Positions 1-64,000 of a stretch of 64,000 bases of DNA are shown piece after piece. The notes under the pieces are model-generated. The model was not told the DNA's origin. It did no database searches and saw nothing but the letters and a program-made list of their open reading frames with translations. The translations under genes and the position numbers were made by a program. Source of the DNA: Betaproteobacteria bacterium (lineage in GTDB: Bacteria; Pseudomonadota; Gammaproteobacteria; Burkholderiales; Rhodocyclaceae); NCBI GenBank assembly GCA_020621865.1, contig JAHRYW010000013.1, positions 12,289 through 76,288 of the forward strand, written 5' to 3'. How positions within the stretch are numbered: the stretch's first letter is position 1; each line of letters opens with the position of its first letter.

Positions 1-1495
1 CGCCGCCGGACAGCTTCAGGCCGCGTTCGCCGACCCGGGTTTCGTATTTTTGCGGCAGCGATTCGATGAAGTCGTGCAACTGGGCGGCGCGGGCAGCGGC
101 GAAGACCTCCTCGCGGCTGGCCTCCGGGCGGCCGTAGTTGATGTTGTAGAAAATGCTGTCGTTGAACAGCACGGTGTCCTGCGGCACGATGCCGATGGCG
201 GCCCGCAGGCTCGCCTGCTTCAGGCTGCGCAGGTCGTGGCCGTTGATCCGGACGGCGCCGCCGGTGACGTCGTAGAAACGGTAAAGCAGCCGCGACAATG
301 TTGATTTCCCCGCCCCGGAATGTCCGACGACGGCGACCGTCTTGCCGGGTGCAATGGAAAAATTGAGGTTCTTCAGGATCTGCCGGTCGGGCTCGTAGGC
401 GAAATCGACGCCGTCGAAATTGACTTGCAGCTGGCCGCTCGGCAGGTCGCGGGCATCCGGCGAGTCGGCGATCTCGCGGTTTTCCTGGAGCAGGTTGAAC
501 ATCCGCTCGATGTCGGTCAGCGCCTGGCGGATTTCGCGGTAGACGATGCCGAGGAAGTTGAGCGGGATGTAGAGCTGGATCAGGAAGGCATTGACCAGCA
601 CCAGGTCGCCGATGGTCATCTCGCCGGCGACGACGCCGCTTGCCGCGCGCCACATCATGGCGGTGACGCCGAGGGCGATGATCGCCGCCTGGCCGAGGTT
701 GAGGAAGGCCAGCGTGGTCTGGCTGCGCGTCGCGGCGTCTTCCCACTTCAGCAACTGTTCGTCGTAACGGCGGGCCTCCCAGGCCTCGTTGTTGAAATAC
801 TTGACCGTCTCGTAGTTGAGCAGGCTGTCGATGGCCTTGGTATTGGCCGCCGAATCGTTTTCATTGACGGCGCGGCGGATGTCGATGCGCCAGTTGCTGA
901 CCTTGATCGTGAACACCACGTAGCTGACCAGCGAGATCAGCGTGATGATCACGTAGCCGGCGTCGTACTTGACGAACAGGATGCCGAGGACCAGCCCGAT
1001 TTCGACCAGCGTCGGCAGGATCGAGTACAGGGTGTAGGAAATCAGGCTGGAGATCGAGCGGCTGCCCCGCTCGATGTCGCGCGACACGCCGCCGGTCTGG
1101 CGTTCGAGGTGAAAGCGCAGGGACAGCGCATGCAGGTGGCGGAAGACCTCCAGCGACACCTGGCGGACGGCGCGCTGGGTAACGCGGGCGAACAGGATCT
1201 CGCGCAACTCGGTGAACAGCGAGGTCGAAAAGCGCAGCAGGCCGTAGAGCGCGAGCAACAGCATCGGCAGGGCGAGCACCTGCTGGCTGGCGGACAGGCC
1301 GTCGATCATCTCCTTGAAGATCATCGGCACGCCGACATTGGCCACCTTGGCGGCGACCAGGCAGCCGATGGCCGCCACGACGCGCAGGCGATAACGCCAC
1401 AAATACGGGAACAGCGTACGCAGTGTCAGCCAGACGTGGGTTTCGGCCAGCGCCTGTCCGGCGGGAGGTTTGGGCAGGGCGGAAGCGCGGCGCAT
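1..1495 (-). CDS. ABCB-family (Atm1-like) ABC transporter, fused permease/ATPase; 3' end outside window
   Basis: Minus-strand frame from ATG 1495 (MRRASALPKPP...LFPYLWRYR...); TM region, Walker A GHSGAGKST near 300-325, LSGG signature at window edge. Confidence 0.9.
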   Translation of the reverse strand, partial: MRRASALPKPPAGQALAETHVWLTLRTLFPYLWRYRLRVVAAIGCLVAAKVANVGVPMIFKEMIDGLSASQQVLALPMLLLALYGLLRFSTSLFTELREILFARVTQRAVRQVSLEVFRHLHALSLRFHLERQTGGVSRDIERGSRSISSLISYTLYSILPTLVEIGLVLGILFVKYDAGYVIITLISLVSYVVFTIKVSNWRIDIRRAVNENDSAANTKAIDSLLNYETVKYFNNEAWEARRYDEQLLKWEDAATRSQTTLAFLNLGQAAIIALGVTAMMWRAASGVVAGEMTIGDLVLVNAFLIQLYIPLNFLGIVYREIRQALTDIERMFNLLQENREIADSPDARDLPSGQLQVNFDGVDFAYEPDRQILKNLNFSIAPGKTVAVVGHSGAGKSTLSRLLYRFYDVTGGAVRINGHDLRSLKQASLRAAIGIVPQDTVLFNDSIFYNINYGRPEASREEVFAAARAAQLHDFIESLPQKYETRVGERGLKLSGG

Positions 1496-1567
1496 GGGGT
1501 GAATCGTCCGGTGGAAGGCAATCCCGCCAGTATATGAAAAGTCCCCGCCTTGCGGGCGAATCCGGGC

Positions 1568-1609
1568 CGATTTCGGTTTTTGCCCTTTTTTGCCCTCGAC
1601 CGTAGCATT
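1568..1609 (-). repeat. Dispersed 42-bp motif copy 1 (intergenic)
   Basis: revcomp AATGCTACGGTCGAGGGCAAAAAAGGGCAAAAACCGAAATCG. Confidence 0.9.
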
Positions 1610-1753
1610 CCCGTGGAATGGCCATCTGCTGCCGGACGTTGCGTGGCAAGCAACACCGCCACAGCAAAGCGTAACATTCCATCCGAAAAGTGACGGGAAT
1701 TGGTCTAGAATCCGACAGTTAATACAATTCACCGCCCACGAGGCCGCCTTTTC

Positions 1754-2920
1754 ATGAAAACAATGACCCTGCGTATCGTACCGGCCCTGCTGCTGGTCGC
1801 TTTCTCCGGCGCCGCCTCGGCTGCCGCCTTCCAGCTTCTGGAGCAGAACGCCAGTGGCCTCGGCACCGCCTACGCCGGCTCAGCCGCCGTCGCCGACAAC
1901 GCCAGCACGGTCTTCTTCAACCCGGCCGGCATGACGCAACTGAACGGCTTCCAGCTTTCCGCCGGGGTCACCGGCGTCGGGCCGAGCTACCAGTACCGCA
2001 ACAATGCCGGCGTCGAGTCGGGTGGCGATGCCGGCGGCTGGGCTGCCGTGCCCAACGGCTACATGTCCTGGCAAATGACCAAGGACCTGTACCTTGGTTT
2101 TGGTGTTTCGGCACCCTTCGGGCTGGCTACCGAATACGACAGCACCTGGGACGGTCAGGCGCTGGCCATCAAGTCGGAAATCAAGACCATCAACTTCAAC
2201 CCCTCGGTGGCCTACCGCGTCAACGACAAGGTCTCGCTCGGTTTCGGCATCAATTACCAGACCATCGACGGTGAGTTGACCCGCAACCCCGGCGCCCTGG
2301 TCACCCTCAAGGGCGACGATGCCTCCTGGGGCTGGAACGCTGGCGCCCTGTTCACGCTGTCGCCGGCCATGCGGGTCGGCATTGCCTACCGCTCGGCGAT
2401 CAAGCACCGCCTGGAAGGCACCATTAACGGCGCCTTGCCTATCCGCGCCGATGTCGAGTTGCCGGATACCTTCACCCTGTCGGTCTGGCAACAGGTCTCT
2501 GACCGCTGGGAAGCGATGGGCGACCTCTCATTCACCCGCTGGAGCACCCTGCAGCGCTTCGACGTCTACCGTCGCGCTGACAATGTCCTTTTGCCGGGTA
2601 GCGAAGTCTTCAATTACGACGACTCCTGGCGCATCGCTTGGGGCGCGGCCTACAAGCTTAATGACGCTGCCAAGCTGAAGTTCGGCATCGCCTACGACCG
2701 CACGCCGGTACGCAATGAGTCGCGCTCTCCTCGCGTGCCGGATAACGACCGCCTGTGGCTGTCGCTCGGCGGCCAATGGAACGCCGGCCGCCATGGCAAG
2801 TTTGATCTGGGTTACTCGTATCTCTACGTCAAGGACCCCAGCATCACCCAGGCGCCGCTGAACGGCAAGTACGACGCCAGCGCCCATATCGTCGGCTTGC
2901 AGTACTCGGTGGGCTTCTAA
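1754..2920 (+). CDS. fadL: OmpP1/FadL outer-membrane long-chain fatty acid transporter
   Basis: Signal peptide, FQLLEQNASGLGTAYAG and NPAGM motifs, C-terminal Phe. Confidence 0.9.
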   Translation: MKTMTLRIVPALLLVAFSGAASAAAFQLLEQNASGLGTAYAGSAAVADNASTVFFNPAGMTQLNGFQLSAGVTGVGPSYQYRNNAGVESGGDAGGWAAVPNGYMSWQMTKDLYLGFGVSAPFGLATEYDSTWDGQALAIKSEIKTINFNPSVAYRVNDKVSLGFGINYQTIDGELTRNPGALVTLKGDDASWGWNAGALFTLSPAMRVGIAYRSAIKHRLEGTINGALPIRADVELPDTFTLSVWQQVSDRWEAMGDLSFTRWSTLQRFDVYRRADNVLLPGSEVFNYDDSWRIAWGAAYKLNDAAKLKFGIAYDRTPVRNESRSPRVPDNDRLWLSLGGQWNAGRHGKFDLGYSYLYVKDPSITQAPLNGKYDASAHIVGLQYSVGF

Positions 2921-2941
2921 TCAACCGTATCCGGGGGGATC

Positions 2942-3472
2942 GTGCCGGCGCTTGAACTGGGGGGGATGACGCTGGGCCTGCGCGAAGGGGTGATCGGCCT
3001 GATCGTGCTGGTCGCCCTCTACATGCTCTTCGTCCTGCTCCGCATGCTTCACTTGCGTCGCCGTCCTGCCGAGGCGCCGGTGCAGATTGCGCCCGTTTTG
3101 GCCGAGCGCGAGCCGATTCCTGCTGCCGAGCCGGAGGCTGAGCCTGCGATGGCCTCGGGCAGCGAACAAGGGGCTGCCCGGATGGCTGCTCCCCAGCTCG
3201 GCGAAAACCTGCTGCGGAGTGCCCTGGAGCAGGAAGTCAGCCAGCTGCGCGACGAGGTCGACGCCATCCGTGGCGAGCTGGCGGCGTTGCGTGGCGATAT
3301 GCAGCACGAACTGGCCCACCTGCGAGCCAGTCAGACGGTTTCGCCGATCTATGGCGACGCGATGCAGATGGCGGTTTCCGGTTACGATCCGGCGGCCATC
3401 GCCGAACGCTGCGGCATCGCCCGGGCCGAGGCAGAACTGGTCGTTGCGCTGGCCAAGAGTCAGGATCATTGA
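2942..3472 (+). CDS. DUF2802-like membrane-anchored protein
   Basis: N-terminal TM, coiled coil, C-terminal Y.DAMQMA...IAERCGIARAEAELV motif; start uncertain. Confidence 0.7.
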   Translation: MPALELGGMTLGLREGVIGLIVLVALYMLFVLLRMLHLRRRPAEAPVQIAPVLAEREPIPAAEPEAEPAMASGSEQGAARMAAPQLGENLLRSALEQEVSQLRDEVDAIRGELAALRGDMQHELAHLRASQTVSPIYGDAMQMAVSGYDPAAIAERCGIARAEAELVVALAKSQDH

Positions 3473-3480
3473 GGGGCAAC

Positions 3481-4260
3481 ATGGCAGAACAACCGGAAGT
3501 TTCCGACAACGACGAAGGCGCGGGCGACCTGCGCGGCAAGCTGGTCGGACGCCTGGCCGTGGCCGGCCTGCTGGTCGCCTTGCTGCTCGGCGTGCTGGCT
3601 TTCTTCGACCATCTTGCCAACCCGCCCGAGGAGCCTGAGGAGCGGGTCTTCGCCGAACGCGTTCCGGTAGCGCCGAAGAAGGAAATGTCGCAGCCGGTCA
3701 AGCCGGCCGAGAACCTGCCCGAACCGCCGGCCCCGGAAAAGGCCGAGCCCCCTGTAGAGCCGCCGCCTCCGCCGCAGGTCGAGGCCAAGCCGCAGACCGC
3801 AGCAACGCCGGAAGTCGCTCCGGAAAAACGCCCAGCCGCAGTCGTTGCCAAGCCGCTCCCGGCACCGGCCCAACCCGCATCGCCGGCCCCGGTCGTTCCC
3901 GAAGCGACGACGGCACCATCGAATATCGTTCCCCCGGCGCCGCGGGCCGCTCCCCCGAGCGAGCCGGCGCCGGCCAGAGCACCGGCCCACGTCGTTGAGC
4001 ATAAGCCGGCGCCAACCGCCACGCCATCCGGCGTAACGCGTCTGTTCTCGGGGTTCCTGCTGCAGGCGGGCGTATTTTCGAGTGTCCAGCGGGCCGAGGA
4101 GTTGCACGCCCGGCTGACCTTGAGTGGCGTGCCATCGACGCTGGAAACCCGCGTTCAGGTTGGCCCGTTCCGCACCAAGCAGGAAGCCGAGGCGGCCCAG
4201 GCCAAACTCAGGGAACTGGGCGTCGAGACCATTCTCGTGCCGCCCAAGGGCAAGAATTAA
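3481..4260 (+). CDS. SPOR-domain cell-division protein (DedD-like)
   Basis: TM helix, Pro/Ala-rich linker, C-terminal LQAGVFS...RVQVGPF SPOR motif. Confidence 0.85.
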   Translation: MAEQPEVSDNDEGAGDLRGKLVGRLAVAGLLVALLLGVLAFFDHLANPPEEPEERVFAERVPVAPKKEMSQPVKPAENLPEPPAPEKAEPPVEPPPPPQVEAKPQTAATPEVAPEKRPAAVVAKPLPAPAQPASPAPVVPEATTAPSNIVPPAPRAAPPSEPAPARAPAHVVEHKPAPTATPSGVTRLFSGFLLQAGVFSSVQRAEELHARLTLSGVPSTLETRVQVGPFRTKQEAEAAQAKLRELGVETILVPPKGKN

Positions 4261-4269
4261 ACTGACCGA

Positions 4270-4524
4270 TCAGCGCCGCCAATGGTCGTGATATCGGTGG
4301 TCGCGGTAGTAGCGACCACCGCGGCCGCCATAGTGACGATGGCCTGATTCGAAATAAATGCTGGCGCCCGGATAGCCGTAAACCGGGTAGGGCTCGACAT
4401 AAGCCGGCGGCGGCGCCTGGTAATAGCCCGCCGACGGATAAGCCGGAACCACGGTGCAGGCGCCCAGGCTGCCCAGCAGGGCAGCGGCGAGGCCGAGGCG
4501 AAGTGCGGTTTGCTTGAGGGTCAT
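4270..4524 (-). CDS. Small Pro/Tyr-rich lipoprotein
   Basis: MTLKQTALRLGLAAALLGSLGAC lipobox. Confidence 0.7.
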   Translation of the reverse strand: MTLKQTALRLGLAAALLGSLGACTVVPAYPSAGYYQAPPPAYVEPYPVYGYPGASIYFESGHRHYGGRGGRYYRDHRYHDHWRR

Positions 4525-4613
4525 GGCGGGGTGCTCCGAGGATTGCGTAAGCAAATAACGCGGCGGCACCCGGCCCGGCATACGGTGCAGCCGGACTGCT
4601 TTGTAACAAATCT

Positions 4614-4961
4614 TTAGGCTTGCGGATCGGCGCTCAATTCGTCGAGCGCCCGGCGAATCCGCTTGGCAAAGACGGTCATTTCCTTGGCTGCCTGAATGTC
4701 GCCCTTGGCTTCGGCCACGGTGATGCCGCGTTCGTAGGCCGCCAGCGCGCCGGGGTGGTCGCCGGCTTCGGCCAGGGCCTTGCCGAGCACCTTCCAGGCG
4801 GCGGAGTAGTTCGGGTCGCGGTCGACGGCGGCCTGGAAGCAATGGGCCGCCTTGGCCGGATCGCCGGCCTTCAGGTATTCGTTGCCCAGCGAGAAGCGGA
4901 GCAGGGCGCCGTCGCGCGGGCCGTCGAGCATTTTTTCCAGGGATTCGATGCGTGGGTTCAT
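4614..4961 (-). CDS. Tetratricopeptide repeat protein
   Basis: [12 protein letters not shown]...[10 protein letters not shown]...[15 protein letters not shown] pattern. Confidence 0.85.
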
Positions 4962-5004
4962 GGGTAAAATAGGGCTTTGCAATTTGGATAGAGGAAGCTT
5001 ACAC

Positions 5005-5388
5005 ATGGCCAAGACCATCATCGCCACCCCGAACGCCCCGGCTGCCATCGGCACCTACTCGCAGGCCGTGCGCGTTGGCGACACCGTTTACATGTCCGGG
5101 CAGATCGGGCTCGATCCGGCTTCCATGCAGATGGTAGACGGAATCGACGCGCAAATCGTTCGCGTTTTCGACAATCTGAAGGCCGTCGCCGAAGCGGCCG
5201 GCGGTTCGCTGGCCGATGTGGTCAAGCTCAATGTCTTCCTGACCGATCTGGCGAACTTCGCCAAGGTCAATGAAACCATGGCCCAGTATTTCAGCCAGCC
5301 CTTCCCGGCCCGTGCCGCGGTGGGCGTCAAGGAACTGCCGCGCGGCGCGCTGGTCGAGGCCGATGCGGTGATGTGCCTGGGTAACTAA
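5005..5388 (+). CDS. ridA: RidA/YjgF family enamine/imine deaminase
   Basis: [27 protein letters not shown] motifs. Confidence 0.9.
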
Positions 5389-5394
5389 CGCCTG

Positions 5395-7434
5395 ATGGGC
5401 GACAGCGGGGCCTCGGCCCCGATTCGCGCTTCCGACGCGCTGCTGAAGAAGCTTGCCAAGATCGGCCTCCATCGCGAGGCCGATTTGCTGGTCCATCTGC
5501 CGCTACGCTACGAGGACGAAACGCGGATCACGCCGGTTGCTCGCGCCTTCGGTGGCGAGCCGGTGCAGGTCGAGGTGGTCGTGCACAGTAGCGAACTGCA
5601 GTTCCGGCCGCGCCGGCAACTGGTCGTCCGCGCTGGTGACGACAGCGGCGAGATCACGCTGCGCTTCTTCAGTTTCTACCCCAGCCAGCAGGCGGCGTTG
5701 AGCGAGGGTTCGCGCATCCGTGCCTTTGGCGAAGTGCGCGGCGGTTTCTTCGGCGCCGAGATGGTGCACCCGCGTTTCCGCAAGATCGGCGACGACGAAC
5801 CGTTGCCGACCCAATTGACGCCGATCTACCCGACCACCGCCGGGGTGGCCAATTCGGCGCTGCAGAAGCTGATTGGCAAGGCGCTGGCGGTCGGCGACCT
5901 GTCCGAGACGCTGCCGGATGACTTGCGCCAGCGTCTGAAGCTCCCTGGGCAGGCGCGCAGCCTGCGCTTCTTGCACACGCCGCCGCCCGGCACCGATCTC
6001 GATACGCTGCACGCACGCAATCACCCGGCCTGGCGGCGGGTCAAGTTCGACGAGTTGCTGGCCCAGCAACTGTCGCTGCGCCGCGCCTACCTGGCGCGCC
6101 GCGAGCAGGGGGCGCCGGTGCTGGTCGCCCGCGACGATCTTGGCGCCCGCCTGCTCGACAGCCTGCCCTTCGGCCTGACCGGCGCGCAGGCGCGGGCGAT
6201 GGCCGAGATCGGCCACGACCTGGCCCAGCCTTACCCGATGCAGCGTCTGCTGCAGGGCGACGTCGGCGCCGGCAAGACCATCGTCGCCGCGCTGGCTGCC
6301 TGCCAGGCGATTTCGGCCGGCTGGCAGGCAGCTTTCATGGCGCCGACTGAAATCCTGGCCGAGCAGCATTACCTGAAATTGCGCGACTGGCTGGAACCGC
6401 TCGGCGTGCGTGTCGCCTGGTTGTCCGGCAGCCTGAAGACCAAGGCCAAGCGTGAGCAACTGGCGGCGACGGCAGCCGGCGCGCAACTGATTGTCGGCAC
6501 CCACGCGCTGATCCAGGAAGGCGTCGATTTCGCCCGGCTCGGCCTGGCCATCGTCGACGAGCAGCACCGCTTCGGTGTCGCCCAGCGCCTGGCCCTGCGT
6601 AAGAAGGGCGACAATCCGCACCAGTTGATGATGTCGGCGACGCCGATCCCGCGCACGCTGGCCATGAGCTATTACGCCGATCTCGACGTCACCGTGCTCG
6701 ACGAACTGCCGCCGGGGCGGACGCCGATCAAGACCCGGCTGGTTGCCGACAGCCGGCGCGACGACGTGGTCGGCTTCGTCCGGAAAGCGGTCGAGGAAGG
6801 CCGGCAGGCCTACTGGGTCTGTCCGCTGATCGAGGAATCCGAGGCGCTGCAGTTGCAGACGGCGCAGGAAACCTACGATTTCCTTTTGGGGCAATTTTTC
6901 GGCCTGACCGTAGGATTGGTGCATGGCCGCCTGAAAGCCGACGAAAAACAGGCGGTGATGGCCGCCTTTGCGGCCGGCGAGATCGACGTGCTGGTGGCGA
7001 CGACGGTGATCGAGGTCGGCGTCGACGTGCCCAATGCCAGCCTGATGGTCATCGAGCACGCCGAGCGTTTCGGCCTGTCGCAACTGCACCAGTTGCGCGG
7101 CCGGGTCGGTCGCGGCCAGTACGAATCAAGCTGCGTGCTGATCTACGCCGGGCAGCTGGGCGACATCGCACGCCAGCGGCTGAAGATCATTTTCGAGCAC
7201 ACCGACGGCTTCGAGATCGCCCGCCAGGATTTGCAGATACGCGGCCCCGGCGAATTTGTCGGCAGCCGGCAGAGCGGTGTGCCGCTGCTGCGCTACGCCG
7301 ATCTGGAAATGGATGCCGACCTGGTCGAGATGGCGCGCGAGGTGGCCGAGGGGATGCTGACCGAACACCCGGCCCTGGCCGAGCGCCATTTGCAGCGCTG
7401 GCTAGGGTCGCGCGAGGAGTTACTGAAGTCCTGA
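5395..7434 (+). CDS. recG: ATP-dependent DNA helicase RecG
   Basis: QGDVGAGKT, DEQHRFG, SATPIPRT, QLRGRVGRG motifs. Confidence 0.97.
   Translation: MGDSGASAPIRASDALLKKLAKIGLHREADLLVHLPLRYEDETRITPVARAFGGEPVQVEVVVHSSELQFRPRRQLVVRAGDDSGEITLRFFSFYPSQQAALSEGSRIRAFGEVRGGFFGAEMVHPRFRKIGDDEPLPTQLTPIYPTTAGVANSALQKLIGKALAVGDLSETLPDDLRQRLKLPGQARSLRFLHTPPPGTDLDTLHARNHPAWRRVKFDELLAQQLSLRRAYLARREQGAPVLVARDDLGARLLDSLPFGLTGAQARAMAEIGHDLAQPYPMQRLLQGDVGAGKTIVAALAACQAISAGWQAAFMAPTEILAEQHYLKLRDWLEPLGVRVAWLSGSLKTKAKREQLAATAAGAQLIVGTHALIQEGVDFARLGLAIVDEQHRFGVAQRLALRKKGDNPHQLMMSATPIPRTLAMSYYADLDVTVLDELPPGRTPIKTRLVADSRRDDVVGFVRKAVEEGRQAYWVCPLIEESEALQLQTAQETYDFLLGQFFGLTVGLVHGRLKADEKQAVMAAFAAGEIDVLVATTVIEVGVDVPNASLMVIEHAERFGLSQLHQLRGRVGRGQYESSCVLIYAGQLGDIARQRLKIIFEHTDGFEIARQDLQIRGPGEFVGSRQSGVPLLRYADLEMDADLVEMAREVAEGMLTEHPALAERHLQRWLGSREELLKS
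6876..6917 (-). repeat. Dispersed 42-bp motif copy 2 (inside recG)
   Basis: revcomp AATCCTACGGTCAGGCCGAAAAATTGCCCCAAAAGGAAATCG; 1 core mismatch. Confidence 0.8.
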
Positions 7435-7441
7435 GCCCGGA

Positions 7442-8305
7442 TCAGGCGGCGCGCTGCTCCGGCGCGGCGGCGGCAATGGCGTCGCTGAGCGTTTTCAGGG
7501 CCACCATCGGCGGACCGTCGCGCAGGGAAATCATGCCCGTCGGTACCCGGGCGATCTCCGGCGGAACGCTTTCAATGGCCAGATCGGGCGCGTGCGGCGA
7601 TTGCTCGACGACCCGGCGCGGCATCAGGCTCCAGCCCAGGCCGACGGCGATGCAGCCGAGAATCCCTTCCAGCGTGCCGAATTCCATGGCGTCGGCGACG
7701 GCATGCCCCTGCTTGCGCTGCCAGGCGATGGCGCGGGTGCGGTAGGCGCAACCCTCGCGGAAGAGTATCAGCGGCAGCAGGACCGGATCGGTGTTCGCAG
7801 CGTGGACCTGTACGAGTTCTTCGACCACCAGTTCGTCGAAGCGCAGGTCGGGGTGAACCACCGGGCCAGCGACGAAGGCGCAGTCGAGTTTGTGATCGAG
7901 CACCTTCTCGGTCAGCGAGCTGGTGGTGCCGGTCGATACACGTAATTCGATATTCGGGTGGCGGGTGCGGACCGCCTTCAAGGCGCCGGGCAGGTGCAGC
8001 GCGGCAAAGGTTTCCATGGTGCCGATGCGCAGTTCTCCGGCGCTTTCGCCGACCAGCCGTACGGCGGCGCTGGTCTGCCGCTCCAGCATCAACATGCGCC
8101 GCGCGTAGTCGAGCAGCACCTTGCCCGAGGGCGCCAGTTCCAAGCCGCGTCCCTTGCGGAAAAACAATTCGGCGCCGAGTTCTTCCTCCAGCTTGCGGAT
8201 GCGGCCGGTGACATTGGACTGCACGGTGTTCAGTTTGCGCGACGCGGCGAGGATGCCGCCTTCTTCAACGACTGCCTGAAAGGTCCGGAGGGCGATCAGT
8301 TCCAT
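7442..8305 (-). CDS. LysR-family transcriptional regulator
   Basis: N-terminal HTH (QSNVTGRIRKLEEELG); divergent from the MFS gene. Confidence 0.93.
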   Translation of the reverse strand: MELIALRTFQAVVEEGGILAASRKLNTVQSNVTGRIRKLEEELGAELFFRKGRGLELAPSGKVLLDYARRMLMLERQTSAAVRLVGESAGELRIGTMETFAALHLPGALKAVRTRHPNIELRVSTGTTSSLTEKVLDHKLDCAFVAGPVVHPDLRFDELVVEELVQVHAANTDPVLLPLILFREGCAYRTRAIAWQRKQGHAVADAMEFGTLEGILGCIAVGLGWSLMPRRVVEQSPHAPDLAIESVPPEIARVPTGMISLRDGPPMVALKTLSDAIAAAAPEQRAA

Positions 8306-8406
8306 AGATGTATCTCTAAAATAGAAACATTGATTCTAAATAAATCATTTGTGCAGATACTCTACGCTGTTTATCGTACGCTTATCAATAGCCACGGAGA
8401 TTTCCC

Positions 8407-9609
8407 ATGAACGCAAGGACAGAACGCCTCAAGGTGCTGGGCGCCGGGATATTCAGCCTGATCCTGGCGATGGGCGTGGCCCGCTTCGCCTACACGCCCC
8501 TGCTGCCGGTCATGCAACAGCAGGCCGGGCTGGGCGTGGCGCAAGCCGGCTGGCTGGCGGCATTGAATTACGCCGGCTACCTGAGCGGCGCCTTGATTGC
8601 CTCGCTGATCAGTGACTTGGTGTTGAAGGATCGGCTGTACCGGATCGGCATGGTCGCCGCCATTGTCAGCACCGCGATGATGGGGCTGACCAGTGATCCG
8701 TTGGTCTGGATCGTCTCGCGCTTCATCGCCGGCCTCAGTAGCGCAGCGGGCATCCTGCTTGGCAGCGGGCTGATCCTCAACTGGCTGATCCGCCACAATC
8801 ACCGGCCGGAGCTGGGCATCCATTTTTCCGGGATTGGCCTCGGTATCGCCGGCTGTGCCGGGGCGGTCTGGCTGATGAACGGCAGCCTGGGCTGGCGCGA
8901 ACAGTGGTTCGCCCTGACGGCCATCGGCTGCGTGCTGATCGTGCCGGCGCTTGCCTGGCTGCCGGCGCCCGACAACAGCCAGCTGACGCGCAGCGGCGCA
9001 GCCATGCACGACAATCCGCCGAGCACCCTGTTTCTCAGCCTGTTCATGGCCGCCTATTTCTGCGCCGGTTTTGGCTTCGTGGTCAGCGCCACCTTCATCG
9101 TCGCGATTGTCGATCATCTGCCCGGACTGGCCGGGCAGGGCACGCTGGTCTTCATGGCGATCGGCATCGCGGCGGCGCCGGCCTGCATCAACTGGGACCT
9201 GATCGCCCGGCGGACGGGTGAATTGAATGCGCTGATCCTGGCCGCCGTGCTGCAGATCGTCGGCATCCTGCTGCCAATGGCGGGGGGCGGGTTGAGCGCG
9301 GCCATCCTCGGTTCGCTGCTATTCGGCGGCACTTTCATCGGCATGGTCAGCCTGGTCCTGACCATGGCGGGGCGCTATTACCCGACTCGCCCGGCCAAGA
9401 TGATGGGCAAGATGACGCTTTCCTACGGCGTCGCGCAGATCGTCGGACCGGCCGTGGTCGGCTGGCTGGCCCCCCGTTTCGGCGGCTATGCGGTGGGGCT
9501 GTATCTGGCGGCCGGCGTCATGGTGCTCGGCACGCTGCTGCTCGTTATACTGAAGCTGGTGGAAAAACAGGATGCGGAAGCTCAGCTCAGGCCCTGCCTG
9601 CAGCGTTAA
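8407..9609 (+). CDS. YbfB/YjiJ-family MFS transporter
   Basis: [14 protein letters not shown] motif, about 12 TM segments. Confidence 0.88.
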
Positions 9610-9622
9610 ACAAGGAGATGAC

Positions 9623-10606
9623 ATGTTCAAGGGAATTCTGATCGAGAAGGACGAGGCCGGTTACCGCGCCTCGGTGCAGGACATCGACGACAGTCAGCTG
9701 CCGGAGGGCGACGTCACGGTGCGCGTCTCGCACTCGTCGCTGAACTACAAGGACGGCCTGGCGATCACCGGCAAGGGGCCGGTTGTCCGCAAGTTTCCGA
9801 TGGTGCCGGGGATCGATATCGCCGGCGTCGTCGAGGCCAGCGACAACCCCGACTACCAGGCTGGCGACCGCGTGCTGCTCAACGGCTGGGGCGTCGGTGA
9901 GACGCATTGGGGCGGGCTGGCCCAGAAGGCGCGGCTGAAGGGCGACTGGCTGGTGCCGCTGCCGGCAGCCTTCACGCCGCAGCAGGCGGTGGCCATCGGC
10001 ACCGCCGGCTACACGGCGATGCTCTGCGTGCTGGCGCTGGAAAAACACGGCGTCAAGCCGGCCGATGGCGAGATCGTCGTCACCGGCGCGGCCGGCGGTG
10101 TGGGCAGCGTGGCCATCGCCGTGCTGGCCAAGCTCGGTTATACGGTGGTCGCGGTCAGCGGGCGGCCGGCCGAAGCGGATTACCTGAAGCAGCTTGGCGC
10201 CGCCGAGATCATCGACCGCAGCCAGTTCGCCGCACCGGGCAAGCCGTTGGCCCGTGAACGCTGGGCCGGGGCGGTCGATGTCGTCGGCAGCCATACGCTG
10301 GCCAACGTCTGTGCGTCGATGAAATACCGTGGCGTCGTTACCGCTTGCGGGCTGGCCGGCGGCATGGATTTGCCGGCGACCGTGGCGCCTTTCATCTTGC
10401 GCGGCGTGACGCTGGTCGGCATTGACAGCGTGATGTGTCCGCGCCCGGAACGGCTGGTCGCCTGGCAGCGCCTGGCGGCCGACCTCGATGTTGCCAAGCT
10501 CGGCCTGATCAGCCACGAGGTTTCGCTGGCCGAGGCCGTCCCGACCGCGGCGCAGTTGATGGACGGCCAGGTGCGCGGCCGCGTCGTCGTCGACGTCAAT
10601 CGTTAA
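9623..10606 (+). CDS. acuI: Acryloyl-CoA reductase / YhdH-family MDR oxidoreductase
   Basis: [36 protein letters not shown] motifs; RBS aaggag. Confidence 0.88.
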
Positions 10607-10619
10607 ACCGGGAGCCGCC

Positions 10620-10823
10620 ATGCCTTACGTCAATATCAAGATCACCCGCGAGGGCGCGACCGCCGAGCAGAAGGCCCGCCTGATCCAGGGCGCGACGCAG
10701 TTGCTGGTCGATGTGCTGGGCAAGAATCCGAAAACCACGGTGGTCGTCATCGACGAGGTCGATACCGACAACTGGGGTGTCGGCGGCGAGTCGATCACCG
10801 TCCGCCGAGCGCGCGGCGAATAG
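10620..10823 (+). CDS. 4-oxalocrotonate tautomerase family protein
   Basis: Catalytic Pro2, 67 aa, NWGVGG motif. Confidence 0.9.
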   Translation: MPYVNIKITREGATAEQKARLIQGATQLLVDVLGKNPKTTVVVIDEVDTDNWGVGGESITVRRARGE

Positions 10824-10843
10824 GATTTCCGGCCCCGGGCCGG

Positions 10844-10885
10844 AATGCTACGGTCGGCGGCAAAAAAAGGCCAAAATCGAAATTT
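10844..10885 (+). repeat. Dispersed 42-bp motif copy 3 (intergenic, convergent genes)
   Basis: AATGCTACGGTCGGCGGCAAAAAAAGGCCAAAATCGAAATTT. Confidence 0.9.
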
Positions 10886-10906
10886 TGCCGCCTTGCCGGC
10901 CAGCGC

Positions 10907-11794
10907 TCAGCGGAAGAAACGCTCGATAATTTGCGCCACGGCCTCGGGCTGGTCGTGGTGCAGCATGTGGTCGGCATCCTCGATCCAGGTTTCGTCCACG
11001 TTGGCGAAGCAGGCCCGGCGCGCCTCCCAGTCGCCGGGGCGGGTGGCGTAGTCGCGCACCACCCAGGACTGCCGGCCGGCCACCCAAAGCACTGGGCAGG
11101 CGACCTGGCGCCAGATCGCTTTCGATTCTTCCAGTCTGAAAAGGTAGGGCGAGGTCGCCTTGTGCCACGGGTCGCCGTTCCAGATGATGCCGTGGCGACG
11201 CTCGCCACCGCGGGTTTCGCCGTCGCCGATGCGCGCCAGGTGTTTCGCCAGGAAGGCCGCCCGCTCGGCGGTCAGGAAACGGTCGTTCTGCATCAGGCGG
11301 CGGGCGAAGGCATCGCGGTCGGCATAGACGTGCATGCGCGGCGGCTTTTGCAGCGTTCCTAGCCATTGCCGGTAACGCTCCGGTGCCATTTCCGGCGTCG
11401 TCGGCGCGATGCCGAAACCCTCCAGCGAAATCAGGCGCGCTACCCGTTCCGGGCGCAGTCCGGCATACAGGCAACTCAGGATGCCGCCCATGCTGTGGCC
11501 GACCAGGCGGGCCGGCTGGTCGGGGGCGTAGCGGTCGAGGATGGCCTCCATGTCGCCGAGGTGTTCGGCGAAAAAATACGGCCGGTTCAGCCATTCCGAT
11601 TGGCCGAAGCCGCGCCAGTCGGGGGCGACGATGTTCCAGTCGCGCTGCAGTTGATCGACGACGAACTGGAAGGAGGCCGAGACATCCATCCAGCCGTGCA
11701 GCAGGAACAGCGTCGGCGCCTGCGGGTCGCCCCAGCGCCGGATGTGCAGGCGGACGCCGGGCAGGGCGAGGGTTTCGGATCGGGCGTGGCGCAT
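10907..11794 (-). CDS. Alpha/beta-fold hydrolase
   Basis: LHGWMD, DWRGFG, GHSMGG nucleophile elbow, C-terminal catalytic His. Confidence 0.92.
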   Translation of the reverse strand: MRHARSETLALPGVRLHIRRWGDPQAPTLFLLHGWMDVSASFQFVVDQLQRDWNIVAPDWRGFGQSEWLNRPYFFAEHLGDMEAILDRYAPDQPARLVGHSMGGILSCLYAGLRPERVARLISLEGFGIAPTTPEMAPERYRQWLGTLQKPPRMHVYADRDAFARRLMQNDRFLTAERAAFLAKHLARIGDGETRGGERRHGIIWNGDPWHKATSPYLFRLEESKAIWRQVACPVLWVAGRQSWVVRDYATRPGDWEARRACFANVDETWIEDADHMLHHDQPEAVAQIIERFFR

Positions 11795-11893
11795 GCGGAT
11801 CTGTCGGTGTCGGAGGTCTGGCGGCGGTTTGCCGGATCAGGATGGGCCGATTCTAGCGCGCCCATGACACCTTGCCGGTGTCGATCCTGAGCA

Positions 11894-12331
11894 TCAGCTG
11901 GTGGCGGGCGGGGCCTCGGTAAACGAATGGCTGGTCGGTCTCAGCGCCAGCTTGTCGGCCAGCTCCTGATCCTCGTGGGCGATATGTCGTTCGAACCAGT
12001 ATTCGACATAGCGCAGCACGCCGAAGACATCGGCATTGGCCGCCGAAGCCCCCTTCAGGGCCTTGCTGACCTGTTCCAGCATCGTCTGGTGACGGATGGT
12101 GTGCGCCGCGAAATCGAGCCCCGCCTCGGCGGCGTAGTGCGCTTCGGTGGCGAAATGCTTGCGCAAGCGGGCAATCAGCGCATCCGCCTCGTTGGCCGGC
12201 AGGCGGTTGATGTTCAGGCACAGGCGCTTGAGGCGGACCAGATGTCCGAACAGCTCGGCGTGCTGGGCATCGATTTCCTCGATCCCGATATGCAGCGACA
12301 CTGGCAGAAAGCGCAGCGTGTCTTCGTTCAT
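11894..12331 (-). CDS. Bacteriohemerythrin
   Basis: IGIEEIDAQH, HFATE, HTIRH, HIAHED di-iron ligand spacing; RBS aggagg. Confidence 0.85.
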   Translation of the reverse strand: MNEDTLRFLPVSLHIGIEEIDAQHAELFGHLVRLKRLCLNINRLPANEADALIARLRKHFATEAHYAAEAGLDFAAHTIRHQTMLEQVSKALKGASAANADVFGVLRYVEYWFERHIAHEDQELADKLALRPTSHSFTEAPPATS

Positions 12332-12750
12332 GCCGCCTCCTGCGACACGAGTGGTGACTGCCCTCGGCCGTCTGGCCGGTCGGCAGTTGGCGGGCGTTTG
12401 CGGGCGCTGGCCTTTGAATCGGACATCTCGATCTCCTGAACCAGGTCTGCCGGTTGGCATGGACCGAAACCGGGCGGGGGGTACAGTCATTTTATTTATA
12501 TTGATTTTGGCAGTTTAGGCGAATGCCAAAATGACCGCAACCGATATCCATGCCGATCTCGGCAGCCTTCTGCGTCAGACCGTCTGGCGGCGCTCAGGTT
12601 CGCTCCGGCTTCGGCCGGCCTTGTCCTTGGCCATCGCCGCCGCTACTATTTCCCGAGACCCCTGCTCCGGCATTGGTCGGGCGCTGTCATCCGCCGTTGC
12701 TCCAACGAGCCAGGGCGGGTTGGCGATACCAATCAGACGAAAGGAAAATC

Positions 12751-13584
12751 ATGCACTTCAAAAAAATCGCCGCGGTGCTTTGCACAACGCTGGCCTGCCT
12801 GCTCGGCAACGCGGTCGCGGCGGAGGATCACGTCATCATTGTCGCCTCGACGACCTCCACGGAGCAGTCGGGTTTGTTCGGTCATATCCTGCCGATCTTC
12901 GAGAAGGACAGCGGGGTCAAGGTGCGCGTCGTCGCCCTGGGCACCGGCCAGGCGCTGGATACCGCACGGCGCGGCGATGCCGACGTGGCATTCGTCCACG
13001 ACAAGTCAGCCGAGGAGAAATTCGTCGCCGAAGGGGCCGGTGTGGAGCGCCGCGAAGTGATGTACAACGACTTCGTGCTGGTCGGTCCGAAGAGCGACCC
13101 GGCCAAGGTCGCCGGCAAGGATATTCTCGAAGCCCTGCGCAGCATCGCCGCCGTCGATGCTGCCGCCCGCCCGGCCTTCGTCTCGCGCGGCGACCGTAGC
13201 GGCACGCACGCCGCCGAACTGCGCTACTGGAAGCTGGCCGGCGTCGATCTCGACAAGACCAAGGGTGCCTGGTACCGCGATACCGGTTCCGGCATGGGGC
13301 CATCGTTGAACATGGCCTCGTCGGTCGGCGCCTACATCCTGGCCGACCGCGGCACCTGGTTGTCGTTCAAGAACCGCGGCGACCTGACCATCCTGGTCGA
13401 AGGCGATAGCCGCCTGTTCAACCAGTACGGCGTGATCCTGGTTAATCCGGCCAAGCATCCGCACGTCAAGAAGGAAGACGGCCAGCGCTTCATCGACTGG
13501 CTGGTTTCGGCGCCGGGCCAGAAGGCCATCGCCGACTACAAGATCGGCGGCGAGCAGTTGTTCTTCCCCAACGCCAAGCGCTGA
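12751..13584 (+). CDS. tupA: Tungstate ABC transporter substrate-binding protein
   Basis: STTSTEQSGL, GTGQAL, SRGDRSGTH motifs; signal peptide. Confidence 0.88.
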   Translation: MHFKKIAAVLCTTLACLLGNAVAAEDHVIIVASTTSTEQSGLFGHILPIFEKDSGVKVRVVALGTGQALDTARRGDADVAFVHDKSAEEKFVAEGAGVERREVMYNDFVLVGPKSDPAKVAGKDILEALRSIAAVDAAARPAFVSRGDRSGTHAAELRYWKLAGVDLDKTKGAWYRDTGSGMGPSLNMASSVGAYILADRGTWLSFKNRGDLTILVEGDSRLFNQYGVILVNPAKHPHVKKEDGQRFIDWLVSAPGQKAIADYKIGGEQLFFPNAKR

Positions 13585-13591
13585 TCACAAT

Positions 13592-13627
13592 ATCGATGAA
13601 GCCGGCGTTTTTGCCGGCTTCATCGAT
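13592..13627. terminator. Long inverted repeat between convergent genes
   Basis: atcgatgaagccggc-N6-gccggcttcatcgat. Confidence 0.6.
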
Positions 13628-13691
13628 GGGTCTTGCTTATGCAGGCAGGTGCATAGGTCGTTGCTTCAAACCCTGCGCCAAGATTGTTTCA

Positions 13692-14099
13692 TTACTGACC
13701 ACTGCTCAATTGTTGGACGTCCCCTGTCAGTGGTGGGGTCTTTTCCAGCTCAGCCCATTCCTCGTCGGTAAACAGGCGGGAACGGCTCAGGAAAGCTTTG
13801 CCGCTGCCGCCCTCCAGTGAGAAGGTGCCGCCGCCGTCGCAGTCGACCACATCGACAATGACCTGGGTGTGCTGCCAGAACTCGAATTGCGACTTGCTGA
13901 TGTAAAACGGGGCGCCGCCGATGGTGCCCAGGTAAATATCCTGGCTGCCGACCGTCAGGTCGCCGGGGAGGTAGCAGTTGGCCGCGCTGTTATCGCAGCA
14001 ACCACCGGATTGGAAAAAGAACAGCTTCGGCCCGAACTTGGACTTCAGCGTTTCGATCAGTTCAAGGGCTGCCGGGGTGGCAATGACGCGTTCAACCAT
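13692..14099 (-). CDS. DUF779 family protein
   Basis: FQSGGCCD...FSLEG...FLSRSRLF; typical partner downstream of aldehyde dehydrogenase. Confidence 0.88.
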   Translation of the reverse strand: MVERVIATPAALELIETLKSKFGPKLFFFQSGGCCDNSAANCYLPGDLTVGSQDIYLGTIGGAPFYISKSQFEFWQHTQVIVDVVDCDGGGTFSLEGGSGKAFLSRSRLFTDEEWAELEKTPPLTGDVQQLSSGQ

Positions 14100-14191
14100 T
14101 TTTCTTTTCTCCAGATAAAAAAAGGGGCGGTTGCCCGCCCCCTTTGTGGATGCCCAATTTCTGGCCGGGCATTGCGTTGGTTCGCCGTCGC

Positions 14192-15715
<1,524 letters not shown>

Positions 15716-15871
15716 AGTGTCTCCTTGGTTGAGGGTAGGGAATGTTCGTCTGAACATCTGGCGTATTAATTGCAATCGACGTACCTGCTCATGCCAGGGC
15801 AAAAATGAGGCGGATTTTTTGCCGCCCCGCGTTGTCTTGTTTATTGTTGATTTACTTTTAAGCTTGTTGCC

Positions 15872-16978
15872 ATGCCTGTCAGCTTCTCCTATCAATTCGA
15901 CGGTAGTTCGCGCTCCTTGCCCTTGTTCGGCGAGCAGATGCCCTTTGCCAATCCGCTGTTCGGCATCCTTGCCGCGATTCGTGAAGAAGGCTCGATCACC
16001 CGCGCCGCTGAGCGCCTCGGTCTTTCGTACCGTTACGTCTGGGGTTACCTCAAGAAGCAGGAAGAGGAGTTGGGGCAGAAACTGCTGGCTTCCGGCCAGG
16101 GTGCTTCGGCCCGTCTGTCGGATTTCGGCGAGCGCCTGCTCTGGTCGGAGCGCCGCGTGCTCGCCCGGATGGCGCCGGTGGCCGAGGGTATGGCCAATAA
16201 GCTCGACAACGAGTTGCTGCTGGCCACGCGGCCGACCCTGATGCCGCTGCGCATCGCCGCCAGCCACGACCTGCTGTTCGGTGCCTTGCGCGAGCAGTTG
16301 ATGCGCCAAGGCAACCTGCTGCTCGACGCCGATTATGTCGGCAGTGTCGATGCGCTGGAGCAACTCAATTCAGGGGAGTGCACCCTGGCCGGCATCCATT
16401 TTCCGGTCGACCTGCCGCATCTTTGCCAGCGCGGCTCCGGTCTGCATGCGCAGCTGGGGCGGCAACTGCGCCTAGGTGACCACAAGCTGATCAGCATGGC
16501 GGTGCGCGAACAAGGATTGATCGTTCCGACGGGCAATCCGCTCGACCTGTACGATGTTTACGATCTGGTGCGGCCGGAAATCCGCTTCGTCAATCGCCAG
16601 TCAGGCTCGGGGACGCGCATATTGCTCGACGAGCTGCTCAGTTTTCACCGTATCGAGCCGCAGGAAATCACCGGTTACCGGACCGAGGAGCCAACGCATC
16701 TTGCCGTGGCGGCCTGCATCGCGGCGGGGGCGGCCAATTGCGGATTCGGCTTGCGGGCCGCGGCCGAGCAGTTCGGGCTTGGTTTCGTGCCGATGCTGTG
16801 GGAGCAATATTTCATTGTTTGCCGCAAGCACGAACTTGAGTCGCCGCCGGTCCAGACGCTGATCGAGGCATTGCAGGCGCCGGATTTCCGGGAGTCGGTC
16901 GCCAACGTGCCCGGTTATTCGGTGGCCGAGGCCGGCCAGATCATCTCCTTGCGCCGAACCCTGCCCTGGTACAAGTAG
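15872..16978 (+). CDS. ModE-like HTH + periplasmic-binding-like (molybdate/tungstate) domain regulator
   Basis: [22 protein letters not shown]; [27 protein letters not shown]_like motifs. Confidence 0.85.
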
Positions 16979-16996
16979 TTTGAGCCGTATGCAATG

Positions 16997-17024
16997 AAAA
17001 AGGGCCACTGAGCGTGGCCCTTTT
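16997..17024. terminator. Bidirectional intrinsic terminator
   Basis: aaaaagggccac-tgagc-gtggccctttt. Confidence 0.7.
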
Positions 17025-17043
17025 GCTGCCGTCCAAGGCAATC

Positions 17044-17244
17044 TCAGGCAATCGAAGGTTCAAGCGGCATCAGCGAGCGGGCCGAGACGATCAGGCGCTT
17101 TCGAACGCCGGAGCCCATCTGGCGCTCGACTTCCCACATCGGGAGTCCCTTGACGACGGCAACCTGTTCTATTGCCGTCACGACATCGCCAAATTTGACG
17201 CAAAGATAGTTGGCACCACGCTTGATTGAATTCGTAACCTTCAT
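17044..17244 (-). CDS. Small hypothetical protein (66 aa)
   Basis: GGAGG 9 nt upstream of ATG; terminator just downstream. Confidence 0.5.
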   Translation of the reverse strand: MKVTNSIKRGANYLCVKFGDVVTAIEQVAVVKGLPMWEVERQMGSGVRKRLIVSARSLMPLEPSIA

Positions 17245-17444
17245 CGGGAACAGCCTCCTTTTTTGTCAGCGGTCGTGCCATCCTACCGAAGTGAAAGGCC
17301 AAGTTGAATAGGGAAAATGTGACGATTTGTGACCGCCATTTCTCCCTTTTGCTGAGCCCCTGAGCGACTGCGTTTTGCTGCATCGGTCAACGGAAAGCCA
17401 GTCTGGGCGGTGGTTTCCAAGGTGAGCGCCCGGGCGATCGGCGC

Positions 17445-17583
17445 TCTCGTCCGCAGCTTAAGTTGAGATAGGAAACCCGCGTATTTCGGCGTGTTTTGAA
17501 AAGTCTCGCAAATCAATTCCCTCACGGTTTCGCACGTTAAGTCGAGACTTTTACGTTTTTCCGCAACTTATCTTGAGACTTTT
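17445..17583 (+). repeat. Transposon end with spaced transposase (TnsB)-binding repeats
   Basis: ccgcagcttaagttgagata (17451), tcgcacgttaagtcgagact (17530), ccgcaacttatcttgagact (17561). Confidence 0.85.
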
Positions 17584-17588
17584 CCCCG

Positions 17589-18783
17589 CTATTTACAGCC
17601 GATCCAGTCCCGGATTGCTTTGTCAGCTTGTTCGTCCAGTACGAATTGCTCACGTAGACACAGCGAGCGAACATTGTTCGCGAGTTTCTGGGCCAATGTG
17701 GCTGCGTCGTTCGGACCTTCGTCGAATACGTGGCCGCGCATGCTCAGGCCGCGCAGGACATGATTGACGTCGGCACGGCTCACCGGCAAACCTGTCTCAC
17801 GGCAACGGTCGCGGACGCGCTTTCCCGTCTCCATCAGATGAAACGGTACTTCGGCGACATCCTTGGCAATCGATGCGATCAAGTTCCGATATTTTTCCGG
17901 TGTCAGCAGTGGAACGTCCGTCAGTTCGTGAATCTGCTTTGCGATCTTGTACAAGTTCTTGTCCGACCATTCGGCGGCAGGCGGAGGCTGCTGGGTGAGT
18001 TTGGCTACGGGTTTAGCAGGGTCGTAGGCAATACCGCCGGATTCGTTCCAGTTGAATTCGACGGGTTTTATATCCAGCGATTCGACAAACCTGCGGAAGG
18101 TGCCTTTTCCCGCCCAGTCAGCAGCAAGGGTCGGGTCGAGGCCGATCAGCACCGTCGCCAGACGTCCGCAGGGAACGGGTTGGCCTGCTTTGGCCACTTC
18201 CGCCCGGATCGCAGCGGCGACCGTGTTTGCCGGATTGATTGTTTTGCCATTGCCGCTGGCCATGTTCTGGGGCGAGGGGAGTGCGTGCCGTTGTGGATCG
18301 TGAATGGTTCCGCCGGAATCCCAACTGACGACCAGCGAGCCAAGTTTCAGCGCTTCGATGAGGGCGCGGAAGCTGCCAAACCCGGCCCAGGAAGAAGCGT
18401 CCAGACCTTCGATTCGGTTCAACAGCAAGGAAGCAATCCTGGCCAGCGATACCGGAGCCGTTGCTTCTTTGACCGCCTGCTGGATCAGTTGCAGTGCCTG
18501 TGCGCCGCACTCGGTGGCGGAAGGGCCGGCTGGCGGGATGGTTTCGGCTGGTACTGGGGGCGGGGCGTCGTCGAAATTGAGCGCCTGGCGCACGAAGTCA
18601 TCCTGGTCGATCAGCAAGTCGGCCGAGGCGCGATACGCCGCCGAAGGAAAGCCGATGGCGAGCACGGTCGTGCGCCGGTCCCAGCGCCGTAGCTTGCGCA
18701 GCACCGGGGTGAAATCAGCGTCAGCCGAAAAAACGATGAACTCGTCGTAACGGGTTTCGTGCTGCAGAAGGTCAACGATATTT
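17589..18783 (-). pseudogene. 5'-truncated NYN (PIN-like) RNase with two LOTUS/OST-HTH-like repeats
   Basis: IVDLL..YDEFIVFSADADFTPVLRKLR is the second half of an NYN domain; repeats WAGFGSFRALIEAL / WAGKGTFRRFVESL; N-terminal NYN half replaced by tnsB-like DNA. Confidence 0.7.
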
Positions 18784-19050
18784 GTTCGGGATGAGATTGA
18801 GGTCTTGGAAGTTCTGGAGTGCGTCAGAGCTGTCTGGCTTGATTGCAAGAGCTTCCGGTGATGAGAACGCGTCGATAATTTTCAGTTGCAGAGACGCTTG
18901 TGCTGACCAAAACTCCGATTCCGTCAGCGTTTTTTTTTGGCTAGTTTTCGGATTCTCGAAGTAAAGCTCTTCGGTGGAGCGGCTGTCGTATTCGAAAATC
19001 TGGCCCAGGTAGGAGATAACAAGCCCTTTTTGGAGGAAAAATGATCCCAT
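18772..19050 (-). pseudogene. N-terminal fragment of probable TnsB transposase
   Basis: RBS ggagg directly after tnsA; only 92 aa, ending at the junction with the NYN fragment; identity inferred from position. Confidence 0.55.
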
Positions 19051-19065
19051 GTCGATTCCTCCGGA

Positions 19066-20001
19066 CTAGGCGTTGTTTGGCTTAGTTGCCGCACCAGGTG
19101 CGCGATCTCGGCGCTCCCAAGATTTTCTAGGGCGGAGCTCCGCCTCTCCGAGATCACGAAGAGGCGCCGCCTTTGAAAATCCTCCAACAAAATTCCATGG
19201 GGTAAGAGGTGGACGAGTCTGTCGCCAAGCCGTCGTAACTTCCAGTCGATATTGATCTGGCGTTCCACGACCCAAAGCCAACGCTGCCAGAAGATCACCA
19301 TGCCGGGTCGAACGAAAAATGTCGCCAAGGAACAATCCTTTAAATGGTTGATCGGGGAGGCTGACCAAACTTGATTTGGTGAACTTGTAGCTCCAGTCGA
19401 AGCAAAGCCGGCGTTGGGCAATCAGTGTGTAGACTTCGGCCAACGAACAAGATGCTGCATCGCAGAGTTCAGTAACCGCCATCGTCTGCTCGCGTTGAAA
19501 TGCTTCTGCCACCCGAGCCAAGGCCTCACTGGGCAAAGGTGAGGTCAGATAACGCATCAATAGATTGGTATTGGTTCTTTGGGGCTCAGAGAACAGTTGC
19601 TCATCAACAATGAACGCAAATGCTTGCGCTGTTTTCCGAAAATGCTTGGCGATCGCGAGGTAGGTTGGGAGGTGTTCCGGATGGAAAAGAAATTCGAGCG
19701 GCTTGATTTCGATTAGTGTTTCGATATTGCCGTGTTCAACCAGGAAGTCGGCGGTGTATTGGCGTTCAACACCGTCTTGGTCGAAATAGCTTCGTGCTTG
19801 TTGGGAATAAACCCGTTTGATGTCCCTGCAGAGCAGAAGACGTGGAATCGCGAGTTTTTCGTGAGGAGACTCGTATTCTGCCGGGTAGGGGGTTAGCTCT
19901 TCAACCTGCAGGCCACCCGTGGTGCGGTGTGGCGAGACTTCAATTAACTGGCGGCTAGGGGCGTTGGGGCCCCCTAGCTTTTTAGCGCGGCGCTTCTTCA
20001 T
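19066..20001 (-). CDS. tnsA: TnsA-like heteromeric transposase endonuclease subunit
   Basis: YESPHEK...SQ...YTADFLV...IEIKP PD-(D/E)XK core; C-terminal winged helix (VYTLIAQRRLCFDW). Confidence 0.85.
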   Translation of the reverse strand: MKKRRAKKLGGPNAPSRQLIEVSPHRTTGGLQVEELTPYPAEYESPHEKLAIPRLLLCRDIKRVYSQQARSYFDQDGVERQYTADFLVEHGNIETLIEIKPLEFLFHPEHLPTYLAIAKHFRKTAQAFAFIVDEQLFSEPQRTNTNLLMRYLTSPLPSEALARVAEAFQREQTMAVTELCDAASCSLAEVYTLIAQRRLCFDWSYKFTKSSLVSLPDQPFKGLFLGDIFRSTRHGDLLAALALGRGTPDQYRLEVTTAWRQTRPPLTPWNFVGGFSKAAPLRDLGEAELRPRKSWERRDRAPGAATKPNNA

Positions 20002-20079
20002 GATTTCTCCAAGATGAAATCGTAAGCATCCAAACGAATATTTTATTCATTGGATGTAATTTTTTGGCGACAAAAATCC

Positions 20080-20108
20080 TTGACTTTGCCGATCGCCTTG
20101 GAGATACT
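20080..20108 (+). promoter_or_regulatory. Sigma70-like promoter antisense to gp16-tnsA transcription
   Basis: TTGACT-17bp-GATACT. Confidence 0.55.
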
Positions 20109-20186
20109 TCACGTGTCTGATTTAATTTTTTCCGTGGCTAACGGGCAGAGCCGGATGAACCGAAAGGTGAGTCCGGTATTTTTTTG

Positions 20187-20451
20187 TTACATGGTTTCCT
20201 CCTCTCGATTGAGCCCGGCCAGAATCTGACTCAGCGTTTGAACGTCGGTCAGTTGTCCAGCTTTCAGGCCAAGTGCGACGGCAATCTTGTGGCTTTGGCC
20301 ACGCAAGCAGCGCCGCTTCCCTTCAAGGACTTGATAGACGAGACCGCACGAGAAGCGGTTTTCGCGAGCCCATTCCGCAATGGATATGCCGGTGCCTTCT
20401 ATCAAAGAGCGGCATTCTTCAGGGCTGCGGGTGGGGGGGGCGCGTACTCAT
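20187..20451 (-). CDS. BcepMu gp16-family phage-like DNA-binding protein, frameshifted in a C8 tract
   Basis: TRSPEECRSLIEGTGISIAEWAR...LRGQSHKIAVALGLK; ATG 20451 is one base out of frame across the C8 run (G8 at 20433-20440 on +). Confidence 0.75.
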
Positions 20452-20529
20452 AGGATCGATTGTATTCAAACGAGTACACGCTAACACCCTGTGTGGAAAC
20501 TGTGCAACATATTTTCTATAATCCCTGAC

Positions 20530-20982
20530 ATGCCTACACAAAACGAAACATTTCTGCCTGGGTTTGGTGAGCGTCTCAAGGAAGAGCGAAAGCGCTTGGC
20601 GCTAAACCAAGATGAGTTCGCCGAGCGCGCTGGCGTAAAGCGTCTTGCCCAACTCCAGTACGAAAAAGAAGCTCGTGAGCCAAGAACGTCGTACTTGACG
20701 GCCATCGGAGCGATGGGCGTCAGTCTTTCCTACGTGATTTTCGGGAAGAGGCCGCCGGAGTCCGCGCTTGGGCCAGAGGCAATCCGACGGATTGAGAAGA
20801 AGATCTTCGACCTCCTCGAAGCCTACGTTGCGGAGCAATGCGGAGGCTATTTGAGTTCCGATGGTCGTTATGTCTTATTCGAGGTGATGCGCTCGCATTG
20901 CATCCAGGCTGCAAGCAAAGGGCTTGATGTCGAGAGCAACTTGGCAGCGTTTTTCCCAAAGAGGGTCGAGGGCAATGGATAG
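20530..20982 (+). CDS. XRE/Cro-cI family repressor
   Basis: FGERLKEERKRLALNQDEFAERAGV...YEK...P..YL HTH; divergent from the gp16-like gene. Confidence 0.85.
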   Translation: MPTQNETFLPGFGERLKEERKRLALNQDEFAERAGVKRLAQLQYEKEAREPRTSYLTAIGAMGVSLSYVIFGKRPPESALGPEAIRRIEKKIFDLLEAYVAEQCGGYLSSDGRYVLFEVMRSHCIQAASKGLDVESNLAAFFPKRVEGNG

Positions 20983-21571
20983 GAATAAAACGTACGATCG
21001 CTCTGATGAGCATGTGATGCGAGCTTTAAGTCGGATCAGGGAAGCGTTTGAAAACGGCTCTCATGCTAGCGAAGATGAGGCGCTCGGGATTCTGCGAGAG
21101 AAGCTGTTCGAGTTTCGGCCGGGTGAAGCGTCTGAAAAAGCTCATGGACCAAGTGCTGAGACAGCTTATCTTGGTAAGCCCGTGAGTAGTGATAATCGTG
21201 TTGAAGCGGTTATTCGCTGGCTGAGCGATACGAAGGGGTTCGCGCCAAAGGAAATTGAACGCATGCGGCGTATCGGGATCTTTGAGGAAACCACAGATGG
21301 ACGTGTGGCTGTGCGTGAGCAACCGTTGCAAGAGGCTTGGGCATCTGCACTTATTGCCGGTGTTGCCTTGCTTACTGGTGCCTGGATTGCCTGGGTTTGG
21401 TTTGGGTCGGAAGGTAATCTGACCGTGATTGCAGCCTCATTTTCGGTCGGGAGTTTGTTTGGGCTTATTGTAGGAAAGGCACTCGATAAATCATTCCGAT
21501 TCGCCAAACTTCGCTCAAGAGTGTTGGAGGTGGCTCCTCGTTTTGAGGATGGTATGGTGGTTCGCCTTTAG
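20975..21571 (+). CDS. Hypothetical membrane protein (2 C-terminal TM helices)
   Basis: Overlaps repressor stop; hydrophobic pair WASALIAGVALL.../VIAASFSVGSLFGLIV. Confidence 0.7.
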   Translation: MDRNKTYDRSDEHVMRALSRIREAFENGSHASEDEALGILREKLFEFRPGEASEKAHGPSAETAYLGKPVSSDNRVEAVIRWLSDTKGFAPKEIERMRRIGIFEETTDGRVAVREQPLQEAWASALIAGVALLTGAWIAWVWFGSEGNLTVIAASFSVGSLFGLIVGKALDKSFRFAKLRSRVLEVAPRFEDGMVVRL

Positions 21572-22283
21572 GCCGGATGGCGGGATTTCGGCCAAAGCAG
21601 CCTCAAATAAGCATAGCGCCTTAAGTCCGCTATGTGGTTAAGAGCGGCCGCACTCTGTCTATGAAGTCTGAAGCGACTCATAGTCTTAAGTGATGAGATG
21701 GCCATTTATTAGCCTTTTTGCCTGCAGGGACAGCAATCACCTACCCCGGCTCAGGGGGGGGCGCCCATACCGTTAACAAAGCCGTCTCATGAAGACAGTC
21801 TAGGTAAGTCTGAACCAGATAGACTCAAGCATGTCACAACCGAAACCGAAAAAAGCCCTACTACTGGGTCCGAGATCGGGCTCTTTAGTGTTTTCTCTTC
21901 TTGACAAGGACTTATCTAGCGGCCATGATCCAAAAGTCATGGTTTTTCCATGTTGACGGAACTTGGTTTGTGTGGTATTCGGCAGCTAGGTTTTGGGCGC
22001 CTCTTGCTCTTGTATACCCTGTGACGGAATTGAATCAAGACGCATGGAAATTCTGCGTAAGCCTCGACACTCTAATGGCCAACACGTATGTTAAAGCTTA
22101 GTAAAGACTTCGCGACCCGGTTATATACTGTGGCAGCATTGCCCACCGATCAGCGGAAAGATCTGATTGCTAATCTAGATAAAATTCCATATGGATTTGA
22201 CTTCGAGGAAGGGGTAAGTGCCGCGATTAGTGCCAGCGGTATCGACAAGTCAAATTCGGAAAATTTGGCTAGGGCTATTATTA

Positions 22284-23101
22284 GGGCCTGTTCACAGTAG
22301 CTGATTTGTGTTTACATCCTGGAATTTGGATGTTGAACATGGATCGGCGAATGTTGAGCGATACCCAATGGTTTCGAATTGCTGAGTTGTTACCGGGTAA
22401 GCCGACGGATAAAGGTGGGCGGGCTGTCGATAACCGACGCTTTGTCGAGGCCGTTCTGTACCTTGCTCGCACCGGATCTCCCTGGCGAGATTTACCCAAA
22501 GAGTTGGGTAACTGGCACTCGGTATATGTCCGGTTTGCGCGCTGGGAAGAGTACGGCGTTTGGCATCGCGTCGCCGAGGCTCTCCAGGGCGATGCAGACT
22601 TGGAAGAGCTATTCATTGATGCCACGATTGTCCGTGCCCACCAGCATGCGGCCGGCGCACCCAAAAAAACGGTAGCGATCAAGCGATCGGTCGCTCGCGG
22701 GGCGGACTGACCACCAAGGTTCATGCTTGTGTCGATGCTCTGGGCAATCCGGTTCGTCTGATCCTGACGGCCGGCCAAGTGGCCGATGTCACGCAAGGGG
22801 CTGCCTTGGTTGAGGCAATCCCGACCGGCGCTGTCATCGCCGACAAAGGCTACGACAGCGATGCCTTGGTCGACATCATTGAGGCCTCCGGTGCCGAGGC
22901 GATCATCCCACCTCGAAGCAATCGCAACGCCCAACGCAAAGTCGACTGGCACCGCTACAAGGCACGAAACCTCGTCGAGCGATTCTTCAATCGCCTCAAG
23001 CAGTTCCGGCGTATCGCAACCCGATACGACAAACTTGCCAATCGCTTCAACGCCTTCCTGCATCTCGCCTGTGCCTATATCTGGTTACTGTGAACACGCC
23101 C
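22284..23101 (+). mobile_element. IS5-family insertion sequence (IS427-like), 818 bp
   Basis: 16-bp IRs gggcctgttcacagta / tactgtgaacacgccc (1 mismatch); TA duplication at 22282-83 and 23102-03. Confidence 0.92.
22330..23093 (+). CDS. IS5 transposase, two ORFs joined by -1 frameshift
   Basis: RTGSPWRDLP, IDATIVRAHQHAAG, A7 slip site 22663-22669, ADKGYD, RNLVERFFNRLKQFRRIATRYDK. Confidence 0.9.
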
Positions 23102-23566
23102 TAGCCTTCATTATCTTCACGGAAATGCAGGGCTAGATCAGGCACAATTTGTCGAAGAACTGCTGGCAGCTATTATTGAAGCACAGCCAGAAAAGGATAT
23201 ACAGGATAATAAGGGAAATCTAGAAGCAGCCCTATTAGAATTCTTGGGTACGGCACCGTTGCGCGTAAGTGCAAAAGCAGCAACCCTGCTTTTTGACGAA
23301 GAACGAGGCTTTTCAAATGCCAGAGTTATAACGGATGTTCGACCTGTATTCGGCGACGATATATCTTCTCCCGATATCTCTGCGGCGTTTATTATTCATT
23401 CTCTGCGCATCTCATACCGTGGGCGGAGTGAAAATAGTGAATTCTTCGTAAGTATGAGTACCAAGGATTTGAGGGACTTACGAAAAGTCATCGATCGGGC
23501 TCTCGATAAAGCGGAGGGTCTCGAACACGTAATGTCGTCACTTACGTCTCACGTTATTGATCCAAA

Positions 23567-24556
23567 ATGAGTGCACTGGCAAGGGATGTGGACTTTTGCG
23601 AGATCCCAGAATCTCGTGGGCGAACTATTGAGTGCGCAGTAGGTGGAGCGGTTTCCAAGATTCGTAATGAGTATGAGATCACTCTGTTAGAGGCGGGGCT
23701 GGTTAAGGGGCGATTCTTTACGGAAAATCCTGAGAAATACGGACCTACTGCCTTTCGCACTTATCAGATAGTTGAAGAAATTCATGACGGCAGTCCATTG
23801 CTTGAAAAGCATTGGTACGAACTGGCAAATCAATTTGGCTCCTTTGTCGGCTTCACAGCCTCTCCTTTTTCCACTTGCTTCAGAGGCTTAAGGAACTTGA
23901 TTGTGGGCGGTCCCAGGGTGGGAGGCTCTCCGAGAGAGGCGGATGTTGTATTCCGGTTGTCATCGGATAAATTCAATGAACTCAAACTTTTCACAGTTAA
24001 GTCGGTAGAAGCTCGACAACAGCCGATAAATGAATTTCGTCCATCTAAAGAGTTAGTGGAGCAAGTTGTTTTATCCCGCAAGCGACTCGTTGACGAGCGG
24101 TTACGGGTTCTGGACATGTTACGAAAGGATTTGAGCTCGACGGATTTTTCTGAGGCTGAGAACCTTCTGTCTTACGCTGCTAATTCCAATGTTGAACTGC
24201 AAGATGATGTGGATAATTTTATTGAGGAGCAAGTTCGTGCACTCATTGAAACTATCGGCAGGGTTAGTCTAAAGGGGGCTCGTGGAAAGTTTTTTTTCCT
24301 AACACTTGAGTCCGGCTCAAAGTTCTTGCCATGGGTTGAGAATGCCTTGTTGTCGCCTTTTAATTTGACAGCTGAATTCATGGTGCCGTTTCTTGAATAT
24401 CTGCTGCGAGACATCAAACCGGTTGCGGCATCAGGCACATTTCGGACCGCTCATGCGCGATTGGTGATTCATGACAAAGAGCTAGTTGTCGAGAGATTGG
24501 AAAGAAAAGCAGCCACAATTTTTGGCAAGGTCAATAGAAAACAGAGGGTTGGATAA
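23567..24556 (+). CDS. Hypothetical protein (329 aa), low-GC cargo
   Basis: ATGA overlap with upstream gene; no recognised motif. Confidence 0.7.
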   Translation: MSALARDVDFCEIPESRGRTIECAVGGAVSKIRNEYEITLLEAGLVKGRFFTENPEKYGPTAFRTYQIVEEIHDGSPLLEKHWYELANQFGSFVGFTASPFSTCFRGLRNLIVGGPRVGGSPREADVVFRLSSDKFNELKLFTVKSVEARQQPINEFRPSKELVEQVVLSRKRLVDERLRVLDMLRKDLSSTDFSEAENLLSYAANSNVELQDDVDNFIEEQVRALIETIGRVSLKGARGKFFFLTLESGSKFLPWVENALLSPFNLTAEFMVPFLEYLLRDIKPVAASGTFRTAHARLVIHDKELVVERLERKAATIFGKVNRKQRVG

Positions 24557-24575
24557 GGGTTGGGAGAGCATAGGG

Positions 24576-25613
24576 TTGCCAACGTTTAATCTCCTGCACC
24601 TGTCTGATCTGCACTTTGCTGTCGAACCGGAGAGGGCTAATCCGTATTTAGAACGCCGTATAGCAGAAGGTGTGCTTGGCTTTAAAAATCCTTTTTTGCC
24701 GAATACCTTCTGCCCACAGAAGGCTGTCCTGCTTGCATCAGCAATAGAGGATATCAAGAATGATATTCATGCTATCCTCATTACGGGCGATCTTGCTACA
24801 ACGGGAATGCAACCCGATCTGGATAGCGCAAAAAATTGGATTGCAGGTTCCGCATCCCATAAATATGTACCTCACCAATTTGGCGGATCGTCTACTGTCA
24901 CTTGTCTTGGTGATTTGGCTGGTACTTTGATTCTCATGCCAGGTAATCATGACCGCTACCAAGGTGCAGCAAACGATCCTGGCTCGGCTGTTTTTGAAAA
25001 CGTATTTGGCACGCACTGGGATTTGGGCCGCGGAAATGTGATGCAGCCGGTGAATCCGCGCATTCGCAGAGCAGATGTTCGGAGCGAGAATGAGGCTCTA
25101 ATTATTCTTTGTGCTGACTTTTCATTGATTCAGAAAATTGATGCAACTGACTCTCTAGTCAGTTATATGGGTCAAGGAAAGGCCTATAAGAATATTGTCG
25201 ATGCGCTAGTTGCTGAAACGCGTACTTGTCGTGAAACTGACCAAAATGCTTGTATTGTTTGGGCAACCCATTTTCCTCCTCAGTTTAAACATGACACAGT
25301 GAACGTTGGCCCTGAACTTGCCTTGATTAATGATGACGTCTTATTAGATGCCGCTAGCAAAGAGAGTATAAAAATAATATTCTCTGGCCATACTCATGTC
25401 TCAAGTGTTTATAGGGCCTTCAGGGATGTCTATGTGGTATGTGCGGGGACACCTACTTCCTATGGAAGAAACGAGATACAGCATTCGTTTAATGCTGTGG
25501 TGTTGACTACAGCAAGAAATAAACTGGCTACTGTAAGTGTCATGCGCTATCTCTGGGATAAAAAAATGGCAGTGTTTGAGCCTGATGGCACGGAGATTGA
25601 GATTCTGTTGTAG
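24576..25613 (+). CDS. Calcineurin-like metallophosphoesterase
   Basis: HLSDLHF, ITGDL, PGNHD, THFP, SGHTH motifs; probable TTG start after gggag. Confidence 0.88.
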   Translation: MPTFNLLHLSDLHFAVEPERANPYLERRIAEGVLGFKNPFLPNTFCPQKAVLLASAIEDIKNDIHAILITGDLATTGMQPDLDSAKNWIAGSASHKYVPHQFGGSSTVTCLGDLAGTLILMPGNHDRYQGAANDPGSAVFENVFGTHWDLGRGNVMQPVNPRIRRADVRSENEALIILCADFSLIQKIDATDSLVSYMGQGKAYKNIVDALVAETRTCRETDQNACIVWATHFPPQFKHDTVNVGPELALINDDVLLDAASKESIKIIFSGHTHVSSVYRAFRDVYVVCAGTPTSYGRNEIQHSFNAVVLTTARNKLATVSVMRYLWDKKMAVFEPDGTEIEILL

Positions 25614-26179
25614 GGGAAGGTTATTGTATTTCATGCCAAAGGATTAGTTTGGCCTTGTATAAATAACTTCCTCAATTTGTCGGTGCTCATGATGCTGACC
25701 TCCTTGGTTCCAGCTGGTCTGAAAATCCCATAGCAGATCACATTATTACAAGCTTTGTTTGGAGCAACGGAGAAATAACCAACTGTCGAGGATAGGGCTG
25801 TATTTCGGCCTGTGTCACATCTACATGCTGGTAATAGTGCCCGCTCATTGGACGGCAGAGCCGACCGATGCCAGCGAAAAGCTCAAGGTCCGTTTAGGGC
25901 CGGGTGCCGTCCTACACGGCAGAGGAAAGCAGATCTTCGTCACCAAGCTGCCCTCAGGGACTGCTGACCGGCAGATACCGGGCGCTCATGCGGCACTGTT
26001 GTATGTCCGCAAAGGCCGAGATTCTGCCTGATTGAGTGCCATTCTTGATTGGGCTCTAGTCGGTTCGAAAAGCGGGCCTTCCCAAACGAGTTCGCAAAAC
26101 TGAAGTTTCCTGATTTGCGTGATTCTGCGGCCCTCAGCAGTTGAGAGCCCTTGGAAACCATTGTGGCACCTATGTTTGC

Positions 26180-26226
26180 TATCTCGACCTAAGCTGCGAA
26201 AGTCTCAACTTAAGCTGCGGACGAGA
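26180..26226 (-). repeat. Transposon end with tandem transposase-binding repeats
   Basis: revcomp TCTCGT-ccgcagcttaagttgagact-ttcgcagcttaggtcgagata. Confidence 0.85.
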
Positions 26227-26247
26227 GGCGCCGCTGCGGGAAAGTGC

Positions 26248-26277
26248 TTGACAGTGATATATCGATGTATCTAAGAT
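26248..26277 (+). promoter_or_regulatory. Sigma70 promoter with internal palindromic operator
   Basis: TTGACA-18bp-TAAGAT; imperfect palindrome gatatatcgatgtatc 26256-26271. Confidence 0.6.
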
Positions 26278-26284
26278 TTTCGAT

Positions 26285-26596
26285 ATGAAAACCGATTACA
26301 CCCAAACGATCCCCGCCGAATGGCAGGCGATGTCGAAGATTTTTGTGGCCCTCGGCGACGAGCACCGGCAACGCATCCTGCTGCTGTTTGAGCCGGGCGA
26401 GCGGCTCAATGTCGGGCAGATTGCCCAGGTGTCGACGCTGGCCCGGTCGACCGTTTCGCATCACCTGAAGATTCTCCATGAGTCCGGCGCCCTGGCTTCC
26501 GAGAAGATCGGCAAGGAGGTCTGGTTCTGGATCGACCGGCCGGTGCTGGAAAGCACCTTTGCCAACGTCCTCGATTACCTGAAGGAAAACTGCTGA
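26285..26596 (+). CDS. ArsR/SmtB-family regulator
   Basis: FVALGDEHRQRIL...RSTVSHHLKIL winged HTH. Confidence 0.9.
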   Translation: MKTDYTQTIPAEWQAMSKIFVALGDEHRQRILLLFEPGERLNVGQIAQVSTLARSTVSHHLKILHESGALASEKIGKEVWFWIDRPVLESTFANVLDYLKENC

Positions 26597-28740
26597 TGTT
26601 GCGTTCCCTGTTGCGGCCGCTGCTGCGCGGCCTGGCCCGGCTGTTGTTTCGCGTCGAGGTGATGGCGCGCCAGGCCGATTTCAAACACCCGCGCCTGTTG
26701 GTCGTTGCCAATCACGAGTCCTTCCTCGACGGCCTGCTGCTCGGCTTGTTCCTGCCCATCGACCCGGTCTTCGTCGTGCATACCGGCATTGCCAACAACT
26801 TTTTTTTCCGCATGCTGCTCTCGCAGGTCGATTACCTGGCGGTCGATCCGACCAGTCCGATGGCCATGAAGAAGGTGATCCGGCTGATCGAGTCGGGCCG
26901 CCCGGTGGTCATCTTCCCGGAAGGGCGGATCACGCTGACCGGGTCGCTGATGAAGGTCTACGACGGCCCGGCCTTCGTCGCCGCCAAGACCGGCGCGACG
27001 GTGGTGCCGGTGCGCCTGGACGGCGCCTCGCGCAGCTATTTCTCGCGCCTGTCCGGCCGCCATCCGCGGGCGTTGCTGCCGAAAATCCGCCTGTCCATCC
27101 TGGCCGAGCGCCATTTCCCGATGCCCGAGGGGGCGACTGCCAAGTTGCGCCGCCGCAAGTCCGGCGAGGCGATGCGCAAGCTGATGCAGGAAATGATCTT
27201 CGCCTCCCGCCCGCAGCAGACGCTGTACGCCGCGCTGTGTGACGCCGCAGACATCTACGGCCGGCGCCGCCGCCTGCTGGAGGACGTCAAGCAGGTCGAG
27301 TATTCGTACAACGAGCTGCTCAAAATGGCAATGATCCTCGGCCGCCAGATCGAGCGTCTGACGCAGCCGGGCGAAAAGGTTGGCTTGCTGCTGCCCAACC
27401 TGGTGCCGACCATCGGCCTGATCTTCGGCCTGACGGCGCGCCGCCGCGTACCGGCCATGCTCAACTACACCGCCGGCGTTGAGGCCATGCAGGCGGCGAT
27501 TGATGCCGCCGAGGTCAAAACCGTCGTCACCTCGCGCGCCTTCGTCGAGCAGGCCAAGCTGGCCGACAAGCTCGGCGGCCTGAGTGGTGTTCAACTTGTC
27601 TATCTGGAGGACGTCCGCGAGCGCATCGGCGTGGCCGACAAGCTGTGGCTGATCGCCTACGCCATCCACTTCCCGCGCGCCTTCGAGCTGCCGGCCTCGC
27701 CGGAGGACGCGGCGGTGGTGCTGTTCACCTCAGGTTCGGAGGGCAAGCCGAAGGGCGTCGTGCTGCCGCACCGGGCGATCCTCGCCAACGTCGCGCAGAT
27801 CCGCTCGGTGATCGACTTCTCGGTCTACGACAAGGTACTGAACGCGCTGCCCATCTTCCATTCCTTCGGCCTGACCGCCGGCGCGCTGCTGCCGGTGCTG
27901 TCCGGCGCCAGCCTGTTCCTCTACCCGTCGCCGCTGCATTACCGGGTGATCCCGGAGCTGGCCTACGACCGCGGCTGCACCATCCTGTTCGGCACCTCGA
28001 CCTTCCTGGCCAACTACGCCAAGTTCGCCAATCCCTACGACTTCTACCGCCTGCGCTACGTCGTCGCCGGTGCCGAGAAGCTGTCGGAAGCGGTGCGCAG
28101 CCTGTGGTTCGAGAAATTCGGCCTGCGTATTTTCGAAGGTTACGGCGCCACCGAGACGGCGCCGGTGCTCGCCGTCAACACGCCGATGGCCTACAAGACC
28201 GGCACCGTCGGCAACCTGCTGCCCGGCATCGAACACAAGCTGCTGCCGGTGCCGGGCATCGACCGGGGCGGCATCCTGCACGTGCGCGGCCCCAACGTGA
28301 TGGCCGGCTACCTCAAGGCCGACCGGCCCGGCGTGTTGCAGGCGCCGGTTTCCGACGCGGGCGAGGGCTGGTACGAGACCGGCGACGTGGTCGAACTGGA
28401 TGAAGACGGATTTGTGAAGATCGTCGGCCGGGTCAAGCGCTTCGCCAAGATCGCCGGCGAAATGGTCAGCCTGGAAGTGGTCGAGAAGCTGGCCACCGCC
28501 ACCTCGCCTGCCTTGGTGCATGCCGCCTCAAGCCAGCCCGATCCGGCCAAGGGCGAGGCGCTGGTGCTGTTCACCACCGACGGCGAGCTGAGCCGCGAAC
28601 TGCTGGCCGCCAAAGCGCGCGAAATCGGCGTGCCGGAACTGGCCGTGCCGCGCAAGATCCACCGCGTCGAATCCCTGCCGCTGCTCGGCACCGGCAAGGT
28701 CGATTACGTGACGCTGAAGCGCCTGGCCGAGGCGGTATGA
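26596..28740 (+). CDS. aas: Bifunctional 2-acyl-GPE acyltransferase / acyl-ACP synthetase
   Basis: NHESFLD and FPEG acyltransferase motifs; FTSGSEGKPKG and YGATE AMP-binding motifs. Confidence 0.92.
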   Translation: MLRSLLRPLLRGLARLLFRVEVMARQADFKHPRLLVVANHESFLDGLLLGLFLPIDPVFVVHTGIANNFFFRMLLSQVDYLAVDPTSPMAMKKVIRLIESGRPVVIFPEGRITLTGSLMKVYDGPAFVAAKTGATVVPVRLDGASRSYFSRLSGRHPRALLPKIRLSILAERHFPMPEGATAKLRRRKSGEAMRKLMQEMIFASRPQQTLYAALCDAADIYGRRRRLLEDVKQVEYSYNELLKMAMILGRQIERLTQPGEKVGLLLPNLVPTIGLIFGLTARRRVPAMLNYTAGVEAMQAAIDAAEVKTVVTSRAFVEQAKLADKLGGLSGVQLVYLEDVRERIGVADKLWLIAYAIHFPRAFELPASPEDAAVVLFTSGSEGKPKGVVLPHRAILANVAQIRSVIDFSVYDKVLNALPIFHSFGLTAGALLPVLSGASLFLYPSPLHYRVIPELAYDRGCTILFGTSTFLANYAKFANPYDFYRLRYVVAGAEKLSEAVRSLWFEKFGLRIFEGYGATETAPVLAVNTPMAYKTGTVGNLLPGIEHKLLPVPGIDRGGILHVRGPNVMAGYLKADRPGVLQAPVSDAGEGWYETGDVVELDEDGFVKIVGRVKRFAKIAGEMVSLEVVEKLATATSPALVHAASSQPDPAKGEALVLFTTDGELSRELLAAKAREIGVPELAVPRKIHRVESLPLLGTGKVDYVTLKRLAEAV

Positions 28741-28755
28741 GCACGTTGAAAGCCA

Positions 28756-28797
28756 AATGCTACGGTCAGGCCGAAATTTTGGTCAAAATTGAAATTT
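28756..28797 (+). repeat. Dispersed 42-bp motif copy 4 (intergenic within operon)
   Basis: AATGCTACGGTCAGGCCGAAATTTTGGTCAAAATTGAAATTT. Confidence 0.9.
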
Positions 28798-28825
28798 CTG
28801 CGGGCGGCTGCCGGGAGCCGAGGCG

Positions 28826-30064
28826 ATGAGCGCCGCCTTCAACCCGAATCGTCGCCGCCTGCTCGGCCTGCTGGCCGGTGGTGCGGCGCTGTCCGCCGCC
28901 GGCTGGAGTGCGGCCGGGCCGTTGCTGGTTAACCCCTGCCGCGCCGCCATTCCGGTCGCCCTGATCGACAGCCCGTGGCTCAAGCAGGCCTGGGCCGGCA
29001 TCGACCCGGCCGAAGTCTGGGACTGCCACGTCCATCTGGCCGGACTGGGCGATGGCGGCAGCGGCATCGAGGTCGGGCCGCAATTGTCGAGCTGGCTGCA
29101 TCCGCTGCACTACGCCCAGCGCCTGTTCTACATGAACGCCGGCTGTGCCCATGAGGCGCCGGGCAAGGTCGACCAGGCCTACGTCGCTCGCCTGCTCAAC
29201 CTGTGCGACGCGATGCCGGCCGGCTTCAAGGTCATGCTCTTCGCCTTCGAGCGCTTTCACGACGGGAAGGGCGATGCCCATCCCGAGCATTCCGCCTTCT
29301 ACGTGCCGAATGCCTGGGCGGCCAAGCTGGCCAGGGATTTCCCGACCCGCTTCGAGTGGGTGGCCTCGCTGCACCCCTATCGACCGGGCGCGGCCGACGA
29401 CCTGAAAGCGGCCATCGCCAACGGCGCGCGCGCCGTCAAATGGCTGCCGGCGGCGATGGGCATGGACCCGGCCGCCGCCCAGTGCGATCCCTTCTACCGC
29501 GTGCTGGCCGAAACCGGGACGCCGCTGATCGTCCATTGCGGCGAGGAAAAGGCCGTCAAGGGCAGCGACACCCAAGCCTACGGCAGCCCGCTGCGCCTGC
29601 GCCGGGCGCTCGACGCCGGGGTCAAGGTGGTGGTCGCCCACTGCGCGTCGCTGGGCAAGGACCTCGATGACGACGGCAAGATCCGCCCCAGCTTTGACCT
29701 GTTCCTCAAGCTGCTGGCCGAGCCGCGCGCCCGGGAACTGCTGCATGGTGATATTTCGGCGATCACCCAGCGGAACCGGTCGCCGGCCATCATCCGCACG
29801 CTGCTCGAGCGCAGCGACCTGCACCCGCGCTTGCTGCACGGTTCCGACTACCCGCTGCCCGGCATCGTGCCGCTGACTTCGCCGGCCGCGCTGGCCCGCG
29901 CCGGGTTGCTGCCCAAGGCGGCGGTGGCTGATCTCGACCTCCTGCGCCAGCACAATCCGCTGCTCTTCGATTTTGCCCTGAAGCGCCTGCTGTGCTGGCA
30001 GGGCCATTCCTTCTCCCCGGCGGTTTTCCAGACCCGCCGACTTTTTGCTGCGAGCCACGCATGA
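28826..30064 (+). CDS. Tat-exported amidohydrolase-superfamily protein
   Basis: NRRRLL Tat signal; DCHVH, VHCG, VAHCA, GSDYP motifs. Confidence 0.85.
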   Translation: MSAAFNPNRRRLLGLLAGGAALSAAGWSAAGPLLVNPCRAAIPVALIDSPWLKQAWAGIDPAEVWDCHVHLAGLGDGGSGIEVGPQLSSWLHPLHYAQRLFYMNAGCAHEAPGKVDQAYVARLLNLCDAMPAGFKVMLFAFERFHDGKGDAHPEHSAFYVPNAWAAKLARDFPTRFEWVASLHPYRPGAADDLKAAIANGARAVKWLPAAMGMDPAAAQCDPFYRVLAETGTPLIVHCGEEKAVKGSDTQAYGSPLRLRRALDAGVKVVVAHCASLGKDLDDDGKIRPSFDLFLKLLAEPRARELLHGDISAITQRNRSPAIIRTLLERSDLHPRLLHGSDYPLPGIVPLTSPAALARAGLLPKAAVADLDLLRQHNPLLFDFALKRLLCWQGHSFSPAVFQTRRLFAASHA

Positions 30065-31941
30065 GCGGTCAATTCGGACTCCTGAAACAGAAGCGCTTCG
30101 CGCCCTTCTTCGCCACCCAGTTCCTCGGCGCCTTCAACGACAACCTGTTCAAGAACGCGCTGGTCGTGTTGCTGACTTTCCAGGCGGCGCAATGGACGAC
30201 CCTGGCAGCCGGGCTGCTGGCCAACCTGGCGGCCGGCATCTTCATCCTGCCCTTCTTCCTGTTCTCGGCCACTGCCGGGCAGCTGGCCGACAAGTACGAC
30301 AAAGCGATGCTCGCCCGCCTGGTCAAGGTGCTGGAGATGCTGATCATGGGCGTCGCTGCCGTCGGATTTTTCCTCCATAGCCTGCCGGTGCTGATGGGCG
30401 CGCTGTTTCTGCTTGGCTGCCATTCGACGCTGTTCGGGCCGGTCAAGTACGCGATCATGCCGCAGCACCTGCACGAGGACGAGCTGGTCGGCGGCAATGC
30501 GCTGATCGAGGCCGGCACCTTCGTCGCCATCCTGATCGGCACGCTGGCCGGCGGCCTGCTGGCCGGCTCGGTCGAGCATCCGGCCTGGATCGCGGTTGGC
30601 GGCTTCGTCGTCGCGGCAGCCGGCTACCTGACCAGCCGCGGCATCCCGGCCGCCCCGGCGCCGGTGCCGGAACTGCAGGTCAATCTCAATCCGTTCAGCG
30701 AAACCTGGCGCAACATCGCCTTCGCCCGGCAGAACCGCACCGTTTTCCTGTCCATCCTCGGCATCTCCTGGTTCTGGCTGTACGGCGCGCTGTTCCTCGC
30801 CCAGTTCCCGGCCTACGCCAAGTTCGTGCTTGGCGGCGGCGAGTCGGCGGTGACGCTGCTGCTCGCTACCTTCACGGTCGGCATCGGCGTCGGCTCGATG
30901 CTCTGCGAGCGGATTTCCGGCAAGCATGTCGAAATCGGCCTGGTGCCTTTCGGCTCGATCGGCCTGACGCTGTTCGGGCTCGACCTCTACTTCGCCTCGC
31001 CGGTCGGGCTGGCTGGCACGACGCCACACGAACTGCTGGCACTGCTCAGCCTCCCGTCCGTCTGGCGCGTGCTGGCCGATCTGATGCTGCTCGGGGTCTT
31101 CGGCGGCTTCTTCATCGTGCCGCTCTATGCGCTGGTCCAACTGCGCAGTTCGCCGGAACACCGGGCGCGGATCATCGCCGCCAACAACATCCTCAACGCG
31201 CTGTTCATGGTCGTCGGCGCGCTGGGGGCGGCCAGCCTGCTCGGCGCCGGGCTGAGCATGCCGGCGCTGTTCGGCCTGGCCGCGCTGCTCAACGCCGTAG
31301 TGGCCGTCTACATCTACGGCCTGGTGCCAGAATTTCTGCTCCGCTTCATCGCCTGGCTGCTGGTCAAGGCGGTTTATCGGCTGCGCACCGAGGGGCTGGA
31401 GCACATCCCGGCCGAAGGCGCCGCCGTGCTGGTCGCCAACCACGTCAGCTTTGTCGACGCCGTGGTCATCATGGGCGCCTCGCCGCGGCCGATCCGCTTC
31501 GTGATGGATCACCGCATCTTCAAGACGCCGCTGCTCGGCTTCATTTTCCGCCACTGCGGCGCGATCCCCATCGCCTCGGCCAAGGAGGACGCGGCGATGC
31601 TGGAAGCGGCCTTCGCCGAAGTCGCCAGGGCGCTGGCGGCCGGTGACCTGGTTGGCATTTTTCCGGAAGGCCGGATCACCCAGGACGGCGAATTGCAGCC
31701 TTTTCGCAGTGGCATCAGCCGTATCCTGGCCAGCAACCCGGTGCCGGTCGTGCCGCTGGCGCTGTCCGGGCTGTGGGGCAGTTTTTTCTCGCGCATCGAC
31801 GGTGCGGCGATGAAAACGCCGTTCCGGCGCGGGGTGTTTTCCGACATCGCGCTGCGGGCCGGAGCGCCGGTGGCGGCCGAACAGGCCTCGCCGGCCTATC
31901 TGCAGTCGGTGGTTGCCGGCCTGCGCGGCGATTGTCCGTGA
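30061..31941 (+). CDS. LplT-like MFS transporter fused to PlsC-type acyltransferase
   Basis: QFLGAFNDNLFK, FGPVKYAI MFS motifs; C-terminal NHVSFVD, FPEG. Confidence 0.9.
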   Translation: MSGQFGLLKQKRFAPFFATQFLGAFNDNLFKNALVVLLTFQAAQWTTLAAGLLANLAAGIFILPFFLFSATAGQLADKYDKAMLARLVKVLEMLIMGVAAVGFFLHSLPVLMGALFLLGCHSTLFGPVKYAIMPQHLHEDELVGGNALIEAGTFVAILIGTLAGGLLAGSVEHPAWIAVGGFVVAAAGYLTSRGIPAAPAPVPELQVNLNPFSETWRNIAFARQNRTVFLSILGISWFWLYGALFLAQFPAYAKFVLGGGESAVTLLLATFTVGIGVGSMLCERISGKHVEIGLVPFGSIGLTLFGLDLYFASPVGLAGTTPHELLALLSLPSVWRVLADLMLLGVFGGFFIVPLYALVQLRSSPEHRARIIAANNILNALFMVVGALGAASLLGAGLSMPALFGLAALLNAVVAVYIYGLVPEFLLRFIAWLLVKAVYRLRTEGLEHIPAEGAAVLVANHVSFVDAVVIMGASPRPIRFVMDHRIFKTPLLGFIFRHCGAIPIASAKEDAAMLEAAFAEVARALAAGDLVGIFPEGRITQDGELQPFRSGISRILASNPVPVVPLALSGLWGSFFSRIDGAAMKTPFRRGVFSDIALRAGAPVAAEQASPAYLQSVVAGLRGDCP

Positions 31942-32031
31942 GGGCCGATAAGTTGATCGGCCGGCCTTAAGGGCGGCTTAATATTGGCCGACTAAATTAG
32001 TCGGAAATTTCCCCGTGCTCAAGGAGTCCCG

Positions 32032-32517
32032 ATGTTGAACAAGTTCCCGGCCTTGCTGTTCGCGCTGACCATGGCGCTGTCGGCACACACCCATGTCGCC
32101 AGCGCGGCCGACGCCCATCACAGTCATGACCACGGCGGCGCAGTCGCCACCCTGCGGCTCAACGATGGCAAGCCCTGGCCGACCGACGAGCCATTGCGGC
32201 GAGCCATGGGCGAGATCAATCAGGCGATGGCCAAGGCCTTGCCGGCAATTCACCGTCAACAGTTCGGCGATGGCGAATACCAGGCGCTGGCTGCGACGGT
32301 GCATGAGCGGGTGGCCTATATGGTCGACCACTGCAAGCTGGATGCCCAGGCCGACGCCATGCTCCACCTGGTCATTGCGGAACTGCTCGCCGGCGCCGAG
32401 ATCATGGACGGCAAGACGGCCAGCCCGCGCCACGATGGTGCCGTTCGGGTGCGTGCCGCGCTGAAATCCTATGGAAAATATTTCCGGCATCCGGGTTGGG
32501 TGACGGCCAAGGGCTGA
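32032..32517 (+). CDS. Exported His-rich hypothetical protein (DnrO-like)
   Basis: Signal peptide, HHSHDH, LNDGKPWPTD...CKL...ADAMLH; RBS aaggag. Confidence 0.7.
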   Translation: MLNKFPALLFALTMALSAHTHVASAADAHHSHDHGGAVATLRLNDGKPWPTDEPLRRAMGEINQAMAKALPAIHRQQFGDGEYQALAATVHERVAYMVDHCKLDAQADAMLHLVIAELLAGAEIMDGKTASPRHDGAVRVRAALKSYGKYFRHPGWVTAKG

Positions 32518-32600
32518 AGCGCTGTTTGAGTACTGGCTGCGGCGGGGGGGGCGATAGGCCTTCCCGTTGGCCGCCGGGGCTGGCCCGGATCGGCAGATTT

Positions 32601-32642
32601 GATTTTCGATTTCGGCCGTTTTTTGCCGCCGACCGTAGCATT
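32601..32642 (-). repeat. Dispersed 42-bp motif copy 5 (intergenic)
   Basis: revcomp AATGCTACGGTCGGCGGCAAAAAACGGCCGAAATCGAAAATC. Confidence 0.9.
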
Positions 32643-32700
32643 CCGCTTCAGTCCGGCAGCCCACCGTTAAAATGGCGCCTTTTCCTCATTCCGCTCCGCC

Positions 32701-33462
32701 ATGACGACTGCTGCCCCGCTTCCCGCCGATCAACTCGCCTCGCTGGCCAACGCCGACACCCAGCGCCTGGCCGCCCGGATGGCGCAGGATGTGTTTGCCG
32801 GTGTGTTCCGCCAGGCGGCGACGCCCGATGCGGCGCCGTATGTCGGGGTGCTCGGTGAGGTGGCGGCGCATTGCGCCAACTGGTGCCGGGCCGGCGGCAG
32901 CGACGAGGCACGGGCGCTGCGCCTGGCCTTGCTGATCAGCGGCCTCGACCAGTGGGGGCTGGCCTACACCCAGGCCTTCAAGCTGGAGGCGATCCACCCG
33001 CTGACCGCGCTGATCGGCGGCTTGCGCACCCGGCTGGAGGCGCGCGACGAGGCGCTGTTCCAGAAATATTTCGAGCAGATCGCGGCGGTCGAGGCCGACG
33101 CCATCGACTTCAAGGTTGATTTGCGCCGCGCCATCCATCTGGCGCTGTGGCACGCCATGGCGGCCTGCGAGACGGCGGAGCAGGTGGCCGGCATCGTCCA
33201 GCCGCTGGGCAGCCTGATGCTGGCGCTCAACGAGCAGATGCCGACGCTGGGCTGGCGTCTGCTGGCCGATGCGCTGGCCAATATCCAGATCGGTCTGTTG
33301 TCCGGTTCGGCGCCGGCTTCGGCGCTGGCCGAGGAAGGCACACAGCAGTTGTTCGCTTCACTGCGTCACGCGCTGCCGGGGGAGCGCTACCAGGCGATCC
33401 TGGCCTATTCGGGGCAAGCGGTGGTCGGCTGGCAGCAGGCCAGGCAGGCCGCCGCCCACTGA
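32701..33462 (+). CDS. Hypothetical all-helical protein
   Basis: 253-aa ORF with host-like codon usage. Confidence 0.7.
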   Translation: MTTAAPLPADQLASLANADTQRLAARMAQDVFAGVFRQAATPDAAPYVGVLGEVAAHCANWCRAGGSDEARALRLALLISGLDQWGLAYTQAFKLEAIHPLTALIGGLRTRLEARDEALFQKYFEQIAAVEADAIDFKVDLRRAIHLALWHAMAACETAEQVAGIVQPLGSLMLALNEQMPTLGWRLLADALANIQIGLLSGSAPASALAEEGTQQLFASLRHALPGERYQAILAYSGQAVVGWQQARQAAAH

Positions 33463-33530
33463 GTTTTTGCAGGTCCCGGCCGGACCGGGATCAGGCGGCG
33501 CGGCCTAAACGGCCAGCCGCCCGGAACTGC

Positions 33531-34085
33531 TTAGTGATCGCGGCCGCGACCGTGGCCACGGTCGTCGTCGTGCCGGTCATGCCGGTCGTCGCGTCGATCA
33601 TCGCGGCGGTCATCCCGTCGCTCTTGACGGCGATCATGGCGGTCGTCGCGCCGGTCGTCGCGCCATTCTTCGCGGCGCTCGTGGCGGACTTCGTGGCGAC
33701 GGTCGTTGTGGAAATCGCGGCGGTCATAGTGGCGATGGCCGTAGTGGCGTTCCCGGTAAGCCGGCGCATATTCCCGTTGATACCACTCGTCGCGGACGAA
33801 ATAGACGCGTTCGCCGCAGGCCTGGTAGCGGTGGCAGTACTTGTGCCAGTGCTTGGCATGGCCGGGCGGGACACGCAGGTAGAGCGGCGGGCGGCCGTAC
33901 GGAACGGCCTGGATCATGACCGGCTCGGGGTAGAGCAGGACCGGCGCCGGGAAACCGCCGATGTCGAGGCGGCCGTAGAAGCCGGGCTGGCCGATGCTGA
34001 CCGAGACGCCGACGTCGGTGGCCTGGGCGGTGCTGCCGAAGGTGGCGGCGGCCATGGCTAGGGCAATGAGAAAACGTTTGATCAT
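33531..34085 (-). CDS. Exported protein with Arg/Asp/His-rich low-complexity tail
   Basis: Signal peptide, VGVSVSIGQPGFYGRLDIG, VPPGHAKHW; (D/H)DRR repeats. Confidence 0.8.
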   Translation of the reverse strand: MIKRFLIALAMAAATFGSTAQATDVGVSVSIGQPGFYGRLDIGGFPAPVLLYPEPVMIQAVPYGRPPLYLRVPPGHAKHWHKYCHRYQACGERVYFVRDEWYQREYAPAYRERHYGHRHYDRRDFHNDRRHEVRHERREEWRDDRRDDRHDRRQERRDDRRDDRRDDRHDRHDDDRGHGRGRDH

Positions 34086-34230
34086 GATGAGTGTCCTTGT
34101 TGGGTCTGTGACCAATTAACGTCACAAGCGCCTGACGGCTGACCTTCGAATGTAACAGCAGGTAAAGGGTGTGACCAAATTGCGCCCGGCGGGTTCGATG
34201 GCGGGCAGGCGGGCAGGGTAAAATCGCCGG

Positions 34231-35121
34231 ATGAACTGGCCTGCCCTCAAGGAAAAACTCGATCTCTACGAAAAGCTGATGCGCTTGGACAAGCCGATCG
34301 GCATCCTGCTGCTGCTCTGGCCGACGCTGTGGGCCTTGTGGCTGTCCTCGGCGGGGCGGCCGGATTGGGTCGTGGTCTGGGTCTTCGTGCTCGGCACCGT
34401 GCTGATGCGCTCGGCCGGCTGCGTGATCAACGACTACGCCGACCGCGATTTCGACAAGCACGTCGAACGCACCAAAGAGCGCCCGCTGACCGCCGGCAAG
34501 GTGACGACCCGGGAAGCGCTGGCACTGTTTGCCGGCCTGTCGCTGACTGCTTTCGTGCTGGTGTTGCTGCTCGGCAAGCCGCTGGTCATCGCGCTGTCGG
34601 TGCCGGCCTTGTTCCTCGCCGCCAGCTACCCGTTCACCAAGCGCTTCCTGGCCATTCCGCAGGCTTATCTCGGCATCGCCTTCGGCTTCGGCATCCCGAT
34701 GGCCTATGCCGCGCAGCAGGGCAACGTGCCGGCCGAGGCCTGGTGGCTGCTGCTCGCCAACATCTTCTGGGCGGTCGCCTACGACACCGAATACGCGATG
34801 GTCGACCGCAACGACGACCTGAAGATCGGCATCAAGACCTCGGCGATCACCTTCGGCCGCTGCGACGTGGCGGCGGTGATGCTCTGCTACGCGGCGACGC
34901 TGGCGATCATCGGCGGGATAGGCTACGGGCGCGGCCTGGGCCTCGCCTTTTACGCCTGCCTGCTGGTCGCCGCCGGCGTCATGGGCGTGCATTACACCTG
35001 GATTCGCGGCCGCGAACGGATGGCCTGCTTCAAGGCTTTCCTGCACAACAACTGGGTCGGCGCGGTCATCTTCGCCGGCATCGTCGTCGATTATCTGGTG
35101 TCCGGAAGGAGCCTCGGATGA
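34231..35121 (+). CDS. ubiA: 4-hydroxybenzoate octaprenyltransferase
   Basis: [29 protein letters not shown] motifs. Confidence 0.96.
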
Positions 35122-35540
35122 GAAATCTGGTTTTTGCCCTTTTTTTGCTGCCGACCGTAGCATTCGGCGAAGACGCGCGCCAACTGGCGACCTTGCCGCC
35201 GCCAGCACAGGAAGCACTGCGCGAGGAAATGCGCGACAACCTCGTGGCGCTCAATGAAATCCTGTCGCTGATGGCCGCCGGCAAGGTCAGCGAGGCTGGC
35301 GAGGTGGCCGAAAGCAAGCTCGGCCGCTCGGCCATGGGCAAGCACCGTAGCAAGCCGATGGATGCCCGGCCCGGTCCGCACATGCCGCCGGCCATGCACG
35401 GCCTGGGCATGGACGGACACCAGGCGGTCAGCGAGTTCGCCGCCGTCGCCAAGACCGGCGACCGCGACAAGGCGCTGGCCCTGTTGCCCAACCTGACCTC
35501 GGGCTGTGTCGCCTGCCATTTTTCCTACCGAATCCGATGA
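35118..35540 (+). CDS. Periplasmic class II (cytochrome c'-like) monoheme cytochrome
   Basis: Signal peptide [17 protein letters not shown]; C-terminal CVACH..YR; ATGA overlaps with ubiA and ubiD. Confidence 0.85.
35123..35164 (-). repeat. Dispersed 42-bp motif copy 6 (encodes cytochrome signal peptide)
   Basis: revcomp AATGCTACGGTCGGCAGCAAAAAAAGGGCAAAAACCAGATTT. Confidence 0.88.
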
Positions 35541-37012
35541 AATATCACGACCTGCGCGACTTCATGTCGCAACTGGAAAAAACCGGCGAGTTGAAGCGCG
35601 TCGGCGTCGAGGTGGATACGCACCTCGAAATGACAGAAATCTGCGACCGCGTGTTGCGCGCCGAGGGGCCGGCGATCCTGTTCGAGAAGCCGCGCAGTGG
35701 CCAGACCCGGCACAGCATCCCGGTACTGGCCAACCTGTTCGGCACGCCGAAGCGGGTGGCGCTGGGCATGGGCGAGGAATCGGTGCAGGCGCTGCGCGAA
35801 GTCGGCAAGCTGCTCGCCTACCTGAAGGAGCCGGAGCCGCCCAAGGGCCTGAAGGACGCCTGGGACAAGCTGCCGATCCTCAAGCAGGTGCTCAACATGG
35901 CACCCAAGAAGGTGTCCAACGCGCCCTGTCAGGAAGTGGTCTGGGAGGGCAAGGACGTCGATCTGGGCCGCCTGCCGATCCAGCATTGCTGGCCGGGCGA
36001 CATCGCGCCGCTGATCACCTGGGGCCTGGTCGTCACCAAGGGGCCGCACAAGAACCGGCAGAATCTCGGCATCTACCGCCAGCAGGTGTTGGGGCCGAAC
36101 AAGGTGATCATGCGCTGGCTGGCGCATCGTGGCGGGGCGCTGGATTTCCGCGATCACCAGCTGGCCAATCCCGGCCAGCCGTTTCCGGTGGCCGTCGTGC
36201 TCGGCTGCGATCCGGCGACCATCCTCGGCGCCGTGACGCCGGTGCCCGATTCGCTGTCCGAGTACCAGTTCGCCGGTTTGCTGCGTGGCGGCAAGACTGA
36301 ACTGACGCAATGCCTGGGCTCGGGGTTGCAAGTGCCCGCGTCGGCTGAAATCGTGCTCGAAGGCGTCATTCATCCCGGCGAGATGGCGCTCGAAGGGCCG
36401 TACGGCGACCACACCGGCTACTACAACGAGCAGGCCGAATTCCCGGTGTTCACCATCGAGCGCATCACCATGCGCCGCGACCCGATCTACCACAGCACCT
36501 ACACCGGCAAGCCGCCCGACGAGCCGGCGGTATTGGGCGTCGCGCTCAATGAAGTCTTCGTGCCGCTGCTCCAGAAGCAGTACCCGGAAATCGTCGATTT
36601 CTACCTGCCGCCGGAAGGCTGCTCGTACCGGATGGCCATCGTCTCGATCAAGAAACAGTACCCCGGCCACGCCAAGCGCATCATGTTCGGCATCTGGTCC
36701 TTCCTGCGCCAGTTCATGTACACCAAGACGATCATCGTCGTCGACGACGACATCGATATCCGCGACTGGAAGGAAGTGGTCTGGGCGATGACGACGCGCA
36801 TGGACGCGACGCGCGACACGACGCTGGTCGACAACACGCCGATCGACTACCTCGATTTCGCCAGCCCGGTGGCCGGTCTCGGTTCCAAGATGGGGCTGGA
36901 CGCGACCAACAAGTGGCCGGGTGAAACGAATCGGGAGTGGGGGCGGCCGATCGTCATGGACGACGGCGTGAAGAAGCGCGTCGATAGCCTGTGGCAGGAA
37001 TTGGGGCTGTGA
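35537..37012 (+). CDS. ubiD: 4-hydroxy-3-polyprenylbenzoate decarboxylase
   Basis: [29 protein letters not shown] motifs. Confidence 0.96.
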
Positions 37013-37521
37013 GCCAGCGGCCGGAGGACCTCGCCGTTCGGCAGGTCGATCTCGACGATCCCGAACAGGCGGCGATCTGGCTCGATCTGCTCGAACACTA
37101 CGCCAGCGATCCGATGGGCGGCGGCGACGGCCTGTCCGATTACGCCAAGCTCAACCTGGTCGCCGCCATGCGCGAGGTGCCCGGTTTTCACGGTGCGCTG
37201 GCCTGGCTCGACGGCCGGGCGGTTGGTTTGATCGACTGCTTTGCCGGTTTCTCTACCTTCGCCGCGCGGCCGCTGCTCAACGTCCACGACATCGTTGTGC
37301 ACGCCAGCCTGCGCGGCCGGGGCATCGGCCAGGCCTTGCTCGCCTGGGCTGAAGAACGCGCCCGCCAGCTCGGCTGCTGCAAGCTGACGCTCGAAGTGCT
37401 GTCCAACAACACGCGGGCGATGGCCTCCTACCAACAGGCCGGCTTTGCCCCTTATGTGCTCGACCCGGCGGCCGGCCACGCGCTGCTGATGCAGAAACTT
37501 CTCCCGGAGGAAGCCGCATGA
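37009..37521 (+). CDS. GNAT-family N-acetyltransferase
   Basis: NVHDIVV...[10 protein letters not shown]...CCKLTLEV. Confidence 0.88.
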
Positions 37522-37931
37522 ACGACCCCGTTCCGTCACCCGACCTGCAGGGCGTTCGCCCCTCGCTGGTCCAGCTGACCCATGTCATCTACGCGCTGCA
37601 TGCCTGCGCCGTCTTCGTCGGCGTCACCTCGGCGGTGGCCACGGTTGCCGGCGGCTTCGTCTTCGGCCTGCCGTCGCTGATCGCCGTCTTTCTCAATTAC
37701 CTGAAACGCAGCGAGGTTGCCGGCACCTGGCTGGAAAGCCATTTCCGCTGGCAGATCCGCACCTTCTGGTTCACGCTGCTCTGGCTGTTCATCGCCGGGC
37801 TGGTCATGCTGACCATCATCGGCATCCCCGTTGCCGCCTGGATCATGATCCCCATCCTCGGCCTGTGGGTCGGCTACCGCGTCGTCCGCGGCTGGCTGGC
37901 GCTGGGCGGCGGGCAGCCGGTCGACGGTTAG
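37518..37931 (+). CDS. DUF4870-like membrane protein
   Basis: [11 protein letters not shown] motif, 3 TM. Confidence 0.8.
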
Positions 37932-37935
37932 CACG

Positions 37936-40311
37936 ATGGCTGTCGATTTCCAGTCCCTGGCCGGCTTCGGCGACGCCGCCCGGCAACTGCCTTTCGGGCA
38001 GCGCGTTCGCCTGGTCCGTGCCGAAACTTTCTTCGGGCAAGCCAAGGGCAATCTGGTCGGCGTCGGCGCCGGGGCGGTGATTTTCTCGCTGATCCTCGAA
38101 CACGCCGGGGTGCCGGCCGCGATTCGCTCGGCCTGGGTCGGGGTCGTCGTGCTGCTGTCGTTGCTGATCGTGGCCTACGAATGGCAGGTTAGGCGCAGCG
38201 GCCTGACCCCGGAGAACGCCGATCATTGCCTGCGCGTGCGCGGCGGGTTCGGCGTTCTCGCCGCCGTCGGCTGCGGTGCCGGCGCCTTGCTGGTGCCGGC
38301 CGATGCCGGCAGCTTTGCCCACGCCATGGGTTTGTTCCTGGGCATGGCGCTGACGACGGTGGCAACGCTCGCCTTTGCCGTGGCACCCTGGTTCTTCCTG
38401 TCGGTCGGCATCGGCATCATGCTGCCGTTGTTCCTGCGCTACCTCTATCTTTACGCCATTGGCGGGGAGCCGTTCTTCATGTGGCTGACGGCGGCCGGGG
38501 TGACGGTGACACTGCTGATCCTGAGCAAGGGTCTGCGCAATTCACGCTGGGCGACGCAGGCCATCGAGGTCAACATGCGCCTGACCGACGAGATGCGCGA
38601 GCGTCAGCGAATCGAGACGGCAATGGCGGAGAGCGAAATGAGCGCCCGCGAACTGTCCAACCTGCTGCGCATGATGTGCGACAACGTGCCGGACATGATC
38701 TGGGCCAAGGATCTGGACGGCCGCTACCTGTTCACCAACAAGGCGATGGCCGAGCAACTGCTACTGGCCAGGGACACGGCAGAGCCGGTCGGCCGGAACG
38801 ATATGTTTTTTGCCCAGCGCGAGCGCGACAGTCATGCCGACAACCCGCACTGGCATACCTTCGGCGAACAGTGCCGGGATACCGACGAGGCGACGCTGGC
38901 CCGCGGCATGCCGTCGACCTTCGAAGAGTCGGGCAATGTCCGCGGCAACTACCTTTGCCTCGATGTGCACAAGGCGCCGTTCATCAACGAGCGTGGCGTC
39001 CTGATCGGTACCGTCGGTTCCGCCCGCGACGTGACCGAGCGCAAGCAGGTCGAACGCGAACTGGCCAGCTACCGTGAAAATCTGGAAGACCTGGTGCGCG
39101 AACGGACCCGTGAGCTCTCCGCGGCCAAGGAGGCGGCCGAGGCGGCCAACCGCGCAAAGAGCGCCTTCCTGGCCAACATGAGCCATGAACTGCGGACGCC
39201 GCTCAACGCGGTGACCGGGATGACCCACCTCGTTGGTCGCGAAGGGGTCAGCGCCGTGCAGCGGGAACGGCTGGACAAGATCCAGTCAGCGGTGAGGCAT
39301 CTGCTCGACATCATCCACGATGTGCTGAGCCTGTCGCAGATCGAGGCGGATCGGCTGAAGATCGAATCGGTGGCGGTCGACCCGGCGGCAATCTGCACGG
39401 CGGTCAGCGACCTGGTTTCGGACGACGCCCGGCGCAAGGGCCTGCACCTGGACATCCAGTGTGCGGCGATCCCGTCCGGGCTGCTCGGCGACCCGACCCG
39501 CCTGCGCCAGGCGCTGCTCAACTACGTCGCCAACGCGGTCAAGTTCACCGAGGCCGGCACCATCACCCTGCGCTGCCTGCACGAAGGTGCCAGCGAGTCT
39601 GGTGAAATGCTCCGCTTCGAAGTCGTCGATAGCGGTCCGGGGCTGGCGCCGGCGGTCATCGAGCGCCTGTTCGCGCCCTTCGAGCAGGCCGACAACTCGG
39701 CGACGCGCAACTTCGGCGGCACCGGCCTGGGGCTGGTCATCACCCGTCGCCTGGCGCAGCTGATGGGCGGCGATGCGGGCTGCGACAGTCGACCGGGCGT
39801 TGGCAGCAGCTTCTGGTTTACCGTCTGCCTGGCCCGCGGCGAGGGCGCCGTGGTCGAGGCAACGCCGGCCCTCCGGCCGCCGGCGGCGGACGTCGATCTC
39901 CTGCGCCAGCAATTCGCCGGTCGTAGCATCCTGCTCGTTGAGGACAACTGGATCAACCGCGAGGTGGTGCTCGAACTGCTCGAATCCGAACTGCTCTCCG
40001 TCAAGGTCGCCGAGAACGGCGAGGAGGCGGTCAATTGCGTGCGTGACCGGGCCTACGACCTGATCCTGATGGACATGCAGATGCCGGTCATGGATGGTTT
40101 GGAGGCGACGCGCCGGATACGCCAGTTGCCCGGCGGGCAGAACATTCCGATCATCGCGATGACCGCCAACGCCTTTGCCGAGGACAAACGTGCCTGTCTG
40201 GCGTCCGGCATGGACGATTTCCTGGCCAAGCCGGTCGGCCCGGACCTGCTGTTCGACAAGCTGCTGCACTGGCTGGCCGTGGGGCGCTGCCGCGAAGCGG
40301 TCGTCGATTGA
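37936..40311 (+). CDS. Membrane PAS hybrid sensor histidine kinase/response regulator
   Basis: TM region, [30 protein letters not shown], receiver LMDMQMP. Confidence 0.92.
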
Positions 40312-40318
40312 CCGGGCC

Positions 40319-41038
40319 TTACTGAGTGTCCGAAGCTGGTTTGCTGGCGAGGTATTTTTGCAGCATGGCCAGCGATCGGCTGTAGCTGTGCCTGATCTGC
40401 GCTTCATCGTAGCGGTGCTCGGTGCCCACCGGGCAGGCCTGGCGGGCCTGGCAGCCGTAGGCGCAGTCCGACCCCGCTTGCAGGCGATGGCCGGCGCAAC
40501 GCGGCAGCGAAAACTGGCCGTCGGCCATGGCCTCGGCCGGGCAGGCGGTGATGCAGGGCTGATCCGGGCAGGTCAAACAGGGATTGCTACGGTGAGCGGC
40601 AAAAAATGGCCAAAATCGGGAATTTGCCAGCACGACCGCGCGATAGGCAAACCAGCTGCCCCATTCGCCGTCGATGCCGACCATGAACGGCGAGGCATGG
40701 TGCCAGCCGGCCAGCTTGCCGAGCGCCTGCAGGCCGACCGGGGTTTCGCCCGGATAGACGATGCGAAAGCGGACGCCAGGCAGGCAATCGGCAAACCAGC
40801 GGCCAACGGTCTGCTGGCAATAATCGTCGATCGGATGCTCGCCACCAATGCCGCTGGCCTGCACGCATTCCCACAGCCGCCGGCCGCCGTGACCGATCAT
40901 GATCAGCTGGTCGAAGCCGGCCGTGTCGCCGAGCGTGGCGCGCAGCTCGTCGGGCAGGGCGCTTAGCTCGAAGACATGCTGGCGGTTGAGGCCGGCCGCA
41001 TCGAGGAAATCGGCCGGGAAGGGCGAGCGCTCACTCAT
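40319..41038 (-). CDS. QueG-like Fe-S cluster protein
   Basis: HPIDD, GSWFAYRA, CLTCPDQPCITACP...C...C...CQAR.ACP. Confidence 0.7.
   Translation of the reverse strand: MSERSPFPADFLDAAGLNRQHVFELSALPDELRATLGDTAGFDQLIMIGHGGRRLWECVQASGIGGEHPIDDYCQQTVGRWFADCLPGVRFRIVYPGETPVGLQALGKLAGWHHASPFMVGIDGEWGSWFAYRAVVLANSRFWPFFAAHRSNPCLTCPDQPCITACPAEAMADGQFSLPRCAGHRLQAGSDCAYGCQARQACPVGTEHRYDEAQIRHSYSRSLAMLQKYLASKPASDTQ
40583..40624 (+). repeat. Dispersed 42-bp motif copy 7 (inside Fe-S gene)
   Basis: ATTGCTACGGTGAGCGGCAAAAAATGGCCAAAATCGGGAATT; 2 core mismatches. Confidence 0.82.
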
Positions 41039-42470
41039 TTTCGAGCACCGGCGCCTTCTCGCCGATGCGGCGCTGGGCGACCCAGACGAGCAGGGCATCG
41101 ATGGCTGCGCTGCCGGCCTGGGCGCGCGGGTGGTTGATCAGGAAAATCACCGTGTAGCGCCGCCCTAGGGCGTCGAGCGCGTAGCCCGCGGCGGTCTTGA
41201 CGCCATCCAGCGTGCCGGTCTTGATGTGGGCGCGGCCGGTCGCCTCCGAGCCGTTCAGGCGCTTCTTCATCGTCCCGTCGATGCCGACGATCGGCATGCT
41301 GGAGACGAACTCCGGCATCACCGGGTTCTTCCAGGCGTCGAGCAGCAGGTGGTTGAGGCTGTCGGCGCTGATCCGCTCGCTGCGCGACAGTCCCGAGCCG
41401 TTGTCGAGCACCAGTTCGTTGAAGCGCAGATTGCGTGCGGCCAGCCAGTCGGTGACCCGCTGCCGGGCGCGCTCGGCGGTGGCCGGGGCGGAGTCGTTGC
41501 CGATGGTCAGGAAGACCTGGCGGGCCATCACATTGTTGCTGAATTTGTTGATGTCGCGCACCGCATCGGCTAGCGGCGCCGATTCGTGGCGGGCGAGCAG
41601 GCTGGCGCCGACCGGCACGCTGCCGTCGCGCACCTGCCCGGCCAGACTGCCGCCGAGTTCCTTCCAAAGCGCGCGGATCAGGCCGCCGGCCTGGGCATCG
41701 GCTGGCAGCGGCGACAGGTTCAGCGTCTTCTCGCCGCACAGCGCCGGGTAAGTGCCGGTGAATTCGAGCCTGTTGCCGTCGTTTTCCGGAATCAGGCGGA
41801 TATTGATCGCGTCCTTCCAGTTGCTGCCGCACTCGCCGTTGCCGGCCCGCAACTGGTTGTCGACGCGCAGGCCCTCGCTCGGCGTTTCCATCAGCAGGCG
41901 CGGTTTGCCGTTGTCCGGCAGCAGCGTGAAGCGCAGGGCGCGGAAATTGAGCAGCAGGCCGTCCGGGCCGACGTTGTAGGGGCGCATCGGCTTGTCGTCG
42001 AAGGCGCCGGGGTCGAAGGCCGGGACGTTGAACACTGTGCGGTCGAGCACGATGTCGCCGCCGATCTGCTGAATGCCGCGCACGCGCAAGTGGCGCAGCA
42101 GCGACCACAGGTGTTCGATGGCGAAGCGCGGGTCGCCGCTGCCGCGCAAATACAAATTGCCCGGCAAAATGCCATTGACCGTAGCATTCTCGGTCCACGC
42201 CGTGGTTTTCCAGGTGTAGGCGGGGCCCAACAGGTCGAGCGCGGCATAGGTGGTGACCAGCTTCATCACCGAGGCCGGGTTCATCGCCTGCGTTGCGTTG
42301 TGGGCGACCAGCGGCGCGGGCGCATCGACCGGCTGGACGACGATGGCGACGCTGGCGGCGGGAATCTGCGCGGCCTTCAGTGCCTTCAGGACAGTTGGCG
42401 GCAGGCCGTCGGCCCGGACCGACAGGCAGGCGAGGGCAAAGGCGAGAGCGGCAAGGAGCTTGGCGGGCAT
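41031..42470 (-). CDS. dacB: D-Ala-D-Ala carboxypeptidase/endopeptidase PBP4
   Basis: PASVMK (SxxK), SNN, KTGTL motifs. Confidence 0.93.
   Translation of the reverse strand: MPAKLLAALAFALACLSVRADGLPPTVLKALKAAQIPAASVAIVVQPVDAPAPLVAHNATQAMNPASVMKLVTTYAALDLLGPAYTWKTTAWTENATVNGILPGNLYLRGSGDPRFAIEHLWSLLRHLRVRGIQQIGGDIVLDRTVFNVPAFDPGAFDDKPMRPYNVGPDGLLLNFRALRFTLLPDNGKPRLLMETPSEGLRVDNQLRAGNGECGSNWKDAINIRLIPENDGNRLEFTGTYPALCGEKTLNLSPLPADAQAGGLIRALWKELGGSLAGQVRDGSVPVGASLLARHESAPLADAVRDINKFSNNVMARQVFLTIGNDSAPATAERARQRVTDWLAARNLRFNELVLDNGSGLSRSERISADSLNHLLLDAWKNPVMPEFVSSMPIVGIDGTMKKRLNGSEATGRAHIKTGTLDGVKTAAGYALDALGRRYTVIFLINHPRAQAGSAAIDALLVWVAQRRIGEKAPVLENE
42147..42188 (-). repeat. Dispersed 42-bp motif copy 8 (inside dacB)
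   Basis: revcomp AATGCTACGGTCAATGGCATTTTGCCGGGCAATTTGTATTTG; exact core, W tracts in register. Confidence 0.75.
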
Positions 42471-42524
42471 CGGCACAAATAAAAATGGGAGGTCGAAGCC
42501 TCCCATTTTAGTGCGCTGCTTCGC

Positions 42525-44609
42525 TCAGCGCCGATGCAGTTCGAAGCCGGCGATCAGCGTATCGAGCTGGTGGGCGGTCTCCAGCAACTCGTCGGCGGCC
42601 TTCTTGGCCGAGTGCGCCGAACTGCTGTTGCGTTCGATCAGGTCGGTGATCTGCTGCATGCTGACGGCGACTTCCTCGCTGGCCACGCCCTGCTGGCGGG
42701 CGGCATCGGAAATCTGCCCGGCCATCTGCGAGACCTGGCTCGACGACTGGGTGATGCCCTCCAGTCCGGCGACGCTCTGGCGCAGCTTGCCGATGCCGGT
42801 TTCGACTTCCTGGGCGGCAATGTCCATGCTGGCCACGGCCTGGGCGGTGACGCTCTGGATCTCGGTGACGGTGGTATTGATGTCAGCTGTCGAGGTCGTC
42901 GTTCTTTCGGCCAGCTTGCGGACCTCGTCGGCGACCACCGCGAAGCCGCGTCCCTGCTCGCCGGCACGGGCAGCCTCGATGGCCGCGTTGAGGGCCAGCA
43001 GGTTGGTCTGGCTGGCGATGTCGGCAATGACGCGGGTGATGTCGCCAATCTTGTTGATCGACTGGTTCAACTGGTCGATGGTCGTGTTCGAAGCATGCAC
43101 CGCTTCGACCACCCGGGTCGTCGCAGCCATGCTCTGGCTGATGTTGGCGTTGCTCTGGCTGACCTGGTCCTGCGAGGCGCGGGCGGCCGTTGCCGTCTCC
43201 TGCGCATTGGCTGCCACCTCCTGGACCGACTGGCTGAATTCCTCGGTCGCCGCCGCAACACCTTCGGCGCTGGCCTGCTGCTGCTCGGATTGCGTGGCAA
43301 CCTGGGCCATCTGCGATTCGAGCAGGCGGCAACGGGTGTCGATCGCCTTCGATGCGCTGGCGATGTCGTCCAGCATGGCCTTCAGCGTCCCCTGCATGGT
43401 TGCCAGGTTGCACATCAGCAAGCCGCATTCATCGCGGCCGTCGATATCGATCTCGTCGGTCAGCTTGCCTTCGCCAATCCGTCCGAAATGGGCCACCACT
43501 TTCTTCAGCGGCCCGAGGATCGAAGCGATCAGCAGCAGGCTGCCGACCAGGCTGCCGAGCACGCCAAGCAGCGCCGTGCCGGCGGTGATATTGCGGGCCG
43601 ACCGGTAAGCGCCTTCGGCAGCGGCGAAATCCTTTTCGGCGGCCTGGGCGAGTTCGGCGATCAGGGCGTCGCCGTCACGCTTCATGTCGGCGTAGAGCGG
43701 GTTGATGTTCTTCAGCAGCACTTCGTTGGCCTGCTGGAACTTGCCTTCGGCCAGCAGGCCGCGGGCGACGTTGATGCCTTCCTGCGAGAAACGCTCGCGG
43801 GTCTTGCCGAACTGTTCAAGCTGCGCCCGGGCCGATTCGCCCAACCCAACCGCCTTGAGCTGATCGAGCAGGCGGTTGATTTCCTCCCGGTTCTTCAGCG
43901 TGTTGTCGATGTGCAGTTCGAGCGGGTGCTCGTGCAGCCGGGCGCTCGGATTGGCTGGGTCGTGCTGCAGCGCCAGCATGACCTGCGAGCGATTGTCGGC
44001 GAGCAGGAACATGATCTTGCTGGCGAGGTTCGAGGGCGTCAGCATTTCCTTGTACAGGCGCTCCAGGCGCTCATTGCTCTCGCTCATGCCATGCAGGCCG
44101 ATCAGGCCGACCGCCGCGATCAGCGCAAGTACGAAGGCGCAGCCAGCCCACAGGCGGGCGCGCAGGGAAAGGGTGCGTTTGCCGGTCGTCGGCAGGCTGC
44201 CTTTCTGGCCGGCCGCCCGGTAGGCCGCCTCGGCGGCGGCCCGCTTGTCGCTCGGTGCCGGCGTGCGCACCGACATGTAGCCGGTGATCTGCCCGTTCTG
44301 CTTGAGCGGAACGACGAAGGCCTCGACCCAGTAGAAATCGCCGTTCTTGCAGCGATTCTTGACGAGCCCGCGCCAGGGCAGGCCCGACTTGACGGTCGTC
44401 CAGAGGTCGGCGAAGGCCGCTTCCGGCATGTCGGGATGGCGCACGATGTTGTGGCTGCTGCCGATCAGTTCGGCCCGCGTGAAGCCGCTGATATTGACGA
44501 AGGCGTCGTTGGCCTGGGTGATGACACCTTTCAGGTCGGTACGCGAGACCAGGTAACAACCCGATGGAAAGGGAATTTCTCTTTGGCTGACAGGCTGATT
44601 GTTTTTCAT
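42525..44609 (-). CDS. PAS-containing methyl-accepting chemotaxis protein (Aer-like N-terminus)
   Basis: SRTDLKG...[13 protein letters not shown]; two TMs with periplasmic domain; HAMP; [18 protein letters not shown]. Confidence 0.92.
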
Positions 44610-44829
44610 GGCGGCAGAGGTTGGGGGGCGGTTATCTTTATGGAAATACCCGGCCGGTAAGAATGGCCGAAAGCAATTACAGCGCGCTGAATACTAGCGG
44701 GAATTGACCCGCTTGGTGAAAAGGCTTTTCGCTGTATCTCCTTGTCATTAGGCGCTTTTCGGGCATTTGTCATAGCCCGTCGGCGGGTGCCTCGGCTGGC
44801 GAGGGTTTGCAATATTTTCCCGACGAGCC

Positions 44830-44856
44830 CTTGAAATCCGTTCTACCCACCCCTAT
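44830..44856 (+). promoter_or_regulatory. Sigma32 heat-shock promoter
   Basis: CTTGAA-N14-CCCCTAT upstream of groES. Confidence 0.75.
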
Positions 44857-44858
44857 TA

Positions 44859-44885
44859 TTAGCACTCACCGGGGGCGAGTGCTAA
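44859..44885. promoter_or_regulatory. CIRCE element (HrcA operator)
   Basis: Perfect TTAGCACTC-N9-GAGTGCTAA. Confidence 0.95.
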
Positions 44886-44972
44886 CAACCCTTCGTATCC
44901 GGTCCCGGCACTGCGCCGATGCGCATCCGGCCAATTTCCAGTTTGTAGCAACTCATCATCAGGAGTCAGTTT

Positions 44973-45263
44973 ATGAATATCCGTCCTTTGCACGACCGTG
45001 TGATCGTCAAGCGTGTTGAAGCCGAGCGCACCACCGCTTCCGGCATCGTCCTCCCCGATTCCGCCGGCGAAAAGCCGGATCAGGGCGAAGTTCTGGCTGT
45101 CGGCCCGGGCAAGCGCGACGACAACGGCAAGCAGATTACCCTGGACGTCAAGGTGGGTGACCGCGTTCTGTTCGGCAAGTACGCCGGCCAGGCCGTCAAG
45201 GTCGATGGCCAGGAAGTCCTGGTCATGCGTGAAGAAGACATCATGGGCGTTCTGGTCGCTTAA
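44973..45263 (+). CDS. groES: Co-chaperonin GroES
   Basis: [10 protein letters not shown]... Confidence 0.98.
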
Positions 45264-45279
45264 GCGCCAAGCCTTGTAA

Positions 45280-46959
<1,680 letters not shown>

Positions 46960-46986
46960 TGTCCGTCTGAGCCCCGTTGCTCGAAG

Positions 46987-47012
46987 AAGCCCCGCCTTGT
47001 GCGGGGCTTTTT
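46987..47012 (+). terminator. Intrinsic terminator of groESL
   Basis: aagccccgc-cttgt-gcggggctt then T run. Confidence 0.85.
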
Positions 47013-47077
47013 ATTTGGTGAACGAAAATCCTTGTATTTCAATATATTGATTCAAGTTCATGAAATTCGTTACGCGC

Positions 47078-47110
47078 TGTAAGTTAGCTGTAAGACGCCG
47101 CGCCTAAATT
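47078..47110 (+). promoter_or_regulatory. Direct-repeat activator site and -10 box upstream of DUF485-actP
   Basis: TGTAAG-N5-TGTAAG-N10-TAAATT; same layout on the minus strand at 49694-49726. Confidence 0.55.
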
Positions 47111-47157
47111 ACGCTCCGCAGCACTACCTCTATAACCAGAATCTGAGGAGCAAATCA

Positions 47158-47466
47158 ATGCAAGACGTACTTGATCGGGTTACATCCAATCCGAAATTCC
47201 ATGAGTTCATCGCCATGCGCAGTCGGTATGGCATCATCATGTCGATCATCAGCGCGGCCGCTTACTACGGCTTCATTCTGCTGGTCGCTTACGACAAAGA
47301 GTTTCTGGCCGCCAAGTTGGGCGCCGGTATGACCACCAGCGTCGGTGTGCCGATGGGCGTCGGCGTCATCGTCTTCACCATCCTGCTGACTTGGATCTAC
47401 GTTCGCCGCGCCAACACCGAGTTCGACACGACCAATGAGAACATCATCAAGGAGGCGCAGAAATAA
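47158..47466 (+). CDS. DUF485 (YjcH-like) membrane protein
   Basis: Two TMs, [10 protein letters not shown]; usual partner upstream of actP. Confidence 0.9.
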
Positions 47467-47467
47467 T

Positions 47468-49144
47468 ATGACTCTCAAGCACATTCTTTCCGCCGTTGCC
47501 GCGCTGGCTGTTGCCGGTGGCGCCATGGCCGCCGGTGCCGATCTCGGCAACACGCAACAGCAGGCCACCAACTGGACGGCCATCGTGATGTTCGCCGCCT
47601 TCGTTGGCTTTACGCTGTACATCACCAAGCTGGCTGCTGCCAAGACCAAGTCCGCTGCCGACTTCTACACCGGCGGTGGTGGTATCACCGGCTTCCAGAA
47701 CGGCCTGGCGATCGCTGGCGACTACATGTCCGCCGCGTCTTTCCTGGGTATTTCCGGTCTGGTGTTCGCTAACGGTTTCGACGGCCTGATCTTCTCGATC
47801 GGCTGGCTGGTCGGTTGGCCGGTCATCACCTTCCTGATGGCTGAACGCCTGCGTAACCTCGGCAAGTTCACCTTTGCCGACGTCGCTTCCTACCGTTTCT
47901 CCCAGACCCCGGTCCGCGTCTTCGCCGCTTCCGCTTCGCTGGTCATCGTCGCCTTCTACATGATTGCGCAGATGGTCGGTGCCGGTCAGCTGATCAAGGT
48001 GTTGTTCGGTCTGGAATACATGTATGCCGAAATCCTGGTCGGTATCGTGATGCTGATGTACGTGCTGTTCGGCGGTATGACCGCAACGACCTGGGTGCAG
48101 ATCATCAAGGCCTGCATGCTGCTCGGCGGTGCCACCTTCATGGCCGTGGCTGTGCTGCTGCAATTCGGCTTCTCGCCGGAAGCCCTGTTCACCAAGGCTG
48201 TTGAAGTTCACTCCAAGAAGGATGCCATCATGGGTCCGGGCGCACTGATCAAGGATCCGATCTCCGCCATCTCGGTCGGTATGGCCCTGATGTTCGGTAC
48301 CGCCGGCCTGCCGCACATCCTGATGCGCTTCTTCACCGTGCCGAATGCCAAGGAAGCCCGCAAGTCCGTTGCCTGGGCAACCACCTGGATCGGTTACTTC
48401 TACATCCTGACCTTCATCATCGGCTTCGGCGCCATCACCAACCTGATCCAGAATCCGGGCGACTTCTACGTCGGCGGCGAAATCGCCAAGGGCTTGAAGG
48501 GCGGTGGCAACATGGCTGCTGTGCATCTGTCCAAGGCAGTTGGCGGTGACCTGTTCCTCGGCTTCATCTCGGCCGTGGCCTTCGCTACCATCCTGGCTGT
48601 TGTGGCTGGTCTGACCCTGTCCGGTGCCTCTGCCGTGTCGCATGACCTGTACGCTTCCGTGTTCAACAAGGGCTGCTCGTCCGAGCAGGAGCTGCGCGTT
48701 TCCAAGATCGCCACCATCTGCCTCGGCGCGCTGGCCATCTTCCTCGGCATTGCGTTCGAAAAGCAGAACGTCGCTTACATGGTCATGCTGGCCTTCACCA
48801 TCGCTTGTTCCTCCAACTTCCCGGTCCTCTTCATGTCCGTGCTGTGGAAGAACTGCACCACCAAGGGCGCTGTTACCGGTGGCTTCGTCGGCCTGATCCT
48901 GGCTGCCGTGCTGACCATTGGCTCCGCCTCGGTGTGGGAAGCGGTGATGGGTAACCCGAAGGGTTCTGCCTGGTTCCCGTACAACTCTGCCGCCATCTTC
49001 TCGATGTCTGCTGCCTTCTTCACGATCTGGCTGGTTTCCATTCTGGACAACTCTGCCCAGGCCAAGAAGGAACGTGCCCTGTATCCGTCGCAGCAGCTGC
49101 GTTCGGAAACCGGTCTGGGTGCTTCCGGCGCCAGCGGCCACTAA
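47468..49144 (+). CDS. actP: Cation/acetate symporter ActP (SSS family)
   Basis: [31 protein letters not shown] motifs. Confidence 0.93.
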
Positions 49145-49164
49145 TCAGACGACACTTCGTCAGC

Positions 49165-49194
49165 AAAAAGCCCGGGGTAACCCGGGCTTTTTTT
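49165..49194. terminator. Intrinsic terminator after actP
   Basis: aaaaagcccggg-gtaa-cccgggcttttttt. Confidence 0.85.
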
Positions 49195-49236
49195 GTTTTT
49201 GAATTTTGGCCATTTTTTCGGCCTGACCGTAGCATT
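49195..49236 (-). repeat. Dispersed 42-bp motif copy 9 (abuts terminator)
   Basis: revcomp AATGCTACGGTCAGGCCGAAAAAATGGCCAAAATTCAAAAAC. Confidence 0.9.
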
Positions 49237-49593
49237 GAACCGCGACCCCGCAGTTGACCGCTTACCCGTCAATGGATAGCCGCATGCGCACGGGCCTTTG
49301 TGTCTTTGAGACAATTCCCCCGTTGGGTGACAGTGCTACGCGGCGGCTGGCACGTCTGCTCGGGCGTCCGGCTTTGTCGCCCCTCCTCGCAGGCACGAGA
49401 GCCTGCCGCGTCCGCAAGGGGATACCGCTCCCTGCTGCGCAGGGACCATATCGTCGCTTCGCGTCGGCCATTCCGCCTAAACGCGCCATCAGGCGCGTCA
49501 ATCTGATGTTTCAAGGTTGAAAAAATGCGGGCGTGCTGATGCGCTGCGGAAATCGCAGGCCGGATTATTTGATAGACTGTGTGCGTTTGGCGG

Positions 49594-49688
49594 GAAAAAA
49601 ACGGTAGGGGGTAGCCCAGTGCAGGATCGGACCACCCCCTGAGTCGCGCTGGAACCGCGACTCCGAAGACCATAAAAGGAGAACAGCC
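49594..49688 (-). ncRNA. Candidate trans-acting sRNA (~95 nt)
   Basis: Minus-strand promoter CGTAAG-N5-TGTAAG-N10-TATTCT; UUCUCCUUUUAUGG seed; two hairpins; terminal U run. Confidence 0.5.
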
Positions 49689-49747
49689 CGCACAGAATAA
49701 TGCGACAGGCTTACAAAAATCTTACGCCTGACAGGCAGACCGGATAA

Positions 49748-50419
49748 ATGCGCATCCTTATCGCTGAAGACGACACCATCATCGCCGATGGTCTTTCCCG
49801 CTCCCTTCGTCATGGGGGCTACGCTGTCGATTGGGCACCGAACGGACTGGAGGCCGATACGGCGCTGCTCACCGCTGCCTACGATCTGCTGATCCTCGAT
49901 CTCGGTCTACCCAAACTGTCCGGCCTGGAGGTGCTAAAACGCCTGCGGGCGCGCAACTCGCAGCTGCCGGTGCTGATCCTGACCGCACTCGACGGCACCG
50001 GCGATCGCGTCAAGGGGCTCGATCTTGGCGCCGACGACTACATGGTCAAGCCTTTCGAGCTGCCCGAACTCGAAGCCCGCGTCCGGGCGCTGACCCGCCG
50101 CTCCGCCGGCACCGCGCCAACCATCGTTTGCGGCGCGCTGAGCTACGATCAGGTCGGCCGAGTGGCCCAGGTCAATGGCCAGCAACTCGAACTCTCGGCC
50201 CGCGAAGTCGGCCTGCTCGAAGTCCTGCTCAGCCGCATGGGCCGTCTGGTTAGCAAGGACCAACTGGTCGACCATCTGTGCGGCTGGGGCGAGGAAGTCA
50301 GCCACAACGCCATCGAGGTCTACGTCCATCGGCTGCGCAAGAAGATCGAGCCGGGTGGCGTCAGGATCGCCACCGTTCGCGGCCTGGGTTATTGCCTTGA
50401 GCGACCCCAAGGCGAGTAA
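49748..50419 (+). CDS. tctD: OmpR-family response regulator, TctD-like
   Basis: LILDLGLP, GADDYMVKPF, NAIEVYVHRLRKK. Confidence 0.8.
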   Translation: MRILIAEDDTIIADGLSRSLRHGGYAVDWAPNGLEADTALLTAAYDLLILDLGLPKLSGLEVLKRLRARNSQLPVLILTALDGTGDRVKGLDLGADDYMVKPFELPELEARVRALTRRSAGTAPTIVCGALSYDQVGRVAQVNGQQLELSAREVGLLEVLLSRMGRLVSKDQLVDHLCGWGEEVSHNAIEVYVHRLRKKIEPGGVRIATVRGLGYCLERPQGE

Positions 50420-51902
50420 GCCCCTGCCGCCGACGTCCGAAACCGAGCGCTCGCTGTTTGGCGAGATTCTCGACTGGATGCTGGCGCCCCTGCTTTTCGT
50501 CTGGCCGTTGAGCATCGCCTTTACCCATTACTTCGCCAACAACGTCGCCAATTTTCCCTACGACCAGGCCTTGCGCGAACATGTCTCGGCGATCGCCCGG
50601 CAGATCAAGCTGGTCAATGGCAAGCCGCTGCTCTCGCTGCCCGCTTCGGCCCGGGCGTTACTGCGGGCTGATGAAACCGACAGCGTCTATTTTCACGTGA
50701 TGACCGTCGACGGCAAGTTGCTGGCCGGCGACAAGGACCTGCCAACGGCCGACCTGTCGCCCGGTGAATCGACGATTCCCGGTGAAATCTACCTGCGTGA
50801 TGCCGACTACCGTGGCCAGGACCTGCGTCTGGCCTACACCTATCTGGCCGAGCCCAAGATGCAGAAATCTCAGTGGGTGCTGATCGAGGTCGGCGAAACC
50901 ACCGAAAAGCGCAGCCAACTGGTCAACAAGATCGTGGCCAGCGTGATCCTGCCCCAGTTCATCATCATCCCGCTCGCCGTTATGCTCGTCTGGTTCGGTC
51001 TGTCGCGCGGTCTGCGCCCCTTGACCCGCCTGCGCCAGACCATCGAGGCACGGGAACCGGCCGACCTCTCGCCGATCGCCACCCGGCGCGTGCCGGAAGA
51101 GCTGGAACCGCTGGTCGAGGCCTTCAACGAAATGCTCGAACGCATGAAGCGCAATGTCGAAGCCCAGCAGCGCTTCGTCGCCGACGCCGCCCACCAGATG
51201 CGCACCCCGCTGACCGGGCTGAAAACTCAGGCCCAGCTTGCCTACCGCGAAACCGACCCGGCTGCGCTGCGCCACGCCCTGCGCCAGATCGCCACTGGCG
51301 TCGACCGGGCCGGGCGCCTGGTCAACCAGCTGCTGACGCTCGCCCGCACCGAGGGCGGCGAGCACGCCCAGCAAAAGCACGAGCCACTTGATCTCGCCCA
51401 ACTGCTTCGCGAGGTCGTCGAAGACTGGGTGATGACCGCGATCGAGAAGGACATCGACCTCGGTTACGAGTCCGACGGCCCGGCGATGATCCTTGGCAAC
51501 CCCTTCCTGCTCCGCGAACTGGCCAAAAACCTGATCGACAATGCCCTGCGCTACACCCCCAATGGCGGCCACGTCACCTGCCGTGTGCTGGCCACCCCGG
51601 CGACGGTGCTACTGGAGGTTGAAGACAACGGTATCGGCATCAGCGAGGAGCAGGCCGAACTGGTCTTCGAGCGCTTTTACCGGGTCGACGACGCAACCAC
51701 TGAAGGCAGCGGGCTCGGCCTCGCCATCGTCCAGGAAATCGCCATGCAGCACGAATCACGCGCCAGTCTGCGGCCCAATCCCAGCGGCAAGGGCGCTGTT
51801 GCCCGCGTCGCCTTTGCCGCCTGGCACCAGCCCCTGCCACCGCCGCCGGACCCCGACGATTTTTCTGAACTCTATCGGCAGACCCCGCCGATTGGCACCT
51901 GA
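50397..51902 (+). CDS. tctE: Sensor histidine kinase, TctE-like
   Basis: 2CSK_N-type periplasmic region (YDQAL), FVADAAHQMRTPL, NLIDNA, GSGLGL; start uncertain (TTG 50397). Confidence 0.8.
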   Translation: MSDPKASKPLPPTSETERSLFGEILDWMLAPLLFVWPLSIAFTHYFANNVANFPYDQALREHVSAIARQIKLVNGKPLLSLPASARALLRADETDSVYFHVMTVDGKLLAGDKDLPTADLSPGESTIPGEIYLRDADYRGQDLRLAYTYLAEPKMQKSQWVLIEVGETTEKRSQLVNKIVASVILPQFIIIPLAVMLVWFGLSRGLRPLTRLRQTIEAREPADLSPIATRRVPEELEPLVEAFNEMLERMKRNVEAQQRFVADAAHQMRTPLTGLKTQAQLAYRETDPAALRHALRQIATGVDRAGRLVNQLLTLARTEGGEHAQQKHEPLDLAQLLREVVEDWVMTAIEKDIDLGYESDGPAMILGNPFLLRELAKNLIDNALRYTPNGGHVTCRVLATPATVLLEVEDNGIGISEEQAELVFERFYRVDDATTEGSGLGLAIVQEIAMQHESRASLRPNPSGKGAVARVAFAAWHQPLPPPPDPDDFSELYRQTPPIGT

Positions 51903-51947
51903 GCCTGGCAGCCGGCGCAATCGATTGCCTGAAAATGCGACCAACAG

Positions 51948-51976
51948 TTGCGGAGCGCCAATCCCCCCGCTATAAT
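51948..51976 (+). promoter_or_regulatory. Stable-RNA sigma70 promoter
   Basis: TTGCGG-17bp-TATAAT then GC-rich discriminator gcgccc. Confidence 0.65.
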
Positions 51977-51989
51977 GCGCCCTCCTTTT

Positions 51990-52065
51990 GGCCAAGTAGC
52001 TCAGTTGGTAGAGCAGCGGATTGAAAATCCGCGTGTCGGTGGTTCGATTCCGCCCTTGGCCACCA
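51990..52065 (+). tRNA. tRNA-Phe (GAA)
   Basis: 76 nt; GGCCAAG/CTTGGCC acceptor, gcgga-TTGAAAA-tccgc anticodon arm, GGTTCGATT, CCA. Confidence 0.97.
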
Positions 52066-52076
52066 AAGAATTCCTA

Positions 52077-52112
52077 GTAAAAACGGCAACCCTAAGTGGT
52101 TGCCGTTTTTAC
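52077..52112 (+). terminator. Terminator after tRNA-Phe
   Basis: gtaaaaacggcaacc-ctaagt-ggttgccgtttttac. Confidence 0.8.
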
Positions 52113-52220
52113 TTGTCGGGCAGAAAATTCGCCTGCCGCTCGATTGCCGGCGTGGATTTTTCCATCCCCGGCCGGGTCGAAGTGGTTCACCATGCCCTTG
52201 TGGCATTTACAGGAGGCCAC

Positions 52221-52415
52221 TTGGCTAAACCCAATTATCAGTTCGAGAAGCGTCAAAGAGATCTCGCAAAGAAGAGCAAGCAGGAAGAAAAGCGACGCCA
52301 GAAGCTGGCCGCCAAAGAGAGCGGGCAGGAGTCCGGCAGTTCATTGACGCTTTCGTCCGAGGCCGAGGATTCATTGTCTTCCCCCGCGAAGGTGGGGATT
52401 TCTGGCGAGTCCTGA
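52221..52415 (+). CDS. Small basic hypothetical protein
   Basis: RBS aggagg plus TTG; [18 protein letters not shown]. Confidence 0.7.
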
Positions 52416-53206
52416 TGGATCGCGAAGTGGACCGTCATACACCGACCGGAGGGGGCGTGCAGCCCATGGGGCCGGAGTATGTCAGTGCAGCCCGGGCCTT
52501 GTCCGCTGTCCTTGATCTGCCGGCTGACAGCACCGCCGGGTTTGTCTTGCAGCTCGGCGCGGAGGGTTTGCAATTGCTTGAGCTGGGTCCGCATGCCCCA
52601 GGTCCGCTGTCGGTGGATTTTGTTCGCGGTGCGTCGGCGCATCGGCGCTTGCAGGGGGGCGGCAATGGTCAGATGATCGCCAAGGCGCTGGGCATTCAGC
52701 CCGGCATTCGCCCCGAAATCCTTGATGCCACGGCCGGGCTGGGCCGCGATGCCTTTGTGCTGGCGCAACTGGGCTGCACCGTTACGCTGATTGAGCGACA
52801 TCCCGTCATCGCTGCCTTGCTGGCCGATGGTCTTCAGCGCGCTCGCCTTGATCCGGAGGTTGGGCCGATCATTGAGCGGATGCATTTGCGTCCGGGCAAT
52901 GCCATCGAGTTGATGAGTGCCTGGGAGGGCAACCCTCCCCAGGTGATCTATGTCGACCCGATGTTTCCGCATCGCGAGAAGAGTTCGCTGGTCAAGAAGG
53001 AAATGAGCATGCTCCGCCCCTTGGTCGGTGACGATCTCGATGCCCCCGCGCTCCTCGAAGCGGCGCTGGCTTTGGCGACCCATCGGGTCGTGGTCAAACG
53101 TCCGAGAAAGGCGCCCTGCATTTTCGGCCCATCGGTGGGCTATGTCCTGGAAGGCAAATCCAGCCGTTTCGATATTTATCCGAAGAAATCACTGAAGCTT
53201 CCGTGA
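52415..53206 (+). CDS. rsmJ: 16S rRNA m2G1516 methyltransferase RsmJ (YhiQ)
   Basis: [33 protein letters not shown] motifs. Confidence 0.9.
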
Positions 53207-53238
53207 TCGGCATCGCTCACGGGCGACCGACAGGCGCT

Positions 53239-53265
53239 TTGAAAATCCGCGTGTCGGTGGTTCGA
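53239..53265 (+). repeat. Direct repeat of tRNA-Phe 3' half (att-like)
   Basis: ttgaaaatccgcgtgtcggtggttcga identical to 52021-52047, then degenerate. Confidence 0.85.
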
Positions 53266-53348
53266 GTCTGCTCTTGGATCTCCGCAAGAACCCACCCCGC
53301 AAAGCTAGGCTCTTTGCTTTTGGGATTTGAATCGATCAATATCCGATT

Positions 53349-53558
53349 ATGAAACAGATGCGATTGATGGCTTTCCGCCTGCTTTGTCTGTTGCCGGTCT
53401 TTGCCTGCAGCGCTTGCTCGGTGGTCGCCGTGGCCGATGCCGCGGTGACGGTGGTGGCGACGACCGTCAAGGTCGGGGCGACCGTGGTCGAGACAACCGT
53501 CGATGTGGCGGCGGCGGGCGTCAAGGCGGTGGCCGGGGAGGCCGACGAAGAACAATAG
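53349..53558 (+). CDS. Small lipoprotein
   Basis: Lipobox-like ACSAC; Val/Ala/Thr-rich mature part. Confidence 0.65.
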   Translation: MKQMRLMAFRLLCLLPVFACSACSVVAVADAAVTVVATTVKVGATVVETTVDVAAAGVKAVAGEADEEQ

Positions 53559-53637
53559 TTGCTGGCGAGCTTGCCTGCAATGCTGTCGTAACATGCTCCA
53601 TCGATAATGCCGCTTTCCAAAAATAAAGAGACAAATC

Positions 53638-54093
53638 ATGGATCTGCTGCTGTGGCGCCATGCCGAGGCCGAGGATGGCGAGGATGATCTGAAGCGGCGC
53701 CTGACCGAGCGCGGCGAGAAGCAGGCGCGGGCGATGGGGGCGTGGATACGGGCGCACCAGCCCAAGGACTTGCGGATCATCGTCAGCCCGGCGGTGCGCA
53801 CCCAACAGACCGCCGAGGCGCTGAAGCTGCCGTTCGAGACGCATCGCAAGATCGGGCCGGAGGCTTGTGTGTCGGAATTGATTGCCGCGTCCGGTTGGCC
53901 GTCGGCACCGGGGTCGGTGCTGATCGTCGGGCATCAGCCTTCGCTCGGCAGGTTGGCCTCGCTGCTGCTGGCCGGTCATGAAACCGAATGGAGCATCAAG
54001 AAAGGTGCGCTGTGGTGGTTGAGCAACCGTGTGCGCCGCGGCGAAACGCAGACCGTCCTGCGCGCCATGATTCCGGTCGAATTGCTGGATTAA
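53638..54093 (+). CDS. sixA: Phosphohistidine phosphatase SixA
   Basis: LWRHAEA, SPAVRT, VGHQP motifs. Confidence 0.88.
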   Translation: MDLLLWRHAEAEDGEDDLKRRLTERGEKQARAMGAWIRAHQPKDLRIIVSPAVRTQQTAEALKLPFETHRKIGPEACVSELIAASGWPSAPGSVLIVGHQPSLGRLASLLLAGHETEWSIKKGALWWLSNRVRRGETQTVLRAMIPVELLD

Positions 54094-54161
54094 CCTGGGC
54101 TGGACAAGCCCCGCGCTTAGGCGTGAAATAAGCTCTTTGGCATCAGCAAACAGGGGGCGAG

Positions 54162-55262
54162 ATGGTTACAGCAAAAAAGAAAACGATTGCAACGGGAACG
54201 CCGGCCAAGCCGCGTACCCGCCAGCGCCCGGTCGCCAGCGGCGATGTGGCGCCGGTGCAGACGCCGGCCGGGATCGAGGGCTTTTCCGTGCATGCGGCGG
54301 CCGATGCGGCGCAGGAGTCCAAAATGGCTGCCCTGCGCGACGTGCTGGCCAATTCGCCGGCCGAGGAGTCGGTGGCCATGCTCAAGGGGTTGCTCAAGCA
54401 GCAACGCATGGTGGCCGACCAGTTGGCACCGAATCCGGACGACGAGTTGCTGCCGGATTGGCGCGAAGGCGGCTACCCGTACCGCAACCTGATGCAGCGC
54501 CGCAATTATGAGCGGCAGAAATACCGCTTGCAGGTCGAGTTGTTGAAGCTGCAGGCCTGGGTCAAGGAGACCGGGCAGAAGGTGGTGATCCTGTTCGAAG
54601 GCCGCGATGCGGCGGGCAAGGGCGGCACCATCAAGCGTTTCATGGAGCACCTGAATCCACGGGGGGCGCGCGTCGTCGCTCTTGAGAAGCCGACCGATTT
54701 CGAGCGCGGACAGTGGTACTTCCAGCGTTACGTGCAGCATCTGCCGACCAATGGCGAGATCGTGCTGTTCGACCGTTCCTGGTACAACCGGGCCGGGGTC
54801 GAGCGGGTCATGGGGTTTTGTTCAAGCCAGGAGTACGCCGAGTTCGTCCGCCAGGCGCCGGAGTTCGAACGCATGCTGACGCGCAACGGCACGCACCTGA
54901 TCAAGTTTTGGTTCTCGGTCAGCCGCGACGAGCAGCGCCGCCGTTTCCGCGAGCGCAAGGTGCATCCGTTGAAGCAATGGAAGCTGTCGCCGATCGACAT
55001 GGCTTCGCTCGATAAGTGGGACGACTACACCAAGGCCAAGGAGGCGATGTTCTTCCACACCGACACCGCCGACGCGCCGTGGACGGTGATCAAGTCGAAC
55101 TGCAAGAAGCGGGCGCGGCTGAATGCAATGCGCTACATCCTGCACAAGCTGCCGTACAACAACAAGGACACGGCGCGCATCGGCAATCTGGACCCGCTGA
55201 TCGTCGGCCGCGCCAACGTGGTTTACGAGCGCGGTGAGCACCAGGGGGTGCCGATTCTCTAG
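54162..55262 (+). CDS. ppk2: Polyphosphate kinase 2
   Basis: FEGRDAAGKGG, FDRSWYNRAGVERV, WKLSPID motifs. Confidence 0.95.
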   Translation: MVTAKKKTIATGTPAKPRTRQRPVASGDVAPVQTPAGIEGFSVHAAADAAQESKMAALRDVLANSPAEESVAMLKGLLKQQRMVADQLAPNPDDELLPDWREGGYPYRNLMQRRNYERQKYRLQVELLKLQAWVKETGQKVVILFEGRDAAGKGGTIKRFMEHLNPRGARVVALEKPTDFERGQWYFQRYVQHLPTNGEIVLFDRSWYNRAGVERVMGFCSSQEYAEFVRQAPEFERMLTRNGTHLIKFWFSVSRDEQRRRFRERKVHPLKQWKLSPIDMASLDKWDDYTKAKEAMFFHTDTADAPWTVIKSNCKKRARLNAMRYILHKLPYNNKDTARIGNLDPLIVGRANVVYERGEHQGVPIL

Positions 55263-55273
55263 GGATTGGCGCT

Positions 55274-55304
55274 ACGGCCAAAATTTCGATTTTGGCCGTT
55301 TTTT
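55274..55304 (+). terminator. Terminator built partly from motif copy 10
   Basis: acggccaaaat-TTCG-attttggccgt then T5. Confidence 0.75.
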
Positions 55305-55322
55305 CGGGCTTACCGTAGCATT
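55281..55322 (-). repeat. Dispersed 42-bp motif copy 10
   Basis: revcomp AATGCTACGGTAAGCCCGAAAAAACGGCCAAAATCGAAATTT; 1 core mismatch. Confidence 0.88.
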
Positions 55323-55325
55323 TGC

Positions 55326-55826
55326 CTAGCTGATCACGTAGGAGGCGCAGCCGGTGGCGACCAGCAGGCCTTCGTCGTTGACCAGGGTCATCTGGATCGA
55401 GGCGATGCGCCCGCCCATCCGGATGATGCGGCCGGTGGCCGTGAAGCGCTGGCCCATGCCCTGGTGCAGGTAGTCGGTGCGCAGGTCGATGGTGCCGACG
55501 CGGTTGAAGCGGTGCACGATCTGCTCCGCCGTCTCGTCGTGGAATTTCTCGGCGATGCCGACCGTGACGGCCAGGCCGGCGACGCTGTCGAGCGCGGCCG
55601 AGATCACGCCGCCGTGCAGGCGGCCGTGCTGGTAATGGCCGATCAGTTCGTCGCGCATCGAGAAGCTGAGCGACGGGCCGTCCGGGGCTAGCGAGCTGAC
55701 CTCGAAGCCAAGCAGTTTGTGGAAGCACATGCGCTCTTCGAACATGTCGCGGATCGCTTCGTCTACGCGGGTCTGTTCGGCTGCCGAGCGGCGGGGCAAT
55801 TGCTGGTGCGGAGGGTGTCGGGTCAT
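55326..55826 (-). CDS. PaaI/YigI-like hot-dog thioesterase
   Basis: LHGGVISAALD, TIDLRTDYL motifs. Confidence 0.88.
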   Translation of the reverse strand: MTRHPPHQQLPRRSAAEQTRVDEAIRDMFEERMCFHKLLGFEVSSLAPDGPSLSFSMRDELIGHYQHGRLHGGVISAALDSVAGLAVTVGIAEKFHDETAEQIVHRFNRVGTIDLRTDYLHQGMGQRFTATGRIIRMGGRIASIQMTLVNDEGLLVATGCASYVIS

Positions 55827-55986
55827 CGCGGCTCCAACGGTATGACAAGGCCGCCATTGTAGCGCGCCCGGCCATCTTCCATACGGTTGCGAATGGTTCG
55901 TGGCGGCAAAAAAATGGCGACGGAAGGGGGTTCCGTCGCCATGAAGCGAAAGCGCCCAGGGGGCGGGCGCGTGTCGCAGAGAAGAC

Positions 55987-57762
55987 TTATTTCTTGCGCG
56001 GCGGCGGCACGTCGGTGCAGGTGCCGTGGGCCACTTCGGCCGCCATGCCGACCGTTTCGCCGAGCGTCGGGTGCGGGTGGATGGTCTTGCCGATATCGAC
56101 CGCGTCGCAGCCCATCTCGATGGCCAGGCAGACCTCGCCGATCATGTCGCCGGCGTTGGGGCCGACGATGGCGCCGCCGATCACCCGATGCGTTTCGGCA
56201 TCGAAGATCAGCTTGGTGAAACCGTACTCGGCGCCGTTGGCGATGGCGCGGCCGGAAGCGGCCCACGGGAATTTCGAGGCTTCGATCTTGCGGCCTTCCT
56301 GCTTGGCCTGCTCCTCGGTGTAGCCGACCCATGCCACTTCCGGATGGGTGTAGGCGACGCCGGGGATCACCTGGGCATCGAAGGCGGCCTTGTGGCCGGC
56401 TGCGACTTCCGCCGCGACGTGGGCCTCATGCACCGCCTTGTGGGCCAGCATCGGGTTGCCGACCAGATCGCCGATGGCGAAGATGTGCGGCACGTTGGTC
56501 CGCATCTGGGCATCAACGTTGATGAAACCGCGGTCGGTCACCGCAACGCCCGCCTTCTCGGCGCCGATCTTCTTGCCGTTCGGCGCGCGGCCGGCGGCCT
56601 GCAGGATCATGTCGTACTTGACCGGCTCGCTCGGCGCGCCTTCGCCCTCGAACTTGACGTAAAGGCCATCATCCTTGGCCTCGACGGCGACCGTCTTGGT
56701 CTTCAGCATGACCTTGTCGAAGCGGTGCAGGTTCTGCTTTTCCCAGACCTTGACGGCATCGCGGTCGGGGCCCTGCATCAGGCCGTCCATCATTTCGACG
56801 ACATCGACGCGGGCGCCGAGGGTCGAATAGACGGTGGCCATTTCCAGGCCGATGATGCCTCCGCCGATGACCAGCATCTTCTCGGGAACGAAGCGCAGTT
56901 CCAGCGCTCCGGTCGAATCGACGATGCGCGGGTCCTTCGGGATGAAGGGCAGATGCACGGCGGCCGAGCCAGCGGCGATGATGCACTTCTGGAACTTGAT
57001 GACCTTCTTGGCGCCGGTCTTGTCCTGGGCGCTGCCGTCGGTGACCTCGACCTCGATGTGATGCGGATCGAGGAAGGAGCCGTAGCCGCGCACGACCTCG
57101 ACCTTGCGGCCCTTGGCCATGCCGGCCAGGCCGCCGGTCAGCTTGCCGACGACCTTGTCCTTGTGGGCGCGCAGCTTGTCGATATCGACTTGCGGCGCTG
57201 CAAAAGTGACGCCGAGATCGGATGCGTGCTGGGCTTCTTCCATGACCGCGGCGACGTGCAGCAGCGCCTTGGACGGAATGCAGCCGACGTTCAGGCAGAC
57301 GCCGCCGAGCGTCGCATAACGCTCGACGATGACCGTCTTCATGCCGAGGTCGGCCGAACGGAAGGCGGCCGAATAGCCGCCGGGGCCGGCGCCGAGGACG
57401 AGCATGTCGCACTCGATGTCGGCGCCGCCGCCGTGGCTGGCGGCGACCGGAGCAGCCACCGGTGCCGCCGGAGCGGATTCGGTTTTTGCCTCTTTTTCCG
57501 GGCTGACCGTAGCATTGGCTGCTCCGGCTTCAACCTTGATCAGCACGGCGCCCTCGCTGACGCGGGAACCGAGTTGGATCAGTACTTCCTTGACCGTGCC
57601 GGCAACGGTGCTCGGCACATCCATGGTCGCCTTGTCCGATTCCAGCGTGGCGATGGCGTCATCGATCTTGATGCTGTCGCCAACCTTGACGAACAGGTCG
57701 ATGACCGGCACGTCGGAAAAATCGCCGATATCGGGGACTTTGACTTCAACCAGATTGCTCAT
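55987..57762 (-). CDS. lpdA: Dihydrolipoyl dehydrogenase with N-terminal lipoyl domain
   Basis: ESDKAT lipoyl site, GAGPGG, CLNVGC, HPHPTLGE. Confidence 0.96.
   Translation of the reverse strand: MSNLVEVKVPDIGDFSDVPVIDLFVKVGDSIKIDDAIATLESDKATMDVPSTVAGTVKEVLIQLGSRVSEGAVLIKVEAGAANATVSPEKEAKTESAPAAPVAAPVAASHGGGADIECDMLVLGAGPGGYSAAFRSADLGMKTVIVERYATLGGVCLNVGCIPSKALLHVAAVMEEAQHASDLGVTFAAPQVDIDKLRAHKDKVVGKLTGGLAGMAKGRKVEVVRGYGSFLDPHHIEVEVTDGSAQDKTGAKKVIKFQKCIIAAGSAAVHLPFIPKDPRIVDSTGALELRFVPEKMLVIGGGIIGLEMATVYSTLGARVDVVEMMDGLMQGPDRDAVKVWEKQNLHRFDKVMLKTKTVAVEAKDDGLYVKFEGEGAPSEPVKYDMILQAAGRAPNGKKIGAEKAGVAVTDRGFINVDAQMRTNVPHIFAIGDLVGNPMLAHKAVHEAHVAAEVAAGHKAAFDAQVIPGVAYTHPEVAWVGYTEEQAKQEGRKIEASKFPWAASGRAIANGAEYGFTKLIFDAETHRVIGGAIVGPNAGDMIGEVCLAIEMGCDAVDIGKTIHPHPTLGETVGMAAEVAHGTCTDVPPPRKK
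57475..57516 (-). repeat. Dispersed 42-bp motif copy 11 (lpdA linker)
   Basis: revcomp AATGCTACGGTCAGCCCGGAAAAAGAGGCAAAAACCGAATCC. Confidence 0.85.
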
Positions 57763-57774
57763 GGTGGGCTCCCC

Positions 57775-59409
57775 TTACAGCGCGACGCGACGGAAGTCGG
57801 CCAGCAGCTGGGCGATATAGACGTTGAAGCGGGTCGCCAGCGCACCGTCGATGACGCGGTGGTCGGCAGTCAGCGACAGCGGCAGGATCAGGCGCGGCAC
57901 GAAAGCTTTACCGTCCCAGACCGGCTTCATGGCCGACTTGTTGACGCCGAGGATGGCAACTTCCGGCGCATTGACGATCGGTGCGAAGTAAGTGCCGCCG
58001 ATACCGCCCAGGCTGGAAATCGTGAAGCAGGCGCCGGACATGTCGGCCGGCTTCAGCTTGCCGTCACGGGCCTGCTTGGCCAGCTCACCGGATTCCTGCG
58101 CCAGTTCGAAGACCGACTTCTTGTCGACATTCTTGACCACCGGCACGACCAAGCCGTTCGGGGTGTCGGCCGCAAAGCCGATGTTGAAGTATTTCTTCAG
58201 CACCAGATTGTCGCCGTCGAGCGAGGCGTTGAATTCCGGGAATTTCTGCAGGCCCTTGACGCAAGCCTTCATCAGGAAAGCCAGCATGGTCAGCTTGGCG
58301 CCGCCACCCTTTTCGTTTTCCTTGTTGAGCAGTACGCGGAAGGCTTCGATATCGGTGATGTCGGCATCTTCGTGATAGGTCACGGCCGGGATCATCACCC
58401 AGTTGCGCGACAGGTTCTGGCCGGAAATCTTCTTGATGCGCGACAGCGGCTTGACCTCGACTTCGCCGAACTTGGCGAAATCGACCTTCGGCCAGGGCAG
58501 CAGATCGAGCACGCCACCACCGGTGACACCGCCGCCAGCCGTGGCGACCGGGCCGGAAATCGAGCCACTCATCACGCCCTTGACGTACTTGGTCAGGTCG
58601 TCCTTGACGATGCGACCCTTCGGGCCGGTGGCGGCGACCTTGGACAGGTCGATGCCGAGTTCGCGGGCATAGGCGCGGACCGACGGCGAGGCATGGACCT
58701 TGCCGCCGACCGGCAGGGCCGGGGCCAGTGCAGCCGGTGCAGAAGCTGCTGCCGGAGCCGCCGCAGGCGCGGCAACCGGTGCGGCAGCGGGGGCAGATGC
58801 GGCAGCAGCCGGCGCCGGGGCAGCGGCCGGTGCCGAAGCGCCGGTCTCGACCTTGATCAGCACAGCGCCTTCGCTGACCTTGGAACCGAGCTGGACCAGC
58901 ACTTCCTTGACCGTGCCGGCAACCGTGGACGGGACGTCCATGGTCGCCTTGTCGGATTCGAGGGTGGCGATCGCATCGTCGACCTTGATGCTGTCGCCGA
59001 CCTTGACGAACAGGTCGATGACCGGGACGTCGGAGAAGTCGCCGATGTCCGGCACCTTGACTTCAACCACGCCGCCGCCGGCAGCGGCGGGGGCGGCAAC
59101 CGGTGCCGGTGCTGCGGCGGGCGCCGGGGCAGCGGCCTGGGTGGCCGGCGCCGGTGCGGCAGCAGCGCCGCCAGCTTCAACCTTGATCAGCACGGCACCT
59201 TCGCTGACGCGGGAACCGAGCTGGATCAGCACTTCCTTGACCACGCCGGATACCGTGCTCGGGACGTCCATGGTCGCCTTGTCGGATTCGAGGGTGGCGA
59301 TGGCGTCGTCGACCTTGATGCTGTCGCCGACCTTGACGAACAGATCGATGACCGGCACGTCGGAAAAATCGCCGATATCGGGGACTTTGACTTCGATGAT
59401 TTGGCTCAT
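57775..59409 (-). CDS. aceF: Pyruvate dehydrogenase E2 (two lipoyl domains)
   Basis: 2x ESDKAT, HASPSVR binding domain, DHRVIDG. Confidence 0.96.
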   Translation of the reverse strand: MSQIIEVKVPDIGDFSDVPVIDLFVKVGDSIKVDDAIATLESDKATMDVPSTVSGVVKEVLIQLGSRVSEGAVLIKVEAGGAAAAPAPATQAAAPAPAAAPAPVAAPAAAGGGVVEVKVPDIGDFSDVPVIDLFVKVGDSIKVDDAIATLESDKATMDVPSTVAGTVKEVLVQLGSKVSEGAVLIKVETGASAPAAAPAPAAAASAPAAAPVAAPAAAPAAASAPAALAPALPVGGKVHASPSVRAYARELGIDLSKVAATGPKGRIVKDDLTKYVKGVMSGSISGPVATAGGGVTGGGVLDLLPWPKVDFAKFGEVEVKPLSRIKKISGQNLSRNWVMIPAVTYHEDADITDIEAFRVLLNKENEKGGGAKLTMLAFLMKACVKGLQKFPEFNASLDGDNLVLKKYFNIGFAADTPNGLVVPVVKNVDKKSVFELAQESGELAKQARDGKLKPADMSGACFTISSLGGIGGTYFAPIVNAPEVAILGVNKSAMKPVWDGKAFVPRLILPLSLTADHRVIDGALATRFNVYIAQLLADFRRVAL

Positions 59410-59422
59410 GTTGTCTCTCCCC

Positions 59423-62107
59423 TTATACCGTCAGCGGGTTCGGCTTGTTCGGGTCAAGGCTGTACTTGACCAGGGCGGCGGCGACCTTCTCGCGTTCGAT
59501 CTCGCCGGCATCGGCCAGCGCCTTCAGGGCAGCCAGCGTGACCCAGTGACGGTCGACCTCGAAATGATGGCGCAGCTTCTCGCGGGTGTCGGAACGGCCG
59601 AAACCGTCGGTGCCCAGCGTCACGTACGGCGCCTTGACGAAGGGGCGGATCTGCTCGGCGAACAGCTTGATGTAGTCGGTGGCAGCAACGACCGGGCCCT
59701 TGGCGTCGGCCAGCTTCTGCTCGACGTGCGACAGCTTCGGCGCTTCCAGCGGATGCAGCAGGTTCCAGCGGGCGACGTCCTGGCCGTTGCGGGCCAGCTC
59801 GTTGAAGCTCGGGCAACCCCAGAGGTCGGCCTCGACGCCCCAGTCGTTCCTGAGCAGGTCGGCGGCGGCGATCACTTCGCGGAAGATGGTGCCGGAACCG
59901 AGCAGTTGGACGCGCGGGCCCTTCGCTTCGGCGCCCTTCTTGAAGGAATACATGCCCTTGATGATGTCGGCTTCGGTGCCGACCGGCATTTCCGGGTGCT
60001 CGTAGTTCTCGTTCATCACCGTCAGGTAATAGAACACGTCTTCCTGTTCGGCGAACATCCGGCGCATGCCGTCCTGGGTGATGACGGCGACTTCGTACTG
60101 GAAGGTCGGGTCGTAGGAGATGCAGTTGGGCACCAGGTTGGCCAGGATCAGGCTGTGGCCGTCCTCGTGCTGCAGGCCTTCGCCGTTCAGCGTCGTGCGG
60201 CCGGCGGTGCCGCCGATCAGGAAGCCGCGGGCACGCTGGTCGCCAGCAGCCCAGACCAGGTCGAGCACGCGTTGCATGCCGAACATCGAGTAGCAGATGT
60301 AGAACGGAATGGTCTGGACGTTATGCACGGAATACGAGGTGGCGGCGGCGATCCAGTCGCTCATCGCACCGGCTTCGTTGATGCCTTCCTGCAGCACCTG
60401 GCCGGTCTTCGATTCCTTGTAGAACATCAGCTGGTCGTGGTCTTCCGGCACGTAGTTCTGGCCTTCCTGACTCCAGATGCCGACCGAGCGGAACATGCCT
60501 TCCATGCCGAAGGTGCGCGATTCGTCCGGCACGATGGGCACGACGTGCTTGCCGACGGCCTTGTCCTTCAACAGCATGTTCATGATGCGGACGATGGCCA
60601 TCGTCGTCGACAGTTCGCGGCCTTCGCCGGACGCTTTGAGCAGTGCGGCGTAGGTGTCGAGGGATGGAATGGCCAGCGGGTCGGCCTTGCGGCGACGGGT
60701 CGGCAGGAAGCCGCCGAGGTCCATCCGGCGCTGGCGCAGGTATTGGTACTCCGGCGAGTCTTCGGCGAACTTCAGGTAGGGCAGCTCTTCCAGCTGGTCA
60801 TCGGCGACCGGCAGGCTGAAGCGGTCGCGGAAGCGGCCGATCTGCTCCTTGTCCATCTTCTTCTGCTGGTGTGAGATGTTCATCGCCTCGCCAGCCTGGC
60901 CCATGCCGAAGCCCTTGATGGTCTTGGCCAGGATCAGGGTCGGGGCGCCCTTGTGCTTGATGGCGCGGTCGTAGGCGGCGAAGATCTTGAACAGATCATG
61001 GCCACCGCGGTTCAGTTGCCAGATTTCGTCGTCGGTCCAGTCGGCAACCAGTTCCTTCAGTTCCGGCGTGTTGAAGAAATGCTCGCGGACGTAGGCACCG
61101 TTCTTGGCCTTGAAGGTCTGGTACTCGCCATCGACGCAATCCATCATGCGTTTCTTCAGGATGCCCTTCTTGTCGCGGGCGAACAGGGCGTCCCAGTGGG
61201 TGCCCCAGATCAGCTTGACGACGTTCCAGCCGGCGCCGCGGAATTCGCCTTCCAGTTCCTGGATGATCTTGCCGTTGCCGCGTACCGGGCCGTCCAGGCG
61301 CTGCAGGTTGCAGTTGATCACGAAAATCAGGTTGTCCAGCTTCTCGCGGCCGGCCATGCCGATGGCGCCGAGCGATTCGACCTCGTCGGTTTCGCCGTCG
61401 CCGAGGAAGGCCCAGACCTTGCGCTTTTCTGCCTTGGCGGCGTCGATCAGGCCACGCGAAGCCAGGTATTTCATGAAGCGGGCCTGGTAGATCGCCTGGA
61501 TCGGGCCGAGGCCCATGGAAACGGTCGGGAACTGCCAGAAGTCCGGCATCAGCCACGGGTGCGGGTAGGAGGAAATGCCCTTGCCGCCGGTTTCCTGGCG
61601 GAAGTTGTCCATCTGTTCCTCGGACAGGCGGCCGAGCATGAAGGCGCGCGAATAGACGCCGGGCACCGAATGTCCCTGGAAGAAGATCAGGTCGCCGCCG
61701 GTTTCATGGTCGGCGCTCTTCCAGAAATGCGAAAAGCCGACGTCGTAAAGAGCGGCGGCTGAGGCGAAGGAGGCGATGTGGCCGCCGACGTTGGTGTCCT
61801 TGTTGGCGCGGACGACCATGGCCATCGCGTTCCAGCGGATATAGGAGTGAATCTTGATTTCCATGTCGGCATTGCCCGGGTACTTGGGCTGCTGATCGAC
61901 CGGAATGGTGTTGATGTATTCGGTATTGGCCGAGTAGGGGATGTCGACCCCCTGCAGGCGGGCCTGACCGATGACTTTCTCGATCAGGTAGTGGGCGCGG
62001 GTGGGACCTTCCAGGTTGATGACGCCTTCGAGGGCGTCCATCCATTCTTTTGTTTCCTGGGGGTCTACATCGGCGGGGTCAGGCAGGGCGTTCGGCTGGT
62101 CGGCCAT
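59423..62107 (-). CDS. aceE: Pyruvate dehydrogenase E1, homodimeric type
   Basis: GGHIAS, SYPHPWLMP, GDGE, GRTTLNGEGLQH. Confidence 0.97.
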   Translation of the reverse strand: MADQPNALPDPADVDPQETKEWMDALEGVINLEGPTRAHYLIEKVIGQARLQGVDIPYSANTEYINTIPVDQQPKYPGNADMEIKIHSYIRWNAMAMVVRANKDTNVGGHIASFASAAALYDVGFSHFWKSADHETGGDLIFFQGHSVPGVYSRAFMLGRLSEEQMDNFRQETGGKGISSYPHPWLMPDFWQFPTVSMGLGPIQAIYQARFMKYLASRGLIDAAKAEKRKVWAFLGDGETDEVESLGAIGMAGREKLDNLIFVINCNLQRLDGPVRGNGKIIQELEGEFRGAGWNVVKLIWGTHWDALFARDKKGILKKRMMDCVDGEYQTFKAKNGAYVREHFFNTPELKELVADWTDDEIWQLNRGGHDLFKIFAAYDRAIKHKGAPTLILAKTIKGFGMGQAGEAMNISHQQKKMDKEQIGRFRDRFSLPVADDQLEELPYLKFAEDSPEYQYLRQRRMDLGGFLPTRRRKADPLAIPSLDTYAALLKASGEGRELSTTMAIVRIMNMLLKDKAVGKHVVPIVPDESRTFGMEGMFRSVGIWSQEGQNYVPEDHDQLMFYKESKTGQVLQEGINEAGAMSDWIAAATSYSVHNVQTIPFYICYSMFGMQRVLDLVWAAGDQRARGFLIGGTAGRTTLNGEGLQHEDGHSLILANLVPNCISYDPTFQYEVAVITQDGMRRMFAEQEDVFYYLTVMNENYEHPEMPVGTEADIIKGMYSFKKGAEAKGPRVQLLGSGTIFREVIAAADLLRNDWGVEADLWGCPSFNELARNGQDVARWNLLHPLEAPKLSHVEQKLADAKGPVVAATDYIKLFAEQIRPFVKAPYVTLGTDGFGRSDTREKLRHHFEVDRHWVTLAALKALADAGEIEREKVAAALVKYSLDPNKPNPLTV

Positions 62108-62296
62108 GGTTTGTCTCCTACGTTGGTTTTCGTTCTGTTTTACCTGGTGAGTAAAACAACTGTAGCTGGTAACGGGTCGGTTCGCGAGCCCGTACTTTCC
62201 CTAGTTCGTGTTCCGCATTGTAAAAACAAAATTCGTATCGTGCAATACGGGTAAACGCGTACCGGGGGTTTGAGGGTAAAAAAACGGGGGAGTTTT

Positions 62297-62593
62297 TTAG
62301 AGCGTGGCCCAGCGGGCCAGCGTGCTGCCGTAGAAGGCGGTGGCGATCAGGGCCAGCGGGGCGAGGGCGACGAAGACCTTGAGCACCCGGGCGATGAAGG
62401 GATGGGCGACATGCGCCTCGATGAAGCTGCGGGCGACCAGGGAGCCCTTGGCCCAGATGATCGCGGCAACCAGCAAGGGCAGCCAGGGCGCGTCACGGAA
62501 CCAGGTGTTGAGGCCGAGTCCGGCCAGGGTCAGGGCGACCAGGGCCAGCCATGCTACGGTCAGGCCGAAAAATTGGTCATTTTTGGAATTCAT
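62297..62593 (-). CDS. Cytochrome oxidase subunit IV-like (NorF-like) membrane protein
   Basis: 3 TM, K..LV...FIE motif; coupled to upstream subunit III-like gene. Confidence 0.7.
   Translation of the reverse strand: MNSKNDQFFGLTVAWLALVALTLAGLGLNTWFRDAPWLPLLVAAIIWAKGSLVARSFIEAHVAHPFIARVLKVFVALAPLALIATAFYGSTLARWATL
62550..62591 (+). repeat. Dispersed 42-bp motif copy 12 (N-terminus of NorF-like gene)
   Basis: CATGCTACGGTCAGGCCGAAAAATTGGTCATTTTTGGAATTC; 1 core mismatch. Confidence 0.82.
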
Positions 62594-62595
62594 GA

Positions 62596-63198
62596 TCAGG
62601 CCAGCACGTAGAACATCGGGAAGATGGCCAGCCAGATGATGTCGGTGGCGTGCCAATAACAGGCCAGCGCTTCCAGTCCGGCGTAGTCGTGCGACGAGTA
62701 GCCGCCGAAGACCAGGCGGGCAAGCACCCAGAGGATGCCGAGGATGCCCCAGGTGGCATGCACCAGGTGGGTGAAGGTCAGGTAGTAATAGACGGTGAAG
62801 AAAATGCCCGATTCCCCGTTGATGCCCTGGGCCAGGTTCCAGCTGATTTCCAGCGCCTTGGTCAGCGGGTAGCCGAGGGCGATGACCAGCCCGCCGACCA
62901 GCCAGATCACGGCGGCCCGCTGGCGGTCCTGGCGGATGGCGTTGACCGAGCAGGCGATGAAGTAGCTGCTGGTGATCATCAGCAGCGTGATCGCCGTGCC
63001 GGCGGCGATCGAAAGGCGGTGGGCGCCGGCGTGGAAGGCGTCGGGGAAGTGCGCGCGGGCGATGAAATAGACCGCAAAGAGCACCGCGAACTCGACGAAC
63101 TCGCAGGTGATCCCGGCCCAGATCCCCTTGTTGCCGGGAACGCGGCGGGTGTCGGGCGGGCTGGCGGGAAGCTGGTCGATGGTGGGGTTGGCGATCAT
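62596..63198 (-). CDS. Cytochrome c oxidase subunit III-family (NorE-like) protein
   Basis: PG..GIW..I..E...F, TSS, FFTVYYYLTFTH, YWHATDIIW. Confidence 0.85.
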   Translation of the reverse strand: MIANPTIDQLPASPPDTRRVPGNKGIWAGITCEFVEFAVLFAVYFIARAHFPDAFHAGAHRLSIAAGTAITLLMITSSYFIACSVNAIRQDRQRAAVIWLVGGLVIALGYPLTKALEISWNLAQGINGESGIFFTVYYYLTFTHLVHATWGILGILWVLARLVFGGYSSHDYAGLEALACYWHATDIIWLAIFPMFYVLA

Positions 63199-63253
63199 GG
63201 TCGGCGGCGCGATGGCGAAAGAACATTGTCGCGCTGCGGCGCCGGACGGTGAT

Positions 63254-63267
63254 TTGATGTTCATCAA
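63254..63267. promoter_or_regulatory. FNR/DNR box
   Basis: Perfect TTGAT-gttc-ATCAA about 55 bp upstream of the norE-like start. Confidence 0.85.
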
Positions 63268-63360
63268 CGGCTGGCAATTGGCCCCGCCGGGACTTGGCGG
63301 AGGTGGTGCGCCGAGCGCCTGAACACGCGATAGAATCGCTCCCCATAAAAGGAGACAAAC

Positions 63361-64000
63361 ATGAAAACAACAAGATGGCTATGGGCCGCGACCTTGTGCT
63401 GGGGGGCGCTGACCGGAGCGGTGGCCGAGGAGGTGCCGCTGGTCTTTGGCGTGCTCAACCAGCAAAGTCCGCAGTTGACCGCCGAGCGCTGGAATCCGGT
63501 GTTCAACTATCTCAGCGGTGCGACCGGTTACAAGTTCCAACTGCGCATGGGCCAGAACGTCCAGGCGACCAACGCGATGATGGCGCGCGGCGAATTCGAC
63601 CTGGTGTTCACCAACCACAATTTCCGGCAGGAATTCGACGGCGTTTATAAAGTGCTGGCGCGTTGGGGCGATGCCCCGATCTTTGGCGTGCTGGCCGTGC
63701 TTGAGACGAGCCCGGTGCGCCGGCTGAAAGACCTCGACGGACAGCGCGTCGCCTATCCGTCGCAAAACGCCTTCGTCGCCTATGCCATACCCAAGGCGGC
63801 GCTGCGCAAGGCCGGCGTGACCGAGAAGGAAGTGCTGGCCGGCAACCAGGAGGGGGCGCTGGCCCAACTAGCGGCCGGCCAGGTCGAGGCGGTCGGCGTC
63901 AATTCCCGTTTCCTCAGCCAGTACGCAGCGCGCAACGGGCTGCGCTACCGCGAAATCTATACCTCGGCGCCGTATCCGGACCTGGCGGTTCTGGTTCATC
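63361..64000 (+). CDS. PhnD/phosphonate-type ABC substrate-binding protein (partial)
   Basis: RBS aaggag; signal peptide; LVFGVLNQQSPQLTAERWNPVFNYL; open to window end. Confidence 0.8.
   Translation, partial: MKTTRWLWAATLCWGALTGAVAEEVPLVFGVLNQQSPQLTAERWNPVFNYLSGATGYKFQLRMGQNVQATNAMMARGEFDLVFTNHNFRQEFDGVYKVLARWGDAPIFGVLAVLETSPVRRLKDLDGQRVAYPSQNAFVAYAIPKAALRKAGVTEKEVLAGNQEGALAQLAAGQVEAVGVNSRFLSQYAARNGLRYREIYTSAPYPDLAVLVH

What the first reader, a model, noticed from the sequence alone, without database searches (positions are those of the whole stretch)
1568..62591. Dispersed 42-bp motif with fixed 12-bp core and helically phased A/T tracts: candidate new DNA-uptake signal sequence (or chromosome-binding site)
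Seen: 12 copies starting at 1568, 6876, 10844, 28756, 32601, 35123, 40583, 42147, 49195, 55281, 57475 and 62550. Consensus is AATGCTACGGTC-N6-W5..7-N4..6-W4..5-N2..3-W3..6. Eight cores are exact; chance expectation for a given 12-mer in 128 kb of both strands is about 0.01. Copies lie in both orientations, have near-fixed spacing with variable spacers, and lack terminal IRs or target duplications. Six are inside CDSs. I saw none in the 8.8-kb foreign transposon. Established: Pasteurellaceae uptake signal sequences are a short core (AAGTGCGGT) followed by phased AT tracts, and USS/Neisseria DUS accumulate by point mutation in genes and terminators and are depleted in foreign DNA. Inference: a self-DNA recognition system for natural transformation in a lineage where I know of none. 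The alternative is a site for an unknown nucleoid or segregation protein.
Basis: partly seen in the sequence, partly recalled or inferred. Interest (0 to 1): 0.92.

Follow-up and report, generated by a model that had tools for sequence, protein, structure and literature searches.

The report
Methylation-linked DNA uptake signal in Azonexus
This Azonexus-type genome carries over 400 evenly spread copies of a 42-base DNA signal whose variants in related bacteria either keep or strictly avoid a predicted DNA-methylation site, so it likely marks the cell's own DNA for uptake, a system so far described in only two other bacterial families.

Summary
Observation confirmed: all 12 sites are real. The core is the genome's commonest 12-mer (312 exact; 436 matrix sites, control 0). 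Sites show no strand polarity, avoid each other within 1 kb (6 gaps vs 59.5 expected), are thin in low-GC islands, and align without gaps to motif-free orthologues (47 of 54), so they arose in place. The scan noted this motif before in other Azonexus genomes (e1-4292828, e1-4243436). New here: it is a family of dialects in two genera of one family, tied to the palindrome GTNNAC. Most Azonexus and two genomes of genus g202 keep GTNNAC in almost every copy; this genome's dialect excludes it (5 of 436, 62 expected); the g202 genome in which the family's orphan adenine methyltransferase was not found uses a GTNNAC-free core (0 of 74). That enzyme is co-linear with H. pylori M.HpyAIX (GTNNAC). Best reading (0.6): a USS-like uptake signal read by a methylation-sensitive receptor. 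Uptake, methylation and the receptor are untested; comEC is broken in this strain; no pilin tracks the motif.

The parts
1568..1609 (-). motif copy, exact core, intergenic upstream of the FadL-family gene
   Evidence: 51.5 bits
6876..6917 (-). motif copy inside recG (5395-7434 +), one core mismatch; same site carries the GTNNAC dialect in most motif-rich relatives
10844..10885 (+). motif copy, exact core, intergenic between convergent genes
   Evidence: 67.6 bits
28756..28797 (+). motif copy, exact core, intergenic
32601..32642 (-). motif copy, exact core, intergenic
35123..35164 (-). motif copy, exact core, in the start of a 140-codon ORF between ubiA and ubiD
40583..40624 (+). motif copy with two core mismatches inside a 239-codon ORF; orthologous site in G087 carries the GTNNAC dialect
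42147..42188 (-). motif copy inside the D-Ala-D-Ala carboxypeptidase (S13) gene; ungapped against G054, G065, G087
49195..49236 (-). motif copy, exact core, intergenic after the sodium:solute symporter gene
55281..55322 (-). motif copy, one core mismatch, intergenic between convergent ppk2 and thioesterase genes
57475..57516 (-). motif copy in the lipoyl-domain linker of lpdA (gapped against relatives)
62550..62591 (+). motif copy, one core mismatch, in a 98-codon ORF
17300..26200 (.). low-GC island (46-59% GC) without any copy; serves as the local negative control (ends approximate)

Best explanation
The 42-base word is likely a self-DNA uptake signal for natural transformation that has accumulated by point mutation plus biased uptake, and it is likely read by an unidentified, methylation-sensitive receptor. 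Shown: a family of dialects sharing Y-Y-A-C-G and A/T tracts starting at position 19, in Azonexus and in genus g202; even spacing; no polarity; in-place origin in tolerant protein segments; strict keeping or strict avoidance of GTNNAC at positions 10-15. A second copy within one DNA fragment adds no uptake, which would explain the roughly 1-kb exclusion zone.
For: 312 exact / 436 matrix sites, control 0. Gaps <1 kb 6 of 419 vs 59.5 expected, minimum 42 in 1000 simulations; g(d) 0-0.18 below 1 kb, about 1 beyond 3 kb. 160 leading vs 187 lagging of 347 sites scored; both strands mixed in closed G087. 0.27 sites per 10 kb below 55% GC vs 1.9-2.8 above 63%. 47 of 54 in-gene comparisons with motif-free G054, G065, G017 ungapped; 13 of 18 orthologous sites in G087 carry G087's own dialect. 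GTNNAC in 83 of 83 G087 sites (A14, C15 = 1.00), 99 of 99 listed G062 sites, 23 of 28 and 12 of 15 loosely defined g202 sites; 5 of 436 here vs 62 expected, 1 of 49 listed in G084; 0 of 74 in G552, where the methyltransferase was not found. Enzyme in 122 of 129 genus and 21 of 21 family genomes, co-linear with M.HpyAIX orthologues that methylate 97-100% of GTNNAC (PMC3983042 Table 1 and Fig S4C). comEA, dprA-, comM-, pilT-like and minor pilin genes present.
Against: No uptake or methylation data. No receptor: PF16732 and PF12019 pilins occur in 84 and 79 of 87 genomes whatever the motif count and are only 30-48% identical between motif-rich genomes; ComEA does not follow dialect. comEC matches 117 of 129 genomes including motif-free ones and is interrupted twice in this genome. 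The methyltransferase is just as present in motif-free Azonexus and its recognition region does not differ between dialect groups. No inverted pairs here (0 gaps <250 bp), against 23% of USS within 100 bp in H. influenzae (PMC7811141). Density 0.15 per kb is below the 0.8-0.9 per kb of USS/DUS (PMC2817400). Genome-wide GTNNAC depletion in Azonexus depends on the null (lowest of 16 dyad frames; rank 34-82 of 256). Enzyme loss with core change is one event in a 97% complete genome. Motif-rich and motif-poor genomes are interleaved on an rpoBC tree with weak backbone support, so the order of gain and loss is open.
Confidence: 0.6

Rival explanations
1. The word is a binding site for a cytoplasmic, methylation-sensitive chromosome protein (nucleoid organiser, SeqA- or GcrA-like reader of the housekeeping methyltransferase), kept by direct selection.
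For: Dyad CGGT-nn-ACCG in the common dialect and A/T tracts without TA steps on one helical face suit a DNA-bending dimer; sharp spacing; link to a family-wide housekeeping methyltransferase; works without competence, which fits the broken comEC.
Against: Counts run from 0 to about 490 per genome within one genus by the same pattern, about 50 of 129 having 5 or fewer, with no substitute dialect in 400 kb each of G054, G065, G017. Not concentrated at origin or terminus. Commonest between convergent genes (69 in 99 kb) rather than promoter regions (29 in 98 kb divergent). Thin in conserved operons and islands.
Confidence: 0.2
2. The drive comes from another DNA-transfer or recombination step: a packaging start site of a gene transfer agent or phage, a recombination hot spot after entry, or methyl-directed gene conversion as proposed for HIP1.
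For: Any biased transfer gives the same in-place origin, even spacing and dialect turnover. Methylation link resembles HIP1 (PMC13756078, passages).
Against: One match in 2.9 million viral contigs for one pattern (weak, host coverage unknown). No polarity, unlike Chi. Exclusion distance near 1 kb is short for capsid loads of 4.4-14 kb (PMC12378983). I did not search for GTA genes.
Confidence: 0.15
3. It is a small mobile or inserted repeat (MITE, REP, Rickettsia palindromic element type) spread by copying.
For: Three relatives carry an 18-bp in-frame addition of consensus-like tract sequence at the recG site; some intergenic alignments to G054 show gaps; 7 of 54 in-gene comparisons have gaps.
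Against: 47 of 54 in-gene sites ungapped; bases that deviate from consensus match the motif-free orthologue at 123 of 200 positions; 431 of 436 copies distinct, no target duplication; dialect replaced at the same orthologous position; no Rfam match.
Confidence: 0.04

Closest known systems
Pasteurellaceae uptake signal sequence (USS; Hin and Apl types)
   Same: Short core plus downstream A/T tracts; hundreds of copies, both orientations, more even than random, reading-frame bias, point-mutation origin, thin in new DNA, clade dialects (PMC2817400, PMC7811141, PMC12616744 passages). g202 genomes also show overlapping inverted pairs.
   Different: Different core (only CGGT in common), first tract starts 8 bases after the core T, total 42 bp; no close pairs in this genome; lower density; embedded methylation palindrome kept or excluded by dialect; receptor and uptake untested.
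Neisseriaceae DNA uptake sequence (DUS) and ComP
   Same: Dialects with a conserved inner core in a betaproteobacterial family; a PF16732 pilin is present.
   Different: DUS has no A/T tracts (PMC12616744); the PF16732 hit here is the PilE-position pilin found in 84 of 87 genomes regardless of motif.
Campylobacter jejuni methylation-dependent uptake (CtsM)
   Same: A conserved methyltransferase site acts as the self mark for uptake (PMC8468864 passages).
   Different: There the methylated short site alone is the signal; here the site sits in a 42-bp word and one dialect excludes it.
Cyanobacterial HIP1
   Same: Abundant, quasi-periodic, contains methyltransferase sites, raises transformation in a methylation-dependent way (PMC13756078 passages).
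   Different: HIP1 is an 8-bp palindrome across a phylum; this word is long, asymmetric and patchy within a genus.

Membership tests
USS/DUS uptake sequences | Short asymmetric motif in hundreds of copies far above chance | tested here: met
   312 exact, 436 matrix sites, control 0
USS/DUS uptake sequences | Both orientations, no replichore polarity or region confinement | tested here: met
   140/172 strands; 160/187 leading/lagging; closed G087 plus-strand hits 17, 28, 22 and about 18 per Mb by my count of a partial listing
USS/DUS uptake sequences | More evenly spaced than random | tested here: met
   6 vs 59.5 gaps under 1 kb
USS/DUS uptake sequences | Origin by point mutation, not insertion | tested here: met
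   47 of 54 ungapped; exception at recG in 3 of 23 genomes
USS/DUS uptake sequences | Under-represented in genes, frame-biased, thin in newly acquired DNA | tested here: met
   191 of 436 in genes that cover 83%; frames 81/50/29/21/10/0; 0.27 vs 1.9-2.8 per 10 kb
USS/DUS uptake sequences | Clade dialects around a conserved inner core | tested here: met
   Four forms in two genera
USS/DUS uptake sequences | Frequent inverted pairs acting as terminators | tested here: not met
   0 gaps under 250 bp in this genome; pairs do occur in g202
USS/DUS uptake sequences | Sequence identity with a described USS or DUS core | tested here: not met
   Cores quoted in PMC2817400 share only CGGT with this word
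USS/DUS uptake sequences | Competence machinery and a specificity pilin (ComP, ComN/PpdA) | tested here: inconclusive
   Genes present but comEC interrupted here; no pilin tracks the motif
USS/DUS uptake sequences | Preferential uptake of motif-bearing DNA | not testable with these tools
   Needs an uptake assay
Methylation-dependent uptake (CtsM type) | Conserved orphan methyltransferase whose site lies in the signal | tested here: inconclusive
   Enzyme conserved; GTNNAC specificity predicted from co-linearity with M.HpyAIX, not measured; this genome's dialect excludes the site
Methylation-dependent uptake (CtsM type) | Uptake depends on the methyl mark | not testable with these tools
   Needs methylated vs unmethylated substrates
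MITE/REP/inserted palindromic elements | Target duplication, near-identical copies, insertion relative to orthologues | tested here: not met
KOPS/Chi/matS/parS chromosome signals | Strand polarity or clustering at origin or terminus | tested here: not met
HIP1 | Short perfect palindrome | tested here: not met
   42-bp asymmetric word

The most novel reading that the evidence does not exclude
A third family of sequence-specific DNA uptake signals, spanning two genera of Rhodocyclaceae, in which the receptor reads sequence and adenine methylation together, and dialects arose by flipping the methyl rule: required in most lineages, forbidden in this clade, abandoned where the methyltransferase was lost.
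Probability: 0.4. Interest if true: 0.93.

Novelty: new variant of a known kind. Interest (0 to 1): 0.82.

Why it matters
A 2025 paper still names Neisseriaceae and Pasteurellaceae as the only families known to pick out their own DNA by a short motif (PMC12616744, introduction). A third system, in environmental denitrifying and phosphate-accumulating bacteria, with natural gain/loss and dialect switches among close relatives, would make the origin and turnover of uptake specificity directly testable. The link to a housekeeping methyltransferase would join the two known self-recognition logics (sequence motif, methyl mark) and gives sharp predictions: opposite methylation preferences in sister clades. 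It could also supply a transformation handle for Azonexus/Dechloromonas genetics.

Tried and rejected
Literature: the core 12-mer appears only in two unrelated papers (listing); 'uptake sequence' + Dechloromonas gave 0; Azonexus + natural transformation gave 3 unrelated listings; a broader uptake-survey query gave 0; no Rhodocyclaceae methylome found (listings; Blow et al. PMC4752239 supplements). Maughan 2010 and Mell & Redfield 2014 were not held; most subscription papers and bioRxiv supplements are outside the library, so absence from print is not shown. Receptor hunt failed: PilE/ComP and FimT families, second GspH hits are MSHA or type II secretion loci, ComEA. HincII-type nuclease not found, but the control was silent too; PF01555 and PF02086 methylases do not track dialect. 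My first reading that the motif overrides protein conservation (48% in-site vs 83% outside) was dropped: motif-free pairs are as divergent there (48-53%), so sites sit in tolerant segments. Naming the methyltransferase through databases gave only generic names; the Atlas look-up used a stored homologue and returned ~380-aa Campylobacterota clusters. tRNA adjacency: 3 of 30. Read laying on four metagenome runs showed only that other copies pile on the motif. The tract-anchored control is symmetric and uninformative; only raw counts were used. The GCTA-anchored survey undercounted other dialects, and the GTNNAC pattern missed G552's dialect, so further dialects may hide in genomes scored as motif-free. 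No structure or complex prediction was run.

Full report
OBSERVATION. In the 2.90-Mb, 75% complete genome the core occurs 312 times exactly, 140 forward and 172 reverse, on 16 of 17 contigs, and is the most frequent real 12-mer. A 43-position matrix finds 436 sites at 25 bits or more and none in the reversed genome. The profile is R-AATGCTACGGTC-R-G-C-S-S-S, then A/T at 19-24, 30-34 and 37-41. Tracts avoid TA steps (7 of 436 in tract 2). The genome is Azonexus/Dechloromonas by inference: genomes with the same motif are titled Azonexus, Dechloromonas or Ferribacterium, and a Dechloromonas aromatica protein is 88% identical to one of its genes.

DISTRIBUTION. Sites repel each other: 6 of 419 gaps are under 1 kb against 59.5 expected, lowest 42 in 1000 simulations; the pair density is 0-0.18 of random below 1 kb and about 1 beyond 3 kb. 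There are no inverted pairs here. There is no polarity (160 leading, 187 lagging of the 347 sites in skewed windows), and in closed genome G087 both strands mix over the first 1.3 Mb and plus-strand hits run evenly past the midpoint (partial listing). Density falls to 0.27 per 10 kb below 55% GC against 1.9-2.8 above 63%; the longest gaps are islands and conserved operons. With my own crude gene calls, 191 sites are in genes, in frames 81/50/29/21/10/0, 58 overlap gene ends, and intergenic sites are densest between convergent genes.

ORIGIN. For in-gene sites with orthologues in 400-kb stretches of three motif-free relatives, 47 of 54 comparisons have no gap. Where this genome departs from consensus, the motif-free orthologue has the same base at 123 of 200 positions, so the word was built on the existing coding sequence. 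The segments are tolerant: motif-free pairs share only 48-53% of residues there against 86-88% outside. No target duplications; 431 of 436 copies are distinct. One exception: 3 of 23 recG genes carry an 18-bp in-frame addition at the site.

RANGE AND DIALECTS. A looser pattern gives 0 to about 490 matches per genome across 129 genus genomes, 24 with 150 or more and about 50 with 5 or fewer by my count; 299 other genomes of the order are at control level. Rich and poor genomes are interleaved on an rpoB+rpoC tree of 23 genomes whose backbone support is 34-83, so gain versus loss is not settled; no substitute dialect was seen in G054, G065 or G017. Orthologous sites switch dialect: 13 of 18 sites shared with G087 read CCACGGTCAACCGG there. 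In G087 positions A14 and C15 are invariant in 83 of 83 sites while 12-13 vary; 99 of 99 listed G062 sites have GTNNAC, as do 37 of 37 sites from 16 named records. This genome excludes it: 5 of 436 against 62 expected from the column frequencies; A14 is followed by C in 5 of 90 sites but G14 in 259 of 305 (p 1e-45). G084 has 1 of 49 listed, and two named records have 1 of 20 and 0 of 20 (they may be among the handles already counted). The escapes are single changes that destroy the palindrome. A family-wide search of 201 genomes found a second genus, g202 (1.8 Mb, 33-44% GC): G490 684 and G599 853 matches (controls 100, 149), but G552 only 10 (control 138). G490 and G599 use the same CCACG-GTNNAC core with long A/T tracts, often as overlapping inverted pairs. 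G552 has its own dense dialect, TTTTCCACGAGA plus tracts in the same register, 73 copies in 60 kb, many paired at 38-39 bp, 0 of 74 with GTNNAC.

THE METHYLTRANSFERASE. An orphan gamma-class adenine methyltransferase (389 aa, between glnS and pyrF, G000 C9:178193-179362) is in 122 of 129 genus genomes and 21 of 21 family genomes, and in G490 and G599, but was not found in G552, 97% complete. It is co-linear with H. pylori M.HpyAIX orthologues printed in PMC3983042 Fig S4C: 180 of 280 positions identical in nine blocks counted by hand, including the recognition region; three of those five orthologues methylate 97-100% of GTNNAC (Table 1 passage), while HP0910 of strain 26695 was inactive (PMC3936762 passages). 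Specificity is therefore predicted, not measured. Against a simple story: the enzyme is also in motif-free Azonexus, its recognition region is the same in both dialect groups, and background GTNNAC is only mildly depleted in Azonexus (0.76-0.92; lowest of 16 dyad frames under another null). That last point matters: this genome has not purged GTNNAC overall, only inside the signal, which fits a reader blocked by the methyl group better than a nuclease threat.

COMPETENCE. comEA with a long Pro/Ala tail, dprA-, comM-, recA-, pilT-like genes and one pilE-fimT-pilVWX-pilY1 operon are present (several named from short motifs and recall). comEC is in 117 of 129 genus genomes and all three g202 genomes, but here it is split by two low-GC inserts, one with a recombinase-like gene, so this strain probably cannot transform now. 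Mobile elements are known to break competence genes (PMC12378983 passages). No candidate receptor follows the motif.

MECHANISM. Hundreds of sites inside genes, rewritten to a new dialect at the same positions, limited to tolerant segments and excluded from each other's neighbourhood, call for a drive acting on DNA fragments; biased uptake is the one such process known to give this pattern (PMC2817400, PMC7811141 passages), and a second nearby USS adds no uptake (PMC7811141). I put uptake with a methylation-sensitive reader at 0.6, a cytoplasmic chromosome-binding site at 0.2, another transfer or recombination drive at 0.15, a mobile repeat at 0.04.

COMPARISON AND NOVELTY. It works like the Pasteurellaceae USS but is not a member by sequence and lacks terminator pairs in this genome; uptake is untested. 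It shares the methyl logic of C. jejuni CtsM (PMC8468864 passages) and HIP1 (PMC13756078 passages). My ten paper searches found no description. Papers seen: PMC12616744 abstract and introduction; PMC2817400, PMC7811141, PMC3936762, PMC12700378, PMC8468864, PMC13756078, PMC8919816, PMC12378983 passages; PMC3983042 passages and supplements; PMC4752239 supplement rows. Earlier scan notes reported the motif in other Azonexus genomes; look-ups for the methylation link and the g202 dialects returned nothing on them. Verdict: new variant of a known kind, interest 0.82.

Noticed in passing
G000 C11:199748-206760 (outside the window); L213-L214 (G093): comEC is interrupted twice by low-GC inserts; G093's comEC is split by 32 kb that starts with a large serine recombinase (PF00239, PF07508, PF13408) resembling the one here; G003 is split by 34 kb, and about ten more genomes have short comEC frames starting at two recurring positions. 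Suggests elements that target comEC in this genus.
   Followed up: partly
L398-L400 (G552), L401 (G490), L364-L394 (G599, G490): Genus g202, small AT-rich genomes of the same family, carries related signals at about 0.4 to over 1 per kb with inverted pairs; G552 also strongly avoids GCNNGC, GTNNAC and CCNNGG.
   Followed up: partly
L137-L138 (G054 C1:290-316 kb); G007 and G018 listings: Motif-poor genomes hold their few copies in clusters and mostly in the common dialect, as if blocks were imported from motif-rich relatives.
   Followed up: partly
window 6876-6917 and L186, L188, L190: G063, G019 and G003 have a six-codon addition in recG that supplies a near-perfect tract half of the motif.
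   Followed up: partly
tree (L303-L322): Motif-rich genomes tend to have longer terminal branches in rpoBC DNA (0.06-0.18) than motif-poor ones (0.03-0.08); may be a composition artefact.
   Followed up: no
L193, L210-L212: The minor pilin locus comes in two gene orders and is only 30-48% identical between close relatives.
   Followed up: partly
L292 (G000 C12:37455-38171): ComEA carries a long Pro/Ala/Lys-rich C-terminal tail; G054 also has a short ComEA.
   Followed up: no
window 17300-26200: Low-GC island with mostly unassigned ORFs, a weak TnsA-N hit (19066-20001) and a metallophosphoesterase (24486-25613).
   Followed up: partly
L197, L199, L201: In three relatives the motif forms the first codons of an MSHA minor pilin gene; copies also lie inside comEC and inside the methyltransferase gene of G000.
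   Followed up: no
L133-L152 (G054): A different repeat around GGATTCCCGC...GCGGGAATGAC occurs about 14 times in 400 kb of motif-poor G054.
   Followed up: no
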